Sequence record: OR699282.2 | DNA length: 64,000 nucleotides | Direction: 5' to 3' (one strand) | Shown: piece by piece, positions 1 to 64,000 of the stretch | Numbering within the stretch: the first letter of the stretch is position 1 | Layout of the letters: each line of letters starts with the position of its first letter | Program-made: the position numbers and the translations under genes | The notes under the pieces: generated by a model | Database searches by the model: none | Seen by the model: only the letters and a program-made list of their open reading frames with translations | What the model was told of the DNA's origin: nothing

Positions 1-138
1 AGTAGGCAGAGGAAGTCTGCCGTACTTTGTAGTTTCCAAGCTCCTTTTCCATTTTTCAAATTACATCAAATGTAATCAAAAGTAATCACGCAATGATTAG
101 TACTGAATTATTACTTTCACCTTAATTTCAATTACCCC

Positions 139-156
139 TTTACCCTTCGGGGTAAA
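139..156 (+). other. hairpin TTTACCC-TTCG-GGGTAAA
   Basis: Perfect 7-bp stem with C(UUCG)G loop. Confidence 0.6.
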
Positions 157-365
157 ATTCCATTACCCCTTGAGGCTCCAGCAAAAAGTTGGTTAGTACT
201 CCATCCTAAATCTCGATCCTAAAAATTTTGGAGTACCTATGAAATAAAAGTTGGATCTTCGAAAGTTGAAATTTACGTTGGGACGTTTATGATTTGTGGG
301 ATATAATGATGTTTGTAGTCGGGTAGTTCTCAAGAATATCAGTACTGAATGGTGAAAGAAAGTTA

Positions 366-393
366 TTGACATTATGATTCAGTACTGTATAAT
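366..393 (+). promoter_or_regulatory. sigma70 promoter
   Basis: TTGACA-16-TATAAT with AGTACT at 381. Confidence 0.8.
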
Positions 394-577
394 GTTCTAC
401 ATAGAGAGATGAGTTGCTGCGAACAATTCATTTACTCTACCTCCTGTCGTGAGACAGTACAGAAAAGATAGTTCCTCCTGTGGTGGTACATCTTTTTGAA
501 CCTCATATGAAAATCGTAATAACAGTACTGATATTAACAGAATGGTGTCAGTACTGATTTTAATCTAAATCATTATG

Positions 578-597
578 CCACCAGCACAAGCTGGTGG
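578..597. other. two inverted Chi sites forming a hairpin
   Basis: CCACCAGC-ACAA-GCTGGTGG; GCTGGTGG is the enterobacterial RecBCD Chi octamer. Confidence 0.75.
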
Positions 598-776
598 ATT
601 CCCTCTAACAGTATTCAGTACTACATGATAGTCTTCATCCTCCTAGGGTAACATAGTGAGGGCTATGATGGCAGTACTGAATACTCCCTTTCAAAAGATA
701 GATCTATGGTATAGTACTGACGGATTTTGGGTGTAGTTACCCTGGATGGATTTTGGGCGTAGATATGTCTAGCCCT

Positions 777-912
777 CCAGAAGTCTGGAAGTAAAGATGG
801 CTATCCATCTAGACGGCTAAACGGCTAGATTTCTGGATGGCTGGATGGCTAGACGTTTGGACGGCTAAACGGCTAGATGGTTACACGTCTGGAAGTATAG
901 ACGGCTAAATCA
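777..912. repeat. degenerate 8-bp tandem array, 17 units
   Basis: Units such as CTAGACGG, CTAAACGG, CTGGATGG, CTGGAAGT in exact 8-nt register. Confidence 0.85.
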
Positions 913-1059
913 AAATTTTATTTTGTTTTTTCCAATAGTTCCCCTACCGCGTGGGGATAGTTTCCCCGCAGTATCTGGTGTTAGATTTTTCTGAATCTGG
1001 AATCATTATCTTATAAACTGGGGGCAATGTCAACGACCTGGACGGATATTTTTAAAAAT

Positions 1060-1158
1060 TTTTTCAGTACTGAATTTTGGGCGTAACTATGCACCCGGTG
1101 GGCTGGAGTCTTTCTCGACTTGATGGAACTATTATACAGTACTGGAAAAATAAAGCAA
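1060..1158 (-). ncRNA. candidate small RNA cassette, CCCA-GGGTGC family copy 1
   Basis: TTGCTT-16-TATAAT (1158-1131), core AGCCCACCGGGTGC at 1104-1091, no ORF. Confidence 0.45.
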
Positions 1159-1188
1159 TACCCTGGAAGCAAAAAAGTTTTAATTAAT

Positions 1189-1280
1189 TTGCTTGCTATC
1201 CTGGGCCGGACTATGGTACTATAATTCAGTACTGAGAAAGTGCGTTTGCCTGCTAGGGTGCGGGAGTGTATCCTTTTTTT
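1189..1280 (+). ncRNA. candidate small RNA cassette copy 2 (degenerate)
   Basis: Core GCCTGCTAGGGTGC 1248-1261 then GGGAGTGTATCC; weak promoter TTGCTT-17-TATGGT. Confidence 0.3.
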
Positions 1281-1284
1281 ATAT

Positions 1285-1374
1285 CTTGAATTTTGGGCGT
1301 AATTCCGCACCCTCTGGGGTTTCCGCTTTCTCGTGTCTATGTAGTAATTATACGCTTTTTCAGGATCAAGTCAA
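1285..1374 (-). ncRNA. candidate small RNA cassette copy 3
   Basis: TTGACT-16-TATAAT (1374-1347), core ACCCCAGAGGGTGC 1320-1307. Confidence 0.4.
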
Positions 1375-1526
1375 TACCTAAAAACAAAATAATTGAAAAT
1401 AATTTAACGCGTTTAAACGGCCTGTAAAGCCCTGGAATGATTGGAATGGTGCAAATGTATAGCTTATGTGTATTAATGCGTTAGAATGCGTCTGAGGCCG
1501 TTTTTTGGGGTGTAGTAGTGATTTGG

Positions 1527-1619
1527 TTGATTCAGTACTGAATAATAGTACTCCTATATAGAAAGATAGTTCCCCTGGATTGATTCAGTACTGAATAATA
1601 GTACTCCTATATAGAAAGA
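1527..1619. repeat. 40-bp direct repeat, 2 copies, period 53
   Basis: TTGATTCAGTACTGAATAATAGTACTCCTATATAGAAAGA at 1527 and 1580. Confidence 0.85.
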
Positions 1620-1733
1620 AAACTATTTTAAAAGTATTTGTAGAAAGTACTTGCACCGTACTGATAAAAGCGTATAATGTTTTACATCGAGAGCGGGAAC
1701 ACTTCCCGCTACACTTTAAAAGAGATGAAAACG

Positions 1734-2096
1734 ATGGCGACTCAAATCAATAAAATCATGCTTAACCTGGTAAACTTCCGCGATGAGATGAAAGGTCTTC
1801 CGGCTGAAACTGTAAAAATTCACATTGCAGCTTATCGGGAACTTATTGCAATGTTGCCGCTTAAGCGTGAACAATACGCCGCTACTTTGATGCTGGATTC
1901 AATGATCCATATAATGATCTCAAATGATTTGACGATGGTTTATCAGTATATGGGCGAAAATTTCGCGGTGTGTAGTAAGCCAGTACCAGGGATGGCAACA
2001 ACTGAGGAATTGCACGGCTTAAACTTAAAACAAGATGCATGGGATAATATGCCTCGTTTCCTGGTATGGGCTGACAGTGGCAAAATTTACAAATAA
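1734..2096 (+). CDS. hypothetical early protein
   Basis: Promoter 1651, leader hairpin, SD, start moved from 1677 to MATQ. Confidence 0.8.
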   Translation: MATQINKIMLNLVNFRDEMKGLPAETVKIHIAAYRELIAMLPLKREQYAATLMLDSMIHIMISNDLTMVYQYMGENFAVCSKPVPGMATTEELHGLNLKQDAWDNMPRFLVWADSGKIYK

Positions 2097-2190
2097 GTTT
2101 AATAAAGTACTTGCATACTAAGTTAAAACAAGTATAATACTTTCTATCAGGTGGGGAATAGTTCCCCACTATAATTAAGAGATTAATTTT

Positions 2191-2424
2191 ATGAGTACTA
2201 TTTTAACTGTTTCTCAATCCGTTGCACTGACTGACCTATTAAACGCTTTAAGCCGTTGCACTGAGGTTGGCTTGTTTGATGTGGTTGACGTTGCACCGGA
2301 CGTTATTAATCATTTTTGTGATGCGATGGAAGAATGTAAGGAAGATGATAGCCGTATGATGGCGGTCGCCTTTGAGGAAGTACAGCCAGGTGAGATCAAA
2401 GGTTTACCAGTACTGAAAAAATAG
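2191..2424 (+). CDS. hypothetical early protein
   Basis: ORF behind promoter 2111 and leader hairpin. Confidence 0.8.
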   Translation: MSTILTVSQSVALTDLLNALSRCTEVGLFDVVDVAPDVINHFCDAMEECKEDDSRMMAVAFEEVQPGEIKGLPVLKK

Positions 2425-2506
2425 TACTTGCAAACTAAGTTTAAAAGCGTATAATGTTTTACATCAGGTGGGGAATAGTTCCCCACTATATAAGAGGATT
2501 AAAAAA

Positions 2507-2746
2507 ATGGCAAAATCAAAAATGTTCTTAGGTCACAAAAACAAAACTCATTGGAATGTAAGCCTGTGGATTAATAACGATGAGGGATTGTATCGGTTGG
2601 CCCTGGATTTTATTAACGACAACACTAATCGCAATGATGCGGCCCGTCATATGATGTTATTTTTAGAACAGACTGGACAAGATAAAACACCGGACGGATT
2701 CAAATATAGCACTACTGCGATCCGTGCGGCGATGGTTGGAATGTAA
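2507..2746 (+). CDS. conserved phage protein, GHKNKTHWNVSLWINN family; paralog of 4620
   Basis: SD GAGG, paralog shares identical 3' DNA. Confidence 0.85.
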   Translation: MAKSKMFLGHKNKTHWNVSLWINNDEGLYRLALDFINDNTNRNDAARHMMLFLEQTGQDKTPDGFKYSTTAIRAAMVGM

Positions 2747-2836
2747 TAGAATAGAATTTATTTAAAGTACTATCGCAAAAAATGATAGTACTTTATAATA
2801 GTGTTTTATTCATACACCAACGATAAGGGCAACAGC

Positions 2837-3103
2837 ATGAATATTAAGTATTTTGCGACGCGTGAACAAGCTCGGATCGCCGCACGCCAGGACGGGGCAA
2901 CGTTTAAAGATATGGGCGTACAATCGGAACGTGGTAAACGTTGGGCCATTGTAAAGCGTAGTACCGCCAGATCATTACAGTACTGGTTAGCGGCCTTAAA
3001 AAGTCCCGATAGTGTATCGCGTCGAGTGGTAGAAATAAAGCTCGACCGAAAGGGCAACCGCGTGACCGTGTACCGTACTAAAAAGATTGCAGTACTTGAA
3101 TAA
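2837..3103 (+). CDS. hypothetical protein, paralog of 16016
   Basis: Shared motifs FATRExAR..FKDMG..RWA and DRKGNRVTVY. Confidence 0.8.
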   Translation: MNIKYFATREQARIAARQDGATFKDMGVQSERGKRWAIVKRSTARSLQYWLAALKSPDSVSRRVVEIKLDRKGNRVTVYRTKKIAVLE

Positions 3104-3190
3104 AAAGTACTTGCAAACTAAGTTTAAAAGCGTATAATGTTTTACATCGAGAGCGGGAACACTTCCCGCCTATAACCTGGAGTAATAAAA

Positions 3191-3421
3191 ATGACTAATA
3201 TGTATATGACTGAAGTTAAAACCGTAAAAGATACTACCACAAATAAAGTTACTTACTTACAGCGGATCTGTGGTGTATGGCAACGTATCAGCAAATCAAA
3301 GTACTTTAAATTAACATCATATGCAAACCGTTCGGATTCATTCAGTACTGAAATAAAAGGTAATAAAGTACACCAATATGGCACTTATTATTATTATAGC
3401 CTGGACGCGATTGCAGTATAA
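3191..3421 (+). CDS. hypothetical early protein
   Basis: Promoter 3111, SD GGAG. Confidence 0.8.
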   Translation: MTNMYMTEVKTVKDTTTNKVTYLQRICGVWQRISKSKYFKLTSYANRSDSFSTEIKGNKVHQYGTYYYYSLDAIAV

Positions 3422-3451
3422 GCAGTTTACAAATCTTTACAATTGCCGGTA

Positions 3452-3535
3452 TTGACTTATTTTGTCAGTACTGGCATAATGTATTCATTGGCAGATAAGC
3501 CGTAGCCCATAGGGTGCGGGAGTGTATCTATAGAA
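3452..3535 (+). ncRNA. candidate small RNA cassette copy 4
   Basis: TTGACT-17-CATAAT, core AGCCCATAGGGTGC 3504-3517, GGGAGTGTATCT. Confidence 0.5.
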
Positions 3536-3544
3536 AAATTAGTT

Positions 3545-3624
3545 TAGTATAGTTACAATTGTGCACCCGGTGGGTTAGCTGTTGTCATGTGGTATATTAT
3601 GCCAGTACTTGATAATGCTGTCAA
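3545..3624 (-). ncRNA. candidate small RNA cassette copy 5 (convergent with copy 4)
   Basis: TTGACA-17-CATAAT (3624-3596), core AACCCACCGGGTGC 3576-3563. Confidence 0.5.
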
Positions 3625-3705
3625 TACTTTTTTTTACTATTCAGTACTGAAAACTATTTTTAAAAAGTACTTGCAAACTATGTTTAAAGGCGTATAATGT
3701 TTTAC

Positions 3706-3780
3706 ATCAGGACGGGGAACGAAATAAGTAACTTCCCGTTAAGTAGCCCAGGAGTAAGGCACACGAAAAACTCCCCTGAT
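3706..3780 (+). ncRNA. candidate three-way-junction RNA, copy 1
   Basis: Behind promoter 3671; ATCAGG/CCTGAT closing stem, ACGGG/CCCGT and GGAG/CTCC arms; no ORF before the next promoter at 3789. Confidence 0.5.
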
Positions 3781-3848
3781 AAAATAGTTTGACAAATGTT
3801 TTTAAAAGCGTATAATACTTACATCAACTACTGAATGAGGGTTACAAA

Positions 3849-4537
3849 ATGAAAACTATCACTACTACTACTTTCGTTATGGATTTTTCTGAATTGAACG
3901 CAGAACAAAAAACGTCAGCTATCGAACTGGTTCGGGAACGTGAAAAAAACTCAAACGACATTTTTCTGAATTGAACGCAGAACAAAAAACGTCAGCTATC
4001 GAACTGGTTCGGGAACGTGAAAAAAACTCAAACGACAATTATTTTTCTGAAAGTGAAATTGAATACTATAAAGAAACAGTACTACCGGAATATGGCATTA
4101 ATGACGCTGAAATACAATTCAGTGGTTTTTGGTCCCAGGGTGACGGTGCATCAATCAGTACTGACCACGTTGACGCAGTGAAGTTTTTACGCAAGGTAAG
4201 AGCATTAACTAAGTATCGCTCAATCCGTCACTTGCTGAATGAAGATGATTTGGCGATGAGTGTAAAGCGTTCGCACTCCCACTACTCGCATGAGAATACT
4301 GTAAGCGGGTACATTGAATCGGCTTACACTGATTTAACCGCAAAACAAGAAACGTTAGTTAATGAGCTTGAGGAACTACTCACTGAAACTATTCGTGAAT
4401 TGTCCCGCAAGTTGTACCGTGATTTAGAGAATGCATATGAGGATCAATTCACTACTGAAAACATTACGGCACTGATTGAGGGTAACGAGTATCAATTCAA
4501 TGTTATTGATGGCGTAGTGGAATCAATCGAATATTAA
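3849..4537 (+). pseudogene. FSGFWSQGDGA-motif phage/plasmid protein, frameshifted by a 77-bp tandem duplication
   Basis: ATG 3849 with SD GAGG; 3884-3960 repeated at 3961-4037; reading stops at ..NDIFLN*, rest is in ORF 3971-4537. Confidence 0.65.
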
Positions 4538-4619
4538 TTTAAAAAGTACTTGTTTAAAGGCGTATAATACTTTATATCGAGGCGGGGAGTGGTTCCCCGC
4601 TCAAACGAGGATTAAAAAA

Positions 4620-4859
4620 ATGGCTAGTACTAAAACTTACAACGGGCACAAAAACAAAACTCATTGGAATGTAAGCCTTTGGATTAATAACGGTGAGTCA
4701 TTGTATCGGCTTGCTCAAAGTTGCATCGCACAAAGTAGAACTAAAGATATTGCAGCGGAATGTATGTACCGCAGATTAAAAGCCAACGGTACTACTACAA
4801 CGCCGGACGGATTCAAATATAGCACTACTGCGATCCGTGCGGCGATGGTTGGAATGTAA
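4620..4859 (+). CDS. conserved phage protein, paralog of 2507
   Basis: GHKNKTHWNVSLWINN and TPDGFKYSTTAIRAAMVGM identical. Confidence 0.85.
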   Translation: MASTKTYNGHKNKTHWNVSLWINNGESLYRLAQSCIAQSRTKDIAAECMYRRLKANGTTTTPDGFKYSTTAIRAAMVGM

Positions 4860-4916
4860 TATTCAGTACTGAGATAATGGCGGGTAATAGTTCCCGCCTT
4901 TACTGAGGGTTATCTA

Positions 4917-5204
4917 ATGAGTAAAGTAATAAAGTACAATGTGTTAAGCAAATCATTGTCTATCAGTGAATGCACCGATGGTTTTTGGATGTACGATGAA
5001 ACGCGTGGCATGAATTTAGCTATGCGTGCAAAAACTGCTGAGGCGGCGTATATTCAAGCACTGGAATACTACCAGGAACGTTTAAAGGAAGTAGAAGAAG
5101 ATTATAAAAGCCTCAAAGCGAAAGTAGATCATTTCGTCGGTCAATTCGTGGAAGACAACGACGAGGACGGGCACTACTGCGACCGTTGCGGATCTTACAG
5201 TTAA
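4917..5204 (+). CDS. hypothetical protein
   Basis: ORF with SD GAGG. Confidence 0.8.
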   Translation: MSKVIKYNVLSKSLSISECTDGFWMYDETRGMNLAMRAKTAEAAYIQALEYYQERLKEVEEDYKSLKAKVDHFVGQFVEDNDEDGHYCDRCGSYS

Positions 5205-5221
5205 GTACTGAGGATTATCTA

Positions 5222-5425
5222 ATGAGTGATTTAATCGACCGCATCAAAGAGCTTGAAGAAAAAGAATTGCAGTTGATCGGGTTACGGAATAAAGTATTCC
5301 ATGATTTAGGTGGCTTTATTAATGCCTGGGATAGTGGCGATCCTGATGCGTTACCTGCTAACCGCCAGGCGATGATCAATGATGTGCGTGGTGTCTTTGA
5401 GTATGTTTTAAAGCAATTAAATTAA
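5222..5425 (+). CDS. hypothetical protein
   Basis: SD GAGG, start moved to MSDLI. Confidence 0.75.
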   Translation: MSDLIDRIKELEEKELQLIGLRNKVFHDLGGFINAWDSGDPDALPANRQAMINDVRGVFEYVLKQLN

Positions 5426-5511
5426 AAAAGTACTTGCAATTAGTTTTCAGTACTGTATAATGGTTTACATCAAAGGGAGAAATGGTTCTCCCTGGTAATG
5501 AGGAAAATAAA

Positions 5512-5733
5512 ATGGCAAATATCACTACTCTTTCCCAACTGGAAGCACTGGTTAAATCTATGCGGGAACATGCCGACAAAATCGGCGTACAAGATCCAGC
5601 CGTTTGCTTCTGCGACGAATTGAATGATGATACCCTGGTAATAGCAGAAGTCCAGGACGTTTCTAACTATTCCTCGCGTTACACTGGCGGCGTAGCAAAT
5701 AAAGGTGACTTCTGTTTATACCTTACAAAATAA
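5512..5733 (+). CDS. hypothetical early protein
   Basis: Promoter 5434, leader hairpin, SD GAGG. Confidence 0.8.
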   Translation: MANITTLSQLEALVKSMREHADKIGVQDPAVCFCDELNDDTLVIAEVQDVSNYSSRYTGGVANKGDFCLYLTK

Positions 5734-5764
5734 CAACGCGGGGAGATAATAACTCCCCGTTACT

Positions 5765-5868
5765 TTTTCAGTACTGAATCATTTAATAGACGGATCTCGG
5801 CACCCGGTGGGTTAGTGACTGTTTCGTCTTGATGTAGTAATTATGCCAGTACTGGATGCACTTGTCAA
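5765..5868 (-). ncRNA. candidate small RNA cassette copy 6
   Basis: TTGACA-17-CATAAT (5868-5840), GAC-GAAACA-GTC hairpin, core AACCCACCGGGTGC 5813-5800. Confidence 0.5.
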
Positions 5869-5975
5869 CAACTATTTTTCAAATACTTTTTATTAAAATA
5901 CTTGCTAATAGTTTTTAAACGCGTATAATGTTTTGCATAGGGGAGCGGTTCCCCTGGTAACTAAGGAATAAGAAA

Positions 5976-6212
5976 ATGCTTGAACAAATCAAATCAACGT
6001 CTGCTAATGTAACGGGAACGGTATCACACTTTATTGGTGATGAATCGCGGGGCGTTCCCTATTGTGCTGTACATGTAAACACTGAGGGTAACTACTGGTT
6101 TACGGTTTACGGATCATATTCATTTGGACGGCCAGGGCATCAAAAAATTCTGGATAAAGTACAGCCAACGGGTAAAAATATCACGGCTGAAATGTTTTAT
6201 AAAAAATCATAA
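5976..6212 (+). CDS. hypothetical early protein
   Basis: Promoter 5902, SD AAGG. Confidence 0.8.
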   Translation: MLEQIKSTSANVTGTVSHFIGDESRGVPYCAVHVNTEGNYWFTVYGSYSFGRPGHQKILDKVQPTGKNITAEMFYKKS

Positions 6213-6296
6213 AGTACTTGATAATAGTTTTTAGTACTGTATAATATTTTACATAGCACGGGGGAGCGGTTCCCCCTGGTAACTAAGGATAATCAA

Positions 6297-6596
6297 ATGA
6301 AAATTGCAATCATCGCCCTGGCTTTATCTGTTTCCTCTTTCGCTGTTAATGCGTCGTTAGATGTGAGTAGTGAAAAATTCATTCAGTGCACTGTTGCGAT
6401 GACCAATGAAAGTACGGGCGAGATTGTTTTAAAGGATTTAGAGATCCAGCCACAAGCATTTAAAAACGGGCCGTTCCATGAAGAAGACGAAAACGGTAGC
6501 ACAACCATTTACTATGATGCCAGTACTAAACGCGGTTCGGTCACGGTTATGGATACTGAGAAAGTAACTCATACAGGCGTTATTAATTGCCGTTGA
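6297..6596 (+). CDS. hypothetical exported protein
   Basis: N-terminus MKIAIIALALSVSSFAVNA looks like a Sec signal peptide; two Cys. Confidence 0.75.
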   Translation: MKIAIIALALSVSSFAVNASLDVSSEKFIQCTVAMTNESTGEIVLKDLEIQPQAFKNGPFHEEDENGSTTIYYDASTKRGSVTVMDTEKVTHTGVINCR

Positions 6597-6617
6597 TTGA
6601 TACTACGGGGTAACATC

Positions 6618-6848
6618 ATGACAGCACGAATAGTTTTACTTAACGAAAGCAGTACTACACAACTACTTAACGCCGTGCATTATGATATTGAAACGAGCGT
6701 TAATCTTATCAGTACTGTCGTACTGTTGGACACTGGAAAGGTCGCCAATGATAAAGCGATTGCAGGTATACTAACGGATCTTGAGCCTGGTAGCAGTGCA
6801 CCAATAACGTTAAATGGTAAAGTGTTTAACATTTTACTTACTGATTAA
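6618..6848 (+). CDS. hypothetical protein
   Basis: ORF followed by terminator. Confidence 0.7.
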   Translation: MTARIVLLNESSTTQLLNAVHYDIETSVNLISTVVLLDTGKVANDKAIAGILTDLEPGSSAPITLNGKVFNILLTD

Positions 6849-6854
6849 GTACAT

Positions 6855-6876
6855 AGCCCACCTGGTGGGCTTTTTT
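6855..6876 (+). terminator. intrinsic terminator
   Basis: AGCCCAC-CTG-GTGGGCT then T-tract. Confidence 0.85.
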
Positions 6877-6965
6877 GTTTTTGTAGTATCGTAGTACTGA
6901 GATACTTTGAAAATAGTTTTAAAAAAGTAGTTGACATTACCGCAGAAAAGCGTAGAATGTATTAC

Positions 6966-7038
6966 ATCAAGACGGGGAGCACTAAGTAGACCGCCAGTAA
7001 GTCGAACGAAAAACTGGACACGTCGAGAAAACTTTGAT
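6966..7038 (+). ncRNA. structured leader, variant of the three-way-junction RNA
   Basis: ATCAAG/TTTGAT closing stem, shared TAAGTAG and CCAG-TAAG-N4-ACGAAAAA-CTGG modules. Confidence 0.4.
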
Positions 7039-7081
7039 ACACTAATAAACGTAAACTAAACTTTAATTGAGGATTTATAAA

Positions 7082-7564
7082 ATGGCTAATGTAAAATCAT
7101 TCATCAAAGCACTGGTAGCAAATGAAACTAACGTCGCGGCTGAGATCCTGGCTGAACTGGATAACGATACCATGAAAGCGGTACGCAATAATTTTAACAT
7201 CGCGTACAGTACTGCGAAAGAACTACAAGCAAATAAAGCGGCAGAAATTGAAGCGGCAAAGGCGGCCCGTGAAGCAGAACTACAAGCAACAATCGAAAGT
7301 ATTCAGGCGGCAGTAGTTGGATTGGATCTGGAAGTAGTTACAGAGATGGCACAAAAAGCCCTGGCGGTTAAGTATGGGGAAGACAAGCCAGAAGTAAAAG
7401 CCAAAAAATGGATTCAGGAACGCGTAGCGGTAGTACTGGACAACGGGGAAGAATATCTGATTCCGGTGCGTGGTAACTGTATTGCGGTAGTACTGGACGC
7501 GATTAACTCCAGTGGTATGACTCGCGAGGAATGGATCGAAGCTCATCGCAAAGTTGAAGCATAA
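7082..7564 (+). CDS. H-NS/StpA-like protein (diverged)
   Basis: Helical N-terminus, Ala/Glu-rich central helix, C-terminus LDNGEEYLIPVRGNCIAVVLDAINSSGMTREEW aligns by eye to H-NS [34 protein letters not shown]. Confidence 0.6.
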   Translation: MANVKSFIKALVANETNVAAEILAELDNDTMKAVRNNFNIAYSTAKELQANKAAEIEAAKAAREAELQATIESIQAAVVGLDLEVVTEMAQKALAVKYGEDKPEVKAKKWIQERVAVVLDNGEEYLIPVRGNCIAVVLDAINSSGMTREEWIEAHRKVEA

Positions 7565-7585
7565 CAATTAAAGTACTGAATCACT

Positions 7586-7612
7586 AGCCCACCTTAAACG
7601 GTGGGCTTTTTT
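7586..7612 (+). terminator. intrinsic terminator
   Basis: AGCCCACC-TTAAAC-GGTGGGCT then T-tract. Confidence 0.85.
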
Positions 7613-7849
7613 GTGTTTATCGTTTACCAGGCCACCAGCACCGCCTAGAAACGATTCTAACGCATTAAACTGATTATCTGATGCATTGCCCTAGCTGGTG
7701 GCGTTAAGGTCGTTGTAATGCGATTGAGAGCGTTTAAAGTATTTTGCAAAAAGTAATAAAAAGTACTTGCACGATTAAGAGATTAGCGTATAATGTTTTA
7801 CATCGAGAGGGGGAAACGGTTCTCCTTCCAAATCAAAGGAATCAAAACA

Positions 7850-8077
7850 ATGGCTATTATCATTACTCGCGTATCTGGTACTACTGGCAACGAACAAGTA
7901 GTTGCAGTCATTACCAACAAGGAAGGTGCGGAATTGCAAAATGCAATGAATACCTGGGCCGTTAATGAGTTCGGTCAGTGGGCAAGTGTAGCATACATTG
8001 AAACCTATCAAGTGCCGTCGATTAGTTTAACTGATTTGGGCGTTGAGCGTATCCTTTGCCTGGATGAATTAAATTAA
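7850..8077 (+). CDS. hypothetical early protein
   Basis: Promoter 7767, SD AAGGA. Confidence 0.8.
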   Translation: MAIIITRVSGTTGNEQVVAVITNKEGAELQNAMNTWAVNEFGQWASVAYIETYQVPSISLTDLGVERILCLDELN

Positions 8078-8162
8078 AAAAGTACTTGCAAAGTAAATCG
8101 AATAAAGTATAATACATTACATCAAGGGGAGAAATGATTCTCCCCACTACAAGGAAACTAAT

Positions 8163-8306
8163 ATGAAAACTTGTCAATGTGGTCAGAAATCTATTACTGG
8201 TTTAAAGCGGGGCGTTGCTCTTTGCCAGTACCATTATAATTTACAAGTATGGGGTAAAGAATGGGCCGACCAGGTGGAAGCAGCAAAGAAAGCAAAAAGT
8301 AAGTAA
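8163..8306 (+). CDS. small Cys-containing protein, 47 aa
   Basis: MKTCQCG..LCQYH; promoter 8086 and SD AAGGA; below the ORF track cutoff. Confidence 0.7.
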   Translation: MKTCQCGQKSITGLKRGVALCQYHYNLQVWGKEWADQVEAAKKAKSK

Positions 8307-8397
8307 AAATATTATCACAGTACTATTGACATAGTTTGATAGTACTGGCATAATAGATTTTATCAAAACGACACATATTAATTTAAGGAATACCAAA

Positions 8398-8721
8398 ATG
8401 GCTAAAACTATCATCAACACCGTTTCCCTGGCTGCAATCCGTGCAATCAATGTTGACGGTAAACGTTGGACTGATTCATATGGCAATACTTATCATTCTT
8501 GTCATGTAAGCGTTGAACTGGATAACGGTTTGAATGATCTGGCGGTTGAATCATTTACTTATGGCTATGAAGATGCATATCAACAAACGGCGTTTGATCT
8601 CTTAAAGGAATCAGTAGACGGGCTTGATACTGTTGAAACCTCCCTTACTCGTTTATGTAATGATTTGTCTATCCCGTTGCATTGTACTGTACAGAATGTT
8701 AAACGTAAAAAAGATCTTTAA
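8398..8721 (+). CDS. hypothetical protein, paralog of 15606
   Basis: RWTDSxGNTYHSC..FTYGY..VKRKKD shared. Confidence 0.85.
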   Translation: MAKTIINTVSLAAIRAINVDGKRWTDSYGNTYHSCHVSVELDNGLNDLAVESFTYGYEDAYQQTAFDLLKESVDGLDTVETSLTRLCNDLSIPLHCTVQNVKRKKDL

Positions 8722-8801
8722 TTAGCTTTACTTTATGCAGATACTTTGATATAGTGTCTGCATAGGGGAAAGAAATTAAATTAACTTAAGAGGATAGTAT
8801 A

Positions 8802-9071
8802 ATGAAAAATATCAGTACTTTAATCGATGCAGGTACACATGTTCGTCGGTCTATGGTTACAACCAGTACTACAAAACAAGTAGCAAGCGGTTATCTTGTA
8901 TTTGTGCACGATGGAAAACTCCTGGAACGTTCAATCAATTTTGATGTTAAAAACAATTGCCGTTTTATTATCTTTAAGCGTGAACAATATAAAATCGATT
9001 TACCAGCGAAGCCCATAAGCGGGGCGTACAACGTGCAATCATTGTTTGAGCGTCAACCATACACCTATTAA
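8802..9071 (+). CDS. hypothetical protein
   Basis: SD GAGG. Confidence 0.75.
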   Translation: MKNISTLIDAGTHVRRSMVTTSTTKQVASGYLVFVHDGKLLERSINFDVKNNCRFIIFKREQYKIDLPAKPISGAYNVQSLFERQPYTY

Positions 9072-9122
9072 TCAAAACATCGTTAGCGGTCGATTCAGGC
9101 CGCTTATATTGGGGATTATACC

Positions 9123-9395
9123 ATGAACGTTAATCAAGTACTGAATGAGATCGAAAGCATCATTAAACCGATGAAGCGTACTGATGCTATGTTAACACCG
9201 GAAGAATGCCGCCTTTATGAGCGTTACAGCGTCGAACAAGTCCAGGCAATGGCTATGGCTACCCCAGCCGTTAAACCGCCTGAGAATGCGTTACAGGACG
9301 TTACAGGGGATTATATCATTAATCCAGTACTAGGGAAGATGGCTGCAATCACCGAAGATCAACAAGACTACTTAAGCCAGTACTTAAAAGGTTAA
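9123..9395 (+). CDS. hypothetical protein
   Basis: SD GGGG. Confidence 0.7.
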   Translation: MNVNQVLNEIESIIKPMKRTDAMLTPEECRLYERYSVEQVQAMAMATPAVKPPENALQDVTGDYIINPVLGKMAAITEDQQDYLSQYLKG

Positions 9396-9400
9396 TTAAT

Positions 9401-9610
9401 ATGCTTACTGTACAGGATAAGATCGACATCTTAAAGGTTAATATGTATGTGATTGATGCAGTACCTGGTAAAGTATTTGCATACGATGACACTACTGTAA
9501 GCAATTTCTACTATAGCCAGGACGTGGGGGATCTTTCTGTACAGTCGGTTATTGAAAACGTAGTTAATGCAGCGTATGAGCATTTACTTTCAAATAGTAC
9601 TTGCAATTAG
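9401..9610 (+). CDS. hypothetical protein
   Basis: Follows 9123 closely. Confidence 0.7.
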   Translation: MLTVQDKIDILKVNMYVIDAVPGKVFAYDDTTVSNFYYSQDVGDLSVQSVIENVVNAAYEHLLSNSTCN

Positions 9611-9679
9611 TTTTTAAACGCGTATAATGTTTTACATGAAGGGGAGAAATGATTCTCCCCACTAATTAAGGAATATGAA

Positions 9680-9826
9680 ATGAAAGCATCAAAAAAGAGT
9701 AATACTAAGAAAGCACGTTCAACCTTAGATGGGGTATTCCCTTTACGTTTCGTTGATGAAGTAGTTTCCTACCCGCCGGGCCTTACTCCTGAGATGGTAG
9801 AAAGTTTGCGTAAATCTAAAAAATAG
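9680..9826 (+). CDS. small basic protein, 48 aa
   Basis: Promoter 9601, SD AAGGA. Confidence 0.65.
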   Translation: MKASKKSNTKKARSTLDGVFPLRFVDEVVSYPPGLTPEMVESLRKSKK

Positions 9827-9908
9827 TACTTGCAATTAGTTTTTAGTACTGTATAATAGTTTACATGAAGGGGAAAACGTTCCCCTTACACCTAACGAGG
9901 AAAGTATA

Positions 9909-10160
9909 ATGGAAACAATTTTAATCAAAGACACTGCTACTACTGTAACTTATGATAATGATTGCATTATCCCAGGGACTGAGTACGGCGAACGTGTACC
10001 CGTTCAAGTAGAGATTGATACCACATACATCGACAAGGCTGACCAGTGTATCACTATTGTAATTGGTGAATATCGTTTTCTACCAGAAGAGATCCAAAAA
10101 TGGCAGAATATGATTGACCGTGCGAAATTAGTCGCACAAAGTTTAAAATACAAAGTTTAA
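9909..10160 (+). CDS. hypothetical early protein
   Basis: Promoter 9830, SD GAGG. Confidence 0.8.
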   Translation: METILIKDTATTVTYDNDCIIPGTEYGERVPVQVEIDTTYIDKADQCITIVIGEYRFLPEEIQKWQNMIDRAKLVAQSLKYKV

Positions 10161-10246
10161 AATAATACTTGCAATTAGTTTTTAGTACTGTATAATGTTT
10201 TACATGAAGGGGAGAAATGATTCTCCCCAATAACAGGAGAAACAAA

Positions 10247-10399
10247 ATGAAACAATACAACGCTCGGTTTGATGTTACTATCGGTAACGGCAAAGGTCAA
10301 TTCTCTTTCAGTACTCGCCGCAGTTATACAGAAAACTTCCTGCGTAATTGTGCACTGACCGCCGCTCAAATTAAACATTATTTTCAGGCTAAAAAATGA
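10247..10399 (+). CDS. small hypothetical protein
   Basis: Promoter 10169, SD AGGAG. Confidence 0.7.
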   Translation: MKQYNARFDVTIGNGKGQFSFSTRRSYTENFLRNCALTAAQIKHYFQAKK

Positions 10400-10485
10400 G
10401 ATCATTAGCTTATTACAGTTCGGCCCTGGTCGGTGCATTGATCGCGGCGTTGTTAGTAACCTATCTATTCTTTATGGTGATTTAA
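10396..10485 (+). CDS. small membrane peptide, 29 aa
   Basis: ATGA overlap, single hydrophobic stretch. Confidence 0.5.
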   Translation: MRSLAYYSSALVGALIAALLVTYLFFMVI

Positions 10486-10629
10486 ATGAATCCAACAGGT
10501 TTAAACTATAAAAGTTGTTCGGCATTTACGAAAGCAAATAAAGCGAATGCACGTAAAGCGAAAGTACAGGAATACATCAAGCAAGGCATGACGCGAAAGG
10601 CGGCGATTCTAAAAGCTAAAAATAAATGA
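10486..10629 (+). CDS. small basic protein, 47 aa
   Basis: Abuts the previous stop; Lys/Ala-rich. Confidence 0.55.
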   Translation: MNPTGLNYKSCSAFTKANKANARKAKVQEYIKQGMTRKAAILKAKNK

Positions 10630-10638
10630 AAAAAGTGG

Positions 10639-10745
10639 TTGACTCCGGTCAGCCATTTTGCTATTATATATTCATTGAGAGATAGCTCACTAGCCCACAG
10701 GGTGCAGGAGTGTATCTATTGTATAATGTTTGAGTACTGAAAACT
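10639..10745 (+). ncRNA. candidate small RNA cassette copy 7
   Basis: TTGACT-17-TATTAT, TGAG-AGATAG-CTCA hairpin, core AGCCCACAGGGTGC 10692-10705. Confidence 0.5.
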
Positions 10746-10850
10746 ATTTTAAAGTATTTGATAAAAAGTACTTGCAAACTATCTCAATAAGCGTATAATG
10801 TTTTACATCGCAAGGGGAAACGGTTTCCCCTAGTAATAAGGAAACGAATC

Positions 10851-11192
10851 ATGACTATCTCAATTGCTCAATCTAACTTTGAAAATGAAATCATCGCCCA
10901 GGCACTGCGTTTAAATGATGGTCGGGCCGAAATCAATTACGGTTTCAATTCAGGCGGTTGTGAAAAATATCAGTACTTTGTAACGGCTGATGGCGGTGTC
11001 CTGGGTATCAATACAGTTATTGTAAACATCCAAAAAATTAATTTCAATGATCCAGACGATAGCCAGTTTTACATCACTGGCGTAGACGTGAACTATGAGG
11101 ATGACTCACTAACTGATGATCACACTGGTGAGCGGTTAGAAAGTGCATACGGTGAAGATGATTATCAGTCCGGTCCAGAAGATTTCGAATAA
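10851..11192 (+). CDS. acidic hypothetical protein
   Basis: Promoter 10772, SD AAGGA; motif VNYEDxxLxDDHTGERLESAYGED. Confidence 0.85.
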   Translation: MTISIAQSNFENEIIAQALRLNDGRAEINYGFNSGGCEKYQYFVTADGGVLGINTVIVNIQKINFNDPDDSQFYITGVDVNYEDDSLTDDHTGERLESAYGEDDYQSGPEDFE

Positions 11193-11287
11193 TATAAAAA
11201 AATAGTTTGACAATAGATTATAGTACTGTATAATAGTTTACATCAAGGGGAGAATAGTTCTCCCCACTAACAGAGAGAGAAAACAAA

Positions 11288-11500
11288 ATGGCTAATATCC
11301 GGTCGAAATTAAAAAATGCAAAACAAGTTTTATTTTCAGATCATGAATACTTTAATAAAGATATTACAGGAGTTACAAGTATCAAGGAAGTAAAAGAAAA
11401 AACCGGCGTTTTGTGTGATGTGCGATTAGTTGGAACATTTGGGAATAACGTGCTATATCGCTGCGGTGATTACAATTTTACACTGACTATCATTAACTAA
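11288..11500 (+). CDS. hypothetical early protein
   Basis: Promoter 11207. Confidence 0.75.
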   Translation: MANIRSKLKNAKQVLFSDHEYFNKDITGVTSIKEVKEKTGVLCDVRLVGTFGNNVLYRCGDYNFTLTIIN

Positions 11501-11582
11501 AAATATTATCACAGTACTATTGACATAGTTTGATAGTACTGACATAATAACTTTTATCAACTACACTACTAAGGAATTAAAA

Positions 11583-11762
11583 ATGGCTATCATCGCAAAA
11601 ACTGAAATCATCGGCCTGGATTCTATCATCATGACGTTTGAAGATCAAAAAGGTATGTATGTGGTTTCCTATGGTGATTATGTTCGGGAGTATGAAACGG
11701 TAGACGAAGCCTTTGAAAGTTACATTCGCCAGGTGAATAAAGCATACGACGACTACCGCTAA
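11583..11762 (+). CDS. hypothetical protein, 59 aa
   Basis: Promoter 11520, SD AAGGA. Confidence 0.75.
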   Translation: MAIIAKTEIIGLDSIIMTFEDQKGMYVVSYGDYVREYETVDEAFESYIRQVNKAYDDYR

Positions 11763-11861
11763 AATATATTACCAGTACTATTAAATCTATTGACAATGTT
11801 TGATAGTACTGTATAATAAGTTTTATCAACAGTAGTTAACTTAACCTAAGAGAGAAACAAA

Positions 11862-12005
11862 ATGATCGCACTGGATTCATTCATCGACGCAGTACTGGCA
11901 AAAACTGGCGAGGATCTGACCGCAGAACAATACGCAATGATCGAGCAATGCCAGCAAGACGGTAAATCGGTGAAAGATACTGTTAAGATTATCCGCAAGA
12001 TGTAA
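11862..12005 (+). CDS. hypothetical protein, 47 aa
   Basis: Promoter 11790, terminator follows. Confidence 0.7.
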   Translation: MIALDSFIDAVLAKTGEDLTAEQYAMIEQCQQDGKSVKDTVKIIRKM

Positions 12006-12011
12006 GATTAT

Positions 12012-12039
12012 AGCCCACTGGTTAACGCTGGTGGGCTTT
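12012..12039 (+). terminator. intrinsic terminator containing a Chi site
   Basis: AGCCCAC..GTGGGCT-TT; GCTGGTGG at 12027. Confidence 0.65.
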
Positions 12040-12110
12040 AATTCATTACCCTATACAATGCCAGTACTAAACCGTTTATCTCGTTAGAATGCGTTACAGG
12101 ACGTTTAACA

Positions 12111-12308
12111 ATGATTAGCATGAAATCAGTACAAAAACAAATAGAAACATTATCAAAAATTAAACGTAAACAGTACTCCTTAGAATATACAATCAATGGT
12201 AACTATCATCTAATGAAAGAAAATAATTTTATAGTCATTGATGAATCATTGCAAATCATTAGTATAGTACTGAAAGCATTAATCAATGACAGAAAAAAAT
12301 TAAAATAA
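12111..12308 (+). CDS. hypothetical protein
   Basis: ORF track. Confidence 0.6.
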   Translation: MISMKSVQKQIETLSKIKRKQYSLEYTINGNYHLMKENNFIVIDESLQIISIVLKALINDRKKLK

Positions 12309-12312
12309 ACTA

Positions 12313-12395
12313 TTGACAATATCATCCAGTACTGGCATAATACTTACATCAAGACGAGAACGTCACTAACCCATAGGGTGCACAAATGTAACTGT
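12313..12395 (+). ncRNA. candidate small RNA cassette copy 8
   Basis: TTGACA-17-CATAAT, GAC-GAGAAC-GTC hairpin, core AACCCATAGGGTGC 12368-12381. Confidence 0.5.
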
Positions 12396-12639
12396 ATAAT
12401 ATTGATCAAAAAATGATCTGATCAATACTTGATCAATTTGCGTAAAGTAGTATAATTCTATGCAGTTGGTTAGACGAAAGGTTATGATTAGTAGTGCAAG
12501 TGTATAAAAATTTTCATGGTGTATCGTTCCGCACATATGGGGATGAATATGTGGTATCATGTGGATTGGAAAAAGTAAGAACAAGTAATATTATTGTCGC
12601 ATTACAGTACTATAGTATTTTTATAATGAGGTTAAAATA

Positions 12640-12897
12640 ATGGCTGTAGGATTCGCGAAAGATGGGGCCGAACAAGACGAGATTAACGCAGTGATTCAGG
12701 CTGCCGTTAACCACGCTAGAAAGCAAATTAACGCACAAATAGAATCACTGATACATTGCCTCGACTGCGGCGATATAATCCCTGAGAAACGACGCCAGGC
12801 CGTTAAGGGATGTAAGTACTGCATAACTTGCCAGGAGGATCATGATAGTACTTTTAAACGTCCCCCGCGTAATTGTTGGCATAGATCTATGAGATAA
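12640..12897 (+). CDS. TraR/DksA C4-type zinc finger protein (YbiI-like)
   Basis: MAVGFAKDGAEQDEI N-terminus with acidic tip, CxxCG-x-IPExRRxA-x3-CxxCxxCQ. Confidence 0.9.
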   Translation: MAVGFAKDGAEQDEINAVIQAAVNHARKQINAQIESLIHCLDCGDIIPEKRRQAVKGCKYCITCQEDHDSTFKRPPRNCWHRSMR

Positions 12898-12961
12898 AAA
12901 GTAATTGACAGTACTGAAAGATAGTGTATAATGTTTTATATCTTAACTGAGGATAGTAATC

Positions 12962-13318
12962 ATGGGAATACAACATATCACGCGTACTACTGACAATGGC
13001 GAGATCACTGGCTATCAAGTACAGGGCAAAGTAGCACAATTGCAGTACTGGTTTGTTAAACGTGGAATCATTGCACCGGATCTTGATTATGACCGTGTAG
13101 CGTTTATTGATTCTCTTTATGTTGATCCTGATAGTCGGGGCAATGGTGAAGGTAACGAATTAATGAATGCCTTTATCGATGCCGCCGATGATTCAGATTG
13201 TATCATCTTAGAATGCGATACGGGAGAAGATAACGCCTTTAATCTTAAAGAATGGTACGAAGGTTTCGGATTCGAGGTATTGATAGATAGTGAATATCCT
13301 ATCATGATTTTATCATAG
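12962..13318 (+). CDS. GNAT-family acetyltransferase
   Basis: IDSLYVDPDSRGNGEG (motif A) and WYEGFGF. Confidence 0.85.
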   Translation: MGIQHITRTTDNGEITGYQVQGKVAQLQYWFVKRGIIAPDLDYDRVAFIDSLYVDPDSRGNGEGNELMNAFIDAADDSDCIILECDTGEDNAFNLKEWYEGFGFEVLIDSEYPIMILS

Positions 13319-13396
13319 TACTTGCATTTAGTTTTCAGTACTGTTATAGTACTTGCATCAAGGGGAAACATCTTCCCCTACTAAGAGGAAATAAAA

Positions 13397-13585
13397 ATGG
13401 AAAACTTATCAAGTATTTTAGTACAAGATGATTTCGGTAATCCTGGAAGTGCTATCATTGTTCGGGGTAATAAAGCAACATTTGTTATTGCTGGTGGACC
13501 TGTACAGCGTAGCATTAAAAACAATGCCGTTACTATTAATAATGTACGCTATCGCTTAGATAAAGAATTGATTCATAAACTGTAA
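13397..13585 (+). CDS. hypothetical protein
   Basis: Promoter 13322, SD GAGG. Confidence 0.75.
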   Translation: MENLSSILVQDDFGNPGSAIIVRGNKATFVIAGGPVQRSIKNNAVTINNVRYRLDKELIHKL

Positions 13586-13612
13586 TATTAATTTAATAGA
13601 GGATAACAATAA

Positions 13613-13936
13613 ATGTACATTCATACTACTATCACAAAGGAAGTCCGTTGCCAGTTCGAAAGTATTCCGGGCGTATGTTTCATCACTGGTACGTTTTCCC
13701 CTGGTGATCGTGATAATCCAGTACTGTTACAATTACGCCATCCATCATGGGATAAAGCATTTGATCTACCGTTGAATGAATTCGCAACTACTGCTGAAAA
13801 GTACATTAAAAATATTCGCGAGAATGATCGACTATTCATTAATGCTTTTAGTGATTCCGCGTTAAGCGAGATCCACGGCGTATTGGTTGCAATCATGGAA
13901 TCAATGCAGAAAACTAAATTCAAACAAGGTGAATAA
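13613..13936 (+). CDS. hypothetical protein
   Basis: SD GAGG. Confidence 0.75.
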   Translation: MYIHTTITKEVRCQFESIPGVCFITGTFSPGDRDNPVLLQLRHPSWDKAFDLPLNEFATTAEKYIKNIRENDRLFINAFSDSALSEIHGVLVAIMESMQKTKFKQGE

Positions 13937-14019
13937 AAACTATTGACAATGCAATCCAGTACTGTATAATAAGTTACATGAAGGGGAGAAATGATTCTCC
14001 CCACTGAGAGGAAAGAAAA

Positions 14020-14232
14020 ATGCAAGGTCAACTAATCGTTCGTAAATGGTCTGATACTAACGAAAAACCGTGGGATGTACAATACATCGGACCGGATGGG
14101 GTATCACGTTATCAGCCTGGCGTAACGCATAGTACTGAGCAATATGCCGCCGCTCACCGCGAACGCCTGTTAGAATCCATGAAACAGGGATACGGTGAAA
14201 AATTCATTCAAGATCATTGGCTGAAAGATTAA
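14020..14232 (+). CDS. hypothetical early protein
   Basis: Promoter 13943, SD GAGG. Confidence 0.8.
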   Translation: MQGQLIVRKWSDTNEKPWDVQYIGPDGVSRYQPGVTHSTEQYAAAHRERLLESMKQGYGEKFIQDHWLKD

Positions 14233-14249
14233 TAGAAGGAGTACAGCTT

Positions 14250-14342
14250 ATGCAAATGAATCCGATGATTATTGTTTTAGCTGTACTTATGATCATTCAT
14301 GCAATTGTAGAAGTATTAACGCAATCAGGAGTAATAAAATGA
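14250..14342 (+). CDS. small membrane peptide, 30 aa
   Basis: SD AAGGAG, hydrophobic. Confidence 0.55.
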   Translation: MQMNPMIIVLAVLMIIHAIVEVLTQSGVIK

Positions 14343-14512
14343 TTCAAGTAGAATTATCAGTACTGAAAGATCTGTTTTATCGGTTAGGTACTACTGGAGA
14401 GTATCCTAAAAGTGATACCGCAAAACTTTTTGTATCACTCGACTTATGGCAACGCGAACAATTAGTAATGTCCTGGCGTAAAGGTAAAGCAGATAGCGAG
14501 GTGAAAGCATGA
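14339..14512 (+). CDS. hypothetical protein, 57 aa
   Basis: ATGA overlap, SD AGGAG. Confidence 0.65.
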   Translation: MIQVELSVLKDLFYRLGTTGEYPKSDTAKLFVSLDLWQREQLVMSWRKGKADSEVKA

Positions 14513-14658
14513 AAGAATTCTTATTCGAAGTAGTGTTTCAAGGTGTCGGTAGTAACCAACTGATTCGCTCAAGTGGTTACAATGTTAACCAGGCATGGAA
14601 TAACATTAAACAAATGTACCCGAACGCTATCACCTATCGCAACCCGAAAGAAGTTTAA
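14509..14658 (+). CDS. hypothetical protein, 49 aa
   Basis: ATGA overlap, SD GAGG. Confidence 0.65.
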   Translation: MKEFLFEVVFQGVGSNQLIRSSGYNVNQAWNNIKQMYPNAITYRNPKEV

Positions 14659-14676
14659 AAATAATTGAAAAAGGGA

Positions 14677-14785
14677 TTGACTCCGGTCAGTCCCTTTGCT
14701 ATTATATACGCATAGAAACAAATCAGCCCACAGGGTGCATAAATGTATCTATTGTTAGCTGGTGGCTAGTACTGAAAACTATTTT
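14677..14785 (+). ncRNA. candidate small RNA cassette copy 9
   Basis: TTGACT-17-TATTAT, core AGCCCACAGGGTGC 14725-14738, Chi at 14758. Confidence 0.5.
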
Positions 14786-14830
14786 TAAAAAGTACTTGCA
14801 TTGTACTTAGAATCAAGTATAATGTTTTAC

Positions 14831-14903
14831 ATCAGGACGGGGAACGAAACAAGTAACCCCGTTAAGTAGTCCAGGAGTAAGACATACGAAAACCTCCCCT
14901 GAT
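14831..14903 (+). ncRNA. candidate three-way-junction RNA, copy 2
   Basis: Near-identical to 3706-3780, behind promoter 14796, no ORF. Confidence 0.5.
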
Positions 14904-14972
14904 AAAAAAGATTGACAATAGTTTGAAGTACTGATAAAATAATCACATCAACTACTGATAAGGAAACATAAA

Positions 14973-15248
14973 ATGCGGATTCTACTGACAGCTAACGAAA
15001 TCGAACAAGTACTGACTACTAACCTGGAAGACTGGAAACGTGAAGCAGATATCCAGGCGGTTCAATGGCTTAACGATAAGTTAACGCCGGATGACTTAAG
15101 CAAGATTGTAGATCCTCAATTCTACGAAGATATTCACGACACCGCGTTAAGCGTCGAGGATGTACTAGATAAGCACTACATTGATACTGATTTGCAGGTT
15201 TACGGTCGTAAAAACTTTATCACTATTCACGATATTTACAATAATTAA
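14973..15248 (+). CDS. hypothetical early protein
   Basis: Promoter 14912, SD AAGGA. Confidence 0.8.
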   Translation: MRILLTANEIEQVLTTNLEDWKREADIQAVQWLNDKLTPDDLSKIVDPQFYEDIHDTALSVEDVLDKHYIDTDLQVYGRKNFITIHDIYNN

Positions 15249-15334
15249 GTATTGACAAAGTATCTTAGTACTGTATAATAGTTTACATCGAGAGGGGGAA
15301 TGGTTCCCCTCCTAACTAAAAGAGAGAAATAAAA

Positions 15335-15517
15335 ATGGCTAAGTGCACTATCTGTAATAAAGAAATAGTATTAGTTCCAAGTGCCCGTGAACGTGCCGCT
15401 CGGTTCGGTGGCAAAGCGTCAGACTATACAAAAATGTTTACTGCCCATACAGCTTGCCAGGTAGCAAAACGTTCACAAGAAAGCGTAGAATTAATGCGTA
15501 AACTTTCCAAAAAATAA
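15335..15517 (+). CDS. small CxxC..H..C protein
   Basis: MAKCTIC..HTAC; promoter 15252. Confidence 0.75.
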   Translation: MAKCTICNKEIVLVPSARERAARFGGKASDYTKMFTAHTACQVAKRSQESVELMRKLSKK

Positions 15518-15605
15518 GTATTGACAAAGTATCTTAGTACTGTATAATAGTTTACATCAAGTGAGGGGAAACGGTTCCCCTCCTAACAAAGAGAGAGAAA
15601 TAAAA

Positions 15606-15929
15606 ATGGCTATGATCCTTACCCAGAAAGTGGAACTGAAAATTGTAACCTCCTTTGACATTAACGTTAATCGGTGGACTGATTCACACGGCAATACTTA
15701 CCACTCTTGCTACGTGTCTGCTTTAATTGGCGACCGCTGGGAAGACCTGGGACACGAAACCTTTACATACGGTTACGGTACACAAGGCGAATACACGGGC
15801 TTGGAGATCATTAAAGAAACCGTTATAGGTTTCAACCCGAAAGAAAAAGTTATTCACCGCATCGAGGAAGAGATCAACAAAGAAATAACAGTTCGCTACC
15901 ACGATGTAAAACGTAAGAAAGACATGTAA
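15606..15929 (+). CDS. hypothetical protein, paralog of 8398
   Basis: Shared motifs; promoter 15521. Confidence 0.85.
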   Translation: MAMILTQKVELKIVTSFDINVNRWTDSHGNTYHSCYVSALIGDRWEDLGHETFTYGYGTQGEYTGLEIIKETVIGFNPKEKVIHRIEEEINKEITVRYHDVKRKKDM

Positions 15930-16015
15930 TAGAATCCATTTAAAGTACTATTTGACATTGCCCAGATAGTACTTTATAATAGACTCTAACTTGTAGTACT
16001 AACTTAACTAATAGG

Positions 16016-16420
16016 ATGTATACCATGATTACTAAATTCTACGCTACCCGTGAAGCTGCCCGTATTGTTGCACGCGAGGAAGGCGAAACATTTAAAGACA
16101 TGGGCAAAGATGCACCGAAAGGTCAACGCTGGGCCGTACAGTTCAAAGAGATCTCTGATATTGTGAATTCACCGGAGCCAGTACTAACAGCAGCAGAACT
16201 AAAACGAGCGGATTTACTGGCGTCAATACTTGATGCACAAGATGAGTTTATCGCTGATTCTGATATCAAAGTACAGACAAACCATACCGCATGGACTCAC
16301 GCGGATCACCTGGCAAACCTTAAGCGTCCAAGTGAACTGATTCGCAACCAGAAAGAGATCCGACACGACCGTAAGGGTAATCGTGTAACAGTATACAGTA
16401 AACGCCGCCAGGTTATCTAA
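16016..16420 (+). CDS. hypothetical protein, paralog of 2837 with a central insertion
   Basis: FYATREAAR..FKDMG..RWA and DRKGNRVTVY. Confidence 0.8.
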   Translation: MYTMITKFYATREAARIVAREEGETFKDMGKDAPKGQRWAVQFKEISDIVNSPEPVLTAAELKRADLLASILDAQDEFIADSDIKVQTNHTAWTHADHLANLKRPSELIRNQKEIRHDRKGNRVTVYSKRRQVI

Positions 16421-16442
16421 TAACTTGCAGTACTAACAACAC

Positions 16443-16467
16443 GGCGGGATCAGTTCCCGCCTTTTTT
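16443..16467 (+). terminator. intrinsic terminator
   Basis: GGCGGGA-TCAGT-TCCCGCC then T6. Confidence 0.8.
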
Positions 16468-16481
16468 ATAGGACAAACAAA

Positions 16482-16736
16482 ATGATTAAGGTTCAACTAT
16501 ATAAAGATAACATCTTACGGGTACACTATAAAGCACCACAGAGAATCATCACAAAGGCCGTACAGCTTGCTAATGAGTTTATTAATGGTAACCTATTACC
16601 TAGGAAGTTAAGCAACGGGAAACTGCGTGTAATCGACGTGGACACTAACAACAGGATAGTAATCGAGAACACAGGAAAGATAAACCTTTATGAGCATCAA
16701 CAATACAATAAGAAAATAAAACTAATATCACGTTGA
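16482..16736 (+). CDS. possible ParE/RelE-like fold protein
   Basis: Basic 84 aa; pattern KA..G..RKL..VIDV..RIV..HQQYN resembles phage ParE-like proteins. Confidence 0.4.
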   Translation: MIKVQLYKDNILRVHYKAPQRIITKAVQLANEFINGNLLPRKLSNGKLRVIDVDTNNRIVIENTGKINLYEHQQYNKKIKLISR

Positions 16737-16790
16737 CAGTACTCAAATGTTTTAGTACTATATGTACATACCAACACGGGGAGAAACAAA

Positions 16791-17033
16791 ATGATTACTT
16801 TAGAAAAACGTATCAAAGAAACTACATCGCTGGTGGAACTGTTAACAGTACTCAAATGTAAAACTACTCGGTTTAGTACACCGGACTTTATTAATATGGT
16901 TGATGTTAACGGTCGTTATCGTATTGCAGTAGAACAAGGCACGGCAAAAGTATTCAGTACTAAAAACACTAAGGAAGTGATTCACGCGGTTAGTGTGAAA
17001 AAAGTGGTTGCCATTGATAGTAAAGTACTGTAA
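16791..17033 (+). CDS. hypothetical protein
   Basis: SD GGGGAG. Confidence 0.75.
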   Translation: MITLEKRIKETTSLVELLTVLKCKTTRFSTPDFINMVDVNGRYRIAVEQGTAKVFSTKNTKEVIHAVSVKKVVAIDSKVL

Positions 17034-17064
17034 GATAGTTTCATTAACTCAAGGAGAACATGCA

Positions 17065-17649
17065 ATGCGTAATTATACTAAATTCATCCGTACCCTGTCA
17101 GAAATGGAAACCAACAAAGAGATCCTTTCAGCTTGTCGGTTAGCTGGCCTGGAGATCATCGGTGCTGGTTCTTCCCGTATAGTTTTCGCTTTAAATGATC
17201 GGTTAGTGATTAAGGTCGCGAATTGTGATGCGGGTGTAGAACAAAATGAAACTGAATGTAAGGTATGGAATTTTTTAGACTATGACCGCCCTCAGTTGAA
17301 ACAGTACTTTGCAAAGGTGCATATGCATTTATGCGATCCTGATAATATGTTTATCGTTATGGATCGGTTGAGTACTGCAAGCAAAGGCAGTGTGAAGCAC
17401 GTAAACGCGTGCAATGAATTAAAGTACAATATTAAACGTAATGCAATCGAACGCCAGCACCGCTTTGCTGATGCACTACAACACGTTGATGATACATTAT
17501 CAACACTAACGATAAGAGATATCAGAAAACAGAATATCGGCCAGGATCGTAATGGACTTATTAAAGTACTTGATTACGGTTTAACCAGCAATATCTGGAA
17601 TCAGTACTATAAAAAGCGTGATGTGGCAGCAAGTAAGGTAACACGATAA
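17065..17649 (+). CDS. Ser/Thr protein kinase-like protein
   Basis: G-loop IGAGSSRIVF, VIK lysine, alphaC Glu, catalytic DIRKQN, DYG; SD AAGGAG. Confidence 0.85.
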   Translation: MRNYTKFIRTLSEMETNKEILSACRLAGLEIIGAGSSRIVFALNDRLVIKVANCDAGVEQNETECKVWNFLDYDRPQLKQYFAKVHMHLCDPDNMFIVMDRLSTASKGSVKHVNACNELKYNIKRNAIERQHRFADALQHVDDTLSTLTIRDIRKQNIGQDRNGLIKVLDYGLTSNIWNQYYKKRDVAASKVTR

Positions 17650-17667
17650 AAAAGATTAAAAAAGGGA

Positions 17668-17772
17668 TTGACTCCGGTCAGTCCCTTTGCTATTATATAT
17701 CCATTGAGAGATAACTCACTGACCCATAGGGTGCGGAAGTGTATCTATTATATAAGTATTCAGTACTGAAAA
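17668..17772 (+). ncRNA. candidate small RNA cassette copy 10
   Basis: TTGACT-17-TATTAT, TGAG-AGATAA-CTCA, core GACCCATAGGGTGC 17721-17734. Confidence 0.5.
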
Positions 17773-17872
17773 CTATTTGATAAAAAGTACTTGCATTGTA
17801 CTTAGAATCAAGTATAATGTTTTATATCGAGAGGGGGAAATGGTTCTCCCTGGTATATTAAGGAATAAAATC

Positions 17873-18094
17873 ATGACTACAATGACTTGCATTTACGCTT
17901 CCAATCTTCTGAATGATGCGGCCTTTAATGTTGATTCAGAATATCAATGTTATCGGGATGAAAATAAAAAAGTTTTTGTAGTTGATAATAATGGTTTCCA
18001 TATTGAATTGCAATCCGGTTTCACTGGTGTTGATGGTAAATCAGTATGGGGCGTACAGGATGATAAAGGCACATATCATTTTAAACGTAATTAA
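17873..18094 (+). CDS. hypothetical early protein
   Basis: Promoter 17791, SD AAGGA. Confidence 0.8.
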   Translation: MTTMTCIYASNLLNDAAFNVDSEYQCYRDENKKVFVVDNNGFHIELQSGFTGVDGKSVWGVQDDKGTYHFKRN

Positions 18095-18180
18095 GTATTG
18101 ACAAAGTATCTTAGTACTGTATAATAGTTTACATCAAGGGGAGAATAGTTCTCCCCACACCAATAAAAGGAAACATAATT

Positions 18181-18453
18181 ATGTCTAGCTACTCCGCTAC
18201 TATGATCATTAAAGATATGAACGGTAATCCTACTTCTGCTGGTGGATCATTTGGAAACATTAATTTAGATGGTCGGTTATCCATGCAATCAGCAATCGAT
18301 GCAGCGAAAGAAGTTTTTAAGAATGAATGTACTGTTAGTAAGCTGGATTATATGGGATTTGCTATCGAAAAAACTAATCGTTTTGTGAACTACAAAAAAC
18401 CATTGATGATTGATACTAACCTGAAAGCTAACGAAGTGGAGTACTTATTATGA
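18181..18453 (+). CDS. hypothetical early protein
   Basis: Promoter 18098. Confidence 0.8.
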   Translation: MSSYSATMIIKDMNGNPTSAGGSFGNINLDGRLSMQSAIDAAKEVFKNECTVSKLDYMGFAIEKTNRFVNYKKPLMIDTNLKANEVEYLL

Positions 18454-18641
18454 CAGTTGAAGAAGTTAAAAAAGTACTGGCAGTACTACGCTATCATAAT
18501 CATTGCAAGGTGAAGAATGATCCTGATTATCTCGATTCATCCCTGGAAGAGGATACACTACAAGCAATAAGCCATATGCAAACATTAGCAAAGCGTATGA
18601 CTGAAAAGAACATGCCGGACTATATCGGAAATAAAATTTAA
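18450..18641 (+). CDS. hypothetical protein
   Basis: ATGA overlap, SD GGAG. Confidence 0.7.
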   Translation: MTVEEVKKVLAVLRYHNHCKVKNDPDYLDSSLEEDTLQAISHMQTLAKRMTEKNMPDYIGNKI

Positions 18642-18728
18642 AAAGTACTTGCATTGTAGTTAGATTAACGTATAATGTTTTATATCGAGAGGGGGAAATG
18701 GTTTCCCCTCAAGTCCAGGAGATACACC

Positions 18729-18992
18729 ATGAACACTATCGAAATCACTATCAATGCACACGTATACGACAACGTAGTACTGCAAACTACTATGACCGCT
18801 AATGATACCAGTACTTTGCGGAATACTGTTATTAGTGCCGTATGTGCCGCTATCGGTGATGTCGCCCTGGAAAATGCAAAACACGTAAACGATGGTTTCA
18901 CTATGTGCAAACGTGATAACGCAAAACATATCATCGTAGAAGGTTACGGCGGTGTAGAATATAATGTTTATATGAAAAAAGTACTTGCATAA
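18729..18992 (+). CDS. hypothetical early protein
   Basis: Promoter 18649, SD AGGAG. Confidence 0.8.
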   Translation: MNTIEITINAHVYDNVVLQTTMTANDTSTLRNTVISAVCAAIGDVALENAKHVNDGFTMCKRDNAKHIIVEGYGGVEYNVYMKKVLA

Positions 18993-19059
18993 TAACTAAA
19001 ACAAAGTATAATGTTTTGCATAGGGGGAGATATCCTCCCCCACTAAAAGGAGTAATAAA

Positions 19060-19284
19060 ATGGCTAACTTTGATGAACTGATGCGGGAAGTAGCTACCCT
19101 GGCAGAAGAAAAGAAATCATTCGATTCTATCTATAGCACCGCTCACCGTGATTCAGTACTGGCATGTAACCAGGATCAAAAAGATGAACTAATCGCCACC
19201 TATCATGAAGCATGGAAGTACTACCGACAATGGGAGAAAGAAGAAAGAGAGTCTACCATTGACGGCCTCAATAATCTAATCTAA
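19060..19284 (+). CDS. hypothetical early protein
   Basis: Promoter 18985, SD AAGGAG. Confidence 0.8.
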   Translation: MANFDELMREVATLAEEKKSFDSIYSTAHRDSVLACNQDQKDELIATYHEAWKYYRQWEKEERESTIDGLNNLI

Positions 19285-19360
19285 AAGTTTTATTTCAGTA
19301 CTATTGACATAGCTTGATAGTACTGATGTAATAACTTTACTAACTACAAGGGGAAACATA

Positions 19361-19618
19361 ATGGAACAGTTCACACAATATCGGGTAAATCCTCAAGCTA
19401 TGGCCTACGTAGAAGACCATAAAACATTACCAGTACTAACACCAATTAAAGGCCATATCTATCGTGCAATGTCATGGAATACCGCCCAGGATAGATATAC
19501 TACCGCTGGCGTGGGTATGTATTGCGGGAATGGTGAATGGTTTGATCCAAATAATCCGGTAGCCATTGACAGTACTGAAAAAATGAAATGGGCCGACTAC
19601 ATCGAAGATATTTCATAA
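19361..19618 (+). CDS. hypothetical early protein
   Basis: Promoter 19304. Confidence 0.8.
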   Translation: MEQFTQYRVNPQAMAYVEDHKTLPVLTPIKGHIYRAMSWNTAQDRYTTAGVGMYCGNGEWFDPNNPVAIDSTEKMKWADYIEDIS

Positions 19619-19708
19619 AAACTATTTGACAGTACTAACCAGTAATGTATAATGTTTTACATAGAGCGGGGGAATAGTTCTCCCGCCAATAGTTTGGAGT
19701 AAAACATT

Positions 19709-19909
19709 ATGTCTATCGCTATCGCCCTGGTTGAAGTACTGAAAGAAGCTAAAGCCAACCAGATCGACGTAAAGATCCAGGAACTACAAAACGGCGTAAT
19801 CGGCTGTACTTGTACCGCTGGTGGAGCGGCAGACTATCGAGAACACGAATCACTCGAATCACTGGTTCGGTATCTTACCATGATCGTTGATGATTGGAGA
19901 ATCATCTAA
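19709..19909 (+). CDS. hypothetical early protein
   Basis: Promoter 19626, SD GGAG. Confidence 0.8.
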   Translation: MSIAIALVEVLKEAKANQIDVKIQELQNGVIGCTCTAGGAADYREHESLESLVRYLTMIVDDWRII

Positions 19910-19930
19910 CAAAAAAGAATAAAAAAGGGA

Positions 19931-20060
19931 TTGACTCCGGTCAGTCCCTTTGCTATTATATACGCATAGACAAAAACTAGCCCACAGGGTGCATAGGTGT
20001 ATCCAAAATATATAGTTAATAACGGTGAGTAACTATCTGCTGGTGGAGTGAAAACTATTA
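19931..20060 (+). ncRNA. candidate small RNA cassette copy 11
   Basis: TTGACT-17-TATTAT, core AGCCCACAGGGTGC 19979-19992, Chi at 20039. Confidence 0.5.
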
Positions 20061-20153
20061 ATAAAAAAGTATTGACAAAGTATATCAGTACTGCGATAAT
20101 GTATCTCGTAGGGCGGCAATGGTGCAACGGCCCACAAAGTTAGGAGATTCAAA

Positions 20154-20486
20154 ATGAGTACTTCAATCGCTATCGTTAAAGCTTTCATCCGTACCAATGT
20201 TTCATCTGTATTCATCGACGGACTGGATCGTGAAGTAGAATACTCAATCATTATCGCACAGACTGCAAACGGTGCTCGGTATATCCTCAATGATAGTGAA
20301 GCAAATCACTACTACTTCACTAAAGCTACTGGCTTTAAACGCATCGATGCCGATGTAGTATACGCTAAGATGAATAAGCTGGTAGACAAGATTAACGCTA
20401 AAGGCACTATTGATTTACAGTACTGGACCGAAACCGATCCAGAATATGGATCTCACCGCTACCTGAATCCAGGTATCAAAATGTAA
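20154..20486 (+). CDS. hypothetical protein
   Basis: Promoter 20072, SD AGGAG; WxETDPxYGS motif. Confidence 0.85.
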   Translation: MSTSIAIVKAFIRTNVSSVFIDGLDREVEYSIIIAQTANGARYILNDSEANHYYFTKATGFKRIDADVVYAKMNKLVDKINAKGTIDLQYWTETDPEYGSHRYLNPGIKM

Positions 20487-20575
20487 AAAGTACTTGCATA
20501 GTACTTAGATTCATGTATAATGTTTTACATAGAGAGGGGGAAATGGTTCTCCCTCCTAAATTAAGGAGTTTTATC

Positions 20576-20977
20576 ATGACCTTCTCAATCACTTCCTTCG
20601 CTGACGTTTTAGTACTGGCTCGGACTTTTGGTAAAGATGCACTGGAGTACGCTGTAAGTAATGGCACTATCCAACCGGAACAGTGCCGCATCATTGGAAA
20701 CTGCAAACGTTGGGCGGTATCCAATACTATTGCACTGGAAAACTTCCACGATGGCAACAATGAATATTCTGTTGATGTAGTATTCGAAGCCGTTGATCTC
20801 GGCGGTATCTATAATACTAACCTGAATGATGTGCGTATCGTTCGCACTGGGTTCGGTGCTTATGATGTATCTATTCGTGAAGCTATGAACACCGGATACA
20901 TTAGCAAGGACTTACTTGCTCACATCATGCAGCTGTGTACGGAACGTAACGAAGCACGCACTATCTTAGGACTGTAA
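20576..20977 (+). CDS. hypothetical early protein
   Basis: Promoter 20494, SD AAGGAG. Confidence 0.8.
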   Translation: MTFSITSFADVLVLARTFGKDALEYAVSNGTIQPEQCRIIGNCKRWAVSNTIALENFHDGNNEYSVDVVFEAVDLGGIYNTNLNDVRIVRTGFGAYDVSIREAMNTGYISKDLLAHIMQLCTERNEARTILGL

Positions 20978-21045
20978 GCGTTACACATCACCAAACATCA
21001 TAGGCCGCTCTCTAGCGGCCTTAACTATATCAGGAGTACATACAC

Positions 21046-21255
21046 ATGATCTATACAGTATACAGCGTCCTAGGCACTATTGCAGGCGTACATGATAACG
21101 TCGATAGTGCTATGCGTACAGTACTGCAACAGGTTCCACTAAAGCCTAAGACCATTAAGCAGATGACAGCACGACTAACCAGGGCGACCGATGGCGTGGA
21201 AGTATGGCAGGACTACGGGGATACACAGATAATCGTTAGCGTAACGAAGGATTAA
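21046..21255 (+). CDS. hypothetical protein
   Basis: SD AGGAG. Confidence 0.75.
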   Translation: MIYTVYSVLGTIAGVHDNVDSAMRTVLQQVPLKPKTIKQMTARLTRATDGVEVWQDYGDTQIIVSVTKD

Positions 21256-21505
21256 TGCGTAAAGGGATCTAGTACTGATTCAGAAAAAAGTCAAGGCGTT
21301 TTTTAAATTATGCGTTAAAAAAATGCATAGGTAATCCCTTGACTTTTTTGAAATAAAAGGGATTGGACTATGGCAAAATGCGTAGGGGGCTAAAGGGCGG
21401 GTAACCTTTAGCGACTTCGATAAAGGGGTATTACGAATAAAATGTTATTGATTTTTTATACGAATCGTATATTATAGGATTGATATTATTTTTAATGGAG
21501 TCCCT

Positions 21506-21703
21506 ATGCGTATTTTAACTAAAGAACAGCACCACGAAAGACTTATCAATAACATGGCTATGATAATGTATAAGTCCCATGACCGTGGTATTGCCTATAA
21601 GCGTGAATTAATTATGGCACTATTCATTGGAACTAACTTTCAGGAAAGGTATGTCAACGATTGGATTTGGTATTTAATTGAAGATATAACGAGTAAACTA
21701 TGA
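21506..21703 (+). CDS. family A (LGTxYQE) mini-protein
   Basis: FIGTNFQE. Confidence 0.8.
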   Translation: MRILTKEQHHERLINNMAMIMYKSHDRGIAYKRELIMALFIGTNFQERYVNDWIWYLIEDITSKL

Positions 21704-21900
21704 AAATGCGTATTTTAAATAAAGAAGAATATCAATCACTGTTACGTAAAAACTTCACAAAGATTTATAATACAGACACACACGTAGAACGAATGGAGTT
21801 ATACCTTTTGATTACTTTGGGAACTAACTATCAGGAAAGATGGGTGATTCAATATATGGATACATTGAAAAATAAAATATTGTCCACGAGGAAACAATGA
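21700..21900 (+). CDS. family A mini-protein
   Basis: TLGTNYQE. Confidence 0.8.
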   Translation: MKMRILNKEEYQSLLRKNFTKIYNTDTHVERMELYLLITLGTNYQERWVIQYMDTLKNKILSTRKQ

Positions 21901-22106
21901 AAACTATAACACGAACCCAATCATACGGTCTTATCTTGAAATACATGGACTTAATGGTGGATATCAGCAAAGACCTTCCTAAAACTGAAATTGAAGTTGC
22001 AAGAGCAGAGATCCGCATGTTGGCTGTACTGAACACAAACCATCAGGAAGATTATGTTGAAGAATGGATTCGATTTTTAATAGAAGATATTAAGAGTAAA
22101 CTATGA
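21897..22106 (+). CDS. family A mini-protein
   Basis: VLNTNHQE. Confidence 0.8.
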   Translation: MKTITRTQSYGLILKYMDLMVDISKDLPKTEIEVARAEIRMLAVLNTNHQEDYVEEWIRFLIEDIKSKL

Positions 22107-22318
22107 TTATTATAGAAAACTCATATCAATATACTGAACGCATCGCTGCCAGACAACTTGAAATCCTCATAATATACGAAGAGACTTCTGATTTAAACTT
22201 AGCCGAGGTATTGGAAAATGATATACTATTGGGTGCATTCTTAGGAACAGACTATCAGAAGTATTATGAGGAAAAGTATTTGTCATCTCTTGAGAAATAT
22301 ATCAGGAGCAAATTATGA
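22103..22318 (+). CDS. family A mini-protein
   Basis: FLGTDYQK. Confidence 0.8.
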   Translation: MIIIENSYQYTERIAARQLEILIIYEETSDLNLAEVLENDILLGAFLGTDYQKYYEEKYLSSLEKYIRSKL

Positions 22319-22527
22319 TTTTTTTAACACCAGAAGAATATAAGAAACGTTTCAATTCCGCACAGGGTGAAATCTTACTTATATACCTTTCAAATGCAGA
22401 CCTTAACTTATCAAGGGTATTAGAAAAAGATTTACTTATGGGTGCATTCCTTGATACAGACTTTCAGGTGTATTATGTAGGGGAATACTTAATTGCACTT
22501 CAGAATTATATCAGGAGTAAACTATGA
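22315..22527 (+). CDS. family A mini-protein
   Basis: FLDTDFQV. Confidence 0.8.
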   Translation: MIFLTPEEYKKRFNSAQGEILLIYLSNADLNLSRVLEKDLLMGAFLDTDFQVYYVGEYLIALQNYIRSKL

Positions 22528-22742
22528 AACATTTAAGTAACTCCGAGAAGAATAAAATTATCGTTGCTGCAATAAACAAATATTTTACACTTCCTCACAC
22601 AGAAGGTTTATGTGTAAGGGAACACAGGATAAACACCACCGATATACGCATGATGGCTGTACTGGGGACGAACTTTCAGGAAGAGTATGTTGTTGCACAC
22701 ATAGTTGCCCTCACTGATCTAATAAGGGACAAATGTAAATGA
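22524..22742 (+). CDS. family A mini-protein
   Basis: VLGTNFQE. Confidence 0.8.
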   Translation: MKHLSNSEKNKIIVAAINKYFTLPHTEGLCVREHRINTTDIRMMAVLGTNFQEEYVVAHIVALTDLIRDKCK

Positions 22743-22996
22743 AACACTTAACTGATGATGAATTTGAAACTATAATTCGTAAACTAACCCCCATCACAAG
22801 GATAGTCTACGGTGACCCCAGCCTTACATGGAACCAAATGCGAGCTAAAGTTAATGAGCTATGGTTGCTGTACTTTATGGGGACTCAATATCAAGATAAG
22901 TTTTGCACAGAATATATCGAACAATTAACGAATGTTATACAGGATAAACTAGATGATTATTTGCTCACAAAACATGAAGACTTTATCAGGAGTTGA
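22739..22996 (+). CDS. family A mini-protein
   Basis: FMGTQYQD. Confidence 0.8.
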   Translation: MKHLTDDEFETIIRKLTPITRIVYGDPSLTWNQMRAKVNELWLLYFMGTQYQDKFCTEYIEQLTNVIQDKLDDYLLTKHEDFIRS

Positions 22997-23225
22997 GTAT
23001 CAAACTGCCCTATTCTCTTTAATCCATGCCCTTAGAAAAAACAATGCCTTATATGGTGCACCTGAAGTGGATGTTATCAACGGTGAACTTTATCTTATGA
23101 AATTCATTGGAACAAACTATCAAGATCTGTTCATTCAACGATACTTATCAGCATTAAGAAACCAAATCCAATATAAAACCCAGAGAGCCAAAAAAGAATG
23201 GAATAAACAATGCGACACAGACTAA
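22974..23225 (+). CDS. family A mini-protein
   Basis: FIGTNYQD. Confidence 0.8.
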   Translation: MKTLSGVEYQTALFSLIHALRKNNALYGAPEVDVINGELYLMKFIGTNYQDLFIQRYLSALRNQIQYKTQRAKKEWNKQCDTD

Positions 23226-23458
23226 ATCACAAAATGTATTGTAAACTATTACAGACACTGGCACAGAAACACTATGACACGGTATCTGGAATATTACCCT
23301 ATGATATCATGCGTTTACTTCACTGTGAGGCCGAGATGCTTGTACTGATGACAGGCACTGATAAAAACGCAATTGCCAAATCAATAGATATGTTCATCGA
23401 AGCACACTGCCAACACATGAGAACCGAAATCTGGAGGAAAGAGAATGATAATCCTTAA
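23210..23458 (+). CDS. family A mini-protein, divergent
   Basis: MTGTDKNA. Confidence 0.65.
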   Translation: MRHRLNHKMYCKLLQTLAQKHYDTVSGILPYDIMRLLHCEAEMLVLMTGTDKNAIAKSIDMFIEAHCQHMRTEIWRKENDNP

Positions 23459-23660
23459 TGAGTATCAGTATCATTGGAGGTTACAAACTATCAAATCAAA
23501 AGTGTATAGTATTGTGTTAAACAAATCTATTGCACAAGAGGACAAATGTGTTATAATAGCTGAAATGAAGTTGGGTGCTTTCGTAGGGACAAACTATCAA
23601 AACATCTACACTGACGTATTGTTAAGTGCCTTACGTAACAAGGTGGTATCCAAAATATGA
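23445..23660 (+). CDS. family A mini-protein
   Basis: FVGTNYQN. Confidence 0.8.
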   Translation: MIILNEYQYHWRLQTIKSKVYSIVLNKSIAQEDKCVIIAEMKLGAFVGTNYQNIYTDVLLSALRNKVVSKI

Positions 23661-23875
23661 GAAATTTACAAGGCTTTGAATACATCAGACTCCTGAAAAC
23701 ATGTGGAAGCAGAAGGAGAATGATATCAAGCGATAAGAGCATCCAAGCTAACCTTAAGCACGCACTAGTAACTGAACTCTATGTAGGTGCACTCTTAGGC
23801 ACAAACTATCAACAAATGTATGTAGATCTATGGATTGACGCTCTACAGAAAGAGGTTAAAAGTAAATGCAAATGA
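23657..23875 (+). CDS. family A mini-protein
   Basis: LLGTNYQQ. Confidence 0.8.
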   Translation: MRNLQGFEYIRLLKTCGSRRRMISSDKSIQANLKHALVTELYVGALLGTNYQQMYVDLWIDALQKEVKSKCK

Positions 23876-24084
23876 TTAATTTAAGTAAAGACGAATTTTA
23901 TGTTATACTGGCGAAAACTTATCCAGCACGTAAGGCCGTTTATGATAGTCACATTATTGAACCCTCAAAGAAGTTGATTTTAGTAAATGAGATAAAGATG
24001 CTTTCAGTCTTAGGAACAAACTATCAAGAGAATGCTGTACTGATGTTAATTGATGCCCTCCAGAGAGAGGTTAAACGTAAATGA
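23866..24084 (+). CDS. family A mini-protein
   Basis: VLGTNYQE. Confidence 0.8.
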   Translation: MQMINLSKDEFYVILAKTYPARKAVYDSHIIEPSKKLILVNEIKMLSVLGTNYQENAVLMLIDALQREVKRK

Positions 24085-24311
24085 AAATGATTAATTTAAC
24101 TTACCATGAATATCAAAAACGTTTAAATGCATCCAGAGATATAAGGATTCAAATATTCAATAACAAAAAATTGAAACCTGATACCAGAAGAATCAAAATC
24201 ATAGAAGCCGTGTTGTGTAACTTCCTAGGGACTAACTATCAGGAAGGTAAGGTAGAAAACTATCTTATAGAACTCATGAATAGTATTGAAAATAAATGTA
24301 AGGGTAATTAA
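24081..24311 (+). CDS. family A mini-protein
   Basis: FLGTNYQE. Confidence 0.8.
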   Translation: MKMINLTYHEYQKRLNASRDIRIQIFNNKKLKPDTRRIKIIEAVLCNFLGTNYQEGKVENYLIELMNSIENKCKGN

Positions 24312-24312
24312 C

Positions 24313-24552
24313 ATGAAAATGATTAAATTATCTCAAGCAAAATATAAAGAACGCCTGGTGAAAATTGCACCTGGACTTAATGAAATCCATCACGGAGAAG
24401 TCATTAAACACGGAAATAAGATGATTATGAAACTTGAGTTAAAGGTGGGTGCATTCATAGGAACAAACTATCAGGAGTATTATGTAGATGAATACATAAT
24501 CGCACTTAAGAGATACATTGGAAGAAAACTATATATACAAACTAAAGAATAG
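24313..24552 (+). CDS. family A mini-protein
   Basis: FIGTNYQE; start moved to ATG. Confidence 0.8.
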   Translation: MKMIKLSQAKYKERLVKIAPGLNEIHHGEVIKHGNKMIMKLELKVGAFIGTNYQEYYVDEYIIALKRYIGRKLYIQTKE

Positions 24553-24581
24553 TATTGAAAATAAATGTAAGGGTATTTAAC

Positions 24582-24845
24582 ATGAAAATGATTAATTTAA
24601 GTAAAGATGAATATACCGAGCGTATGACAAAAATTACGCACAAACGTAATACAATCTATCACAACCCAGAAATTCAACACAGTAAGAAAATGATTATGAT
24701 GCGTGAGTTAAAGATGGGTGTATTCTTAGGAACAAACTATCAAGATACAGAAGTAAATCGCTTAATCGCGGAGTTACTACTGGAAATCAGAGGTAAGCTG
24801 TACTTTCATCAAATGACCCAACCACTGAGGTGTACTGATCGATGA
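24582..24845 (+). CDS. family A mini-protein
   Basis: FLGTNYQD; start moved to ATG. Confidence 0.8.
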   Translation: MKMINLSKDEYTERMTKITHKRNTIYHNPEIQHSKKMIMMRELKMGVFLGTNYQDTEVNRLIAELLLEIRGKLYFHQMTQPLRCTDR

Positions 24846-25093
24846 ATGCGATGAATATTGTGAATAACATCAGATTAGCAGAAAGATTTGATAGAATTGG
24901 GGAAGCACTGAGAAGATACGATAAAGAATATGGTCATTTGAGCTTTTCTATAGAAAAGAGATATGAACTTGAAGCAGAGTTTAAAATGCAGAGTCTCTTA
25001 GGCACACAGTATCAAAACCAATATATTCAAACTTGGATTGATTGTTTAATCCAGACAATTTACGTAAGAAACATTAAATGCAAAATGAAATGA
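24842..25093 (+). CDS. family A mini-protein
   Basis: LLGTQYQN. Confidence 0.8.
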   Translation: MNAMNIVNNIRLAERFDRIGEALRRYDKEYGHLSFSIEKRYELEAEFKMQSLLGTQYQNQYIQTWIDCLIQTIYVRNIKCKMK

Positions 25094-25332
25094 TATACTT
25101 AACACATGATGAGTTAACAGAAAGACTAGATAAATCCAAAAGACTTACAAATAAACTTCCTCACAACACAAATCAAACCCCAGCAGAAAGGAGTGCAGAA
25201 GTTTTATTCCAAAGATTACCATACCTTCTTGGAACTGATAGGCAAGAGTATCACATTGAACGTATAATTAAATATCTCAAAATTACTATTAAGGAAAAAG
25301 TAAATGCAAATGAAATACTTAACAGACGATGA
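25078..25332 (+). CDS. family A mini-protein
   Basis: LLGTDRQE; close paralog of the next gene. Confidence 0.8.
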   Translation: MQNEMIYLTHDELTERLDKSKRLTNKLPHNTNQTPAERSAEVLFQRLPYLLGTDRQEYHIERIIKYLKITIKEKVNANEILNRR

Positions 25333-25555
25333 GTTAAAAGAACGACTAATTAAATCCAGAAAACTTACAAATCAACTTCCAAACGACACAAACAAGTCAC
25401 ATGCCGAAAGGAGTGCAGAAGTTTTATACATTCAACTCATGTACTTTCTTGGCACTGACAGACAAGAGTATTACATTGAAAGTATGCTTCGATATCTTAA
25501 ATTCTCTATAAAGGAAAAGATACATGCTCAAGAATTTAAAAATCCTAACAGTTAA
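25304..25555 (+). CDS. family A mini-protein
   Basis: FLGTDRQE. Confidence 0.8.
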   Translation: MQMKYLTDDELKERLIKSRKLTNQLPNDTNKSHAERSAEVLYIQLMYFLGTDRQEYYIESMLRYLKFSIKEKIHAQEFKNPNS

Positions 25556-25766
25556 TGAATATCATACGATTGTAATGAAAACTAATAGTGCAATTTCTAA
25601 AAAATCAAACCCCAAGTACATACTGGAACACACATTTGAAGAACGTCAATTAGCTTTAGTTGAAGCAAAACTTCTTGCACTCCTAGGAACAAACTATCAA
25701 GAAGAATACATCAGAAAACTAATATACCTTTTAACTAAACATATAAGAAAAAGAAAAAATGCATGA
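25524..25766 (+). CDS. family A mini-protein
   Basis: LLGTNYQE. Confidence 0.8.
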   Translation: MLKNLKILTVNEYHTIVMKTNSAISKKSNPKYILEHTFEERQLALVEAKLLALLGTNYQEEYIRKLIYLLTKHIRKRKNA

Positions 25767-25993
25767 AACACTTGACAGATGATGAACATGGGCTTATAGT
25801 AATGGATGTAATCAACATCGAATACAAAAAGTTGATACGCTACCGTTGTTATGAAGATAAGCAACTCGTTCTAGCAGAACAGAAGTTGTTTCGACTCTTA
25901 AACACAAACTTCCAAGCACAATACGAAGAATCGTATATGTACCTTTTGGCGAGGAAAGCAAAAAGAGATTATGAAAATTTTAAGCAAAGGTGA
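25763..25993 (+). CDS. family A mini-protein
   Basis: LLNTNFQA. Confidence 0.8.
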   Translation: MKHLTDDEHGLIVMDVINIEYKKLIRYRCYEDKQLVLAEQKLFRLLNTNFQAQYEESYMYLLARKAKRDYENFKQR

Positions 25994-26186
25994 TTCAGTA
26001 ATATTACTTATAGAGAGTTCAAGTAAATTCTTAAACATAACACTGTCTGATATAGATGAAGATGACAAAGAAGTACTGAGAGCAGATTTAAGAGTACTGT
26101 TACATATCGGAACAAACCTACAAGAAGAATATGTAGAGTGCTACATCAATGAACTTAAAGAATTAGTACTGAGAACATGCAAATGA
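25971..26186 (+). CDS. family A mini-protein
   Basis: HIGTNLQE. Confidence 0.8.
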   Translation: MKILSKGDSVILLIESSSKFLNITLSDIDEDDKEVLRADLRVLLHIGTNLQEEYVECYINELKELVLRTCK

Positions 26187-26419
26187 AAATCCTTTCACCA
26201 AGTGAATACCACGAACTATTAAGTAGTTTAATTCTAAAATTGTATATAGCAAAGACCACAGATTTACCTGATGAAGAAAAAAATATTCTAATGAGTGAAA
26301 TCTATGTTAATTCTACCCTAGGGACTAACTATCAAGAATGTAATATTAATGATTACATCAAAGAACTAAAAAGGTTTATCCAATGCAAATGCGAATCATT
26401 ACCGAAACAGAATACCTAA
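26177..26419 (+). CDS. family A mini-protein
   Basis: TLGTNYQE. Confidence 0.8.
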   Translation: MQMKILSPSEYHELLSSLILKLYIAKTTDLPDEEKNILMSEIYVNSTLGTNYQECNINDYIKELKRFIQCKCESLPKQNT

Positions 26420-26625
26420 CAATCATAAATGGACTGTTTTTGAAGTTATTTGCCATTAACACATCAAAACTACCAGATACTGATAAAATTATTAAGTTAA
26501 ATGAAATCTATGTTCAAGCTACACTGGGAACTAACTATCAAGAAGCCAATGTGTATAATTACATTAATACACTCAAAAGGGTAATAAAATTAAAATGCAC
26601 AAACAGCCAATACACAAACCACTAG
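26383..26625 (+). CDS. family A mini-protein
   Basis: TLGTNYQE. Confidence 0.8.
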   Translation: MQMRIITETEYLTIINGLFLKLFAINTSKLPDTDKIIKLNEIYVQATLGTNYQEANVYNYINTLKRVIKLKCTNSQYTNH

Positions 26626-26825
26626 GAACAGCAGAATACATTGAACTCATGGCATTACACTTCTCATCCTTTCAGAAACTTAGGCGAGAATCAAAGAATG
26701 ATTTAGAATATACCATCAGAGGTTCCGATTTAAGAATGCTTCTCACCCTAGACACAGATTCCCAAGAGCGATTTGTCAATGAGCATATTAGAGCACTTTT
26801 AATGGAAATTCAAAGTAAACTATGA
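26595..26825 (+). CDS. family A mini-protein
   Basis: TLDTDSQE. Confidence 0.8.
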   Translation: MHKQPIHKPLGTAEYIELMALHFSSFQKLRRESKNDLEYTIRGSDLRMLLTLDTDSQERFVNEHIRALLMEIQSKL

Positions 26826-27037
26826 AGATAATATCAAACCAAGAGTACTTGGCACTATTCAGGAAGAATAATCACAAATATATGGCACTTGATTCAAGAA
26901 CTGATATAAGTGAACTTGAAAAAAATCTTTTGCGTTCAGATATGATAGTACTGACACTCTTAGGAACACAGCATCAAGAGAGAACTGTTAATTCACACAT
27001 AGGGATTCTTATGCAGATAGTACAGGAAAAGATATGA
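26822..27037 (+). CDS. family A mini-protein
   Basis: LLGTQHQE. Confidence 0.8.
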   Translation: MKIISNQEYLALFRKNNHKYMALDSRTDISELEKNLLRSDMIVLTLLGTQHQERTVNSHIGILMQIVQEKI

Positions 27038-27255
27038 GAATCATAACACAACAAGATATTCTTAAGTTCACAAGGGTTCATGCATCTGAATTTGATGCTA
27101 TATTATCAAAAAGTTACAACAACCCTTATACACAAGATGTACATTACAGTGAATTATGGATGTATATACTTTTAGGTACAAATAAGCAAGAGCAAGCCGT
27201 ACAGAAGTATTTGACAGCTTTACGTGATGCTACTGCTAATGGAGTACATGTTTAA
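27034..27255 (+). CDS. family A mini-protein
   Basis: LLGTNKQE. Confidence 0.8.
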   Translation: MRIITQQDILKFTRVHASEFDAILSKSYNNPYTQDVHYSELWMYILLGTNKQEQAVQKYLTALRDATANGVHV

Positions 27256-27256
27256 T

Positions 27257-27499
27257 ATGAAAGTACTGACAGAACTAGAAATGTATCATAGATTTAATAA
27301 GTACTATCATTTACTTAAGCCTATACAGAGGATTAAATGTCCATTTGAAGAGAAACAGGTTTTAATCTATGAGCACAAGTTCTTTGTATCATTAGGTACA
27401 GATCAACAAGAGTACTATTTGACGTTGTACTTGATTACATTAATAGATTTAATTCACTATAAAACCAAACAAGCTAATAAAGAGAAATATGAAAACTAA
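27257..27499 (+). CDS. family A mini-protein
   Basis: SLGTDQQE; start uncertain (27248 or 27257). Confidence 0.75.
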   Translation: MKVLTELEMYHRFNKYYHLLKPIQRIKCPFEEKQVLIYEHKFFVSLGTDQQEYYLTLYLITLIDLIHYKTKQANKEKYEN

Positions 27500-27833
27500 T
27501 ATACAACTCAAGGTATATAAATCATTTGAACATACATATATCAAAAGTAGTCTATGTAGAGATGTAATGGATTACAAGGGTAAGCCATTCACAATTACCT
27601 ATGATTCTTATGTTAGTGATTTATATATATCATTTGTTAATTACGAAAATAAAATATACAAGCACGTTGATATTAAAGATTTAAGTACTTTATCACCAGA
27701 GGAATACTTTCAGGAATCATTAGTATGGGATTTAGAGTTTCCTATGCCATTAGTACATAAGATGATAGTACTAATGAAAGAATCTAAACAGGAGCCTAAT
27801 GGTGATTATGAAGAACACACAGTTGAGTATTAA
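27489..27833 (+). CDS. family B (EExFQxS) protein
   Basis: DLSTLSPEEYFQESLVWD. Confidence 0.8.
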   Translation: MKTNIQLKVYKSFEHTYIKSSLCRDVMDYKGKPFTITYDSYVSDLYISFVNYENKIYKHVDIKDLSTLSPEEYFQESLVWDLEFPMPLVHKMIVLMKESKQEPNGDYEEHTVEY

Positions 27834-28203
27834 AAGTACTGATAATATTAAGAGTTATACAAGCTCAAGTACTGTGACAATCGAAGTGAATTCTCTTAAT
27901 GCTGGTAATACAGTAGATAAGTTCTTTATTGCTCAAGGGTACAGGAAAGATATTCATCAATATTGTTCAGTATATGGGGAGTACAATAGTACTGAAGATA
28001 TAATTTATTGGTCAACACATCAAGATTATATAACTAAAATTGGCGTTCCAGATGTTAGTACTTTATCTGAAGAAGAATACTTTCAGTACAGCTTAATATG
28101 TGATGTACCTATACCTTTAGGGTTAATCAAGGGTATACAGGAAGAGGTTCATAAGCTTAAATCCATGAGTAAAGGTACTTTCATTAGAACAGTGCAATAC
28201 TAG
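27799..28203 (+). CDS. family B protein
   Basis: DVSTLSEEEYFQYSLICD. Confidence 0.8.
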   Translation: MVIMKNTQLSIKSTDNIKSYTSSSTVTIEVNSLNAGNTVDKFFIAQGYRKDIHQYCSVYGEYNSTEDIIYWSTHQDYITKIGVPDVSTLSEEEYFQYSLICDVPIPLGLIKGIQEEVHKLKSMSKGTFIRTVQY

Positions 28204-28204
28204 C

Positions 28205-28233
28205 TTGACAGTACTTTTCATTACTGATATAGT
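28205..28233 (+). promoter_or_regulatory. sigma70 promoter, extended -10
   Basis: TTGACA-17-TATAGT with TG. Confidence 0.7.
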
Positions 28234-28262
28234 ACACTAACGTTAATCATAGGGTAAAAATT

Positions 28263-28508
28263 ATGTTAAATTTTTTAAATTTTCTTATCGTCTTGTGTAT
28301 TGTTCTTGGGATTGCACCATTTGTATTGTATTTCATGGATTCAGATGAAATGCAAAAGATGAATTGCACAAGGACAGGACAGAGTAGAGTAGAGACGATT
28401 CTTATGCCTGTTACGGTTATTGTTAATAATATGCCCATTACCAACATGGTCCCTACCCTAACGACAACGTACCAGTACTCTTGTGCTGACGGAGAGAGGT
28501 GGAGATGA
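28263..28508 (+). CDS. membrane-anchored protein
   Basis: N-terminal hydrophobic helix; C-x-RTG..YSCxDG. Confidence 0.75.
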   Translation: MLNFLNFLIVLCIVLGIAPFVLYFMDSDEMQKMNCTRTGQSRVETILMPVTVIVNNMPITNMVPTLTTTYQYSCADGERWR

Positions 28509-28816
28509 AATTTAATATAGCAAAAACATCGAGTATATGTATTTTTGGTTATGCAGAAGAGTTAGGTGATATTGACATTCTTTTGTACAAAAAGGATGGT
28601 GTTATGCATTTCAAGTACCAGGATGAAGAGGCAGACAATTATCTTTTACCTAATTTAGTACAAATGCAGGAAGAGGAATTATTCCAGTACAGCTTAGTAT
28701 ACGACATTGATATTTGCACGATGCCAGTACTAATTAGTATTCAAAAAGTGATGCTCGATATGTATGATAAGCTAATACAAGGTATGTCAGGGAGGATCAT
28801 TGAAATTGACATATAA
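28499..28816 (+). CDS. family B protein
   Basis: MQEEELFQYSLVYD. Confidence 0.8.
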   Translation: MEMKFNIAKTSSICIFGYAEELGDIDILLYKKDGVMHFKYQDEEADNYLLPNLVQMQEEELFQYSLVYDIDICTMPVLISIQKVMLDMYDKLIQGMSGRIIEIDI

Positions 28817-29012
28817 GAATATACCTAATGCATATGAAATGAAGTACAGGGAGTTTATTAAAAATGTACACACCGATCCTTTTAATATCAAAATATCAGA
28901 GTTTGATGTATTATTTTATCTAGGGTCAATAGCACAGGATCAATGCGTTGATAAGCTCATATGGTCCTTGAAAATGGAGATACAATGCAGACCCAAATAT
29001 ATAAAAAGGTAG
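28800..29012 (+). CDS. family A mini-protein
   Basis: FYLGSIAQD. Confidence 0.7.
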   Translation: MKLTYKNIPNAYEMKYREFIKNVHTDPFNIKISEFDVLFYLGSIAQDQCVDKLIWSLKMEIQCRPKYIKR

Positions 29013-29248
29013 ATTCTTTATTGTACGCTTCAAAGTACAGGGATTTTTGTTTACGAGGGGGAGAGGAAGATTTCTCTCTGAGATTATCTGAATTTAATAT
29101 GTTATTTTATCTTGGTACAAAAGATCAAGAAGATACAGTACAGAAATTTATCAAGCACCTTGAACAAAAAATTAATATGCAAATTTTGATGCTTAAGTTA
29201 CAGAATGAGATAAATGAATATGAATCCAGAAATAGTTCAGGATCTTAA
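28985..29248 (+). CDS. family A mini-protein
   Basis: FYLGTKDQE. Confidence 0.75.
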   Translation: MQTQIYKKVDSLLYASKYRDFCLRGGEEDFSLRLSEFNMLFYLGTKDQEDTVQKFIKHLEQKINMQILMLKLQNEINEYESRNSSGS

Positions 29249-29606
29249 AAAAGTAATATTTCTTTTGAATACCAGAAGTGAATTGTATACAGAGTTAAAA
29301 GAGATTAATGCATTTTATCAGAATTTTGTAATCCAAGAGATCAGTGATTTAATTACAGATGCATTATTTGAATTCTCGGAGAAATACAAAGGTTCAGAGT
29401 TCAGTGTTAAGAATGTTATTCGTCCAAGTGCAAGGAAAATTATATTATCACATTTTACATTTGACAATAAAGATTTATTCAGTCATAATCCAAGTACAGC
29501 TTTATATTTTATTCCTGATTCAGACAAAAATCATCCTATTCATTACGGATGGATTTTGTCATATATAGTACAAGGAAAGGAGTATCCTATTAAATGGAAA
29601 GATTAG
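29214..29606 (+). CDS. hypothetical protein
   Basis: ORF track, coupled. Confidence 0.7.
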   Translation: MNMNPEIVQDLKKVIFLLNTRSELYTELKEINAFYQNFVIQEISDLITDALFEFSEKYKGSEFSVKNVIRPSARKIILSHFTFDNKDLFSHNPSTALYFIPDSDKNHPIHYGWILSYIVQGKEYPIKWKD

Positions 29607-29755
29607 GGCGATTAGATTATTACACAATTAATACAAATTATTTGTTGCGTAATATAAAATCCGATTACAAAATATGGATAAAGAACAGAGATAGCATGTG
29701 TTATGAATTTTATTTAGATTATGCTATCAAACGATTTTTAAGAGAAGAACATTAA
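29594..29755 (+). CDS. hypothetical protein, 53 aa
   Basis: SD AAGGAG; fills the gap between coupled genes. Confidence 0.5.
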   Translation: MERLGRLDYYTINTNYLLRNIKSDYKIWIKNRDSMCYEFYLDYAIKRFLREEH

Positions 29756-29958
29756 TGCAAAAGATTAATACGATAACATTAAATGCATTACAGGATTCAT
29801 TATTAGATAGTATTAAGATGTATTACAATATACATTTGAAGGGTGGTATTGATAATTACGATTATTATTTGAGTTTAATTACATTTGAGCACCTTTCAGT
29901 ACAGGACAGGATTTTACATCCTACAAATCCTAGGTATCCATCGATAGGTAAATTATGA
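29755..29958 (+). CDS. hypothetical protein
   Basis: Coupled ORF. Confidence 0.65.
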   Translation: MQKINTITLNALQDSLLDSIKMYYNIHLKGGIDNYDYYLSLITFEHLSVQDRILHPTNPRYPSIGKL

Positions 29959-30503
29959 ATGAGATAGAGTTATTAGCACACAAGATAAGTACAATAATGC
30001 TTATCCTCAATAACAACCATCCTATATCGCATATAGATGGAATCCTGAGTCAGAGAACAGGTGGTAGTTTATATTTGTCCATAAACGCAGATATCGCAAG
30101 GAAATACATTGATATTGATGTTGAAATCGAATATGATACAACGGGGATTGTTGATGTAGGTGCATTAATCAGTTCAAATCCAGTATCAGCATCCCCATTG
30201 ACCAAAGGTGTTAGTACAGGATTCGAAGGGTATTTGTGGTACAATACCAATGATGATTATTTTATATATCAGCATTCCAATACAAATTATGATGAAGACA
30301 AATTTCAGTTCATAGACCCTTATGATGAAGCTGGCGTATTCCAACAATCATTAATCACAAAACCGCATGAGATGATGTATCTAATGTTATTCAGTACAAT
30401 GCATTTGAATTCATTAATTAAAGGTTTAAAATTTTATATTCAATTAAATTTAGTCCATGTAGTTTATGATTTATTAATGCAAGGATATAGTTATGAAGTA
30501 TAA
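29955..30503 (+). CDS. family B protein (MNEIELLAHK subfamily)
   Basis: DEAGVFQQSLI; paralog of 30575. Confidence 0.8.
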   Translation: MNEIELLAHKISTIMLILNNNHPISHIDGILSQRTGGSLYLSINADIARKYIDIDVEIEYDTTGIVDVGALISSNPVSASPLTKGVSTGFEGYLWYNTNDDYFIYQHSNTNYDEDKFQFIDPYDEAGVFQQSLITKPHEMMYLMLFSTMHLNSLIKGLKFYIQLNLVHVVYDLLMQGYSYEV

Positions 30504-30574
30504 AATGTTGTATACCCCAAGATATGATTTATGTTGAATTAGAAGATGATGCATCCATCAATAGGTAATAATAT

Positions 30575-31081
30575 ATGAATGAGATAGAATTATTAGCACA
30601 CAAGATTAGTACAGTAATGCTTATGCTCAAGAATAATCATTCTATGCATAAGTACATTTATATAGGTGATTTACGCATAGAAGATAGATATGATAAATTA
30701 TCGTTTTTGTTTAAAGATGAAAGTAATGCAAAAGTTTGTTTTGCAGCATTTGCCCAAGGCAATCCAGAACAAGCATCTCCTGTTATATACGAAAATAGTG
30801 AAGGGTATTTGTGGGTCAACACAAACGATTATTTCTTTTATGATTTGAAACAAAATGATGAAGTAGAAGCACGAATTGATTTAATTGATATTAGTTCAGA
30901 TTGTAGTTCTGAATTATTTCAGAAATCGTTATTATACAGTCCTCGTCAAATACATTATCTAAAGTTATTCAGTTCATTGTACGCGAATCCTTTAATTAAG
31001 GGTTTTAAATTTTATATCAAAATTCCGTACCTTTCAAACGTTTATGATATTTTGATGCAAGGATATAGTTATGAAGTATAA
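30575..31081 (+). CDS. family B protein (MNEIELLAHK subfamily)
   Basis: SSELFQKSLLY. Confidence 0.8.
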   Translation: MNEIELLAHKISTVMLMLKNNHSMHKYIYIGDLRIEDRYDKLSFLFKDESNAKVCFAAFAQGNPEQASPVIYENSEGYLWVNTNDYFFYDLKQNDEVEARIDLIDISSDCSSELFQKSLLYSPRQIHYLKLFSSLYANPLIKGFKFYIKIPYLSNVYDILMQGYSYEV

Positions 31082-31382
31082 AATGATGTATACCCCAGAT
31101 ATGATTTATGTTGAATTAGAAGATGATGACGATGGGTGGAATTTGATTTATTCAAGAAGTTCAGGTTGGTACATGGCACATTTAAATGATTCGATAGTTA
31201 CAGATTATTTTGTAGATTTCAATACATTATCCGATGAAGAATTGTTCCAACAGCAATTAGTGATTGACACGGGTGGTTATGATGTCTTATTATTAAAAAA
31301 GATACAAAAAGCTGTTATTGATTTTAAGCCCATGATATGGCAAAGGAAATATTATGACCTCGAAGTACCATACCAGCAATGA
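31071..31382 (+). CDS. family B protein
   Basis: DFNTLSDEELFQQQLVID. Confidence 0.8.
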   Translation: MKYKMMYTPDMIYVELEDDDDGWNLIYSRSSGWYMAHLNDSIVTDYFVDFNTLSDEELFQQQLVIDTGGYDVLLLKKIQKAVIDFKPMIWQRKYYDLEVPYQQ

Positions 31383-31920
31383 AATTCAGTACACCTACGC
31401 TAATGCCATCCTTATGGGACAAAAGTTAGCTTGTATTGTTGCAGCCTTATATAATGCCCAGAAATATCACAAGCGTCATTTCCACAAATGTATTGGTATT
31501 ATTCCATCGAAGTACAATACATATATTGCGTGCACGAGTCATTTTGATAAACGATTCAATACACCTGATACCCCAAATTCCCGTAGTGTTATTGGTCTTT
31601 TGGATTTCGCCCCTGGTGCTGTTATTGGAAAGAATGATTTAGAGTACGCATGGTATAATAAAAATGCCCCGTTAGTAATGGTAAAATATGATACAGAAAC
31701 GAACAAAACAATAGAGTACAATACATATAAATCAGAGGAAGAATTTTTCCAAGGTTCATTGCTTGTACCAGTGCGTTTGTTGTTTTATAATGTCCTTATT
31801 AGTACAGTACACAATAGTCCATTACACAAGAATCACAAAATTAATTTCAATTTTTGTGCTTATGCGATTGATGGTGTGTATGAGTGTTTAATGGAGGTAT
31901 TGAGTTATGAAGCTGAATAA
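31354..31920 (+). CDS. family B protein
   Basis: SEEEFFQGSLLV. Confidence 0.8.
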   Translation: MTSKYHTSNEIQYTYANAILMGQKLACIVAALYNAQKYHKRHFHKCIGIIPSKYNTYIACTSHFDKRFNTPDTPNSRSVIGLLDFAPGAVIGKNDLEYAWYNKNAPLVMVKYDTETNKTIEYNTYKSEEEFFQGSLLVPVRLLFYNVLISTVHNSPLHKNHKINFNFCAYAIDGVYECLMEVLSYEAE

Positions 31921-32248
31921 TACATTTGATATTAATAAGTTAAGAGAATGGTTTTATAGTATTGAAATTGAAGCCATCCCGTATCATAGATATGAACAAT
32001 ATAATTTAACCAGTATTGATATCAGTGAGTTGTACGCGTATTATCAAAGTGCATTAGAGATGCATAAGTTATTTTTGAGTACAGATTTTGTTCTAAATTA
32101 CAATTTTGAGGAATTTAAAAATTATAATTTAGTACAGAAATATGTAGTAGCAAAGTACATGTACAATCAAGGAATCAAAGGTTGCATCGAATTCAATACC
32201 GTTCTTGTTTTAGTTGAGGTAATTTTATGCACCGCATGTCTGATTTAG
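31907..32248 (+). CDS. hypothetical protein
   Basis: Coupled ORF. Confidence 0.7.
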   Translation: MKLNNTFDINKLREWFYSIEIEAIPYHRYEQYNLTSIDISELYAYYQSALEMHKLFLSTDFVLNYNFEEFKNYNLVQKYVVAKYMYNQGIKGCIEFNTVLVLVEVILCTACLI

Positions 32249-32733
32249 AGTTCAGTTTAGATGCAGCATTTAAATTTGTTCACAAAATAGAAACAATATA
32301 CAGTACATTATGTGCAATAACATCAGTATCAAAAGAGCTTGATGTTGGTGAAAGGTATCAGGTGTGGAATAATTCATTTTTTAATAAAGAACATTCTTCG
32401 ACGGCATTTTATATTTTAGCATTTAATCCCAGCAATTGTTACCCAGAGAAGCATGAACGTTATCCGAATGACGACATGTGGTTTGAGTACAAAGAAGATT
32501 CTGATATGTCGTCAATTGTAGTTCCTGATGATTTTAATGCACAAGATTTAACAGAAGAGTGGTGGTTCCAGCAGAATTTAGTACATGATGATATTGATTT
32601 ATTTTTCTATATTGCATTTAAAATGCTTTATCACAACAATATAGTTAAAGAAAGTGTATCGTTTTCATGTCTATATATTGATGATTTGTACAATGAAATT
32701 CAAATAAACATGCCCAGAACGCCTGTATCGTAA
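32227..32733 (+). CDS. family B protein
   Basis: DLTEEWWFQQNLVHD. Confidence 0.8.
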   Translation: MHRMSDLEFSLDAAFKFVHKIETIYSTLCAITSVSKELDVGERYQVWNNSFFNKEHSSTAFYILAFNPSNCYPEKHERYPNDDMWFEYKEDSDMSSIVVPDDFNAQDLTEEWWFQQNLVHDDIDLFFYIAFKMLYHNNIVKESVSFSCLYIDDLYNEIQINMPRTPVS

Positions 32734-32758
32734 GATATGGGCTTTTTTCGTTTTGGTA

Positions 32759-32787
32759 TTGACATAGAAGACCAAAGCTGTTATCAT
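32759..32787 (+). promoter_or_regulatory. sigma70 promoter, extended -10
   Basis: TTGACA-17-TATCAT with TG. Confidence 0.7.
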
Positions 32788-32815
32788 GTGTATTCATTTT
32801 AAAGGAGAACATATA

Positions 32816-33328
32816 GTGAGTTTCATAATCCCAAGTACATACGAAGATGCATCAAGTGCAGTTCATAAGATTCATTATATTTTTAATTTAATTATTAGAT
32901 CTGCAAAAATTAAAATGTATGCACCTCTTGTGACAAATAATCGAAATGAAGAAATTTTTATTAGCACAGACAAAATTATTTTTCCATATTTCAATGAAGA
33001 TAGATTGTGGTTCATACATTTAGCTGCATTACAAAAATATAAGATGTCAATTCGTAATAATTTGGTTATACCGTTATATCATCCCGATATTGGAGAGGAT
33101 GAGTATTTTCAGTACAGCACAGTACACCGCCATGAAGATATCTTTGCTGCTATGCTTATTGCTAAATTGAACACCGTTGATTTGGAGCAGTACAAATACA
33201 ATAATAAATCATGTAAGATCATAATCCCTGCATTCATAGCTCTTTATGATTATGTGGTGCATAACAAAAAAGATGATACATATGCTTTCAATGAAGAGTA
33301 TTTGAATTTTTTTAAGGAGAAAATATGA
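32816..33328 (+). CDS. family B protein
   Basis: GEDEYFQYSTVH; GTG start behind AAGGAG. Confidence 0.8.
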   Translation: MSFIIPSTYEDASSAVHKIHYIFNLIIRSAKIKMYAPLVTNNRNEEIFISTDKIIFPYFNEDRLWFIHLAALQKYKMSIRNNLVIPLYHPDIGEDEYFQYSTVHRHEDIFAAMLIAKLNTVDLEQYKYNNKSCKIIIPAFIALYDYVVHNKKDDTYAFNEEYLNFFKEKI

Positions 33329-33864
33329 GCAGTACAACAGTATCAAAAGTACAGAAAGCAATGTCATTCAATGAAATTGGTACATTTAAAGATAAGATCA
33401 TTGATTGCCTTGAATACATGATTTGTAGTAATATCGAAAGTATCGAGATATTTAACAAGACAAATCGCTCTTACCATATGATGTACATTGCAAACAATAA
33501 TGGTATCATTCCATTTATTTCGGATAGTACAATATGGTACGCATGTGATACGAAAAAATACACAGCAGGTTCGTATAGCTTAGGGTCACATACGGAATTG
33601 ATTATTCCTGAGCATTGTATGCAAGAAGAAGAATATTTTCAAATGCAATGTATACATTCACCATTAGTGTTGTTTAGTTTATATATTATACCTTATATCA
33701 CCAAATGTGTTCATGAGAATAAAGCTCCGTGGAATCATGAATTTGTATCGTTGAAGTTATTGTATAATGTATTAGTAGAATATTATGATTACAGGCACAA
33801 TGGTACAATCAGTGATGTATGGGAATTTGAATCGCTAAGGGTGAAAACATACACAGGTGAATGA
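33325..33864 (+). CDS. family B protein
   Basis: MQEEEYFQMQCIH. Confidence 0.8.
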   Translation: MSSTTVSKVQKAMSFNEIGTFKDKIIDCLEYMICSNIESIEIFNKTNRSYHMMYIANNNGIIPFISDSTIWYACDTKKYTAGSYSLGSHTELIIPEHCMQEEEYFQMQCIHSPLVLFSLYIIPYITKCVHENKAPWNHEFVSLKLLYNVLVEYYDYRHNGTISDVWEFESLRVKTYTGE

Positions 33865-34480
33865 TATGACCAGAATTAAAATGTATGATTTGATGCAGTA
33901 CAGTAAAATTGCCATTCCAGTGCTTAATAAAGTGCTGGATGCATTCATTGCCAAATACCCTGAGAATTCAGTGTTATGTATTCCATTTAGTGTTCCAGAT
34001 AAAGATGATATATTCCAAGTGAATGTCAGTACACGTGGTATTACATTACAGCAGAAATACATGGATACGGAATATTATGGAATAAAGTTGGATTCAGTAC
34101 AGGGTTCAAAATCAGCCTATGATTTTTTTGTTCCTAATAATATAGAGTCATGGGAAACAAACATTTCAAAGAAAGATGAAAATGATGTTCCTATTAGTGG
34201 TGTGTTCAACAATAAAGTTTTTTATTATTACGAAACCGACAAATTCCCTGAAGAGTTATATTACAATTCAGAAATGAATGAAGATGTAGATGCATTCATG
34301 TTTCAATTATCTTTAGTACATGATATCATTGATGTTCAAGAGTTAAGAGCAGAAATCAATTTAGCTAAAGAGTTATCGGACATGCTGCCACCGTTTAGTA
34401 TGCTTTTTTGTGAAGGTGGTTATTTTTCAAAAGAAGTGTTTGAACATTTCGTAGATGTTGTAAAAGGGTTGGATATATAG
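33857..34480 (+). CDS. family B protein
   Basis: VDAFMFQLSLVHD. Confidence 0.8.
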   Translation: MNDMTRIKMYDLMQYSKIAIPVLNKVLDAFIAKYPENSVLCIPFSVPDKDDIFQVNVSTRGITLQQKYMDTEYYGIKLDSVQGSKSAYDFFVPNNIESWETNISKKDENDVPISGVFNNKVFYYYETDKFPEELYYNSEMNEDVDAFMFQLSLVHDIIDVQELRAEINLAKELSDMLPPFSMLFCEGGYFSKEVFEHFVDVVKGLDI

Positions 34481-34481
34481 T

Positions 34482-34676
34482 ATGCTTACAGTTGATGTTA
34501 AACAAAAATACCGTAAGTTTGATTGGTTCACCGACAGTTTCCAGCTTGAATTATTACATTTGAATATCTGTGAAACATTATGTGCAGAAACACAAGATGA
34601 ATTTGATGATAGAGTGATGAACATAGTAATGCTTTCTTGCTTTAAACATTTTGGTTATTTTTTCGGACAGAATTGA
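34482..34676 (+). CDS. hypothetical protein
   Basis: Coupled ORF. Confidence 0.65.
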   Translation: MLTVDVKQKYRKFDWFTDSFQLELLHLNICETLCAETQDEFDDRVMNIVMLSCFKHFGYFFGQN

Positions 34677-34684
34677 GGTAAAAA

Positions 34685-35203
34685 ATGCATCAACACAAGC
34701 ATCATTCATATGATTTTGCAATTAACATTATGAAGTTCATTCGAGCGTTGGAGGATGGGAAGCTTAGTCATAAGTACAGAAAAGAGGGTAACAATTGGTT
34801 CAGAAATGATGATGATGAGTTCAGAAGTCATAAGATTGTTTACAGCAATAATTACAGTGCCAATTACCTACAAGATGTAGTGATGTGTTTTGAATACGTG
34901 TTGCAGTTCAGGGGTTCAATCCAGGATGAGTTGATGGAGCACATGTACATCAGATACCTTCCAATGCTCAAAGATGAAAATGTATTATTAAATTCAATAT
35001 ACCAACGAGTTCGTGAAATTGAGTGCAGGGATATATTAGATACAGAAGAATCGTATTTCCAGCAATCCCTGATTTATGCACCTGATTTATTACAGGTACA
35101 TAATTTGTTTAATACATTACGTCAAAACATCAGTACAGACATATTTTTGTCATTATCGGATTATGATACATTTGTCAAAGATTTAGAGGAAATAGGTTTA
35201 TGA
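34685..35203 (+). CDS. family B protein
   Basis: DTEESYFQQSLIY. Confidence 0.8.
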   Translation: MHQHKHHSYDFAINIMKFIRALEDGKLSHKYRKEGNNWFRNDDDEFRSHKIVYSNNYSANYLQDVVMCFEYVLQFRGSIQDELMEHMYIRYLPMLKDENVLLNSIYQRVREIECRDILDTEESYFQQSLIYAPDLLQVHNLFNTLRQNISTDIFLSLSDYDTFVKDLEEIGL

Positions 35204-35544
35204 GTCAATTTTCGGTTTATATAGTAAACGTCAGTAAAGATGGTAGTTTAATTGAATTTGATGTAGTTGATAACAATGATAATTCATATGGTATTAAGGT
35301 ACAGGACAATGATGTACAGTTCAGTACAAGGACAAATTTTGAGAATCCAGTCCAAGTTCCGAATTTCATAGAAGATGAAGCTGCACGATTCCAATACGAA
35401 ACGGCATATGACAATGTACATATGCATATTATTATGCAAACGAGTTTAGTTCAATTAGTTCCTTTGTTCAGACAAAATATATATGTACATGAAGTGTCGA
35501 TTAATGGCATTCAAAGTTCCGTTTTGTTCGGTACAAATATGTAA
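35200..35544 (+). CDS. family B protein
   Basis: EDEAARFQYETAYD. Confidence 0.7.
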   Translation: MSQFSVYIVNVSKDGSLIEFDVVDNNDNSYGIKVQDNDVQFSTRTNFENPVQVPNFIEDEAARFQYETAYDNVHMHIIMQTSLVQLVPLFRQNIYVHEVSINGIQSSVLFGTNM

Positions 35545-35554
35545 GGAAAGTACA

Positions 35555-36106
35555 ATGAGTTCAATGAGTTTATTAGATACATTAGAAAAAGACAGAAGTG
35601 CAATTAAGCGTTTAAAAGAGCAAGTACAAAAGATTGTATACAACGTTGATAAGTTTGAAGTCCCAGGAAGATTTGGTGATATTTCCCATACGGAGATCAA
35701 ATCCCTTAAGTCAGATTTGTTGATTAAAAATAAAAATGGGTTGATTTTAGTTTTGAGTTCAGATATGATGGGGGCAACACATAGTTATAATGCAGTATCG
35801 GTGCGTTCAGAGTGTGAAGGTATATATCTATCACAGGGTTTCAATAGCGAGACACAGGTTTGTTTTTGTGATGCAGTACATGACCCTATGAAGTTCACGA
35901 GAAGTGAAGCCCAAGCGTTATTAGAGCTATCAGACGAGAGTTTGTTTCAGTACAGTACAATGTATGACAATGATAAGCTTCGTTGTATGTACGCTGTAAA
36001 GCATTATACACAGGAGTTTTCTGGATTTGCATACCTTTTAGTTAGAACCAATACCAGATATATTGATATGTTAGAAGATTACATCGATAAAGTTGTTAAT
36101 GTATGA
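35555..36106 (+). CDS. family B protein
   Basis: LSDESLFQYSTMYD; start moved. Confidence 0.8.
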   Translation: MSSMSLLDTLEKDRSAIKRLKEQVQKIVYNVDKFEVPGRFGDISHTEIKSLKSDLLIKNKNGLILVLSSDMMGATHSYNAVSVRSECEGIYLSQGFNSETQVCFCDAVHDPMKFTRSEAQALLELSDESLFQYSTMYDNDKLRCMYAVKHYTQEFSGFAYLLVRTNTRYIDMLEDYIDKVVNV

Positions 36107-36296
36107 TGTATTATTATGGGATGGGATAATGCTGATGAAAGAGTTATTTGAAGATCAGTTCAATACATATGTGGATAATATTCTTTATTCCAGCCGTGCT
36201 AGTCAACGAGGAAATCGTGCTTACAATATAGATTACCTATTAGTGGTGCTGAGTTCACAGTACACCTACGCTGTACAGAGGACATATTATGAATAA
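36093..36296 (+). CDS. hypothetical protein
   Basis: Coupled ORF. Confidence 0.65.
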   Translation: MLMYDVLLWDGIMLMKELFEDQFNTYVDNILYSSRASQRGNRAYNIDYLLVVLSSQYTYAVQRTYYE

Positions 36297-36492
36297 TTTT
36301 AGAGATGTTGCTAAGGAGAAGTTCAAGTGCAGTTTAGATTACGGTTTAAATGATTTTCTTACATGCACAATGTACAGGAATGATGATTATGAGCAATCCG
36401 TAATTTCGTTGCACAGATATTTCGAAATAATTTACGCAAGATATCTTAGAAGGTTAGATGGGATAGGGGATTGGAATTATGATTACGTTTGA
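36289..36492 (+). CDS. hypothetical protein
   Basis: Coupled ORF, SD GAGG. Confidence 0.65.
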   Translation: MNNFRDVAKEKFKCSLDYGLNDFLTCTMYRNDDYEQSVISLHRYFEIIYARYLRRLDGIGDWNYDYV

Positions 36493-36688
36493 AGAGCCGG
36501 AAGTGTTAAGTTCGCATAGTATTAAGGGTTTTGAATACATGATGGATTTGATTTTGAAGGATACATATTTGGTTCAGAGTGTAGATAATACGGTACACCG
36601 AGTATTGAATTTATACGAGATGACGAGTCGAAGGCTTTGTGCGATGAAAAGGATTGAAGAAATCAAGCTTTCTAGGCTGAATAAATAG
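36479..36688 (+). CDS. hypothetical protein
   Basis: Coupled ORF. Confidence 0.65.
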   Translation: MITFEEPEVLSSHSIKGFEYMMDLILKDTYLVQSVDNTVHRVLNLYEMTSRRLCAMKRIEEIKLSRLNK

Positions 36689-36884
36689 AGACGTTTCATT
36701 TTTACAGGCCGCAGGGGGTCAAAAAAATTTCCGCTGAAAAACATGCTAAGGTATATGTTTAATATAAAGTTTTATATTGTGTTTTTCAGAGTACAGTCCA
36801 TGTTTCCTGAAACAAAAAATACCCCGCCCCCGCAACGTGCTCCTTATATTGGAGTTTACCTTATTAATTATAGTAGAGATTAAG

Positions 36885-37262
36885 ATGGAAATAAAATATA
36901 ATGAATTTTGTGCAAGGACATGGATGTACACTGGTGAGTTAGTTACGCACTCTAACTTATACAAGGGTGATTTAAACTACGCTAGGGACAAGATTTTAAA
37001 GTACTGGAATGCTGACTTTTATTTGATGGATTTTAGTACTGGGTTTCATGGGATATCTATCGAGATGCCGGACTATACAGTACTTGATGATGCTGCACTG
37101 TTCCAGGAGGCATTAGTATTTGATAAGAAGTACATCTGTACATTAGAAGAGATGATTGAATTACAGCGTAGAATTAAATGTATTCACAGGGAATGTATAG
37201 ATATCTGGTGCAGTACTGGTGAGGCCGATTTCTGGAAATTTTTTAATCTAGGAGAAGAGTGA
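36885..37262 (+). CDS. family B protein (DYTxLD subfamily)
   Basis: DYTVLDDAALFQEALVFD; start moved. Confidence 0.8.
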   Translation: MEIKYNEFCARTWMYTGELVTHSNLYKGDLNYARDKILKYWNADFYLMDFSTGFHGISIEMPDYTVLDDAALFQEALVFDKKYICTLEEMIELQRRIKCIHRECIDIWCSTGEADFWKFFNLGEE

Positions 37263-37618
37263 TGGAATTTGATTTTTTAATATCAGTACATACTTTCAAG
37301 CACAGTTATCAGTACTTTTGTAATTTAAACAAAGGTGATTTAATGCACAGTGCGAATGAGTATGTTCATTACACTCAGGGTAAATTTACATTCATTGATT
37401 ACAGTTCATTACAGTATCCACACCAAGATATGCCGGACTATACATTAATGGATACCGCAGAACTATTCCAAGAATCATTAGTATTTGATAAGAAGTACTT
37501 GTGTACATTTGAAGAAGTTATTGCAATACAAAATGAAATGAAAGAGTATGCTGCTTTGCATAAACCCAATGCAAGTATTAATCAAGAATACAAATTCAAT
37601 TTAGGAATTCAAGAATGA
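37259..37618 (+). CDS. family B protein (DYTxLD subfamily)
   Basis: DYTLMDTAELFQESLVFD. Confidence 0.8.
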   Translation: MMEFDFLISVHTFKHSYQYFCNLNKGDLMHSANEYVHYTQGKFTFIDYSSLQYPHQDMPDYTLMDTAELFQESLVFDKKYLCTFEEVIAIQNEMKEYAALHKPNASINQEYKFNLGIQE

Positions 37619-37974
37619 CATATGATTATTCTATGTACTATTATAAGTTACCTAAAGGATGGGACTTGTGCTGTAATCTTATTAAGGGCGACTCGGAACA
37701 TGAGTTGAGTTTATATATGCATTACAAAGATTCTTGTTTTAAATTTATTCATGTATCACATGACGACTATGACTATGAATCTGAGAGTCTTATAGATTAT
37801 ACAGTACTGGACGATGGCGAACTATTTCAGGCTGCATTAGTGTTTGATAAGAATAAGTACTCCTGTACATTTGAAGAAATGGTTTCTTTGCAAAATGAAA
37901 TGAAGAGATTTGAAAAAGAAAACGTATTTAATCCATCCCCATCAAGAACGAATAATTATTATTTCAATATATGA
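37615..37974 (+). CDS. family B protein (DYTxLD subfamily)
   Basis: DYTVLDDGELFQAALVFD. Confidence 0.8.
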   Translation: MTYDYSMYYYKLPKGWDLCCNLIKGDSEHELSLYMHYKDSCFKFIHVSHDDYDYESESLIDYTVLDDGELFQAALVFDKNKYSCTFEEMVSLQNEMKRFEKENVFNPSPSRTNNYYFNI

Positions 37975-37983
37975 GATTATAAA

Positions 37984-38475
37984 ATGACATTACAGAGTTC
38001 ATTGGAAAAAGCAAAGAAGATTCATGAGTACATGAATATGGCAAAAGAAGGTTCAGTTTACGGTGTTTTCAAAGACACAAGTACTCAATATTATGTACCG
38101 GATAACCTCCTTTATAATGACTGCTCAGATACAGAAACGTGCGTACTGGATACAGAAACGTGCATACTAGATACCGACCCTAATGATTATGAATGCTTCA
38201 TTAATATGCATAATGAGTACATGGTCTATATTAATGATACAGATACCATCAACAGTACTGACAGCGATTCCAATGACATTATAATTCCGAGTGAAGTACT
38301 GGAAGGTCCGTGGGATAGTGAAGAGTATTACTTCCAACAAAGTACTGTATATGATAATGAAGTACTTGATGTTATTATAATTATGTGGTACTTTAAAAGT
38401 ATTGGTTCTGGGAACTTCTATTTCGATTACAAATACGTAAAGAAAACTGTAGATAACGGTATTAACAGGGGTTGA
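37984..38475 (+). CDS. family B protein (GPWDSEEYYFQ subfamily)
   Basis: GPWDSEEYYFQQSTVYD; 21-bp in-frame tandem repeat 38128-38169. Confidence 0.8.
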   Translation: MTLQSSLEKAKKIHEYMNMAKEGSVYGVFKDTSTQYYVPDNLLYNDCSDTETCVLDTETCILDTDPNDYECFINMHNEYMVYINDTDTINSTDSDSNDIIIPSEVLEGPWDSEEYYFQQSTVYDNEVLDVIIIMWYFKSIGSGNFYFDYKYVKKTVDNGINRG

Positions 38476-38476
38476 A

Positions 38477-38947
38477 ATGAGTTTAGAAAGAGCATTAGAG
38501 ATTGCGAAGTTAATTGATTTATGCAGCAAAGAAATTGTAGCAAATTGTCTTAATGGATATCTATTCAAGGAAGGTAAATCTTATTGTCGAATGAGATACG
38601 ATGACAGTAGTGAGTACATTCACATGTATGAAGAAAACTTAGATTCTTCTGAAACAACACTCAATGGGTGTGATGTTAATTTGGAAGATAATTACATGTA
38701 CTTCTGTCGTGATGCTGATATTTTAATACAAGATTCTGACATTATATCTGGTGCAGCAGAGAAACATCTTCCGTATTCAGTACTGGATAATGACTGGGGA
38801 AGTGAAGAGTTCTACTTCCAGCAGAATACTATCTACGAGGAATATGTGCTTGACAAGCTTGTCATTCTGTGGTACTTTAATAATACCGATTGTCCTAGCT
38901 TCTATCTGGACTTGGATCTACTACGAGTTATTAAAGAGGATATATGA
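38477..38947 (+). CDS. family B protein (GPWDSEEYYFQ subfamily)
   Basis: WGSEEFYFQQNTIYE. Confidence 0.8.
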   Translation: MSLERALEIAKLIDLCSKEIVANCLNGYLFKEGKSYCRMRYDDSSEYIHMYEENLDSSETTLNGCDVNLEDNYMYFCRDADILIQDSDIISGAAEKHLPYSVLDNDWGSEEFYFQQNTIYEEYVLDKLVILWYFNNTDCPSFYLDLDLLRVIKEDI

Positions 38948-39384
38948 GTTTAGCAAGTGCACTTAAACTGGCACACAAAATACATCACTTCCACGATAAC
39001 ATAAAAAGTGGTTTCTATGGTGATAAAGTAAGTGCATTTGGTAATGAGTATTATCTATCAGGTATAAAGACATACTCTGATGATATTTTACTTATGGGCC
39101 ATGATAAAGACAATACTATACAGTACTCTTCATGTAGTCAATATACTAGTTTCTTTGTATATATTCCAGGTACTAAGATTACTTTTGACACATCAAATAC
39201 ACCTGTTGACTTCGGGGTACTTGATGGGCCGTGGGGTACTGAAGAGTATTACTTCCAACAGAGTCTTATTTTTAACCAAGAAATGCTTGATTCCTTGGTT
39301 GTTTTGTGGTACTTTAAGGAATTGAATTTTGAACCCTTCTTCCTTGACTGGGGAGCATGTGAATATTTAAGTACAGGGGATTAG
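38944..39384 (+). CDS. family B protein (GPWDSEEYYFQ subfamily)
   Basis: GPWGTEEYYFQQSLIFN. Confidence 0.8.
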   Translation: MSLASALKLAHKIHHFHDNIKSGFYGDKVSAFGNEYYLSGIKTYSDDILLMGHDKDNTIQYSSCSQYTSFFVYIPGTKITFDTSNTPVDFGVLDGPWGTEEYYFQQSLIFNQEMLDSLVVLWYFKELNFEPFFLDWGACEYLSTGD

Positions 39385-39386
39385 TA

Positions 39387-39878
39387 ATGTCATTAGAAAG
39401 TGCATTGAAAGAAGCAAAGAAGATTCATGAGTACATGATTATGGTACAAGAAGGTTCAGTGCCTGGTGTGTATAAAACATCTGATACTGAATTTTTTGTA
39501 AAAGACCGCGACGATTATGATGAGTCAGAGATACATGCAGAAACGTTAGTACTACACACTGATACGGGTGATACTGATGACTGTGAATATCATATGTACA
39601 ATCAGTACATTAGTTATTGTAGAGATGAAGATATTATAATTTACAGCCCTGATTACGATGATTATGACACAATCATTCCGTATTCAGTACTAGAAGGTCC
39701 GTGGGATAGTGAAGAATATTACTTCCAGAATAGTACGTTGTACAATGAAGAAGAATTAGATGTTATTGTAATTATGTGGTACTTTAAAAGTATTGGTTCT
39801 GATAGTTTCTATTTCGATTATGAATACGTAGAGAATACTGTAGGGGAAGATAATGTCATTACAAAGTGCTCTGGATAA
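39387..39878 (+). CDS. family B protein (GPWDSEEYYFQ subfamily)
   Basis: GPWDSEEYYFQNSTLYN. Confidence 0.8.
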   Translation: MSLESALKEAKKIHEYMIMVQEGSVPGVYKTSDTEFFVKDRDDYDESEIHAETLVLHTDTGDTDDCEYHMYNQYISYCRDEDIIIYSPDYDDYDTIIPYSVLEGPWDSEEYYFQNSTLYNEEELDVIVIMWYFKSIGSDSFYFDYEYVENTVGEDNVITKCSG

Positions 39879-40296
39879 AGCAAAAGAACTACAGGTATAT
39901 ATTGAAGATATCAAGGCTGGGAAGTTCGAAGAAGTATACAAAGCCGAGAATGGTAACTACTACAAGGATAGTGATTTTGCTACAACTACAGTTATTCTTG
40001 GGTTGAATTCCAAAAGTCCCGCAGATTTTTCACAATACAATCCAGATGCAGAATTTATCAGTTATGCTTATGGTGGTGAAATCCGTTTTTATAATCGCAG
40101 CAGACCTTTAAAATTGAACTTTGAAGTACTGAAAGGTCCGTGGGATAGTGAAGAGTATTACTTTCAGAATAGTACTTTGTATGATGATGAAGTACTAGAT
40201 ACTTTAGTTATTATGTGGTACTTTAAAAGTATTGATAGTACAAGGTTTTATTTGGATTATGAATATGTACGTGCCGAACATAAGGGTAAACGATGA
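39853..40296 (+). CDS. family B protein (GPWDSEEYYFQ subfamily)
   Basis: GPWDSEEYYFQNSTLYD. Confidence 0.8.
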   Translation: MSLQSALDKAKELQVYIEDIKAGKFEEVYKAENGNYYKDSDFATTTVILGLNSKSPADFSQYNPDAEFISYAYGGEIRFYNRSRPLKLNFEVLKGPWDSEEYYFQNSTLYDDEVLDTLVIMWYFKSIDSTRFYLDYEYVRAEHKGKR

Positions 40297-40607
40297 AATT
40301 ATTATACAGTATTCAGTACATTCCAGGTACAATTAGTTTAATGTATTTCTTCGATCATGATAATTTCCAGCACCTTGCCGTTAGAAGATGTAATGAATCT
40401 TTAATGATTGAATATCTTCACGATTGTGATTATCTTCCTGACTTCCTTGAATGTGATTACAGAGATGATCATGAATCATTTATTTTTCAGGAATCACTTG
40501 TATGGGATAAGAGAATTAATTTTTATGCTTTACTTGAGATACAAAAACATGTGAAGTACTACTGGGATTACTTAATTACCCAAAAATATATAGAGATTGA
40601 AATATAA
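40293..40607 (+). CDS. family B protein
   Basis: HESFIFQESLVWD. Confidence 0.8.
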   Translation: MKLLYSIQYIPGTISLMYFFDHDNFQHLAVRRCNESLMIEYLHDCDYLPDFLECDYRDDHESFIFQESLVWDKRINFYALLEIQKHVKYYWDYLITQKYIEIEI

Positions 40608-41080
40608 TGTACGAAAGTGATCTTAAGCACGCTGAGGAATTAGTTAATATAGTAAAGTTCTTTCAAAATAATGTAAAGTACTTAGACGACAAAGGGGCAT
40701 ATATTAGTACTATAAGTGTTGGTACAGATATTCTAGGATTAGGTAATGAATATAAGTACGAGTCCCATGATTATGATTTGGAATTCAAGTACTTCGAATG
40801 GAATCCTGGAACTTTCTATTCAATCGATGAAAGTGGGAAATATTTTGAATTCACCGAAGAAGACGTACTATTCTTAAATTCAGAAGATGCTTACTTCCAG
40901 TACAGTACTATATACCCAAATAGTGCATTAAGATCTTTAGTAGTTTTTAATGCATTTCTGAAAGAGAACTTTAATAATTCTATATTCATTGATTTAAATT
41001 ATGTATATGAACTAAATCAGGTGATATATATGGAGTCCAGAAAAAATGAGTTACGAAAGTGCAATCAAGAAAGCAAATGA
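40607..41080 (+). CDS. family B protein
   Basis: NSEDAYFQYSTIYP. Confidence 0.8.
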   Translation: MYESDLKHAEELVNIVKFFQNNVKYLDDKGAYISTISVGTDILGLGNEYKYESHDYDLEFKYFEWNPGTFYSIDESGKYFEFTEEDVLFLNSEDAYFQYSTIYPNSALRSLVVFNAFLKENFNNSIFIDLNYVYELNQVIYMESRKNELRKCNQESK

Positions 41081-41492
41081 TATTCTAAAAGTTGTTAAGT
41101 TCTTCAAAGAAAATCCTGAATACGTAGATGATGAACGAAGAGAAGTTTCTAATGGCACGAAGATTACAATTGATTCTTTATTTGATACTAGCAACAACAA
41201 CTGTAGTACTATTGAATTAGCATACGATTATATTTCATTGAACAGAAAATATGATGAAGTTACGATAGAGCGTCATGAGAATGAAGAATCTTTTAAAATT
41301 TCTGATATTTTATCTCTGAGTACAGAAGAAGGGTACTTCCAGGGAAGTACTGTTTATAATGAAGGAACACTAGACAATCTATGTACATTTAGTGTACTAT
41401 ATCAGAAGTCAGTACTGGATATATTTTATCTAGACACTGAAAAACTTGATAGGTTAGTTGATTTCGTTACTATAGAAGAGGCATCCGTTTGA
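41046..41492 (+). CDS. family B protein
   Basis: STEEGYFQGSTVYN. Confidence 0.8.
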   Translation: MSYESAIKKANDILKVVKFFKENPEYVDDERREVSNGTKITIDSLFDTSNNNCSTIELAYDYISLNRKYDEVTIERHENEESFKISDILSLSTEEGYFQGSTVYNEGTLDNLCTFSVLYQKSVLDIFYLDTEKLDRLVDFVTIEEASV

Positions 41493-42025
41493 GAAAAATT
41501 AACATTAATGATTATGATGCATTACAAGATTTATCAAAAAAGATTCGCACTATCGTACCAGTACTGAAGAAATGCAGTACTGGTTTAATCGATCCTAGTA
41601 CTGTTGTTAATGAGAAGTACAATTTTCATTATGTATTACAGGGTACTGGGGCATTCCAGAAGTGTGAGGTGCGTGAGACACACGTAATTGATACATCATT
41701 GTTTTCTATTGGTGCACCTGTGTCGAATAATACTATTTTCCTAGACAACGCTGGAAATATTCAACAATTAACATTTAAGAAAAGGAAAAAGAACAATAAC
41801 ATTGGTGTGTATGCGATGAAGTGGGGTCAACCTGATTTGAAGCGTGAAATTCACATCCCTAAGTACAATTACAATGCATTTGACGAACAGTGTTTTCAAC
41901 TATCGTGTACTGACCCTGACTATGCTATTATTCAGTTCTATATGGAATTGCAGATAGCATTTAACAGTAATTTGTATATTAACTTATTGGCGATGAACAT
42001 CGATGAAGTATTCAAAAACATTTAA
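41489..42025 (+). CDS. family B protein
   Basis: FDEQCFQLSC. Confidence 0.75.
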   Translation: MRKININDYDALQDLSKKIRTIVPVLKKCSTGLIDPSTVVNEKYNFHYVLQGTGAFQKCEVRETHVIDTSLFSIGAPVSNNTIFLDNAGNIQQLTFKKRKKNNNIGVYAMKWGQPDLKREIHIPKYNYNAFDEQCFQLSCTDPDYAIIQFYMELQIAFNSNLYINLLAMNIDEVFKNI

Positions 42026-42221
42026 TCGAATTGAATACATGAGAACTGTGAGTGCAGTGTGGGACATATGGTTCACTACTAAACCAAAAATGGATTACCA
42101 TGACTTTAAGCTCTTGTTCTTCGTTGGCTCTAACAAACAGGATGTTGCAATGAAGGGTTATATTCAGCACTTACAGGAACTAATCCAGAAGAGAATATAT
42201 GAAAATAATAGACCAAAATGA
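42003..42221 (+). CDS. family A mini-protein
   Basis: FFVGSNKQD. Confidence 0.7.
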   Translation: MKYSKTFNRIEYMRTVSAVWDIWFTTKPKMDYHDFKLLFFVGSNKQDVAMKGYIQHLQELIQKRIYENNRPK

Positions 42222-42390
42222 CATTGCTAAACTATTCAATATATATTCTACTAGAATGATGCAAACAGACTCATATAGTACTGAATTCAAAGAGTTGAAA
42301 GTCCTGATGTACTTGGGAACCCAATATCAGGAACAAGTTATTTTGGAATATATTAATTCGCTGAAGAAGGATATCCGTTATGTACGATGA
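42199..42390 (+). CDS. family A mini-protein
   Basis: YLGTQYQE. Confidence 0.8.
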   Translation: MKIIDQNDIAKLFNIYSTRMMQTDSYSTEFKELKVLMYLGTQYQEQVILEYINSLKKDIRYVR

Positions 42391-42940
42391 TTTAGATCTT
42401 GCGTTTGAACGTATGGTAATTTTAATGCAATGTGCAGAAATGCATGAAACAATCCGTCGCACCAAAGGGATTGAATATACAAGTAAACTATTCTCATACG
42501 AAAGTCGTCGAGGGATGGATCATTTTTACTGCACTGATTGTTCAAAGTTTTCAGTACTGAAATATTATCATCCTACTGTTTCCAATAATAGTTTAATATC
42601 CACATATGACGGTGATCTGTTTAGTGTAATGTATGACACATTACATCCATCAATTTCAATCTATAAAGATTGCGATAGTAGTTTATCGTATATAATTGAA
42701 GATTACTTATCTCCTAATACTGAAGAGAATATTTTTCAGAACAGTGTGTTGTATGATGAATTAAGTATAAAATGCATCTATATGTTCAATAAGTTAAAAG
42801 AGTACGCCGATAATAATTACTTAATTGATAAGTTAGCAGTATTGTCTGTTTCCGTTTTTAATACAAATGACATTGATATGAAATACTATAATGAGATTTG
42901 TAAAGTACATCATATGTATAAGGAACTATTATGTCAATAA
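42380..42940 (+). CDS. family B protein
   Basis: TEENIFQNSVLYD. Confidence 0.8.
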   Translation: MYDDLDLAFERMVILMQCAEMHETIRRTKGIEYTSKLFSYESRRGMDHFYCTDCSKFSVLKYYHPTVSNNSLISTYDGDLFSVMYDTLHPSISIYKDCDSSLSYIIEDYLSPNTEENIFQNSVLYDELSIKCIYMFNKLKEYADNNYLIDKLAVLSVSVFNTNDIDMKYYNEICKVHHMYKELLCQ

Positions 42941-43533
42941 ATGCAAATAAATGTTGTAGTGCAGATGTGCATTTGTTTTTTAAGAAATTAGCAAATGATA
43001 TTATATATATGCAGGAAATGATTTATCACAAACGAGCGGATTTAGAAAAAGCATTAGTACAGTTCTCATTTATGCTTGATGGTGATATATTTCTAGAGAG
43101 TGATGCATTGCGAATAGTATTAGACAAAAATGCTAAAAGATTTTTATTTCATATAGATAATAAATTATGTTCCTCCGTATGTCGTACTTTTTATAATCGT
43201 GATTCGGACTTATATCAATTCCTTTATTCTAAAGGTGCAGTAGAAGCATCATATGGTGATGGTTATGCCCTAGGAAAGAGTATTCCATTTATGAAATCAT
43301 TTAAAATAGAACACATCAGTACTGATGAAGATGTAATGTTCACAAATGATATAACTATGGGACGTGAAGATGCAATGCGATATATTACAAATTCTATGCA
43401 TACATTCTTTCAACGAACAGAATTTGATAATGTATATATATCAAATGTAAATATTTTCAATGACCTGTGTCAGTACTTGAAAAGTGTTTGTGATTTTGAT
43501 GAAAGCTATTGTAAGCTATACACTGAGGTATAA
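42931..43533 (+). CDS. hypothetical protein
   Basis: 200-aa coupled ORF. Confidence 0.75.
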   Translation: MSINANKCCSADVHLFFKKLANDIIYMQEMIYHKRADLEKALVQFSFMLDGDIFLESDALRIVLDKNAKRFLFHIDNKLCSSVCRTFYNRDSDLYQFLYSKGAVEASYGDGYALGKSIPFMKSFKIEHISTDEDVMFTNDITMGREDAMRYITNSMHTFFQRTEFDNVYISNVNIFNDLCQYLKSVCDFDESYCKLYTEV

Positions 43534-43538
43534 AACCA

Positions 43539-43901
43539 ATGAACACATTAAGTATTACATACTATACAACTAAAAAATTAGTTACTTGTTTAATATCATT
43601 GAAGACAAATCATGATGATATGTTTGATATGGCGGCATATGAATTAGAATTATCAGAAGATGGCTTCAAGAGCTATGAAGTATATAGCTATGTTCGTGAA
43701 GATGTAATTGACACTACACTAATGCAAGAGGATGAGTTATTCCAAGAAAGTTTAGTATGGGATAATAAGTACGATTGTAACTTTGATTTCTTATGTTTAA
43801 TCCAGAAAGAAATGAAAAGAATCTTTGATAATTATCCAGTGAAGAGATTGAGTACTGGACCGGAGCAGTACAGGAGAATTTTATTCCGTTATGAAGACTG
43901 A
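43539..43901 (+). CDS. family B protein
   Basis: MQEDELFQESLVWD. Confidence 0.8.
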   Translation: MNTLSITYYTTKKLVTCLISLKTNHDDMFDMAAYELELSEDGFKSYEVYSYVREDVIDTTLMQEDELFQESLVWDNKYDCNFDFLCLIQKEMKRIFDNYPVKRLSTGPEQYRRILFRYED

Positions 43902-44226
43902 ATTAGTGAAAGTAATGTACGCTACTCATATTAAACTACTACTTGTGAAATTTGATTATAATAAAAAACATAATGATTTCTATACTTTAATTCGTGATGA
44001 AAATACATTCTCCTTGCGATGCAACAATATACCGTTGAAGATAAATGATTTTACTTCACTTGACGAGGGTGAATTATTTCAAGAATCATTAGTTTTTAAT
44101 AGTAATATAAAAATTGATATAGAAGTTATTAAAAAATACCAGATTTTATTGAACAAAATTATGAATTGTTATCCATGTGAAATAGGTGGTCATATGCAGT
44201 TCAAATCAAAAATGTATGAATTATGA
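43891..44226 (+). CDS. family B protein
   Basis: LDEGELFQESLVFN. Confidence 0.8.
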   Translation: MKTELVKVMYATHIKLLLVKFDYNKKHNDFYTLIRDENTFSLRCNNIPLKINDFTSLDEGELFQESLVFNSNIKIDIEVIKKYQILLNKIMNCYPCEIGGHMQFKSKMYEL

Positions 44227-44233
44227 GGTTTAT

Positions 44234-44770
44234 ATGTTAGATGAAAAAATGAACAATGGAACACAATATAATCATCTTAAGTTAGATACATTCGAATCAG
44301 CTATCAGTACTGCACAAGATATAATTGATATTATCAAGTTCATTAAAGAAAATAAGTTCAAATGTTTGAAAATACTAAATCGTTCAATGTACCGTGATAA
44401 CAATATTCATGTATCAGTACGTAGACCGAAAGATAAAGAAAGTGGGAGAGATTTCTATAACAACAGTGAGCAGTTCGAATGTGAATATGATCCAGAATTC
44501 AGAGGCGGTTTCATGTGTTACAGTATAAAGGATACCTCACACATTGAGATACGTTCATCGAAAGGTGGCATACGTACATTAGAGTTCATTGATATAGTTT
44601 TAAATCAGGAATACTACTTTCAACTATCATTATTGTTTCCTGCATACGATTTAGGAGTTCTATTCATGTATAAGTACTTTTATGAGCACTGGAATGAAGA
44701 CTTCTATCTGGACTTAGAAGATTACCAATTAGTTTGGAAAGAAATGGTAGAACTTCGCAATCCCTCTTGA
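44234..44770 (+). CDS. family B protein
   Basis: NQEYYFQLSLLFP; start uncertain. Confidence 0.75.
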   Translation: MLDEKMNNGTQYNHLKLDTFESAISTAQDIIDIIKFIKENKFKCLKILNRSMYRDNNIHVSVRRPKDKESGRDFYNNSEQFECEYDPEFRGGFMCYSIKDTSHIEIRSSKGGIRTLEFIDIVLNQEYYFQLSLLFPAYDLGVLFMYKYFYEHWNEDFYLDLEDYQLVWKEMVELRNPS

Positions 44771-44796
44771 CACCCACCGATTCTTTGTGATATAAT
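44767..44796 (+). promoter_or_regulatory. sigma70 promoter, extended -10
   Basis: TTGACA-18-TATAAT with TG. Confidence 0.7.
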
Positions 44797-44829
44797 CCCT
44801 TTATATTAATTGTAAAGGGTTATAACACA

Positions 44830-45306
44830 ATGTCCAAAGACCTATCATTTAGCAATGCACAAAAAATAGCAAAAGACATTATCAGGGTTTATAAATTCCT
44901 TGCGAATGTTACTGAAGATTTTTCCGTGGGGGAACATAAAGTTATTAAACGAAATGGATACCTTTCATTTATGGATGGGTTACTCTATAGTTCAGATGAA
45001 TCAACTTGTAGCATTAGAGTACTTGATGAAGTACCAAGTGGTGATTTTATTTCATACCATTTTCCAAGTTCAGATAATTTCAAATACTACAATCATCTTC
45101 TTATAAATGAAGCATTTAATACGATTGTAATTAACACTGAAGAAGAGTTCTTCCAGTACAGTACTGTGTATCCAGAGAGGATTGTTTTCAGTTCAGTGAT
45201 TTTAACAGCCCTTAAAAATGAACTAAATTCCGATAGTGATCATTTCTACTTGGACCTGAACAATGTCGATTGTATTATTGAGTACCTGGAGAAAAATGGT
45301 TTATGA
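44830..45306 (+). CDS. family B protein
   Basis: TEEEFFQYSTVYP. Confidence 0.8.
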   Translation: MSKDLSFSNAQKIAKDIIRVYKFLANVTEDFSVGEHKVIKRNGYLSFMDGLLYSSDESTCSIRVLDEVPSGDFISYHFPSSDNFKYYNHLLINEAFNTIVINTEEEFFQYSTVYPERIVFSSVILTALKNELNSDSDHFYLDLNNVDCIIEYLEKNGL

Positions 45307-45788
45307 TTACTACAGAATATGATTACTATGGTGTTTTAGAATTTACAGAAAATATCTATCGCATTGCAAAGGAGTTCAGAAGTCCTAAGCCTTTTGGTGG
45401 AATGCCTTTTGGTGGTATGTTTCAATACGATGAGTTCAGTTCATCTAAAGGAAGACTAGCATTTACTAATGGTAGAGGTAATCAAATCTACGCGGAGTAC
45501 TTTGATGATAATGACTTTCATTACAAAGCCGAATACATTTCATATTGCCCTGGGTCTGATTTGAAGATTAATATTGATACATTTAGAGAAGCAGTATTTG
45601 TTCCGTATAATGATTTAGTCTTCATGTCAGAGGAAATGTACTTTCAGGGTTCTTGTATTCATGATGTAAAAGTACTTAATGCTATGTTATTTTATGGTGC
45701 ACTACTTAATCATTACAAATACAATCAACGATTCTTTTTAGATTTAGCAGTCTACTATAAATGCGTGGATTATTTGAATGCAAAATAA
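45303..45788 (+). CDS. family B protein
   Basis: MSEEMYFQGSCIHD. Confidence 0.8.
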   Translation: MITTEYDYYGVLEFTENIYRIAKEFRSPKPFGGMPFGGMFQYDEFSSSKGRLAFTNGRGNQIYAEYFDDNDFHYKAEYISYCPGSDLKINIDTFREAVFVPYNDLVFMSEEMYFQGSCIHDVKVLNAMLFYGALLNHYKYNQRFFLDLAVYYKCVDYLNAK

Positions 45789-46140
45789 GAAAACAATTCA
45801 GTACATGACGGATGGCAATGAATGCTTTGCTTCAAGATATGAATTCAACAAGAACCATTTCGTAACCTATATCCCTGAATATAATCAGTTTTATCTACAG
45901 ATTTACCAAAATGATTCATATATGAATGAGATATATTCTGAAATAAAAATCCTGGATTATAGTACTTTATCAGAAGAGGAATTGTTTCAGCAGAGCACTA
46001 TCAGTACTGAAGATGTGTATGAAATAATGGAATACCAGAAGGTACTTAAATATTTCCATGAAGTTCAGGATATACAAATGGATAGTGTTAAAGCGTGGAA
46101 TTATAACACATACGAGGTAAATTATGTTCGAAATGATTAA
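45778..46140 (+). CDS. family B protein
   Basis: DYSTLSEEELFQQSTI. Confidence 0.8.
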   Translation: MQNKKTIQYMTDGNECFASRYEFNKNHFVTYIPEYNQFYLQIYQNDSYMNEIYSEIKILDYSTLSEEELFQQSTISTEDVYEIMEYQKVLKYFHEVQDIQMDSVKAWNYNTYEVNYVRND

Positions 46141-46537
46141 AATTATGCAACGATGTATTGTAGACCAACACGGGATATATGGATATAGTTTAAGTGCTCC
46201 TATTGACAAAAATAAAACAACCTATGTAAGCTATAATGCTGTACAAGGATTTGATATATTCATTGATGCCAACAATAAAATCAAACAAGCTAAGGATGTG
46301 TCTATAATGACCCCTGACGAGCTATTTCAGTACAGCTTAGTTCTGCCTACCTGTATTGATTTACAACGTCTAGGAGCTATACAGAAGGTTTTACGCGAAC
46401 ATAAAGTACAACCCAATAAAGTCACACACATTCCAGAAACAATCTTCAAAACCATAGAAGTAGAAACTCCTGATTATATGTTAAGTGATGATGAGTACTA
46501 CGAGAAACACTTCCCTGGTAAAGTTTGGAGAGACTAA
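46124..46537 (+). CDS. family B protein
   Basis: MTPDELFQYSLVLP. Confidence 0.8.
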   Translation: MFEMIKIMQRCIVDQHGIYGYSLSAPIDKNKTTYVSYNAVQGFDIFIDANNKIKQAKDVSIMTPDELFQYSLVLPTCIDLQRLGAIQKVLREHKVQPNKVTHIPETIFKTIEVETPDYMLSDDEYYEKHFPGKVWRD

Positions 46538-47019
46538 TGAACCGAAAGTACAGAGAAACTATGAAGTTCGCTAAGGAGTGTTTAGAGACAGTTGATTTCA
46601 TTTTCGATAACAAAGACTCACTGGGTCATCACTTCGTAATTACAAAGAAAGAAGATAAGAGATACAAGTGTGAAAGATTAGGATACAGTATTGAGTTCTC
46701 CTTAATGATTGATGGAATGATAAACTCCTTATATGAATGTGGTAAGACTGATTACCTTTCATTTAGATCATGGAGTGAAGGTATCATGTTCTTGAGAACA
46801 AATGGAGTTTTATATCCGTTTCTTGATGATTTATCAGAAGAAAGTTACTTTCAAAATAGTTTAATTTACACAGAAAAAGAACTCAAGATGCTATTCATTA
46901 TGTCGTACTTTAAAAAGTACTGCAATTTTAAATCATTATCTTTTGAGATCTCTGCAATGAAAGTATTCATTAAAAATGTAAAAGAATTAAAGAGGATTTA
47001 CGATGTACATAGAAAATGA
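46525..47019 (+). CDS. family B protein
   Basis: LSEESYFQNSLIY. Confidence 0.8.
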   Translation: MERLMNRKYRETMKFAKECLETVDFIFDNKDSLGHHFVITKKEDKRYKCERLGYSIEFSLMIDGMINSLYECGKTDYLSFRSWSEGIMFLRTNGVLYPFLDDLSEESYFQNSLIYTEKELKMLFIMSYFKKYCNFKSLSFEISAMKVFIKNVKELKRIYDVHRK

Positions 47020-47545
47020 TAATGTAAAATGCATTGCCGACATTTGTATAAAATTAATGAAAATTTTCATTAACCCAAAATACAAGACTCGTTCTTTACG
47101 TCATAATATTGATGAGCATTGTACCATTAATATACTAGGTAGTATTCTTGATGTAAAATATGATGGTAAAATGTTATTCGGTATAAGAGAAGAGAAGATA
47201 GATGATGCATTCTTTTCTTCTAAAGATAAATTTGAACCTTCTGATTATAAAGTGATTATTCGTGATGATAGCATCTATATTAGTAGTGATTATTCAAATT
47301 ACTTCGATAAAATATACACTGAAAACGTTGACTACCATTATGAAATGATTGATTTACCAGTAACAGACATTGATATGGAGAGAATCAAATTTTCATTATC
47401 AGATAATGAGTACTTAGGTATACAAACATATTATTCACTACAAGGAAAGATTCCACCTGCTATGTATATAAGGATTGAGATTGGTAATGTATTCAATGAT
47501 AAGGTTATATCAATTGCTGATAAAATATTGAGGGTTGAATTATGA
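47003..47545 (+). CDS. hypothetical protein, possible divergent family B
   Basis: DMERIKFSLS. Confidence 0.7.
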   Translation: MYIENDNVKCIADICIKLMKIFINPKYKTRSLRHNIDEHCTINILGSILDVKYDGKMLFGIREEKIDDAFFSSKDKFEPSDYKVIIRDDSIYISSDYSNYFDKIYTENVDYHYEMIDLPVTDIDMERIKFSLSDNEYLGIQTYYSLQGKIPPAMYIRIEIGNVFNDKVISIADKILRVEL

Positions 47546-48105
47546 ATATCAATGATTACCAATTTCATAGGCTTGAATTTCGTCATTGTGTTGCATTTGC
47601 AAAAACATTGATGTGCATCATTGACACTCTTTCATCCAAACAATTTCGTAAGGATAATGATTTATTTCTGAAAAAAGGTCGTGTAACATCATCCGATATC
47701 AGTGTTGAACTATTTGTTGATATCAGTGTTGATACCGGAGACAGTACAAGGGTTGGTTGTATAGGTCATATTGGTACACATTGCTTCACATGGAATCCAA
47801 ATACAAGTCAAGTACGAATTGATTATAGAAATTCACGTTGGGTTGATCTTAGTACTGAATCCGATTTAGAATCAGCTATGTTCCAGCTAAGTTTAATTCA
47901 CAATCCTAATGAACTTCTTTACATTATTACTTTCAGTTATCTGTTACAAAACTACGATAATCCATCAGGGTTTTTCATAGAATCGGATATAGAAGAAATT
48001 ATGGAAGAGTTTCCTAGTTTAAAGGATATTCTGGAAGAAAAAGATTTCTATGAAGACTTCAGAGATTTATACGACATGCACTTGGAGTTATTTAAGAATG
48101 GATAA
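47542..48105 (+). CDS. family B protein
   Basis: DLESAMFQLSLIHN. Confidence 0.8.
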   Translation: MNINDYQFHRLEFRHCVAFAKTLMCIIDTLSSKQFRKDNDLFLKKGRVTSSDISVELFVDISVDTGDSTRVGCIGHIGTHCFTWNPNTSQVRIDYRNSRWVDLSTESDLESAMFQLSLIHNPNELLYIITFSYLLQNYDNPSGFFIESDIEEIMEEFPSLKDILEEKDFYEDFRDLYDMHLELFKNG

Positions 48106-48616
48106 AGATGATATTCTAATTAGACTAATTAAGAGTTTAATAAAGTTCTCAAATAATGATGTCGATACATACAAAGTAGGGGATATTGAATTCAAATCAT
48201 TTGGTATGTACGGTGAGGACAAAACATATTATGCGTCAATGAAAATTCAAGATTTTCACGAGATGTTAATATCGTTATCATATGAAGATGTTGATCCAAG
48301 ATGGAGTTCCAGTATTTCACTATCGAGAATGGTAATTCGTAGTAAGCATCGTTACATTTCGTCAAAGAATACTCCTAACTTGATTAATATTGTGTTGAAT
48401 GAAAATACCAATCCTATATCTAAACTTGATATCGTACCGTTAACCGATGAAGTACTTTTTCAATTGAGTACCATTTGTGATGAAGATGTGATATCATGTA
48501 TGAAAATTTATGAGACGGTTGGGAGTGATATTCCCATGAACTATTACCTAACGATAGATGGAACATACCTCAGAGATGAAGCTCTAGCGTACATTGACAG
48601 TGTTTTACCAAAATAA
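48098..48616 (+). CDS. family B protein
   Basis: LTDEVLFQLSTICD; start moved. Confidence 0.8.
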   Translation: MDKDDILIRLIKSLIKFSNNDVDTYKVGDIEFKSFGMYGEDKTYYASMKIQDFHEMLISLSYEDVDPRWSSSISLSRMVIRSKHRYISSKNTPNLINIVLNENTNPISKLDIVPLTDEVLFQLSTICDEDVISCMKIYETVGSDIPMNYYLTIDGTYLRDEALAYIDSVLPK

Positions 48617-48677
48617 AGACCCTTATTGGGTCTTTTTGTGTTTACGTCTTTACAGTAGCATTCAGATGTGTTATAAT
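48617..48677 (+). terminator. terminator followed by a sigma70 promoter
   Basis: AAAGACCC-TTATT-GGGTCTTTTT, then TTTACA-17-TATAAT (48649-48677). Confidence 0.7.
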
Positions 48678-48704
48678 CGCTTTTAATAGAGTACAGGAGA
48701 AGAT

Positions 48705-49271
48705 ATGAGTACTGAATTAATTAAAGAAGTTACCTTACTTCTGAAGCATTGTTTTAAGTTCATTCCTGATACTGGTTCACGCCAGTACATTAAAGTTAAT
48801 GAGAAATATAACATCAATATCCTTGTATCTGAAACTGCGAGCAGTTATGCTAACATTGAGTTGGATTCTGAAGAAAAATATACAGTATTACAAATCATAG
48901 CAGATGTACAACGTAAACAAGATTATCGTTCTTCATTTTACAACGATTATCTGTGTGTTTGCTCAAACTTCAGTGAGAATAAAATTGTGTATAAGAATTT
49001 ATACACACATGAAGTGATTGATACATATAATTATAAAATTTCATCTGATGAATACAATGTGCTAATGTTCAACGCAAACCTTTTGTATGATGCCAGTACT
49101 GTACGCTGTTTAGAGTTAGCATATAAAATTCCAAAGATCATGGAAAGAAAAGATTTGATTCACTTTAAAACTATTTTAAAATACAGTACAAAAGAATTAG
49201 AGGATTTAGTACAGGCTCTTAAGAATTTCATTAATGAACATGTACCTGTTAAATTCGAGGATGCACAATGA
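48705..49271 (+). CDS. hypothetical protein, possible divergent family B
   Basis: LMFNANLLYD; SD AGGAG. Confidence 0.75.
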   Translation: MSTELIKEVTLLLKHCFKFIPDTGSRQYIKVNEKYNINILVSETASSYANIELDSEEKYTVLQIIADVQRKQDYRSSFYNDYLCVCSNFSENKIVYKNLYTHEVIDTYNYKISSDEYNVLMFNANLLYDASTVRCLELAYKIPKIMERKDLIHFKTILKYSTKELEDLVQALKNFINEHVPVKFEDAQ

Positions 49272-49852
49272 ACCATATCAGAACTAAAATTTTGAGACTC
49301 ATGCATGACATTGCAGAACTTTCAGAGATTCATGACATTACAGAAATTGTTGAATTTGATGATTATCGACTGAAAATTGAAAACAAATCCAAACATCGTT
49401 TTGGATCAGTTCAGTTGGATGTATATAAAACTTATGAATTTTCTAAAAAAATTAAAAGTTCATGGGATACGATTACTATGTACATTCGCACATCCAGAAA
49501 TCGTGAACGTATTGGTTCTATTTCTTCTAATATGGTATTTGCGAATGCATTACATGAAAAAATGAATAAAATTGTAGAATCTGATTTCAGTGAAGATGAT
49601 GGTTTTATTGGGTTGGATGTTCCACCAGAATTAGACCAAAGTGAAGATATTCGAGATGCATTCATTTTCCAGAAATCATTGTTGGACAATTACAAAGAAT
49701 TCGAGTACTTAATGCTTTGTTACGATACTGCAAAAGTTCTTGATTGTGGTGAACTAGTTATGTACAATGATTTTATCAATTACAAGACTGATGTTCTGAA
49801 TACACTACTTCAAAATATAGAATCGGTTAAGGAAAAATATGAACGCTTATAG
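49268..49852 (+). CDS. family B protein
   Basis: DAFIFQKSLLD. Confidence 0.75.
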   Translation: MNHIRTKILRLMHDIAELSEIHDITEIVEFDDYRLKIENKSKHRFGSVQLDVYKTYEFSKKIKSSWDTITMYIRTSRNRERIGSISSNMVFANALHEKMNKIVESDFSEDDGFIGLDVPPELDQSEDIRDAFIFQKSLLDNYKEFEYLMLCYDTAKVLDCGELVMYNDFINYKTDVLNTLLQNIESVKEKYERL

Positions 49853-50417
49853 TTATATGACAGAACGCCATCAGTTATTATATGATATCAGTACAAAAAT
49901 GTTATCAATTGTTAGTAGTGCAAAAGAAATTGAAAAACAATACCTCATCCGTGATGTAGCAATTTCATCTAAATGTTGGTCCAATGAATATTACGATCAC
50001 GGTATTCTTACTATTTCTGGGGCTAGAAATATTTGTATTGTAAAAAATAAAAATAAAAGTAATGAAGAGTGTGAGATTATAACCGATATACAAATTAAGG
50101 ATGATGGAAGTTTTTCACACCACCCATTCCATATTAGTACTATTGGTGTTTTATATAATATTAAAGTACTATTCGGTGATGAAGAGTATGTGTTAAAATC
50201 TATCAATCCAGAATCAAGTACAGTTGAAGAAGAACTGTTCCAGATGAGCACTGTTATACCTGAAGAGGTTCTTAGTACTGTTATTTTTTGTAGTTTAATT
50301 TATCATGAATACAAAAAGTACCAGTTCGATTTCCACATGTTAGGAACATACATCTTCAATAATTTGAATGTAGATCGTTTAACAGCATTAAATGCAGCAA
50401 TGGATAAGGTGCTATAA
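49839..50417 (+). CDS. family B protein
   Basis: VEEELFQMSTVIP. Confidence 0.8.
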   Translation: MNAYSYMTERHQLLYDISTKMLSIVSSAKEIEKQYLIRDVAISSKCWSNEYYDHGILTISGARNICIVKNKNKSNEECEIITDIQIKDDGSFSHHPFHISTIGVLYNIKVLFGDEEYVLKSINPESSTVEEELFQMSTVIPEEVLSTVIFCSLIYHEYKKYQFDFHMLGTYIFNNLNVDRLTALNAAMDKVL

Positions 50418-50845
50418 TGACAAGAGATGATTGTTTGTACATATGGGATATAATTGAAACTACACTTTCAAATCCAGAAAATTATAAAACAAAAAAAAGA
50501 CAACGACACAAAATATGGATAGATTTGTTCGTTGAGGGCATACACGCAGTGACTATTTGGGATTCACCGAGGGCATCATCATCTACTCTGTTGGACAATG
50601 AATGCATTGATTGCATTAATTCCACTTTTCATCTCCACGGTACTACAATTTTTGGTACATTTCTGGATATTGAAAGTAAAGATGATATTGATTCACTTGC
50701 GTTACAATACCAAGTACTATATAATACTAAATTAATTTACGATTTAGTACTAGCTTCTTATGTGTATAAATTAATGATGAAATATAATCATATTTCTGTT
50801 TCAGTTTATACTAAGGATATTCTTTCATTAAGAGACAAAACATGA
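50417..50845 (+). CDS. hypothetical protein, possible divergent family B
   Basis: DSLALQYQVLYN. Confidence 0.7.
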   Translation: MTRDDCLYIWDIIETTLSNPENYKTKKRQRHKIWIDLFVEGIHAVTIWDSPRASSSTLLDNECIDCINSTFHLHGTTIFGTFLDIESKDDIDSLALQYQVLYNTKLIYDLVLASYVYKLMMKYNHISVSVYTKDILSLRDKT

Positions 50846-51351
50846 GTTTATTAAATGCACGCGAATTGGTTGAGATGTATGAGATTTTGTCTTCATATAA
50901 AAATTCTCCAAAAGATGTAATTCTAAACAAAAAGTTCCATGTCAGTGTTGAACATATAACAAATATAGATATGATTTCTTTGGTGGAAAGTAATAAGTCA
51001 GGTCTGGAGCGTGATATCATGCGTTTGATTTATATTCCTAAACCATCATATACTAATGATAGTACTATTAGCAATGAGACATTCATGTATAGTCCTGGTA
51101 CGGATTCTACTATAGTATCGCTGTCCAATAAATCAATGGATACTTTCCAATTCATCTATACCAGTACTGATAACATTGAAGAAATTGAATTTCAAAACAA
51201 TACATTAAGTCCATGTAGTAGTGTTATAACCTTTATGTCATATCTATGGTCAACTAAAACAAGTGCTGTTGTATATAGTTCAAATTATACACAAGATAGT
51301 ATTGTTGAATCATATAAAGTTCTAAAGGAATACTATGAAAATAACAAATGA
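50842..51351 (+). CDS. family B protein
   Basis: IEEIEFQNNTLS. Confidence 0.7.
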   Translation: MSLLNARELVEMYEILSSYKNSPKDVILNKKFHVSVEHITNIDMISLVESNKSGLERDIMRLIYIPKPSYTNDSTISNETFMYSPGTDSTIVSLSNKSMDTFQFIYTSTDNIEEIEFQNNTLSPCSSVITFMSYLWSTKTSAVVYSSNYTQDSIVESYKVLKEYYENNK

Positions 51352-51916
51352 TTTTATTAAAAGTGTAGTACACCCTATGCTTAGTATTATGAAAAAAATA
51401 CAGAATCTACCGGAAGATAACGATTACAAGTTTAATCGTTTTGATTCAGATGTGTTTTGTATTGAAATTGAAATTAATAACAATCGTAATTTACATTTAA
51501 AATTCAAAGAATCTTCGAGTCCGTACTACAACTTTGATATGAATTTTAAAATAGATACTGACATTGAAGAAAACGTAATATCAAATCATACTAGCAAAAA
51601 TGGTTTTATGCATAGAACTACTATGTACAATAATAAAAATAGTATTATATCTAAATGGAATCAACAATTCACTAAAATTTGTGAAATTGAATATAATGAT
51701 TTTGGTGAAGAACATTACTTTCAGTTAAGTACAATTCATGAACTTCCACCATATGATTATGTTAAAACATGGTTTGATATTCATAATATAATTGATGATG
51801 CAATCAAACTTCCATTTGGTGTGTCAATATCATATACTGCTCCTAAAACATTTGTTTTTACTGAAGATATGATTATGAAAAAGATATGGGCAATCATCCC
51901 ACTTATGATGGATTAA
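51335..51916 (+). CDS. family B protein
   Basis: FGEEHYFQLSTIHE. Confidence 0.8.
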   Translation: MKITNDFIKSVVHPMLSIMKKIQNLPEDNDYKFNRFDSDVFCIEIEINNNRNLHLKFKESSSPYYNFDMNFKIDTDIEENVISNHTSKNGFMHRTTMYNNKNSIISKWNQQFTKICEIEYNDFGEEHYFQLSTIHELPPYDYVKTWFDIHNIIDDAIKLPFGVSISYTAPKTFVFTEDMIMKKIWAIIPLMMD

Positions 51917-51922
51917 ATTTGT

Positions 51923-51959
51923 ACCAGGGGTTGACTCTGGTTTTTTTGTATGATACATT
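51923..51959 (+). terminator. overlapping terminator and promoter
   Basis: ACCAGGG-GTTGA-CTCTGGT-T6; TTGACT-17-TACATT with TG. Confidence 0.6.
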
Positions 51960-51977
51960 GTTCTCAAGGAGAATTTT

Positions 51978-52529
51978 ATGAACTACAATCATGATCTTTT
52001 TACATTATGTGCATCCAAATGTGTTGAAGGATGGGCAGATAAAATCAATACCATAATTCATCGATATCTCGTCTTTAGTTCCCGTGCACGAAGTGAGGGG
52101 GCTATGGATTTCAAATATACACTATCTATTGATGGTGTAACTATCCATGCAGACGAAGAACGTCTGAACATTAATTTGTATGATTCCTGTGTATTTGCTA
52201 TTCACCAAAAGATGGGGAAAGGATGGGGTTGTAATAACATTAACTCCAAAGCTATCTTTTGGGTTGGTCACCATCAGACAGTACTTGATCCTTCAATCAA
52301 ATCTAATCTTTTATCCGATAATATGGTTTATGATTTATTGTACTCCGAAGAACAACATTTTCAGTTAAGTACATTACATGATCTGGCACAGTACGAGGAT
52401 TGTTACAAAACATTAGAACTATGCCATTCCCTTGAACTTAAAGATAAATTGATACAAGTTTACCCTTCATTCTTTCATGAAGAAGTACAAAGTACACTAG
52501 ATCATATTTTATATGGATACGATAAATGA
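51978..52529 (+). CDS. family B protein
   Basis: SEEQHFQLSTLHD. Confidence 0.8.
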   Translation: MNYNHDLFTLCASKCVEGWADKINTIIHRYLVFSSRARSEGAMDFKYTLSIDGVTIHADEERLNINLYDSCVFAIHQKMGKGWGCNNINSKAIFWVGHHQTVLDPSIKSNLLSDNMVYDLLYSEEQHFQLSTLHDLAQYEDCYKTLELCHSLELKDKLIQVYPSFFHEEVQSTLDHILYGYDK

Positions 52530-53128
52530 GAAAAAGTTATCAAGAAGCTATTGACTTAATTCGTGAAGTTATCAAGGTGGCTCCTGCTGCTATTGAGTTC
52601 AAGAAGTCCATATACAAGAAGTATGGTTCAATGTCGAGTATGTGCTTTCAAAAGAAACGTAGAGCATTCACTACCCAGTACTGGAATGATTCTATCATCC
52701 TGAGCAATGAGACTCAGCGTATTTTAACACTAGAATCTGAACCTAATGAGTACGGGGAAGGGAACATTTGTGTACCTGATTATGATGAAATTAACTTCAA
52801 CTGCGGTGATTTTGAAACAACATTATTACTTCATGAGGGTTATCCAGAAGGTGATGTATTAGCTGAGTACAATCCAAAAACTAAAATTCTCAAAAGAGGA
52901 ATCCAGTTCACTATTAATAACAAAGATGATGTTCAAGCAGCACTGATGCAACTGAGTACAAGTGAACCTATCACTATTAGTGTAGAAGAGTTATGGGGAA
53001 TTATTTCAGTACTCAATGAGTGCTACAAAGTAAAATCATTGCGTAAACACAGCATTATATTACATACCAATATGGCAAATATAAAATGTAAGCACATTCA
53101 AGAAATGGTGGTTCCAGATGGACTTTAA
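52526..53128 (+). CDS. hypothetical protein, possible divergent family B
   Basis: VQAALMQLSTS. Confidence 0.75.
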   Translation: MRKSYQEAIDLIREVIKVAPAAIEFKKSIYKKYGSMSSMCFQKKRRAFTTQYWNDSIILSNETQRILTLESEPNEYGEGNICVPDYDEINFNCGDFETTLLLHEGYPEGDVLAEYNPKTKILKRGIQFTINNKDDVQAALMQLSTSEPITISVEELWGIISVLNECYKVKSLRKHSIILHTNMANIKCKHIQEMVVPDGL

Positions 53129-53702
53129 AGAAATTGAAAGTAAATTAAAGTACTTCAAAGATATCAAACTTCTTTGGAAAAAGTATAAAGTTGATTACAA
53201 TTTCAGTGATGATGAGACAATAAAATACATTGAGATTAATATCAAAATCAAGTTCAAGAATAATAATTATGGTGAAGTAACCTTAAATCATACTGGTATA
53301 TCACTCAAGGACTATGATGGTACAACACTCGCATATTTTGACTTCACACCAGAACCAGGTGAAACACTACTTAGTGAGATAAATTCCTATGACATGGAAG
53401 TGTTCGGCGGGAATCCGTTACTGTTCCGACTTTCTGAAGAGTGGAGTGAAGAGTACTACACTTACAAAGATGGTGTAGTACTTGACATTCATGGAGAAGT
53501 TGTGAATGACTTGGAAGAACGTTTGTTCCAAGAATTGTGTGTTTCAAATACTTCATATGCATACAATCATATCCTTGACATGTTTGATTTATATAGTAAA
53601 ATAGATGCTGAAATGAAGGCACATGGTATTCATTACCTTACAATTAACGACTATGCTCAACTCGAAACCGCTGTGAAAGCATTGACTAAAGTACTGAAAT
53701 AG
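53118..53702 (+). CDS. family B protein
   Basis: LEERLFQELCVS. Confidence 0.75.
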   Translation: MDFKEIESKLKYFKDIKLLWKKYKVDYNFSDDETIKYIEINIKIKFKNNNYGEVTLNHTGISLKDYDGTTLAYFDFTPEPGETLLSEINSYDMEVFGGNPLLFRLSEEWSEEYYTYKDGVVLDIHGEVVNDLEERLFQELCVSNTSYAYNHILDMFDLYSKIDAEMKAHGIHYLTINDYAQLETAVKALTKVLK

Positions 53703-53711
53703 GAATGAAAT

Positions 53712-54125
53712 ATGAAACTGTATCATGCGAGTACTGTAAAAATTGATAACTTTTATATCCCGTATGGTGGTCTTCATATGGGAGGTAAACACAGTGCTTT
53801 GGAAGCTGCATTACGCAAGCTGAGAAGCCCACTGAACGTAGTAGACGCATGTACAGTATACTTGCATACCTTAGAAGTTGATGTTGATAACGTGCTTCTG
53901 TGTGAAGATTTAGGCAGTGATGATGAGTGGCGTTCACTTATTGAGAATTGCACTGCTCAAGGTTATGATGCTGTTCAGTACAAAAATGATTACGAGCCAG
54001 ACAATGTTCCTAGCTTTATGATTTGGGATGCATCTAAAGTTCGCATCATTGAAGTTGATGCTATGCATATGGATGAAGCTGAAATGATTATCGAAGATTT
54101 TCTTGATGAATATGAAGGTGTATAA
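53712..54125 (+). CDS. putative ADP-ribosyltransferase-fold protein (ART-PolyVal-like)
   Basis: LYHAS..LHMG..A..GYDAVQYKNDYE..SFMIWDASKVRI pattern. Confidence 0.5.
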   Translation: MKLYHASTVKIDNFYIPYGGLHMGGKHSALEAALRKLRSPLNVVDACTVYLHTLEVDVDNVLLCEDLGSDDEWRSLIENCTAQGYDAVQYKNDYEPDNVPSFMIWDASKVRIIEVDAMHMDEAEMIIEDFLDEYEGV

Positions 54126-54661
54126 TGACTGACCCGATGGTAGCACTGGCACGTACTAAGTTACTATTAAAGATTGGTGAGATTTTTACGGTTCTTCTGT
54201 CCAATAATATTGATATTACTGAGCTAGATATTAAGCAACCGTGGGAAGTGACTATGTTCTCGGCGTTCCACCGATTGTCATATAAAGGTGAAAGTGTTCT
54301 TGATTTTAACCCTAAAGCAAAATTCATAGATTATGCTGCGTTGTACAGAGAGTTGCACCGAAATATTTATTCCGGTTGTATAACCAATAACTTCAAAGAA
54401 ATTAAAGTTCAAACTGCATCACATGAGTTCAATGATTTACTTTATCCAGAATTTAATCTAACGGAAGAATTACTCTTTCAGTACTCGTTAATTCTCACAA
54501 ATCTCGAAACGCTAGAGTACTACAAAGAGTTAGTAGATATTTTTATGAATACACGTCTTTCAAAAGATATTGTGATATTCTGGTATACAGAGCATGTTAC
54601 GGAGGAATTGCTTACTGAATTTCTTCTAAATATGACAGCTATAAAGGAGAAGTTATGTTAG
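54125..54661 (+). CDS. family B protein
   Basis: LTEELLFQYSLIL. Confidence 0.8.
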   Translation: MTDPMVALARTKLLLKIGEIFTVLLSNNIDITELDIKQPWEVTMFSAFHRLSYKGESVLDFNPKAKFIDYAALYRELHRNIYSGCITNNFKEIKVQTASHEFNDLLYPEFNLTEELLFQYSLILTNLETLEYYKELVDIFMNTRLSKDIVIFWYTEHVTEELLTEFLLNMTAIKEKLC

Positions 54662-55128
54662 ATATTTTAGGAAACATCGACACTGCAAATTATTTTATTC
54701 AAGATGCATTGTTTAATACAGTACAACAAGGTTTAGAAGTTCACCACAATGTTTATCAGGGTGATGGATATTTTGTTGATATTATCGAGACACGTAAAAA
54801 TACATTTAATGTTAACATTACGACGCTTGGAAGACAGAACATTGCACGAATTTTAGTAAGTAAAGATGAAATAGTACTGAGATACAGTGCTAAGTTTATG
54901 TTGACTTATAAGAAAAAAACTGATATGTTCAGTACTAATTTATTTGATGAGCCATTTGACCTTGAAGATATTGAAGCTACTTTCTTTACTCAAAGTACTA
55001 TGGTAAAATACACTGATGTTCAATTTTCTGCTGATGTAATGTCGGAAACATTACAAATGATCAAGGTATTATTTTATGCATTTGAGCAATTTAGAGAAGA
55101 AAGAAACAAGGTTAACAACCACAGATGA
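54655..55128 (+). CDS. hypothetical protein, possible divergent family B
   Basis: IEATFFTQSTMV. Confidence 0.75.
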   Translation: MLDILGNIDTANYFIQDALFNTVQQGLEVHHNVYQGDGYFVDIIETRKNTFNVNITTLGRQNIARILVSKDEIVLRYSAKFMLTYKKKTDMFSTNLFDEPFDLEDIEATFFTQSTMVKYTDVQFSADVMSETLQMIKVLFYAFEQFREERNKVNNHR

Positions 55129-55489
55129 ACTAATAGAGGCGATCACTAAGGAGTCAAAATACCACAAAGGGATTCGTCTATATTTTATAGATATTGGTTC
55201 AATGGAAGGCATATACATTTATGGTTCACAATCTTTATCTTATGATGTAATGCCAAAAAAACATGTAAAAATCTTTTTAGGTTCAGATAAAAAAACTTTC
55301 TTGACAATTAATGATAAAAACGTTATTATGAATTCGTTGGGTCATGATAAGGTGGAAATTGATCTAAACACACTGGAGGATATTGATTTTTTTCAATACG
55401 AGTGTTTAGGTGTTGACTTACATGGCATTAGTAGCGATATGATAAAATCATTAATCAAATATTTCGAAGGTGTTCATAAATGTATCTAA
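55076..55489 (+). CDS. family B protein
   Basis: LEDIDFFQYECLG. Confidence 0.75.
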   Translation: MHLSNLEKKETRLTTTDELIEAITKESKYHKGIRLYFIDIGSMEGIYIYGSQSLSYDVMPKKHVKIFLGSDKKTFLTINDKNVIMNSLGHDKVEIDLNTLEDIDFFQYECLGVDLHGISSDMIKSLIKYFEGVHKCI

Positions 55490-55977
55490 CTAAATCAATG
55501 AAAAATTCATTTGATAAAATCAAGAGTTGTCTTGATGGGGAAAATATTACAAGTGTTACACAAACTGCTGACCAAATTCAAAGCAGTTCAAGTGATTGTA
55601 CTGTTATTTTAGGTTTACATAGTCTACGTTTATCAATAGTAAATAATATTGACAACACTGCTATTGTAATCACACCATGCCATATTCAAAATGAGAATGG
55701 TGTATATCTTCATCACATGGGAACAGTATTTCATATTTTCAATACAAACGAAAACATTGTTAAGGAATACAAATCTCTTAATATTGATTCAGGTGAATTA
55801 TTTCAAATGAGTACTTTGTACTCATGTAATTTTACAGATACTTCATGTATTTTGCCATTTTTCTTGGAAATTATTAAGAAAATGGAAAATTTAAAACGTG
55901 AATACAATAAAGAAATGGTTCCTGAAGCTATATTAAATATTACTAATGCTATAGAGAAGTATAATGCAGTGACTTAA
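55480..55977 (+). CDS. family B protein
   Basis: IDSGELFQMSTLYS. Confidence 0.8.
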   Translation: MYLTKSMKNSFDKIKSCLDGENITSVTQTADQIQSSSSDCTVILGLHSLRLSIVNNIDNTAIVITPCHIQNENGVYLHHMGTVFHIFNTNENIVKEYKSLNIDSGELFQMSTLYSCNFTDTSCILPFFLEIIKKMENLKREYNKEMVPEAILNITNAIEKYNAVT

Positions 55978-56019
55978 TAAAAACGCACATGGAGTGCATT
56001 AGAAGATCAAGGATAGATC

Positions 56020-56493
56020 ATGGAGATTAAAACTGTTGAAAATGGGAAAATTGATGACATTTTAGAGTTGGACGCATTCAAAGTTCATGATATAATGTTT
56101 AATGTGAAGGACATTATTCAATGTCTATTTTTGTGTAGCAAGACAATGCATGATTTTTTTCACAACCCAAATACTAACGTTTTTATACTAACAATCAGTA
56201 CTGAAAACTCGTTTATCATGGGTATGCCTATGAGTACAAATGAACAATATATTGATTGTGTTATTCGTAATAACGATAGTATTACGCCACAATCTGAAGT
56301 ACGTAAAAAGAAAAACACCTACACAATCAAAGATGATAAAATTATGATGTGCTGTAGTAAAGGGTTTATATTAGATAATTTTATCATCAAAGACAGTTAT
56401 CACGACTTTAAAGTGTCTGAAAATCAATCCAATGTAGTTCTTTATGCGAGTGACATAGAAAGTCTAACAGTTAAAGATCCCAGTTTGGAGTAA
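56020..56493 (+). CDS. hypothetical protein
   Basis: SD AAGGA. Confidence 0.75.
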   Translation: MEIKTVENGKIDDILELDAFKVHDIMFNVKDIIQCLFLCSKTMHDFFHNPNTNVFILTISTENSFIMGMPMSTNEQYIDCVIRNNDSITPQSEVRKKKNTYTIKDDKIMMCCSKGFILDNFIIKDSYHDFKVSENQSNVVLYASDIESLTVKDPSLE

Positions 56494-56495
56494 GT

Positions 56496-56627
56496 ATGGC
56501 TAAGAAAGTAAACAATTTCGTACAGAAACACATGAATGAGTTTAACAAGCCTCAGACACATGTTGATCGTAAGAAAGAAATGAAAAATGGTAAAGTAAAA
56601 CACAAGTCGAGATTTATTCTCGACTAA
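56496..56627 (+). CDS. small basic protein, 43 aa
   Basis: NFVQKHMNEFNKPQTHVDRKK; SD GGAG; hairpin terminator 56605-56635 overlaps the stop. Confidence 0.7.
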   Translation: MAKKVNNFVQKHMNEFNKPQTHVDRKKEMKNGKVKHKSRFILD

Positions 56628-56656
56628 TTTTTTGTCTAAATTTATGGAGATTTTAT

Positions 56657-57508
56657 ATGTTAGATAGCACTGACTTTCGCAATTTCAAAAAGTATTCAGT
56701 TCTTGAACATATAAACGAATTTCTAAATTCTACTACACCATTTGGCATCAGTGCGTTCGACTCATACGATGGGTATAGAATCTTCTCATGCAATGACTTT
56801 CAAATTTCCGTCAAAAAAGGTTTTACAAAAGAAGTTGCAATTCGTGATGTAGTACTGTATAGCGATTCTTCCATTTCTTACTGTCATGATGCGAACAATT
56901 TTGAATCTCTTTCAACACCTAATTGTTCATACTACAAATCCCATGACACGATGATGTACAAAGAACAACATATCAATGGTGTTTCGTTCTATAAAACGAA
57001 CAGTGATAAGTCATATACATCGAGAGATGATTTTGGAAAGTACACATGTACTATGCACGCGGATAATGAAAAAACAAGCTACACACATTCATTCGAGTCC
57101 AAATTCAAAGAGAGTGACTTTTCAAATATCACTATTCAAGAACAAGTTACAGAAGAAGGTGTTGTATATCGTAGTACTGCATTCTTTCGCATGAAAGATA
57201 TTGTCACTGGTAGACCAATGATGTACAATATTGACATATATATGAAAGGTGATATATCCGAAGTAGTGATTAGTACTGGTTATCGTGAAAAATATACAGT
57301 TACGATGGAATCACCAGATGCATCACTAGTTCACCTCTTTAACAATTTATACACATTCCAATTCGAACTTAGTTTCGAACCCAATGAATATCAAATATTC
57401 GATGTATTAAAAAGTAATATTATTAATAAGTTAGAATATTACTACAAGTTAGGTGGGAAAATGAGCATAGTTAATACTATGTTACATAACATAAAAGAAA
57501 CATTATAA
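56657..57508 (+). CDS. hypothetical protein
   Basis: 283 aa, SD GGAG. Confidence 0.8.
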   Translation: MLDSTDFRNFKKYSVLEHINEFLNSTTPFGISAFDSYDGYRIFSCNDFQISVKKGFTKEVAIRDVVLYSDSSISYCHDANNFESLSTPNCSYYKSHDTMMYKEQHINGVSFYKTNSDKSYTSRDDFGKYTCTMHADNEKTSYTHSFESKFKESDFSNITIQEQVTEEGVVYRSTAFFRMKDIVTGRPMMYNIDIYMKGDISEVVISTGYREKYTVTMESPDASLVHLFNNLYTFQFELSFEPNEYQIFDVLKSNIINKLEYYYKLGGKMSIVNTMLHNIKETL

Positions 57509-57523
57509 ATTGGAGGATTTGGG

Positions 57524-57817
57524 ATGGATACTAAATTCAAAGTTATATTTAAAACTAAGCCGTATATTCCGCATACAGCAGAACGTTTTATACCACATGG
57601 TGCAGAGGAAATTATTCACCATGATGGTACAAAGTTATATCTAGTGCCATGTTCATATGAACGTGCAGTAGAAATGTTACTCATGAATTCTAAATTATGT
57701 ACAAACAAGTACATTAGCTACTTATACAATGAACATATTTTAGATTTTAATGATGAAAATATGTTTATTCTAGCAATTGAAGATTTTAATAATTGGTACA
57801 ACATTATTAAAATCTGA
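57524..57817 (+). CDS. hypothetical protein
   Basis: SD GGAGG. Confidence 0.75.
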   Translation: MDTKFKVIFKTKPYIPHTAERFIPHGAEEIIHHDGTKLYLVPCSYERAVEMLLMNSKLCTNKYISYLYNEHILDFNDENMFILAIEDFNNWYNIIKI

Positions 57818-57887
57818 TAAAAATATTGTGAACATATTAAATCTTTATGATATAATGTTCACATCTTTTTTGATAATGGAGATATAG

Positions 57888-58274
57888 ATGAATACAAGTT
57901 CAATCCTAAAAGCAATTGGTGGTGTTTTACTTATTGAAGTGAAAGGTGAACCAAAACTATGCTGTTTGGAAGATATGAAGAATACAAAACACTTCAGTAC
58001 TGGTCAGATTTTTAATGCCATTCGTGTTCTAAATGATAAATCAATCGCTGATTATGGTAAAGTTTGGCCTGTATATCAAAACGCAGAGGGTGATATCAGT
58101 TCTGACTGGAAAACCATCGAAGCAGTTCGACAAAGTTGCGATAGTGACTGGGACTTTATTGTCGAAGTATGTGATCAACTACAAGAAGATGTTCCAGAAA
58201 TTGTCGAACGAAAAGAAGTCCTAGCACGACTTGAAAAATTCCGTCACGGAACACTACAGTATGACACAATCTAA
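57888..58274 (+). CDS. hypothetical protein
   Basis: Extended -10 promoter at 57848-57856, SD GGAG. Confidence 0.8.
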   Translation: MNTSSILKAIGGVLLIEVKGEPKLCCLEDMKNTKHFSTGQIFNAIRVLNDKSIADYGKVWPVYQNAEGDISSDWKTIEAVRQSCDSDWDFIVEVCDQLQEDVPEIVERKEVLARLEKFRHGTLQYDTI

Positions 58275-58323
58275 TCTGCTTATTAAAAATATCTAATTAA
58301 CATTATATAAAAGGAATTTAAAA

Positions 58324-58629
58324 ATGGAAGACAATGGAATGAAATTTGATATGTTTGAAGGTGTACCAGAGTTCGATTTCAATAAACTTGAAAATGGTGA
58401 AGAATCAGAACTAGTAAGTGTTACACTAAAATCAGATACCAAAAAGAAATATTCCCCATCAGTTCGTTCACGTTCTCAAGAAGAATATGAAACCTTCATT
58501 GAGAGTATTCATTACGAAACGTTCCATCATGCAGATGGTACTCCGTATGAAGTTCGTGTTACAGTACTGAAGCCTGAAGTAAACCCAATGGAAAATCTAC
58601 GTCCTGTTTACTGCTGGGCAAGCCACTAA
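58324..58629 (+). CDS. acidic hypothetical protein
   Basis: SD AAGGA; terminator 58638-58669. Confidence 0.8.
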   Translation: MEDNGMKFDMFEGVPEFDFNKLENGEESELVSVTLKSDTKKKYSPSVRSRSQEEYETFIESIHYETFHHADGTPYEVRVTVLKPEVNPMENLRPVYCWASH

Positions 58630-58681
58630 TAAACCAAAGGACGGGATATAATATCTCGTCTTTTTTTTTGTCTGGAGATAT

Positions 58682-59530
58682 ATGAAACTTTATCTAATCG
58701 TTGACTACAGTAAGGGTTATTATGACTACGCAGAAGAATCTGAAGGGTATTGCTCGTCTACTAATGTCAATGTACGCACCAGTAGTACACATGAGCATGA
58801 ATCTATTACAAACCTAAAAGATTTCATCGCATATCGAGCATTTGAAAAGAATTTCTGTCGTAGTAGATATTCGAAGTTTGAGTACCCGTTAATTGATGTT
58901 CCTGATGAATTGATGTTCCAGTTAATGCTCACTGGAGTACAAGATTATGATTACATCGCGTACAATCACATTACTAAGAAAATTTATATCGGTACGTCAA
59001 CACATGACATTTCTATGTATGCATCATGCCCCGATGATCGAATGAATGATAGAAAATCATACTATAGTGGATCAGTTGGTTCAAATGATTCATTAAATAA
59101 AAATTTATTCTTTGAGTACGAGTTTGATAATCATCGAGGGAAAAAAGACCGAGAAGATTATTGTACTGAAATTGATAGTACCAATGGATATGAAGAAGTG
59201 AAAGAAGCGATAATGCCATATATCCTTGACAAGTACTACAAAGATTTTCAGTACTGTAGTAATTTTCTAATCCGAAATTCTATCATAATCGGTCGTCAAA
59301 GTACTGCATTCTCTAAGTACTACAATGATTCCCCTGTTGCTGAAAATGAAAACTGTAATATTCTCTCAATCCCACGTGAAGATATGGTATTCATGTTCAC
59401 ATCTTTCATTGAAGATGATGAGTTGTATGTAAAAAACAAGCACAGGTTCATGCCAAGTAAGATTGAGGTTATGAGAAGCTTAAGTGCAGATATCTTAACT
59501 AATTTCACTGAAAAAACAGAATACAACTGA
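58682..59530 (+). CDS. hypothetical protein with an N-terminal family B-like motif
   Basis: DVPDELMFQLML. Confidence 0.8.
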   Translation: MKLYLIVDYSKGYYDYAEESEGYCSSTNVNVRTSSTHEHESITNLKDFIAYRAFEKNFCRSRYSKFEYPLIDVPDELMFQLMLTGVQDYDYIAYNHITKKIYIGTSTHDISMYASCPDDRMNDRKSYYSGSVGSNDSLNKNLFFEYEFDNHRGKKDREDYCTEIDSTNGYEEVKEAIMPYILDKYYKDFQYCSNFLIRNSIIIGRQSTAFSKYYNDSPVAENENCNILSIPREDMVFMFTSFIEDDELYVKNKHRFMPSKIEVMRSLSADILTNFTEKTEYN

Positions 59531-59558
59531 GACATACCATAAGTTTATGATATAATGT

Positions 59559-59594
59559 AAGGTGACAGCAGAATATGTTGTCGCCTTTTTTTTT
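59559..59594 (+). terminator. intrinsic terminator
   Basis: AAGGTGACAGCA-GAATA-TGTTGTCGCCTT then a T-run. Confidence 0.8.
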
Positions 59595-59597
59595 AAT

Positions 59598-60177
59598 CCT
59601 GAAAGGTTCCATATGGAAATGATTAAAGCCTAATCCACTCGAAAAGTAGAGGGTAGATGAGTAGTCCTTTCAGTACGAACAGCAAATGAAACCCGTTAGA
59701 TGATGGCATAGTTTGAACCACTCACGGCAATGCGGCTGTATAAAGAACTCCAATAGGATAAAGAGAGTTCCTCGATAGACATATAAGGATCGCACCTTAC
59801 CAATTATCTAAGGGAGATTTCATGAGAAATTTGCGGTCGTAATTTATACAAAATAGTTGCGTCCAAAATTCGTGAAATCAAATACAAGTACTGGTCATAT
59901 GGTATTTGTATTATGTGTCGGGATGTTTAAGACCGACGACCGTTGCTACAAGAACCGCGATAGAGAGAAACAGAGCAACCCGCTTTCGTCTCGTAAGAGA
60001 ATTCGTGATATGAACTATGTGAAGGCCACCAGCGTCAAACTTTTTTGTTCTTTCCCCTGCGGGGGGATGAAATATGCTCAAGCAAACCCCGTCAATATTA
60101 ATTAAAAGAAAATAGTACTTGTAGAATTAGACATGCGTAGCATGGTAATTCTACTGATGTTGATGGAATCAACGTCA
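59598..60177 (+). ncRNA. candidate large structured non-coding RNA, about 580 nt
   Basis: At least 12 nested or adjacent stems, GNRA and UNCG loops, higher GC, no credible ORF; strand inferred from tetraloops and G-U pairs. Confidence 0.55.
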
Positions 60178-60207
60178 CGTATATTCATTGATGTTTCCAT
60201 AGGAATA

Positions 60208-60753
60208 ATGATGGCATTTATTAGAAAACAAAAAACTTTTACCTATAAGACTTTGGATTTTGTTGATTGTGAAAACCAATTACAAGATGAAGATAACTTT
60301 ACAGGATTTGTTGTTATTAAAGAAAAAGGATGCATTTCGTATATAAAGGAATTACAGAACGGCATTGAAGTTACTTCAGTCAAATTACTTCCTACACAAA
60401 AACCAACAATATTAAAAGCACAGTATGGTAATTATTTCGAGGAAAGATATAGTAATAATTTAATAAGTGTTAAGGCTCATATTATAAAAGGAGAACTAGA
60501 AGGAGAATATAGAAAATACAACCCACAAGGAAAATGTGTTTGGGTTAAATACTTCAATTCAGGAAATGATGTAACATCTGAAATAATTGAGTTTTTAGGT
60601 TTAACATGTACCCCTGAAACTCTTCATGATTACAAATTTAATACTGAAGAAGAGTTTAATCTGATGATGCGTTATGGTTCACATTTTAAATTTTTATATG
60701 AATATAACATTGACAGTAGTACTTTTGATAAGATAGTACAGAACTGTCTCTAA
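60208..60753 (+). CDS. hypothetical protein with a MORN-like segment
   Basis: KGELEGEYRKYNPQGKCVWVKYFNSG; start moved behind AGGA. Confidence 0.7.
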   Translation: MMAFIRKQKTFTYKTLDFVDCENQLQDEDNFTGFVVIKEKGCISYIKELQNGIEVTSVKLLPTQKPTILKAQYGNYFEERYSNNLISVKAHIIKGELEGEYRKYNPQGKCVWVKYFNSGNDVTSEIIEFLGLTCTPETLHDYKFNTEEEFNLMMRYGSHFKFLYEYNIDSSTFDKIVQNCL

Positions 60754-60769
60754 CAAAAGGAATTATATA

Positions 60770-61291
60770 ATGTCGAAGAAGGATGCTTCGAAAAAACATT
60801 CAGTACATTTTAGTACTGGTAAAGATAACTGGACAACTCCAAAAGATTTCTTTGAAGAGTTAGATGAGTTATGGGGATTTACGCTTGATGCTGCTTGTGT
60901 TGATGAGACTGCATTATGTGAGAATTATTTTACACCAAATGATGATTCTCTTTCACAGGATTGGGGAAAGAATATAGTTTGGTTGAACCCTCCATATAGT
61001 GATTTGAAAACATGGTTATCTAAAGCAGTAGATGCGTATAATAAAGGAGCAACTGTATTAATTCTTGTACCATCAAGAACGGATACTATAGCCTTTCAGG
61101 ATTATGCTGCGAAAGTTTGTGATTGTATTTGTTTTATTAAGGGAAGGTTACGATTTGGTATCCCAGAAGAACCAGAGAAGAAAACAGATTCAGCACCATT
61201 TCCTTCGTGTCTGATAGTACTGGATAAGTACTTAACCACTGCTAAAATCAATTATCTTAAATCTCTTGGATTGGTGATGAAGAATTTATGA
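60770..61291 (+). CDS. phage DNA N6-adenine methyltransferase (Dam-type family)
   Basis: DNWTTP..FTLDAA..WLNPPYS..LVPSRTDT..FIKGRLRF. Confidence 0.9.
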   Translation: MSKKDASKKHSVHFSTGKDNWTTPKDFFEELDELWGFTLDAACVDETALCENYFTPNDDSLSQDWGKNIVWLNPPYSDLKTWLSKAVDAYNKGATVLILVPSRTDTIAFQDYAAKVCDCICFIKGRLRFGIPEEPEKKTDSAPFPSCLIVLDKYLTTAKINYLKSLGLVMKNL

Positions 61292-61821
61292 AAGAAACAT
61301 GCGTATTAACTTTTGGACGTGTTAATCCCGTACATCGTGGACATGGTTTAGTTTTTGAAAAGGCCAAAACATTACAAGAACAGTACAATGCTGATTTAAA
61401 AATATATCTAAGCACCAGTACTGACAATATAAAAAACCCACTCCCACCTGAACTAAAAATGTATTATACAGAGGGATTTTATCCTTCAGTGCAAGAGAAC
61501 ATCTACACAGAAGACAATCTGTTTGATATAATGAGAGAACTGGATGGAAAGTACTTAGATGTTCTTTTCATATGTGGTTCTGACCGTATTGATTCTTTTC
61601 AAAAAACTCTTGACATGTACAATGGTAAGTTGTATAATTTTTGTAGTATAAAAGTAATTCAAGCAGGTATTGACCGTAATGTAAGTCAATATAGCTCAAC
61701 ACAAATGCGTAACTTCGCAAAAAATGAAGATTTTGATAGTTTTCGTGAGTTTTTACCTGGAAATGACGAGAACTTAAAAATACAATTATTTGAAGACGTT
61801 ATAAAATACATGAGGAAATAA
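61288..61821 (+). CDS. HxGH nucleotidyltransferase (cytidyltransferase-like)
   Basis: TFGRVNPVHRGH, ICGSDR, SSTQMR. Confidence 0.85.
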   Translation: MKETCVLTFGRVNPVHRGHGLVFEKAKTLQEQYNADLKIYLSTSTDNIKNPLPPELKMYYTEGFYPSVQENIYTEDNLFDIMRELDGKYLDVLFICGSDRIDSFQKTLDMYNGKLYNFCSIKVIQAGIDRNVSQYSSTQMRNFAKNEDFDSFREFLPGNDENLKIQLFEDVIKYMRK

Positions 61822-61823
61822 TT

Positions 61824-62117
61824 ATGTCAGTACTGTTCAAAACCAATCCAGTACTTTGGGATCAAAATGAGCAATCAGGATTTCGTTCCATCCATGTTGA
61901 ATACAAAGGTAATACTGTAGTTGCAATTATTGCTAACAAAACTCTAGGAAACTGGACTGCACAGGTTGTTCCTATGGGATATTCTTACACATCTGATGAG
62001 GTTCAATTCCTGGCTGAACTATATCGTCAAGTGCCGTTTATCATTAATGTACTAGAAGGTAATGATACATTATCACATGCAGATGTGATTAATTTTCTTG
62101 GAAACTTGCATGTGTGA
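61824..62117 (+). CDS. hypothetical protein
   Basis: Coupled ORF. Confidence 0.75.
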   Translation: MSVLFKTNPVLWDQNEQSGFRSIHVEYKGNTVVAIIANKTLGNWTAQVVPMGYSYTSDEVQFLAELYRQVPFIINVLEGNDTLSHADVINFLGNLHV

Positions 62118-62397
62118 TGAAATAAATCTTACAGGATATTTTTTACAAGAATCAATGATTAAATTTAGTGATAAATTTTCAGTACTGGATGGTATCGAAA
62201 TGTGGCATGTCAAACCACTGTTCCACACTTTCAGTAAAGAGCACAAAATGTTATTGACTGAAGCGAGTAAATCAAATAACATATGTGAAATCAAAATTGG
62301 TGTAAATGTCTATAAAGGGATGGTTATCTTTTTTGACAATAACAGCAACTACTTTTATATTGTTAAGGAGCATTACGTTGACAAATACAAATACTAA
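62110..62397 (+). CDS. hypothetical protein
   Basis: ATG overlaps the previous stop. Confidence 0.7.
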   Translation: MCDEINLTGYFLQESMIKFSDKFSVLDGIEMWHVKPLFHTFSKEHKMLLTEASKSNNICEIKIGVNVYKGMVIFFDNNSNYFYIVKEHYVDKYKY

Positions 62398-62992
62398 TAC
62401 ATACTTCCGTTATCTTCGCTTAGGTCTTTCCCTACGTCCGATCCGTGGAAAGTGCGATTCACTCGCTGACCTTGACTATGCATATGCATTACATCATGAA
62501 GGTGTACAGTATGTATTGGGTGATTATGGTGAATTTGAAGAAACAAATGACAGTACTGGAATTAATGCTGGTGTAGAAAATCTTAACAACATTGCTAACA
62601 GTTCTCGCCATGACATTGTGTTACAGATTCAAAACTTTATTGAGCAGCACACAGGTAAACGTGTTTGGTGCTATGTCGGTACTGATGCACAAATGTCAAT
62701 TTCATTCGGTAACGATGAAGGATATGTTGCACAGCTTATTATGGATTTTGAATCTGAAGAGAAGTTTTTAGAATTCAAAGAAAAGATTATTCAGTCACTT
62801 GTTGATATGGGTATCCCCGAAGATAAAATGCCAGAAGTTCAAAACATTGATGAATTTGTTTTGATTCCATCTGATGAGAAATATGATGCAATGTTTACTG
62901 CCCTTAATATTCCAGGAGTTATTGTGGAGTACTTTGATGATGGTGATGATAGTATCTATATCGATCTAGATGACGATGACGACGATGAATAA
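62378..62992 (+). CDS. acidic hypothetical protein
   Basis: TTG start behind AAGGAG; poly-Asp C-terminus. Confidence 0.8.
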   Translation: MTNTNTNTYFRYLRLGLSLRPIRGKCDSLADLDYAYALHHEGVQYVLGDYGEFEETNDSTGINAGVENLNNIANSSRHDIVLQIQNFIEQHTGKRVWCYVGTDAQMSISFGNDEGYVAQLIMDFESEEKFLEFKEKIIQSLVDMGIPEDKMPEVQNIDEFVLIPSDEKYDAMFTALNIPGVIVEYFDDGDDSIYIDLDDDDDDE

Positions 62993-62997
62993 TGTAC

Positions 62998-63026
62998 ATA
63001 GCCCGACATAAGTTCGGGCTATTTTT
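62998..63026 (+). terminator. intrinsic terminator
   Basis: ATAGCCCGA-CATAAGT-TCGGGCTAT then T-tract. Confidence 0.8.
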
Positions 63027-63038
63027 GTAAGGGGATAT

Positions 63039-63314
63039 ATGAATTATAAAGTTCTACAATATACATACAGTGTTTTGTTTGATTTACATCACAATGGAAG
63101 ATATCTCAATACAATACGAGAAAACACATTCACTCATACTATCTGGATTAATCACTTAATAATGATACGTGAATATTTTGTTAATAGTGAGATAATCATT
63201 CGTGGTAAAAAACAGAAGATAGAACAAGTTAATAGTTTTGGTGGTAAATTAGTACTATCATTTATAGATAGTAATACTAATGAAAGATATAGTATAGATT
63301 TGGTGGACATATGA
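63039..63314 (+). CDS. family C hypothetical protein
   Basis: MNYK..TY..L.DL start. Confidence 0.7.
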   Translation: MNYKVLQYTYSVLFDLHHNGRYLNTIRENTFTHTIWINHLIMIREYFVNSEIIIRGKKQKIEQVNSFGGKLVLSFIDSNTNERYSIDLVDI

Positions 63315-63577
63315 ATTATAAAGATTTCCTACTAACATACAAGATTATTCGAGATTTAGCACACGACAATGATAGCCCTAGTCTAGAAGACACATGCACT
63401 GAAATGATTCATACAATTCGTGGTAAGATTAAAAAAAAATTCAGTACTGTTATTATTGGTGATGACCATGCAGAATTTTCTGATATAATCATTAGACGTG
63501 ATGGTAAAGTTGAGGTTCAGTACTACACTGATTTTGGATTTACCAGTATTCCGTTGGAGATATTCCCTTGGGATTAA
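63311..63577 (+). CDS. family C hypothetical protein
   Basis: MNYK..TYKII.DL start. Confidence 0.7.
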   Translation: MNYKDFLLTYKIIRDLAHDNDSPSLEDTCTEMIHTIRGKIKKKFSTVIIGDDHAEFSDIIIRRDGKVEVQYYTDFGFTSIPLEIFPWD

Positions 63578-63879
63578 ATTTAAATGATATACAATTCACT
63601 TATAAGATCCTATATGATTTGTATGATGTATACCTTGTTAGTAACAAAATAGGTTCACATAACCCATACAAAGAACAACCATTTATTGATTTATATATTG
63701 AGTACTTAGATTCAGTAGGTGAATATATAAAAAAGAATTACAGTACTTTTATCGATGGAAATGATAAATTCGATTTCTATGGTGTGCAATCATATAATGG
63801 TATAATCCATGTTCAATTTCAGGAAATAACCGATAGGGGATTTATCGAGATTAAAGTTGTGAAGTTGGTGAATTTATAA
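63568..63879 (+). CDS. family C hypothetical protein
   Basis: LNDIQFTYKILYDL. Confidence 0.7.
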   Translation: MGLNLNDIQFTYKILYDLYDVYLVSNKIGSHNPYKEQPFIDLYIEYLDSVGEYIKKNYSTFIDGNDKFDFYGVQSYNGIIHVQFQEITDRGFIEIKVVKLVNL

Positions 63880-63889
63880 GAGGTTACAT

Positions 63890-64000
63890 ATGTTATTAAA
63901 TGATATACAATTCACATACAAATTTTTGTATATCCAATACGCTACGGTTGATGCTGGAGAATATCTCTACAGTGAAATCTATCGTTCGGTATGGATAAAG
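63890..64000 (+). CDS. family C hypothetical protein, partial (runs off the window)
   Basis: MLLNDIQFTYK, SD GAGG. Confidence 0.7.
   Translation, partial: MLLNDIQFTYKFLYIQYATVDAGEYLYSEIYRSVWIK

What the first reader, a model, noticed from the sequence alone, without database searches (positions are those of the whole stretch)
99..63800. Extreme over-representation of AGTACT, placed like an operator in early promoters
I counted 17 AGTACT in the first 1.7 kb, where under one is expected, and it recurs in coding DNA through the whole window. It is often extended to TTCAGTACTGAA (1063, 1531, 1584, 3641, 5767, 17759). In promoters it occupies two fixed slots: abutting the -35 (AAAAGTACTTGCA) and 15 nt after the -35 start (AGTACTG then the -10). 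The slots give dyads 20-24 bp apart (2766/2787, 5429/5449, 8319/8341, 9825/9845, 15944/15968). Phages usually deplete 6-bp palindromes. This points to a genome-wide self mark: a site for a phage DNA-binding protein, or a modified site that also switches early promoters off.
Basis: partly seen in the sequence, partly recalled or inferred. Interest (0 to 1): 0.8.

Follow-up and report, generated by a model that had tools for sequence, protein, structure and literature searches.

The report
Iterated AGTACT palindrome in jumbo phages
A clade of giant E. coli, Klebsiella and Cronobacter phages that has purged almost every other GC-containing palindrome keeps about a thousand evenly spaced copies of AGTACT, two of them locked into fixed positions in most early promoters; it looks like a phage-wide recognition site whose reader is still unknown.

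Summary
The window is the first 64 kb of Escherichia phage BAU.Micro_ELP-22 (373 kb, Asteriusvirus). AGTACT occurs 255 times against 17.5 expected, and 1,060 times against about 126 in the whole genome. It falls in all three reading frames and survives codon-preserving shuffles.

- **Site shape:** flanks are dyad-symmetric, giving a core of CAGTACTG up to TTCAGTACTGAA.
- **Promoters:** 33 of 37 sigma-70-type early promoters in the 21.3-kb terminal repeat carry the site abutting the -35, the -10, or both, 20 bp apart. A Klebsiella relative uses the same slots although its spacers differ.
- **Conservation:** terminal-repeat sites are conserved (92% against 74% background). Sites in the gene arrays turn over, yet density and unusually even spacing are maintained.
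- **Distribution:** every relative with a head protein at least 85% identical has the trait. Sister clades, PA5oct and an unrelated coliphage are depleted, and the host is at chance.
- **Exceptions:** two blocks (21.3-26.1 and 28.7-37.0 kb) lack the palindrome. The second holds AGTACA at the same density.

My best reading is a site for a dimeric, probably phage-encoded factor that acts as an operator at early promoters and gives genome-wide coverage elsewhere. Methylation by one of two orphan methyltransferases is the main rival. No reader was identified and I found no published description. The closest analogue is the cyanobacterial HIP1 palindrome.

The parts
99..63747 (.). 255 copies of AGTACT (core of CAGTACTG / TTCAGTACTGAA). 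162 lie fully inside + strand ORFs and 93 are intergenic.
   Evidence: flank symmetry
1..21279 (+). Left copy of the exact 21,279-bp direct terminal repeat. About 70 small early genes, 37 sigma-70-type promoters and 137 AGTACT sites (6.4 per kb).
5429..5462 (+). Example of a two-site promoter: AGTAC-TTGCAA (-35), a 14-nt variable spacer, then AGTACT-G-TATAAT (-10). The two sites are 20 bp apart.
9825..9858 (+). Two-site early promoter with sites at 9825 and 9845.
6213..6246 (+). Two-site early promoter with sites at 6213 and 6233.
8319..8355 (+). Variant two-site promoter, AGTACT-A-TTGACA ... AGTACT-GG-CATAAT, with sites 22 bp apart. The same type occurs at 11513/11535 and 19297/19319.
15944..16000 (+). 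Promoter with three sites (15944, 15968, 15995), upstream of the 131-aa gene that precedes the ParE-like gene.
1527..1619 (+). Two 40-nt direct repeats, each with two AGTACT sites 13 bp apart, in the non-coding left end of the terminal repeat.
21277..26071 (+). Palindrome-free block 1. It lies within a tandem array of 25 paralogous 65-90-aa genes (phrog_4148) that spans 21,506-27,255. GTAC density is below expectation.
28732..36999 (+). Palindrome-free block 2. AGTACT 0 and TGTACT 0, but AGTACA occurs 43 times (3 expected), in all frames and on the sense strand only. AGTACW density equals that of the flanking DNA.
60770..61291 (+). Phage-type Dam (PF05869) N6-adenine methyltransferase, 173 aa. 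One of two orphan methyltransferases and a candidate modifier of the site.

Best explanation
AGTACT is the invariant core of an 8-12-bp dyad-symmetric site, (TT)CAGTACTG(AA). A homodimeric sequence-specific factor recognises it on double-stranded DNA. That factor is probably encoded by the phage clade itself.

At early promoters, most of the roughly 37 sigma-70-type promoters in each terminal repeat carry the site in one or both of two fixed slots. One slot (-39 to -34) shares its last T with the -35 hexamer. The other (-19 to -14) abuts the -10. When both are present they are 20 bp apart, which is two helical turns, so they lie on the same face. Occupancy would compete with RNA polymerase, and the site would then work as an operator that turns early transcription down once the factor accumulates.

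Elsewhere, about 900 further copies are held at roughly one per 350 bp with unusually even spacing. They give the same factor, or a modification it depends on, continuous coverage of phage DNA, which is 12-30 times richer in the site than host DNA.

Shown: the enrichment, the symmetry, the slots, the conservation, the spacing and the clade distribution. Inferred: protein binding, repression rather than activation, and what the genome-wide coverage is for.
For: - Enrichment is 8- to 15-fold, falls in all frames and is robust to codon-preserving nulls.
- Flanks are symmetric: C..G 199 against 27 expected and G..C 4 against 27, with T-rich at -3/-4 mirrored by A-rich at +8/+9.
- 33 of 37 terminal-repeat promoters carry a site at fixed offsets.
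- A Klebsiella phage whose early proteins are only 33-74% identical keeps offsets -7 and -27 and the exact 20-bp spacing (19 cases), while its spacers differ.
- 55 of 56 intergenic sites, and 92 of 100 terminal-repeat sites, are conserved in UE-S1 against 74% background.
- Spacing is more even than random: CV 0.73-0.92 in 7 segments, and rank 2 of 174 and 2 of 45 among frequent 6-mers.
- Density is maintained at 25-45 sites per 21 kb in 11 diverged lineages, although only 36% of positions are shared.
- The trait is confined to one clade. Its relatives, an unrelated coliphage and the host lack it.
Against: - No DNA-binding protein was found. Pfam and PHROGs scans of terminal-repeat and neighbouring proteins found nothing, and the one structural candidate gave a poor model with no match.
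- Sites in the 37-53 kb gene arrays are not individually conserved (69% against 66% background). The evidence for selection there rests on density and spacing only.
- The slots could serve an activator, or be intrinsic promoter elements.
- Two conserved blocks do without the palindrome.
- Late genes also carry the site at 5-fold excess. That fits poorly with a simple repressor or roadblock.
Confidence: 0.4

Rival explanations
1. Methylation mark, as for HIP1. One of the phage's two orphan methyltransferases (Dam-type PF05869 or the compact C5 enzyme) modifies AGTACT or the embedded GTAC. The mark protects the roughly 1,000 sites from ScaI-type restriction. Through the two promoter slots, early promoter activity then depends on methylation state: fully methylated injected DNA against newly replicated DNA. 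This is compatible with the best explanation rather than exclusive of it.
For: - The genome purges nearly all other GC-containing palindromes: GCGC 0 against 293 expected, and 27 hexamers at 0-2 copies. An abundant palindrome therefore probably needs protection.
- AGTACT is avoided by PA5oct and by an unrelated coliphage, each with 1 site against 13-17 expected.
- Two orphan methyltransferases are present and conserved in the Klebsiella relative.
- HIP1 shows the same combination: a hyper-abundant conserved palindrome plus one Dam-type and one C5 orphan methyltransferase (PMC5861425, PMC4390886, PMC13756078).
Against: - The C5 enzyme is a DNMT3-like minimal domain of 286 aa, which suggests a short target.
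- A 51%-identical homolog sits in a phage that has almost no AGTACT.
- C-to-T decay products are not the dominant losses, and AGTATT and AATACT are not unusual.
- The specificity of the 173-aa Dam-type enzyme is unknown.
- Methylation alone does not explain why the site is enriched or evenly spaced.
Confidence: 0.3
2. Positive promoter element. AGTACT is bound by an activator, possibly injected with the DNA, or is an intrinsic extension of the -35 and -10 elements that makes early promoters strong. On this reading the copies in coding DNA are a separate phenomenon.
For: The slot positions are fixed relative to -35 and -10, and AGTACT-G-TATAAT places a TG next to the -10. Promoters with the weaker TTGCAA -35 carry the upstream site, while those with TTGACA mostly carry the downstream site.
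Against: - The same hexamer fills two different slots, and sometimes a third just after the -35.
- About 900 copies lie far from promoters, with symmetric flanks and no second promoter-like element nearby.
- A palindrome is not expected for an RNA polymerase contact.
Confidence: 0.1
3. Nuclease-attenuating or protective self-mark, working like Chi. A phage or host helicase-nuclease that degrades DNA is stopped or modulated at AGTACT. Being a palindrome, the site works from either direction. Phage DNA is therefore spared while host DNA is destroyed.
For: - Spacing is even and the largest gaps are short.
- Density is highest in both terminal repeats, that is, at the genome ends.
- The phage-to-host contrast is 12- to 30-fold, with the opposite contrast for GCGC.
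- The phage also accumulates genuine E. coli Chi, 39 copies against about 2 expected, with 9 in one orientation per terminal repeat.
Against: It does not explain the fixed promoter slots or the 98% conservation of intergenic sites. No cognate nuclease was identified. The density gradient equally follows gene class (early genes above late) and protein constraint.
Confidence: 0.1
4. No function: a mutational or repair drive. A very-short-patch-like repair system tied to a methyltransferase converts near-cognate words into AGTACT.
For: Array sites are not positionally conserved, and many structural-module sites turn over while density stays constant.
Against: - Near-cognates are not depleted: AATACT is at 1.19x and AGTATT at 1.58x.
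- Spacing is more even than random, whereas a drive predicts CV of 1 or more.
- Promoter sites sit at fixed slots and are almost perfectly conserved.
- No Vsr-like gene is annotated.
Confidence: 0.05
5. A host factor reads the site. The candidate is the nucleoid-occlusion protein SlmA, whose 12-bp site GTGAGTACTCAC has the same core.
For: The AGTACT core is shared (PMC3020112). The trait is restricted to phages of Enterobacteriaceae.
Against: SlmA needs G, T and a purine at half-site positions 1-3. Phage sites prefer C at position 3. SlmA-type half-sites number 10 and 12 against 28 and 24 expected, and there is no full site among 923.
Confidence: 0.03

Closest known systems
HIP1 (GCGATCGC), the highly iterated palindrome of cyanobacteria
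   Same: - A short palindrome, many-fold over-represented.
- Present in and between ORFs in all frames.
- Conserved above background in part of the genome.
- Non-random spacing.
- Confined to one clade.
- Two orphan methyltransferases, one Dam-type and one C5, in the same genomes.
- Function still unsettled (PMC5861425, PMC4390886, PMC13756078).
   Different: - This one is in a virus rather than a cell.
- It is a 6-bp core in a 34% GC genome that otherwise purges palindromes.
- It has fixed slots in promoters, whereas HIP1 showed no role in gene expression.
- Its spacing is locally even rather than periodic over 10-90 kb.
- Whether the methyltransferases target it is unknown.
Paired operator palindromes overlapping -35 and -10 (classical repressor control of phage early promoters)
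   Same: Dyad-symmetric sites at fixed positions over the core promoter, two helical turns apart, conserved while the spacer drifts.
   Different: The same site is repeated at about 37 promoters and about 900 non-promoter positions. No repressor was identified.
Genome-coating phage proteins that also switch early promoters: SPO1 TF1 and phi29 p6 (from my own knowledge, not checked here)
   Same: An abundant phage DNA-binding protein that prefers phage DNA, binds along the genome, and represses early promoters located near the genome ends or in a terminal redundancy.
   Different: As I recall, TF1 recognises hydroxymethyluracil DNA and p6 recognises bendability, not an exact hexamer. No homolog was found here.
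Chi and DNA uptake sequences (over-represented self-identifying words)
   Same: High density, roughly even coverage, and a large contrast with foreign DNA. The phage also carries real Chi in excess.
   Different: Those words are asymmetric and oriented. They are read by RecBCD or the uptake machinery and have no promoter role.
SlmA-binding site GTGAGTACTCAC
   Same: Identical central AGTACT (PMC3020112).
   Different: The flanks required by SlmA are under-represented at the phage sites.

Membership tests
Highly iterated palindrome (HIP1-like) | Palindrome many-fold over-represented against composition-aware nulls | tested here: met
   255 against 17.5 in the window and 1,060 against about 126 in the genome; survives codon shuffles
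Highly iterated palindrome (HIP1-like) | Occurs within and between ORFs regardless of frame | tested here: met
   Frames 60/43/59. Intergenic density 8.5 per kb, coding 3.1 per kb
Highly iterated palindrome (HIP1-like) | Sites conserved between genomes above background | tested here: inconclusive
   Met in the terminal repeat (92% against 74%) and in the head module (36% against 21%). Not met in the 37-53 kb arrays (69% against 66%)
Highly iterated palindrome (HIP1-like) | Non-random spacing along the genome | tested here: met
   CV 0.73-0.92 against about 0.98, and rank 2 among frequent 6-mers. This is local evenness, not long-range periodicity
Highly iterated palindrome (HIP1-like) | Cognate orphan methyltransferases recognise the motif or a sub-motif | not testable with these tools
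   Two orphan methyltransferases are present, but their specificity cannot be read from sequence
Repressor operator at early promoters | Dyad-symmetric site overlapping the core promoter at fixed positions | tested here: met
   Offsets -27 and -7 from TATAAT. 33 of 37 promoters carry a site. The same slots are used in a Klebsiella phage
Repressor operator at early promoters | A cognate DNA-binding protein encoded nearby or in the genome | tested here: not met
   No HTH, RHH or other DNA-binding domain was found among the proteins screened. The candidate model had no structural match. Only a fraction of about 700 proteins was screened.
Repressor operator at early promoters | Occupancy lowers transcription | not testable with these tools
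   Needs reporter assays or time-resolved RNA-seq
Target of a ScaI-type (AGTACT) modification enzyme | The site is modified in virion DNA | not testable with these tools
   Needs ScaI or RsaI digestion, or SMRT or Nanopore data
SlmA-binding site | G, T and a purine at half-site positions 1-3 flanking AGTACT | tested here: not met
   10 and 12 half-sites against 28 and 24 expected. 0 full sites among 923
Repair-driven (VSP-like) over-representation | Depletion of the near-cognate words that the repair system converts | tested here: not met
   AATACT at 1.19x and AGTATT at 1.58x; no neighbour linked by a transition is depleted
Chi-like nuclease-modulating word | Recognised by a helicase-nuclease, with an effect on degradation | not testable with these tools
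   Only the indirect features (density, coverage, enrichment toward the ends) are met

The most novel reading that the evidence does not exclude
The enterobacterial Rak2-like jumbo phages use a two-word sequence code to tell self from host. AGTACT is a positive mark: about 1,000 evenly spaced copies, read by a dedicated and so far unrecognised phage protein that also shuts off the early promoters in the terminal repeats. GCGC is a negative mark: 0 copies in the phage and about 7 per kb in the host. Together they would let a phage function act on host DNA while sparing its own unmodified genome. That would be a sequence-based alternative to the base hypermodification used by T4.
Probability: 0.15. 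Interest if true: 0.9.

Novelty: new variant of a known kind. Interest (0 to 1): 0.72.

Why it matters
Highly iterated palindromes are known from cyanobacterial chromosomes, where their function is still debated after 30 years. Here the same phenomenon appears in a virus with a 6-bp core that a commercial enzyme (ScaI) cuts, and with an added handle: fixed positions in about 37 early promoters. That makes it directly testable by restriction digest, methylome sequencing, oligonucleotide pull-down and promoter reporters.

If a reader protein exists, it would be a new global regulator or organiser of a jumbo-phage genome. It could also explain how these phages, which appear to rely on site avoidance rather than base modification, manage the early-to-middle switch and distinguish their DNA from the host's.

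On the practical side, the motif and the complete absence of GCGC are sharp sequence signatures for recognising this clade in metagenomes.

Tried and rejected
1. Host SlmA as reader. Rejected: the flanks SlmA requires are under-represented.
2. VSP-like repair drive. Near-cognates are not depleted and spacing is too even.
3. Codon or amino-acid artefact. All frames are used, and the enrichment survives synonymous and codon-order shuffles.
4. The palindrome-free blocks as strain-specific insertions. Rejected: they are conserved at 90-96% identity across the genus, and block 2 proteins are remote paralogs of the neighbouring array.
5. 'Opposite orientation' of the variant in block 1 as a polarity signal. 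Withdrawn: 5 of the 8 TGTACT copies are one homologous position copied through a tandem paralog array.
6. AGTACA as an actively maintained second site. It is not conserved above background anywhere. Part of the sense-strand asymmetry of variants follows from coding constraint: A4-to-T is conservative in all frames and T3-to-A is radical (my own reasoning).
7. A link to the clade's reported middle-promoter motif TGAAACG. There is none.
8. The C5 methyltransferase as an obvious AGTACT enzyme. It is a DNMT3-like minimal domain, and a homolog sits in a phage that lacks the site.
9. Hunt for a reader. Pfam and PHROGs scans of terminal-repeat proteins, of the 56-63 kb proteins and of the neighbours of the sigma factor found nothing. 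The 131-aa gene upstream of the ParE-like gene was tried as a Phd/YefM-type candidate: 47 homologs, AlphaFold pLDDT 72.7 and pTM 0.30, and no Foldseek match.
10. Literature. No paper in the library describes the motif in these phages.
11. Rfam. No hit in the window.

Full report
IDENTITY OF THE WINDOW. The window is identical to bases 1-64,000 of Escherichia phage BAU.Micro_ELP-22 (OR699282.2; 373,488 bp; genus Asteriusvirus, the PBECO4/121Q/G17 group of Rak2-like jumbo myoviruses). Nearly all plausible genes are on the + strand; the record also annotates a few short ORFs on the - strand. Bases 1-21,279 are repeated exactly at the right end of the genome, so the densest part of the finding is the left copy of a direct terminal repeat. 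It holds about 70 small genes, each with its own intergenic promoter. From 21.5 kb onward the genes are tightly packed arrays of paralogs of unknown function.

THE OBSERVATION. AGTACT occurs 255 times against 17.5 +/- 4.3 in dinucleotide-preserving shuffles, where the largest count was 28. With its overlapping words CAGTAC and GTACTG it is the most over-represented 6-mer. 162 copies lie inside ORFs, in frames 60/43/59. A synonymous-codon shuffle gives 50.6 +/- 6.2 and a codon-order shuffle gives 20.8 +/- 4.2. Low-order Markov expectations are 45 (order 2) and 98 (order 3). The order-4 value of 214 only restates that the nested 5-mers are themselves enriched. The listed coordinates are right, apart from one that is off by one. 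One correction matters: two blocks, 21,277-26,071 and 28,732-36,999, contain no copy at all.

ANATOMY OF THE SITE. The flanks are dyad-symmetric. Over the genome with one repeat copy (923 sites), C at -1 together with G at +6 occurs 199 times against 27 expected. The reverse combination, G..C, occurs 4 times against 27. T-rich positions at -3/-4 mirror A-rich positions at +8/+9. The recognised unit is therefore CAGTACTG, extending to TTCAGTACTGAA. This is what a homodimer reading double-stranded DNA would produce. No further conserved element lies within +/-14 nt of coding sites, and sites have no preferred position within genes.

PROMOTERS. The terminal repeat holds 37 sigma-70-type promoters: a -35 of TTGACA or TTGCAA, a spacer of 16-17 nt (18 in two cases) and a -10 of TATAAT. 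Each is followed by a conserved TTTACATC and a G/C hairpin before the ribosome-binding site. AGTACT starts exactly 27 nt (17 cases) or 7 nt (14 cases) before TATAAT.
- In 12 promoters it occupies only the -10-proximal slot.
- In 11 it occupies only the slot that shares its last T with the -35.
- In 7 it occupies both slots, 20-24 bp apart.
- In 3 it lies just after the -35.
- 4 promoters have none.
A Klebsiella Rak2-like phage (OU509535.1) has early proteins only 33-74% identical. It uses the same two offsets and the same 20-bp spacing (19 cases in 50 kb), while the spacer between the sites differs from promoter to promoter. Against UE-S1 (91% identical DNA), 55 of 56 intergenic sites are intact where 74% would be expected.

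GENOME-WIDE BEHAVIOUR. The whole genome has 1,060 copies against about 126 expected. Counts per 5 kb are 27-37 in each terminal repeat, 11-22 in the neighbouring early or middle arrays, and 4-14 in the replication and structural modules. The excess holds for genes on both strands, and even the sparse regions carry about 5 times the expected number.

Spacing is more even than random in all seven segments tested: CV 0.73-0.92 against a null near 0.98, with p < 0.05 in six. Largest gaps are shorter than expected. Among frequent 6-mers AGTACT ranks 2nd of 174 and 2nd of 45 for evenness, where the median CV is 1.09 and 1.01. The effect is weaker in the other genera (Fisher p = 0.03). Compositional heterogeneity or a simple mutational bias would give CV of 1 or more, so this points to selection for coverage.

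Positional conservation is uneven.
- In the terminal repeat, 92 of 100 sites are conserved (background 74%, p = 4e-6).
- In the 37-53 kb arrays, 40 of 58 are conserved (background 66%, not significant).
- In the head module, compared with 11 lineages at about 75% DNA identity, 86 of 237 site instances are conserved against 50.7 expected.
In that last comparison some sites are kept in 11 of 11 lineages and others in none, yet every lineage holds 25-45 sites per 21 kb. Density is maintained while many positions turn over.

PHYLOGENETIC EXTENT. AGTACT is the top palindrome in the Klebsiella phage, with 261, 121 and 113 copies per 50 kb against about 17 expected. The same holds for Cronobacter phage GAP32 (105 against 17) and for all 19 viral contigs whose major head protein is at least 85% identical. 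It is at or below expectation in the next clade out (head protein about 64% identical, GC 46-58%). It is depleted in Pseudomonas phage PA5oct (1 against 13) and in an unrelated 146-kb coliphage (1 against 17). A 50-kb sample of E. coli K-12 has 11 copies against 12.6 expected and no CAGTACTG.

The enriched clade is also an extreme palindrome-avoider. GCGC occurs 0 times against 293 expected in ELP-22 and 0 times in every enriched relative. 27 hexamer palindromes occur at most twice. AGTACT is the one large exception.

THE TWO PALINDROME-FREE BLOCKS. Both are conserved across the genus at 90-96% identity. In UE-S1 they hold only about the chance number of sites.

Block 1 lies inside a tandem array of 25 paralogs and is poor in GTAC altogether. 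Five of its eight TGTACT copies are one homologous position, which reads AGTACT in the paralogs just outside the block. Recent expansion from a site-poor founder is a sufficient explanation.

Block 2 is stranger.
- AGTACT and TGTACT are both absent, but AGTACA occurs 43 times against 3 expected.
- AGTACA falls in all three frames (15/13/13), with 41 copies in ORFs against 12.9 +/- 3.0 under synonymous shuffling.
- Position 6 is A in 43 of the 45 AGTACN words and never T.
- AGTACW density is 5.20 per kb inside the block and 5.44 per kb in the flanking array.
- AGTACA is not conserved above background anywhere.
- A milder sense-strand excess of AGTACA is seen in the flanking array and in the equivalent Klebsiella region.
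Either the palindromes of this block were all broken at the same position and the relics are now drifting, or AGTACA-rich DNA was never converted. I cannot decide between these, and the block remains unexplained. Part of the sense-strand asymmetry of other variants (AGTTCT, AGTTCA) does follow from coding constraint. A-to-T at position 4 is synonymous or conservative in every frame, whereas its mirror change is radical in every frame (my own reasoning from the genetic code).

WHO READS IT. The phage has two orphan methyltransferases. One is a 173-aa phage-type Dam (PF05869, window 60770-61291). The other is a 286-aa C5 enzyme (PF00145). The C5 enzyme aligns end to end with the compact DNMT3 catalytic domain, which argues for a short target. 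A 51%-identical homolog sits in the coliphage that has almost no AGTACT. The Dam-type enzyme has no solved relative. Both are conserved in the Klebsiella phage.

No DNA-binding domain turned up among the terminal-repeat proteins, which yielded only a DksA/TraR zinc finger, a GNAT, a ParE-like protein and DUFs. Nothing turned up among the proteins at 56-63 kb or next to the phage sigma factor either.

I recalled that Phd/YefM antitoxins bind GTAC-core hexamers, and a ParE-like gene sits at 16482-16736. On that lead I tested the syntenic upstream 131-aa gene. It has 47 homologs, but the AlphaFold model is weak (pTM 0.30) and has no structural match. The host protein SlmA shares the AGTACT core, but it needs G, T and a purine at the three flanking positions (PMC3020112). 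Such flanks are 2-3-fold under-represented, and no full SlmA site exists among the 923 sites.

INTERPRETATION. The symmetric flanks, the fixed promoter slots kept across genera, and the near-perfect conservation in the terminal repeat make a sequence-specific, dimeric reader of double-stranded DNA the most economical explanation. Two sites 20 bp apart, covering the -35 and abutting the -10, are where a repressor would sit. I therefore favour an operator role in turning early promoters down, with the genome-wide, evenly spaced copies giving the same factor or mark continuous coverage of phage DNA (confidence 0.4).

Methylation of the site by one of the orphan enzymes is the main rival and may well coexist with binding (0.3). 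It would explain how a genome that avoids almost every other palindrome can afford a thousand copies of a site that other phages avoid. Activation instead of repression, a Chi-like protective role, a functionless repair drive, and a host reader are less likely, for the reasons given under the rivals.

COMPARISON AND NOVELTY. The closest known phenomenon is HIP1 of cyanobacteria. It is a hyper-abundant, partly conserved, non-randomly spaced palindrome that accompanies one Dam-type and one C5 orphan methyltransferase, and its function is unresolved (PMC5861425, PMC4390886, PMC13756078). The present case differs in four ways: it is viral, it has a 6-bp core, it sits in a genome that otherwise purges palindromes, and it has a clear promoter role. 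I found no description of it in papers on PBECO4, 121Q, phAPEC6, EJP2, RaK2, GAP32, CBB or PA5oct, or in any paper holding the motif together with phage terms. The library is incomplete, so this is absence of evidence. I rate it a new variant of a known kind, of high interest because simple bench tests would settle it.

Noticed in passing
whole ELP-22 genome (L001-L008) and loci L018-L036: GCGC is completely absent: 0 against 293 expected in 352 kb, and 0 in all 19 relatives with a head protein at least 85% identical. The sister clade has 9-113 per locus and E. coli has about 7 per kb. 27 hexamer palindromes (GGATCC, GAGCTC, CTGCAG, CTCGAG, GTCGAC, CCATGG and others) occur 0-2 times against 8-32 expected. 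The GCGC taboo and the AGTACT excess arose in the same clade.
   Followed up: partly
window 578-597, 7632, 7694, 12027, 13490, 14758, 16829, 18238, 19817, 20039, 60026: The E. coli Chi site GCTGGTGG is strongly over-represented: 25 top-strand and 14 bottom-strand copies in the genome against about 1 expected for each. Nine top-strand copies lie in each terminal repeat. An inverted Chi pair (CCACCAGC-ACAA-GCTGGTGG) sits at 578-597, near the left end.
   Followed up: partly
window 28732-36999: The block has no AGTACT but 43 AGTACA (3 expected), on the sense strand only and in all frames. Its density equals that of AGTACW in the flanking DNA, and the sites are not conserved above background. AGTTCA (20 against 3) and TGTACA (11 against 3) are also enriched. 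The origin is unexplained.
   Followed up: partly
window 21506-27255: Tandem array of 25 overlapping paralogous genes of 65-90 aa (phrog_4148, unknown function). One further family member lies at 42199-42390.
   Followed up: partly
window 779-906: A run of 8-bp-period repeats (RRAYGGCT-like, for example GGATGGCT, AGACGGCT, AAACGGCT) in the non-coding left end of the terminal repeat. It is iteron-like and may be a replication or packaging element.
   Followed up: no
terminal-repeat intergenic regions, e.g. window 2140-2180, 5940-5965, 9860-9890: Almost every early promoter is followed by a conserved TTTACATC and then a G/C-rich hairpin (GGGGA...TCCCC) with no T-run, placed between the transcription start region and the ribosome-binding site. 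It looks like a shared 5' leader structure rather than a terminator.
   Followed up: no
window 16025-16736: A ParE-like toxin-domain gene (PF24732, 16482-16736) lies in the terminal repeat, with a syntenic 131-aa upstream gene. Both are conserved in the Klebsiella phage. The promoter of the upstream gene is the only one with three AGTACT sites.
   Followed up: partly
window 21271-21279 and genome 352190-352210: Both terminal-repeat junctions lie next to an AGTACTGAT. The repeat ends 3 nt after one, and the right copy starts 13 nt after another. This may be chance (the prior is about 0.1), and it depends on how the depositors defined the ends.
   Followed up: no
genome 280246-281106 (L006:30246-31106): Among solved structures, the phage C5 methyltransferase is closest over its full length to the DNMT3A/B/C catalytic domains (E about 1e-22), ahead of the bacterial M.HhaI and M.HaeIII.
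   Followed up: partly
window 59531-60210: A 680-bp stretch without a credible + strand ORF. It contains a strong intrinsic terminator (about 59563-59595), a bottom-strand Chi and G/C hairpins. There is no Rfam match, so it may be an unannotated RNA or a regulatory region.
   Followed up: partly

Follow-up and report, generated by a model that had tools for sequence, protein, structure and literature searches.

Linear phage genomes expose double-strand ends to RecBCD, and lambda Gam, T7 gp5.9, P22 Abc2 and the T4 end-capping protein gp2 are protein counter-measures to this enzyme. E. coli (enteric) RecBCD recognises exactly the octamer GCTGGTGG, known as Chi, and Chi is active only for RecBCD approaching from its 3′ side, so that an active site has to face a double-strand end. 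Phage ELP-22, the subject of this analysis, meets the same problem of exposed ends; whereas the proteins named above block the enzyme, its Chi sites are a DNA signal that would redirect it.

Clustering of Chi at phage ends is already known from temperate P1-like phages and from lambdoid phages without recombination genes of their own. In P1 and its relatives (P7 and D6), 50 Chi sites become denser toward the ends, where the terminal redundancy falls, and growth of P1 requires host RecA and RecBCD, which have been proposed to circularise the injected DNA (preprint 10.1101/2021.07.08.451572; PMC12315714). ELP-22 resembles P1 in that Chi is concentrated in terminally redundant DNA and frequent in non-coding sequence, in that both orientations are present and each end meets an active site, and in that RecBCD and RecA are proposed to recombine two repeat copies. 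P1, however, is temperate, with headful packaging that starts at a pac site and a variable redundancy of 5-10 kb, and has Chi genome-wide as its most frequent octamer, whereas ELP-22 is virulent, has UvsX-type recombination genes of its own and confines Chi essentially to its repeat. A second group comprises the lambdoid phage LLS and other phages with no Rec module and high Chi (Zheng et al., 2025, PMC12315714; Bobay et al., 2013, as cited there). LLS, like ELP-22, has more exact Chi than expected, with the copies grouped near one genome end and most sites oriented to be active for RecBCD entering that end; it differs in its cohesive ends and its lack of a long repeat and of a Rec module, and has no RecBCD inhibitor. 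Dependence on RecBCD has been shown for P1 and would be predicted for ELP-22; growth of LLS is measurably helped by the enzyme. As a rule of thumb at present, Chi is absent from phages that bring recombination genes of their own and abundant in those that have none. ELP-22 breaks this rule, since it combines recombination genes with a Chi cluster, and the cluster lies only in the repeat. Finally, the E. coli phage T5 has, like ELP-22, a long fixed direct terminal repeat (10.2-kb, first-step-transfer DNA) with pre-early genes. The first 50 kb of T5 contain only two Chi (8127 and 8689, both +), both inside the repeat, which is suggestive at best (P about 0.006 at order 0); besides having only two Chi, T5 differs in its other known pre-early mechanisms.

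The window analysed here is a stretch of 64,000 nt of record OR699282.2, the genome of ELP-22, whose recorded host is E. coli. ELP-22 is a virulent jumbo phage of 352 kb (unique length) with a fixed 21.3-kb repeat. Positions 1-21,279 of the record are identical to 352,210-373,488, and this direct terminal repeat (DTR) is thus present at both genome ends. The DTR class was assigned by the phage's authors using PhageTerm (PMC11465974), and the sister phage fEgEco12, whose termini were confirmed by restriction digests, has the same starting sequence. The DTR is the sole part of the linear virion DNA in two copies, and it carries both free ends. The original prediction had placed the Chi sites in an 'early module'; that this module is a 21,279-bp DTR found at both ends makes its idea considerably stronger. 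The DTR is the immediate-early region, with ~60 small + strand genes. The annotation also includes a UvsX-like recombinase, an SbcC/SbcD-like nuclease, a DprA-like protein, endonuclease VII and exonucleases. No gene named after lambda Gam, T7 gp5.9, P22 Abc2 or T4 gp2 occurs in the annotation portions examined, and most of the ~60 DTR proteins are uncharacterised, so that an inhibitor may be among them.

An exact search of both strands found 12 copies of GCTGGTGG in the window, 11 of them within 578-20046. Nine are on the + strand (590, 7694, 12027, 13490, 14758, 16829, 18238, 19817 and 20039) and three on the − strand (578, 7632 and 60026). The cluster had originally been described as ten sites; it is real and all ten coordinates were right, but the + strand site at 16829 had been overlooked. 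The search also agrees that 60026 is the only copy in the other 43 kb of the window. This site is background, outside the cluster. The features are as follows.

1..21279, unstranded: direct terminal repeat, left copy, 21,279 bp; holds all 11 clustered Chi
578..597, unstranded: inverted Chi pair, back-to-back; CCACCAGC, 4-nt spacer ACAA, then GCTGGTGG
7632..7639, − strand: Chi, intergenic; second left-end-active site
7694..7701, + strand: Chi in the same intergenic spacer as 7632, 54 nt apart; intact in 4/4 relatives
12027..12034, + strand: Chi, intergenic; 3′ arm of a terminator-like hairpin (12012-12037)
13490..13497, + strand: Chi in small CDS ELP22_0045, frame GCT GGT GG., Ala-Gly-Gly; intact in 4/4 relatives
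14758..14765, + strand: Chi, intergenic; a promoter −35 region follows ~30 nt downstream
16829..16836, + strand: Chi in CDS ELP22_0057, frame CTG GTG, Leu-Val
18238..18245, + strand: Chi in CDS ELP22_0061, Ala-Gly-Gly frame
19817..19824, + strand: Chi in CDS ELP22_0066, Ala-Gly-Gly frame
20039..20046, + strand: Chi, intergenic; closest to the right boundary of the repeat
60026..60033, − strand: Chi, isolated, in the unique region

The number of sites far exceeds expectation. In 100 dinucleotide shuffles of the window, GCTGGTGG occurred 0.41 ± 0.62 times, and none reached 12. For a 21.3-kb block, Markov models of orders 0-4 predict 0.21-0.49 copies and order 5 predicts 1.37, giving a probability of 11 or more of between 6e-12 and 2e-7; each orientation is separately enriched in the DTR (9 vs 0.38 for +, 2 vs 0.08 for −). 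The 330,930 bp of unique genome hold 17 Chi, against 8.6-13 expected and without excess at Markov orders 3-5. Density elsewhere in the genome is therefore not the same as in the DTR, but tenfold lower (0.51 vs 5.17 per 10 kb), and counts in successive 20-kb bins begin 10, 1, 0, 3, 0, 2. At Markov order 5, Chi is the top-ranked 8-mer of the DTR (11 vs 1.4); in the unique genome its rank is 877 or worse.

Could such a cluster be a by-product of composition or duplication, arising either because the repeat, as a target of host RNA polymerase, is GC-richer and resembles host DNA more closely, or because sites were spread in a repeated intergenic cassette? GC content is indeed higher in the DTR (38.7%) than in the unique genome (33.8%), the DTR is crowded with repeated cassettes of promoters and terminators, the sites at 14758 and 20039 form the only pair whose flank similarity exceeds the null, and composition accounts for the strand bias discussed below. 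Against these points, even models up to order 5 predict at most 1.4 sites, and one-mismatch neighbours are nearly absent: all 24 variants together have 4 copies in the DTR against 11 exact Chi, and each GCTGGTG there extends to a complete Chi, while in the unique region Chi is not more frequent than the octamers one mismatch away from it. Furthermore, CGCTGGCG, the most frequent octamer of E. coli, occurs once in the DTR, and Chi density there is more than twice the 1 per 4.6 kb of E. coli at far lower GC. The flanks of 10 of the 11 sites are unrelated, and the pattern recurs in repeats that cannot be aligned with one another. We therefore regard a compositional or duplicative origin as highly improbable; Markov models, mismatch neighbours and flank comparison have already largely refuted it.

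Most copies are intergenic, as had been stated: non-coding DNA makes up only 30.5% of the block, yet 7 of the 11 DTR sites fall outside any credible + strand CDS (p=0.024). The other four lie in frame within small CDS, reading Ala-Gly-Gly in three cases and Leu-Val in one. Both physical ends are faced by a correctly oriented Chi. The − strand site at 578-585, 0.58 kb from the left terminus, is read by RecBCD coming in at that end. In the right copy of the repeat, the site corresponding to 20039 is the first that RecBCD entering at the right terminus would meet, after 1,233 bp, and that at 590-597 (+) is the innermost. Two pairs had been described as inverted hairpins. The pair at 578/590 does form one, its 8-bp arms being perfect inverted copies 4 nt apart (−9.9 kcal/mol, z −4.7), but 7632/7694 forms no real hairpin, as its folding is not better than that of shuffles (z −1.6). 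The Chi at 7632 lies ~25 nt 3′ of a terminator hairpin at 7586-7607, and the hairpin at 12012-12037 is also stable relative to shuffles (−9.2 kcal/mol, z −4.3). In the annotation of phage G17, the terminal Chi pair is labelled as a terminator.

The sites are conserved among Asteriusvirus relatives, with 11/11, 11/11, 9/11 and 10/11 octamers intact in four genomes in which random octamers survive at 81%, 79%, 54% and 69%, respectively. The site at 7632 is intact in fEgEco12, vB_Ec-M-J and CMSTMSU and mutated in 121Q; that at 19817 is likewise absent from 121Q and intact in the three other relatives. The 578/590 pair is present in 35/35 Asteriusvirus records found. Clustering of Chi at the ends or in the repeat is also found in four other lineages. 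Among PhageTerm-defined repeats of other genera, fENko-Kae01 has 14 Chi inside the repeat vs 2 in the next 30 kb, Muenster 8 vs 0 in the next 25 kb, and XbC2 9 vs 3 in the next 27 kb. These repeats do not align at the nucleotide level, and those of ELP-22 and Kae01 have no collinear nucleotide alignment, yet the Chi pattern is the same. fENko-Kae01 has a matching Chi pair 484-503 bp from its left end, identical in its 8-bp arms and in spacer length (4 nt) but with TTAA as the spacer. In three of the four lineages compared, a − strand Chi is found close to the left terminus, at 578, 484 and 216 bp (combined p=0.006 by Fisher's method, or 0.016 when Kae01 is left out); in Muenster a single site, 6.5 kb in, covers this end. 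At the right terminus, all four have their first + Chi at a distance of 375-1,233 bp. Most lineages thus have a correctly oriented Chi ~0.2-1.2 kb from each physical end. The overall strand bias of 35:7 fits strand composition (expected + fraction 0.70-0.85; p=0.04 to 0.7), and, being within the compositional range, provides no evidence for end-specific design.

The hosts of these relatives bear on whether the octamer could be the site of another factor, such as a phage regulator, a packaging or replication signal or an RNA-structure element, with its identity to Chi incidental. XbC2, a Xanthomonas isolate, still carries the enteric octamer, and several sites lie within promoter spacers or terminator stems. 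Kae01, for instance, has four Chi in promoter spacers and one, at 19354, in a terminator stem that shares the loop TGGTTAACGCTG with the 12027 hairpin and shows a compensatory stem change. The terminator label in G17 and the conserved distance of the pair from the terminus would also fit such a factor. On the other hand, it is the exact enteric Chi that occurs in phages of E. coli, Salmonella and Klebsiella, and it is found within coding sequence too, in two frames. Outside the octamer, the 11 DTR sites contain no sequence information and no conserved flank or spacing, and site positions differ from genus to genus. The exception on Xanthomonas may be explained by descent, since XbC2 is closely related to Cronobacter phage GAP32 and has 37.5% GC compared with ~65% in its host. 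A role for another factor therefore seems to us quite unlikely. The recorded host of ELP-22 has a RecBCD that reads exactly this octamer, rather than a different Chi.

The packing of Chi into the repeat, shared by distant relatives, suggests that a host end-processing enzyme is used to save or join the phage ends. We lean towards the joint reading that the DTR cluster consists of genuine, positively selected Chi sites, and that the array was selected to stop RecBCD inside the dispensable repeat, load RecA and recombine the two repeat copies. The position of Kae01 Chi in promoter spacers and in a compensatorily altered terminator stem also speaks for such selection, and a similar logic has been put forward for P1 and LLS. 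Upon entry of the genome into E. coli, RecBCD would bind a free end and degrade inward. Loss inside the repeat would cost nothing because the other end carries a copy, whereas degradation beyond it would be lethal. From the right end the enzyme would meet nine + strand Chi, and with 30-40% recognition per site only 1-4% of enzymes should escape; from the left end, two − strand Chi would face it, the first at 578 bp. At Chi, RecBCD would no longer cut the 3′-ended strand and would load RecA onto it. The RecA-coated tail would be homologous to the repeat at the opposite end, or in a co-infecting or replicated genome, and recombination between repeats could yield a circle or concatemer with no free ends, before the later-expressed recombination proteins of the phage become available. 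A side benefit may be fewer RecBCD degradation products for CRISPR adaptation. The original proposal of end protection or repeat-mediated recombination through host Chi is in this sense supported, by comparative and statistical evidence, and the two refuting conditions set for it, an equal Chi density elsewhere and a different host Chi, do not apply. End protection, recombination and reduced CRISPR adaptation would, however, look alike at the sequence level.

Several observations count against this mechanism. The left end is covered by two sites only, and in Muenster by one; XbC2 retains the enteric octamer although it was isolated on Xanthomonas; and the phage has its own recombination genes, a Rec module being associated with lacking Chi in lambdoid phages. 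Zheng et al. found no phage to be inhibited by RecBCD, and Subramaniam and Smith argue that, recombination apart, protection of cellular DNA by Chi lacks clear evidence.

Pure end protection without recombination would share all the positional evidence. Here the array would attenuate or titrate RecBCD as a decoy, for example through Chi-dependent inactivation, thereby gaining time for the early genes of the repeat and leaving fewer RecBCD fragments to feed CRISPR spacer acquisition. The repeat must survive first, since it is the immediate-early region and its + strand carries 11 sigma-70 promoters that match the consensus perfectly; later steps could be served by the phage's own recombinase. 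However, it has been argued in the literature that Chi protects cellular DNA only together with RecA and a homologous partner, and the view of Chi as a 'self signal' is disputed (preprint 10.1101/2021.07.08.451572). Restriction of Chi to the sole duplicated segment is, moreover, most naturally explained if homology matters. We consider protection without recombination unlikely.

More tentatively, RecBCD, Chi and RecA could form a built-in first step of infection throughout a clade of virulent Enterobacterales jumbo phages comprising Asteriusvirus, the Kae01/Munch group, Alcyoneusvirus and Mimasvirus, although we hold this wider proposal to be doubtful as yet. The ~20-kb repeat would then be an expendable buffer, and its Chi array a fail-safe turning nuclease attack on the entering ends into repeat-repeat recombination that seals or concatenates the genome. 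If so, these phages would depend on RecBCD as a host factor, although the enzyme is generally regarded as a barrier to phages and although they have T4-like recombination genes. As an exception, these jumbo phages would also refine the current rule, with Chi kept only where DNA is both terminal and duplicated. Confirmation would provide a mechanistic reason for the conserved ~20 kb repeats in this large phage group, would predict RecBCD and RecA as host factors affecting the efficacy of phages now proposed for therapy against E. coli, Salmonella and Klebsiella, and could allow physical ends to be located by a simple Chi signature in the many relatives whose records leave their termini undefined.

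An exact search of the window recovered 12 copies of the Chi octamer GCTGGTGG, the signal read by the RecBCD enzyme of E. coli, against 0.41 ± 0.62 in dinucleotide shuffles, and 11 of the 12 fall between positions 578 and 20046. The original prediction had listed ten sites in this cluster; all ten coordinates are right, but the site at 16829 had been overlooked, bringing the true count to 11. The single further site that it reported, at 60026 on the - strand, agrees with the exact search.

Chi sites in the window, by exact search
590, 7694, 12027, 13490, 14758, 16829, 18238, 19817 and 20039; + strand; clustered Chi (nine sites)
578 and 7632; - strand; clustered Chi (two sites)
60026; - strand; lone Chi beyond the cluster

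Two inverted hairpin pairs had also been proposed. The 578/590 pair is a true hairpin, its 8-bp arms forming a perfect inverted repeat around a 4-nt spacer (z -4.7), but 7632/7694 folds no better than shuffled sequence (z -1.6) and was rejected as a hairpin.

The region holding the cluster, initially described as an early module, is the left copy of the direct terminal repeat (DTR) of phage ELP-22. Positions 1-21,279 of the record are identical to 352,210-373,488, the genome was placed in the direct-terminal-repeat class by its authors' PhageTerm analysis (PMC11465974), and the sister phage fEgEco12, whose 20,993-bp repeats were confirmed with restriction digests (PMC13070987), starts with the same sequence as ELP-22. 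Word depth on the assembled contigs of three independent public runs is ~1.8-2.5x higher inside the DTR than just outside, and supports the repeat termini weakly. The DTR contains ~60 small rightward genes at 38.7% GC (33.8% in the unique genome, the DNA between the repeat copies), carries 11 perfect TTGACA-N16/17-TATAAT promoters on its + strand, and is an unusually strong host-polymerase immediate-early region. Seven of its 11 Chi sites are non-coding, though non-coding DNA makes up only 30.5% of the DTR (p=0.024).

Several further features of the repeat and its surroundings were observed. Near-perfect sigma-70 promoters are also numerous and, together with the 11 perfect ones, precede almost every small repeat gene; promoter-like sites number 101 against 67 ± 9.5 in shuffles (both for window 1-20000, + strand). 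A 28-nt hairpin cassette, AAAGGGATTGACTCCGGTCAGTCCCTTT, with GCTATTATAT coming after it, occurs at 14670-14697, 17661-17688 and 19924-19951, with a variant at 10632-10659; its stem holds a -35-like TTGACT, which makes every copy a promoter as well as a terminator-like hairpin. The extreme left terminus opens with a short hairpin, GGCAGAGGAAGTCTGCC (2-21), which may be part of a terminase or end-recognition signal; fEgEco12 and vB_Ec-M-J share its first 55 nt unchanged, with a single difference within the first 60. Just inside both repeat boundaries (window 21500-26000, and record 346,700-352,000, which precedes the right copy) lie extended series of back-to-back genes of ~190-260 bp whose stop and start codons overlap, resembling a small-protein family amplified in tandem.

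Chi was counted by region over the whole ELP-22 record.

Chi in the ELP-22 record, with expectations from Markov models of the orders given
DTR; 21,279 bp; 11 Chi; 5.17 per 10 kb; expected 0.21-0.49 (orders 0-4), 1.37 (order 5)
Unique genome; 330,930 bp; 17 Chi; 0.51 per 10 kb; expected 8.6-13 (orders 3-5)

At order 5, Chi ranks first among 8-mers in the DTR and 877 or worse in the unique genome, where it is not commoner than such neighbours as GGTGGTGG (31) or GTTGGTGG (23). Only the exact octamer is enriched in the DTR: the 24 one-mismatch variants have four occurrences between them, every GCTGGTG heptamer belongs to a full Chi, and 11 of 13 TGGTGG hexamers lie within one. A host-like composition was rejected as the source of the cluster on the Markov expectations, the rarity of one-mismatch variants, and the single DTR copy of CGCTGGCG, the commonest E. 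coli octamer, by which the DTR is not merely host-like. Spread of Chi through cassette duplication was likewise rejected, as the flanks hold no information past the octamer and only those of 14758 and 20039 are related. The original reading, in which host Chi signals protect the phage ends or promote recombination between repeats, is supported by both tests proposed with it, of Chi density elsewhere in the genome and of the Chi used by the host, and gains strength from the finding that the region is the terminal repeat.

Three Chi of the unique genome lie outside the window on the - strand at record positions 339,903, 340,161 and 340,416 (~255 bp spacing), in and beside the - strand hypothetical coding sequence ELP22_0642, at the end of a series of RCC1-like repeat genes ('regulator of chromosome condensation'); a repeated coding motif, rather than selection for Chi, probably accounts for them.

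By far the most over-represented 8-mer of both window and genome is a palindrome, CAGTACTG, with the core AGTACT. Counted on pooled strands, it occurs 72 times in the repeat (expected 0.5, order 1) and 326 times in the unique genome (expected 8), for example at window 523-556 and in many intergenic spacers of 1-21279, and it often flanks promoters. At Markov order 3 it also ranks first among 8-mers in the terminal repeats of phages Muenster (122) and XbC2 (56), and it is enriched in that of fENko-Kae01 (26; hereafter Kae01), ranking there under Chi. It may serve as a promoter or operator element throughout the clade, or be a motif related to modification or restriction.

Within Asteriusvirus, Chi octamers outlast random octamers in the same alignments to four relatives.

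Octamers intact in Asteriusvirus relatives
fEgEco12; Chi 11/11; random 81%
vB_Ec-M-J; Chi 11/11; random 79%
121Q; Chi 9/11; random 54%
CMSTMSU; Chi 10/11; random 69%

The CMSTMSU record is marked UNVERIFIED and has fragmented ORFs, and a sequencing indel may explain its sole 'lost' Chi. All 35 Asteriusvirus records found carry the terminal inverted pair, and in the four relatives the unique DNA flanking the repeat contains no Chi. Scanning IMG/VR for CCACCAGC-N4-GCTGGTGG, the two arms of that pair, proved unsuitable for finding relatives: one of 46 contigs was related (121Q itself), the others being unrelated and mostly high-GC.

Chi clusters in other genera, where repeats were found via a conserved kinase-like gene of the repeat, are more telling than survival within the genus.

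Chi in terminal repeats of other genera
fENko-Kae01; Klebsiella aerogenes; repeat 19,736 bp; Chi +/- 12/2; adjacent unique DNA, 2 in 30 kb
Muenster; Klebsiella; repeat 20,030 bp; Chi +/- 7/1; adjacent unique DNA, 0 in 25 kb
XbC2 (Mimasvirus); Xanthomonas; repeat 17,581 bp; Chi +/- 7/2; adjacent unique DNA, 3 in 27 kb
EJP2; E. coli; repeat length not defined; Chi +/- 4/0 in first 7.6 kb

No collinear nucleotide alignment was found between the repeats of ELP-22 and Kae01, which means that the array was maintained, or else rebuilt, independently. Kae01 has an inverted pair with the arms and spacing of ELP-22 578/590 and a different spacer sequence. Four Kae01 Chi sit in the 16-17-nt spacer separating -35 and -10 hexamers, and a terminator-like hairpin (ELP-22 12027, Kae01 19354) keeps its loop while its stem has changed compensatorily; such placement suggests that Chi were slotted into tolerant positions. 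XbC2 (OP292654.1), isolated on Xanthomonas vesicatoria, has nine enteric-type Chi in its terminal repeat (1-17581). As a negative control for host specificity it is not clean, and it counts as a caveat, not a refutation: at 37.5% GC (host about 65%) and close to Cronobacter phage GAP32, it has plausibly retained the octamer by descent. The host on which it evolved is enterobacterial, or else the octamer does something independent of enteric RecBCD.

In the first 50 kb of T5 (NC_005859.1), two Chi occur, at 8127 and 8689, both on the + strand and inside the 10,219-bp terminal repeat, with none in the next 40 kb. This is a hint that coliphages may more generally carry Chi in long terminal repeats, the numbers being too small for a conclusion.

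Chi acts only on RecBCD arriving from its 3′ side (preprint 10.1101/2021.07.08.451572); therefore + strand sites face an enzyme entering at the right terminus and - strand sites one entering at the left. In the right repeat copy, nine + strand Chi point toward the right end, the closest lying 1,233 bp in, and in the left copy the - strand sites 578 and 7632 point toward the left end. In four lineages, the distance from the right terminus to the first + strand Chi is 375-1,233 bp, and that from the left terminus to the first - strand Chi is 578, 484, 216 and 6,454 bp (for the latter, Fisher combined p=0.006, or 0.016 with Kae01 left out); Muenster has no - strand Chi near its left end. Both orientations are far above expectation. 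The overall strand split of 35:7 was rejected as evidence of end-specific design, being compatible with strand composition, which predicts 70-85% on the + strand.

The best-supported reading, on these sequence patterns, is that of a selected Chi array which would act via host RecBCD; beyond the selection of Chi sites in the repeat, we infer every step. The repeat is the only segment that can be lost at one end without loss of information, and multiple Chi would make it very likely that RecBCD is switched before leaving it. Recognition is 30-40% per site, at which, by arithmetic, 1-4% of enzymes would pass nine Chi. The RecA-coated 3′ tail formed after Chi would be homologous to the other repeat copy, favouring recombination into a circle or concatemer. 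Pure end protection, titration of RecBCD and reduced CRISPR adaptation are variants inseparable by sequence, and the enteric octamer of XbC2 on Xanthomonas leaves room for a RecBCD-independent role.

The same logic, in which RecBCD and Chi lead to recombination of repeat copies, has been proposed for P1 and its relatives (PMC12315714; preprint 10.1101/2021.07.08.451572), and the ELP-22 group also resembles the lambdoid phage LLS in its terminally clustered Chi (PMC12315714). What sets the group apart from P1 and LLS is that its members are virulent jumbo phages, have fixed ~20 kb repeats to which their Chi excess is confined, and carry T4-type recombination genes; ELP-22 is annotated with a UvsX-like recombinase, an SbcCD-like nuclease, a DprA-like protein and endonuclease VII. 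The combination of such genes with a Chi cluster departs from the reported link between high Chi and an absent Rec module (PMC12315714). In open-access full text we found no report that Chi clusters in this group's terminal repeats. End-clustered Chi are known from P1 and LLS; here they are confined to a fixed repeat, in virulent jumbo phages with recombination genes of their own.

Follow-up and report, generated by a model that had tools for sequence, protein, structure and literature searches.

Eleven short, promoter-driven cassettes in the terminal repeat of a giant E. coli phage share a conserved module with an RNA-type fold on the sense strand, and we take them, with somewhat less than even confidence, to be genes for short, non-coding early RNAs of a new family, which would bind a protein through their invariant hairpin. 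The window analyzed here (64,000 nt of record OR699282.2) comes from Escherichia phage BAU.Micro_ELP-22 (Asteriusvirus) and forms the left end of its genome. All cassettes lie within a direct terminal repeat (DTR) whose copy at the far end of the record has 0 mismatches over 21,279 bp; the DTRs of relatives measure 21,525 bp (annotated) and 20,668 bp (PhageTerm). Along the DTR, cassettes recur about every 2–3 kb (1.7–4.9 kb) or else form inverted pairs, between flanking genes that are mutually unrelated. A search of another 104 kb of the phage genome found no copy.

The core, RRCCCAYMGGGTGC, has nine exact matches against 0.02 expected; the core of 1307(-) was found at one mismatch and that of 1248(+) is degenerate (GCCTGCTAGGGTGC), in keeping with the consensus given by a first-pass annotation of this DNA. 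A covariance model (R1), trained on 18 copies from other phages and metagenomes and on none from the window, returned over the 64 kb exactly the eleven sites of that annotation, nine of them at E ≤ 6e-5, and its next match had E > 2 (Table 1). In a cmscan of positions 1–22000 against Rfam 15 with permissive filters, no family matched the cassettes, the sole match up to E = 1 being a chance miRNA away from them. Literature searches retrieved no description of the family, which agrees with the earlier view of an undescribed RNA.

Table 1 Cassettes of the terminal repeat (window positions; R1, covariance model)
Feature	Position	Strand	Basis	Promoter	Module and surroundings
Direct terminal repeat	1..21279	.			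Houses all eleven cassettes
1091(-)	1075..1158	-	R1 E 6e-5	-35 1158-1153, -10 1136-1131	Module ~1124 to 1075; H1 GUC-GAGAAA-GAC, core AGCCCACCGGGUGC, tail ACGCCCAAAA; AGTACT 3 nt past module
1248(+), degenerate	1220..1277	+	R1 E 0.41	-10 only (TATAAT, 1220-1225); no -35 at 16-18 bp	Core hairpin shifted, CCU-GCU-AGG; left partner of convergent pair, gap exactly 13 nt
1307(-)	1291..1374	-	Promoter scan; R1 E 0.045	TTGACT-16-TATAAT, 1374-1347	Core ACCCCAGAGGGUGC, tail ACGCCCAAAA; right partner of 1248(+)
3504(+)	3452..3533	+	R1 E 4e-12	-35 3452-3457, TGg-CATAAT 3475-3480	Module 3487-3533; H1 GGC-AGAUAA-GCC
3563(-)	3547..3624	-	Promoter scan, R1 match	3624-3596	Module 3588-3547, without H1; converges on 3504(+), 13-nt gap
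5800(-)	5722..5868	-	Promoter scan, R1 match	5868-5840	Module 5830-5784; AGTACT at +8; bidirectional intrinsic terminator 5759-5739; predicted RNA about 105-110 nt
10692(+)	10632..10721	+	Promoter scan, R1 match	Terminator-like hairpin 10632-10659 encloses -35 (10639-10644); TGc-TATTAT 10662-10667	Module 10674-10721; next gene's promoter from 10772
12368(+)	12313..12397	+	Promoter scan, R1 match	12313-12341	Module ~12348-12397; H1 GAC-GAGAAC-GUC
14725(+)	14670..14754	+	Promoter scan, R1 match	Hairpin-embedded, 14670-14705	Module 14712-14754, without H1; Chi site 3 nt past module
17721(+)	17661..17750	+	R1 65.9 bits, E 2e-15, best model match	Hairpin-embedded, 17661-17696	Module 17703-17750
19979(+)	19924..20008	+	Promoter scan, R1 match	Hairpin-embedded, 19924-19959	Module 19966-20008, without H1

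The cassette promoters are of the sigma70 type; in most, the spacer is 17 bp and the -10 is TGn-extended. Ten of the eleven window copies have a good promoter at a fixed distance, so the statement that each cassette has a sigma70 promoter holds for these ten and fails for 1248(+), which has a -10 only. Four promoters (class b; 10632, 14670, 17661 and 19924) are embedded in hairpins of the stem-loop type A3G3...C3T3. In 124 of 124 phage copies, the core follows a promoter, with spacing and orientation unchanged; chance core matches in GC-rich metagenome contigs (93) have no such promoter. No promoter-less core occurs in phage loci, which argues against a core that acts as a DNA site regardless of the promoter, a possibility raised at first pass. 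The distance from the start site, predicted from promoter geometry, to the core ranges from 13 to 22 nt with the length of the first stem (H1), which fits an RNA element better than a fixed-position DNA site.

The module occupies about 48 nt at the predicted RNA 5′ end and comprises H1 (3–5 bp) and a core stem of 4 bp. The core hairpin, RCCC-AYA-GGGU, is almost invariant, and after it come GC, five purines and the tail U-S-Y-R-U-C-Y-A-U-A; the TGTA(T/A)C element noted earlier exists as part of this longer conserved tail, and conservation stops about 21 nt after GGG. All four pairs of H1 vary on both sides, with 91% of cells paired, and 23 distinct H1 stems occur among 67 representatives, 13 of which have none. 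The H1 covariation score is 0.424 compared to 0.087 in shuffles (reached by 0 of 500) and ≤0.079 with the partners slid, and the top four pairs by mutual information are the H1 pairs; the small purine-loop hairpin described at first pass is thus real and covaries across the family. G·U pairs exceed A·C pairs by 17 to 2, and R42-U57 is A-U in 51 copies and G·U in 57, both of which place the fold on the sense strand. In the core stem, two compensatory changes from C-G to U-A point to selection on the RNA fold, and the loop can vary. Between orthologues (a small sample), the core diverges by 2.5%, slowly like the promoter, compared to 6.7% in H1; across genera the core is constant where promoters and H1 stems have diverged completely. 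CAUCRAG and a 5′ GC hairpin also open the phage's ordinary early mRNAs, so H1 is not cassette-specific and is probably a generic 5′-end stabilizer, as on those mRNAs. H1 covariation, the sense-strand fold and the compensatory changes in the core bear out the initial description of promoter-driven units that lack an ORF and have, at the 5′ end, a conserved part that behaves as structured RNA.

The module stands where ordinary early units have an SD and an ORF. Downstream of the plus-strand copies, the next gene's own promoter lies 31–64 nt on, and the small CDSs annotated across cassettes either begin upstream of the predicted RNA start or extend across promoters. The observation that no SD or ORF follows is confirmed. 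At L018_12615 of a relative, the module is directly followed by SD and ATG, an arrangement in which it can also act as an mRNA leader. The real genes of the window are confined to the plus strand, and the geneless minus strand carries four to five of the eleven copies. Several cassettes had been called the only minus-strand transcription units; a further minus-strand promoter at 1033–1005 means that they are not strictly the sole ones.

As short non-coding RNAs, the cassettes may work as follows. Host sigma70 RNA polymerase would start at the strong promoter, usually with a TGn-extended -10, the first ~48 nt of the RNA would constitute the functional module, and the RNA would titrate or recruit a putative protein partner, of host or phage, in trans. 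The invariant hairpin, loop and flank suggest sequence-specific recognition by a protein. As each virion genome holds 22 copies (11 in each DTR), the RNA, presumably short, is expected to reach high levels as early as the first minutes of infection. Like sibling sRNAs and sponges (Qrr, CsrB type and RNA anti-CRISPRs), the cassettes would be multicopy RNA genes with a conserved recognition element and variable parts, and their dosage suggests titration, as for sponge and decoy RNAs; unlike CsrB-type sponges, they have no GGA array. No seed-complementary site was found in 190 kb of phage genome. Several observations count against a non-coding RNA. Transcription from plus-strand copies would continue into the next gene, which leaves a discrete small RNA as a prediction, and in read-through RNA from a convergent pair the module would be buried in a 30-bp hairpin (for 3504(+)/3563(-), an imperfect ~30 bp hairpin of -42.8 kcal/mol, z -5.7). 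The copies are dispersed and unclustered, a layout that dosage alone does not need; the L018_12615 module serves directly as a gene leader; and no RNA-binding domain, and hence no candidate partner, was found among 52 DTR proteins.

ORF-less transcribed regions in a jumbo-phage long terminal repeat are also found in Pseudomonas phage PA5oct, whose DTR encodes the single-copy ncRNA001 and ncRNA002, 236 and 451 nt long and abundant by RNA-seq (PMC7318152); a PA5oct preprint relates this phage to 121Q, PBECO4, RaK2 and GAP32. R1 gave no match on the PA5oct ncRNA region, and the two RNAs show no similarity to the module.

The first-pass annotation further proposed a decoy that disarms a host nuclease, as a CRISPR-repeat mimic (RNA anti-CRISPR) or a type III antitoxin mimic. 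Expression of a small GC hairpin from multiple loci would suit such a mimic, and the hosts carry type I-E and I-F CRISPR systems. When four modules were locally aligned to what we take to be the I-E, I-F and I-C repeats, 14–91% of shuffled repeats reached the observed score. Phages of Escherichia and Cronobacter (putatively also of Klebsiella and Pectobacterium) have identical cores, whereas the host repeats differ. Antitoxin mimicry also fails: the copies stand alone, scattered, or in inverted pairs and do not form tandem 34–36-nt repeats, and no ToxN-type domain was found among the DTR proteins. We consider mimicry of either kind highly improbable.

Past the module, the sequence is unconserved and as AT-rich as background, and four kinds of element were distinguished there: an intrinsic terminator, a mirror-image cassette, the next promoter or, in relatives, a LexA-like or Fur-like box. 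Compared to a terminator-bounded sRNA gene, the cassettes have the promoter (1248(+) a -10 only) and, in 12 of 121 copies, a recognizable terminator, in a scan that missed at least one real terminator; the others end in the twin cassette, in the next promoter or without a visible stop. Of the 121 copies, 43 belong to convergent pairs, whose members are separated by exactly 13, 24 or 31 nt and which form large palindromes with a central AGTACT or Fur-like box; divergent pairs are absent from the 121. LexA-like boxes begin at +8/+9 past the module in 12 of 94 representatives, and Fur-like boxes at +2/+3/+10 in 12 of 94. AGTACT occurs 3–14 nt past the module in 56 of 93 copies (17.5% expected), with a peak at +3 to +7. 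Its reported position after the cassette is therefore a true enrichment, but the motif is not cassette-specific, being present genome-wide in 255 copies compared to about 21 expected.

The fixed spacing of both boxes and of AGTACT suggests coupling to elongation, as would be expected of an element of the nascent RNA acting in cis on its own RNA polymerase (pausing, termination or roadblock passage), similar to put of HK022, which suppresses pausing and termination in cis by way of the beta' zinc-binding domain. On this view, the cassettes would serve either as regulated leaders or as places where modified polymerases are launched, with host LexA or Fur gating extension in relatives. putL lies just downstream of its promoter, and put RNAs, about 70 nt in length, have two long stem-loops (PMC9378689). 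Like put (putL and putR), the module is a promoter-proximal phage RNA with two stem-loops, always at the transcript start, made by host RNA polymerase and without its own ORF. The variable sequence past the module, the usual antitermination order of promoter, RNA element and terminator, and the direct 5′ UTR at L018_12615 are in line with action in cis, and the four window copies that start within a terminator hairpin could stop incoming polymerases and relaunch new ones. We nevertheless regard action in cis as unlikely. The 43 copies that face a twin 13–31 nt off leave nothing to transcribe, lone minus-strand copies point away from all genes, and downstream of every plus-strand window copy the next gene has a promoter of its own. 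By comparison with put as described, the module is shorter (48 nt), and its stems of 3–5 bp contrast with the long stems and triplex of put. A genome carries put twice, each time upstream of an operon, whereas the cassettes number 11–13 per 20 kb on both strands, a third of them in convergent pairs. Lambda nut similarly places a small hairpin with a purine-rich loop beside a conserved linear box in an early leader, but here the order is reversed (hairpin, then box), H1 is optional and shared with ordinary early mRNAs, and the copy number and the convergent pairs without downstream genes misfit antitermination. The module contains no boxA-like sequence, and no N-like protein was identified among the DTR proteins.

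In total, R1 detected 142 copies (112 distinct) in 42 phage-like sources. The family is common to RaK2-like jumbo phages, directly in 121Q and GAP32 and putatively in RaK2 and CBB. GAP32, which belongs to another genus and infects another host, carries 13 copies within about 20 kb, and every one falls in an annotated intergenic gap. Its layout resembles that of the window, in which all copies lie in the DTR at intervals, and both phages keep the same order: an iteron array (808–907 here, with an 8-bp period, faced by the leftmost cassettes; 3508–3586 in GAP32), then a cassette pair (3769/3830 in GAP32). Together with the palindromic convergent pairs, their quantized gaps and central AGTACT or Fur-like box, and the dense packing of Chi sites in the DTR, this layout could reflect a role at the DNA level or of transcription as such, the RNA product being irrelevant: R-loop or origin transcripts (T4 oriE, oriF and oriG; T7 origins), transcription that activates the iteron array at the left end, hot spots for recombination within the DTR, or colliding polymerases that serve as insulators. 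Such a role is decidedly unlikely. Transcription alone would require neither H1 covariation nor an invariant core, the sense-strand-specific fold tolerates G·U pairs, only one of the eleven sites is near the iterons, and convergent primers would collide. The conserved segment is GC-rich, and conservation ends where AT-rich DNA, the expected unwinding element, begins. In origin transcripts of the T4 oriF and oriG type, the promoter precedes an easily unwound AT-rich element that holds a persistent RNA-DNA hybrid; the AT-rich DNA past the module is unconserved and equal to background.

We also give little credence to the cassettes being mobile or recombinogenic promoter-terminator modules that shuffle early genes by homology, in the manner of the PeSLs of T4-type phages, with the core either hitch-hiking or recognized by a phage endonuclease or recombinase as its target. 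PeSLs are likewise repeated regulatory cassettes between small early genes (PMC2839356, PMC4122927). By definition, a PeSL consists of a stem-loop and a promoter, whereas the part conserved here is transcribed, lies 3′ of the start site and stands behind two unrelated promoter types, one of them without a stem-loop. The core is invariant across genera despite diverged promoters and H1, and compensatory changes indicate a selected RNA fold. What the cassettes share with PeSLs is the joining of a terminator-type stem-loop to an early promoter (PMC4122927), seen in the four class-b copies and missing from the other seven, and their location in a plastic early region, flanked by small genes unrelated to one another. 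Module-tail remnants without a promoter, at 725–790, are also compatible with such shuffling.

The eleven cassettes, each a promoter followed by a conserved module of about 48 nt without an ORF and named here by core position and strand, were recovered by independent means. The core RRCCCAYMGGGTGC has nine exact matches in the window against 0.02 expected; the core of 1307(-) is one base off and 1248(+) is a degenerate copy. A covariance model (R1) trained on 18 copies, all from other phages and metagenomes, and run with filters off returned precisely these 11 sites in the 64 kb, nine at E ≤ 6e-5, 1307(-) at E = 0.045 and 1248(+) at E = 0.41, with the rest at E > 2, which bears out the eleven-copy family proposed in the first-pass annotation. 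Scanning another 104 kb of the genome, at 64-114 kb and 298-352.2 kb, yielded no copies. The search of phage sequences suggested there, performed with pattern scans and the covariance model, gave 142 copies (112 distinct) in 42 phage-like sources, including 121Q-type, GAP32, RaK2-like and CBB-like sequences and metagenome contigs. A blastn search with one cassette matched RaK2/121Q-group phages only; in these the site either has no annotation or lies under a hypothetical protein. In GAP32, which infects Cronobacter and belongs to another genus, 13 copies are spread over 3.7-23.6 kb, each within an annotated intergenic gap. A permissively filtered Rfam scan matched no family, and a full-text literature search with the core string returned unrelated papers only, the RaK2, CBB and Sharanji papers containing no description of the element. 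The cassettes are a real, conserved RNA family of unusual architecture, without an Rfam match or a description in the literature searched. The noncoding RNAs in the direct terminal repeat (DTR) of PA5oct were considered as relatives of the module and rejected as unrelated.

From its predicted start, the module consists of A-U-N, a 5' hairpin (H1; stem of 3-5 bp, purine-rich loop of 6-8 nt), a 2-3-nt linker, A-R-CCC-AYA-GGG-U-G-C, R-G-A-R-R and the tail U-S-Y-R-U-C-Y-A-U-A, past which conservation drops to AT-rich background. The distance from predicted start to core ranges from 13 to 22 nt and tracks H1 length. MAFFT misregistered H1, and the alignment used was built from a gapless seed and the model. 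The covarying purine-loop hairpin noticed earlier was confirmed with a covariation score of 0.424, compared to 0.087 in shuffled alignments (reached in 0 of 500) and at most 0.079 with slid partners; both sides vary in all four pairs, and pairing holds in 91% of cells. This alignment was fitted to the model, and two independent checks concur: a model-free parse gave 23 distinct complementary stems, and the top four mutual-information pairs are the four H1 pairs. In the core, the CCC/GGG stem is constant save in two rows, where a compensatory U-A occurs, and the loop is found as AYA, ACC, AUU, UAGA, UCAA or UUUA. G.U pairs outnumber A.C pairs by 17 to 2, and at the fourth core pair, R42-U57, 51 rows have A-U and 57 have G.U; this places the fold on the sense strand, as opposed to a symmetric DNA cruciform.

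CAUCRAG and a GC hairpin also stand at the 5' end of ordinary early mRNAs of the phage, ahead of the SD and ATG. About 20 of 30 such plus-strand units at 2428-20110 start in this way, with a 6-7-bp hairpin (for example, GGGGAGAAAUGAUUCUCCCC) located ~10-15 nt upstream of the SD, a leader that is probably an mRNA stabiliser. This makes H1 the generic hairpin of early leaders; 13 of 67 representative cassettes are without it. The cassette-specific part is the core hairpin with its tail, standing in for SD and ORF. Substitution among orthologues was 2.5% in the core, 2.6% in the promoter and 6.7% in H1, figures that are suggestive only at one to four orthologues per cassette. Mutual information gave no partner for the tail, and its pairing with the 5' end or the H1 loop was rejected, as it breaks down across subfamilies. 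The tail segment Y-R-Y-Y-Y could form wobble pairs with the invariant GGGUG, the strongest combination (CA) being the rarest. A -10-like hexamer past the tail, as in sigma-dependent pausing, was rejected with only 23 of 89 copies carrying it.

That the stem, loop and flank do not vary across genera indicates that they are recognised, sequence-specifically, by something just as conserved. We tentatively favor, with somewhat less than even confidence, a family of short noncoding RNAs that host polymerase would transcribe from the 22 gene copies carried by each virion genome, the invariant hairpin serving as a binding site through which a protein would be engaged in trans. No complement to the core with up to one mismatch was present in ~190 kb of phage genome, and blastn gave no match in the E. 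coli genome, 12-14-nt matches being beyond its sensitivity. The first-pass annotation had suggested a decoy for a host RNA-binding defence protein such as a type III toxin or Cas6/Cas5d; mimicry of a CRISPR repeat or an antitoxin was not supported and is extremely improbable. Likenesses of the module to a tmRNA segment, RNase P RNA and the tRNA-Thr anticodon stem were given no weight.

A sigma70 promoter had been assigned to every copy; ten have a good one, and 1248(+) retains a -10 only. Nine of the 11 cassette promoters combine TTGAC(A/T), a 17-bp spacer and TGn with an imperfect hexamer (CATAAT or TATTAT), whereas promoters of ORF units lack TG and pair TTGCAA or TTGACA with TATAAT across a 16-bp spacer; the cassette promoters are a separate class. 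Across phage-like loci the core is never free of a promoter, all 124 copies having one at constant distance and orientation, including 12 that fall below a strict -35 filter yet have an evident -10 together with a -35 of TTGC type. A 12-bp terminator-like hairpin, AAAGGGATTGAC-TCCG-GTCAGTCCCTTT, encloses each of four cassette promoters; these hairpins look like terminators of the upstream genes, and share the compact terminator-promoter design of PeSL, a composite motif of T4-type phages. PeSL-type mobile cassettes would account for these four promoters but leave the transcribed conserved core uncovered, and such an origin is very unlikely. GenBank small CDSs overlapping the cassettes are probably annotation artefacts, and a hidden small ORF or leaderless start was rejected as not conserved.

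Coordinates of features in the window and of example modules in related loci (L-numbers); offsets count from the module end
Feature	Position	Strand	Remark
Chi sites in DTR	578-, 590+, 7632-, 7694+, 12027+, 13490+, 14758+, 16829+, 18238+, 19817+, 20039+	as signed	
Chi site outside DTR	60026	-	
Iteron-like array	805-907		GAP32 (L141) counterpart, 3508-3586
Convergent pair	1224-1277/1291-1348		gap 13
Convergent pair	3487-3533/3547-3588		gap 13
UCCG-loop hairpins, 12 bp	10632-10659, 14670-14697, 17661-17688, 19924-19951		hold -35 box of next promoter
Annotated small CDSs over cassette promoters or modules	944-1427, 10639-10740, 12366-12560, 14569-14946, 17668-17769, 20048-20143		
DksA/TraR zinc finger	12640-12897		
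GNAT acetyltransferase	12962-13318		
Module followed by near-consensus LexA or Fur box	L115:2115-2162	-	+8
Module followed by near-consensus LexA or Fur box	L008:6396-6445	-	+9
Module followed by near-consensus LexA or Fur box	L054:4573-4620	-	+3
Module followed by near-consensus LexA or Fur box	L005:8030-8077	+	+2

What follows the module was classified for 121 distinct copies: a convergent partner in 43, the next promoter in 41, no visible stop in 24, SD and ATG directly in one and a terminator in 12, the last by a strict rule that missed a real terminator at 5759-5739. The 22 distinct convergent pairs have gaps between the 48-nt modules of exactly 13 (15 pairs), 24 (three) or 31 nt (four), and no divergent pairs occur within 300 bp. 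Read-through RNA of a pair would form an imperfect ~30-bp hairpin (-42.8 kcal/mol, z -5.7). Solitary minus-strand copies run into a stop and plus-strand copies into the next promoter, a consistent pattern suggesting that nothing beyond the 5' module is of importance and that transcripts are kept from extending wherever they would run antisense to genes. The genes flanking the cassettes were considered as paralogs and rejected, being unrelated to one another.

AGTACT occurs 255 times in the window (~12-fold over-represented), 137 of the sites being in 1-21279. Its commonest form is CAGTACTG (60 copies), and GAGTACTC is absent. The motif is found next to -35 boxes (AAAAAGTACTTGCA), within cassette-promoter spacers and directly behind genes and modules; in 56 of 93 cassette copies it starts within 30 nt past the module (17.5% expected), most often at +3 to +7. 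AGTACT is probably the site of some dimeric DNA-binding protein. SlmA was rejected as that protein, since neither GAGTACTC nor GTGAGTACTCAC occurs at all and CAGTACTG is the form preferred. Among the relatives, 12 of 94 representatives have a LexA-like box (CTGT-N8-ACAG) whose start lies at +8/+9 past the module; of the 20 boxes of this type in 232 kb of scanned loci, about two-thirds directly follow a module. In another 12 of the 94, a Fur-like box (at least 14 of 19 positions) begins at +2/+3/+10; Fur-like boxes also occupy the gaps of 24 and 31 nt within convergent pairs. Near-consensus examples (LexA, TACTGTACATAAAAACAGTA; Fur, GAGAATGATAATCATTTAC) occur in GAP32-like, CBB-like and RaK2-like phages; no LexA-like or Fur-like box lies beside any cassette of the window.

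The fixed spacing to these operators, together with the position of the module, would suit an RNA element acting in cis like put, the antitermination RNA of HK022. Convergent pairs and minus-strand copies without anything to transcribe fit such an element poorly, and we regard it as possible but doubtful. The operators also enter a further reading, which is quite unlikely: a clade-wide, high-copy early RNA would be kept short by host DNA-binding proteins or colliding polymerases, and in relatives LexA-like and Fur-like operators right past the module would gate extension, so that host SOS and iron status decide between a free 50-60-nt protein-binding decoy and an extended antisense or dsRNA off-form. 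We know of no RNA-based sensor and decoy circuit of this kind in any other phage.

Jumbo phages of the RaK2/121Q group are therapy candidates, and to our knowledge their early programme is almost unannotated. The cassette family provides a conserved, easily testable noncoding element with 11-13 copies per terminal repeat and no counterpart in Rfam. Titration of a host protein by the RNA, if real, would represent a new principle of host takeover or anti-defence through RNA dosage. Three unusual arrangements, namely the 13/24/31-nt pair spacing, the promoter class with a 17-bp spacer and TGn, and the host-type operators past the module in relatives, bear on how short phage transcripts end or are gated. 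Annotations of the group should carry an ncRNA feature in place of the hypothetical small proteins over the cassettes.

Over positions 1000-6000 the window matches the same coordinates of Escherichia phage BAU.Micro_ELP-22 (an Asteriusvirus) at 100% identity. Positions 1-21279 are repeated without mismatch at the end of the 373,488-bp record OR699282.2 and therefore constitute the DTR; those of relatives measure 21,525 bp (annotated) and 20,668 bp (PhageTerm). GC content is 36-41% within the DTR and ~31% beyond it, and every substantial ORF of the window is on the plus strand. The leftmost 1.65 kb of the DTR, which is non-coding, contains the only iteron-like array of the window, with an 8-bp period (GGCTAAAC, GGCTAGAC and CTGGATGG), a candidate origin or terminase-binding site; GAP32 keeps both its sequence and its place beside the first cassette pair. 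Location in the DTR, palindromic pairs and this left-end order shared with GAP32, iterons (808-907) and then cassettes aimed at them, would fit a function of the cassettes in origin activity, R-loop formation, recombination or insulation. That function would leave the sense-strand RNA fold unexplained, and we consider it unlikely. Adjoining the iterons at 721-790 are two tandem promoter-less remnants of a left-end-type module tail (TTTTGGGTGTA and TTTTGGGCGTA).

Chi sites (GCTGGTGG) number 12 in the window against 0.41 expected, 11 of them within the DTR. Nine are on the plus strand, the orientation read by RecBCD coming in from the right terminus, and a minus-strand site 578 bp from the left terminus lies within the hairpin CCACCAGC-acaa-GCTGGTGG. 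This density looks like a means of shielding the DNA ends from RecBCD or of promoting recombination. In related loci Chi occurs once per 2.2 kb. A link between Chi and cassettes was rejected, with nothing above the general density of the sites.

Pfam searches of 52 small DTR proteins (1677-21252) identified a DksA/TraR zinc finger, a GNAT acetyltransferase, one ParE-like toxin domain, two DUF7249 proteins and a weak kinase-like match, and no RNA-binding domain. Outside the window, at 69-72 kb and 321.9-322.5 kb, the record annotates RNA ligase, polynucleotide kinase and nucleotidyltransferase, and a protein kinase with the note 'positively regulates RNaseIII; negatively on RNaseE'. These RNA-processing enzymes and the kinase may bear on the fate of possible dsRNA from the convergent pairs.
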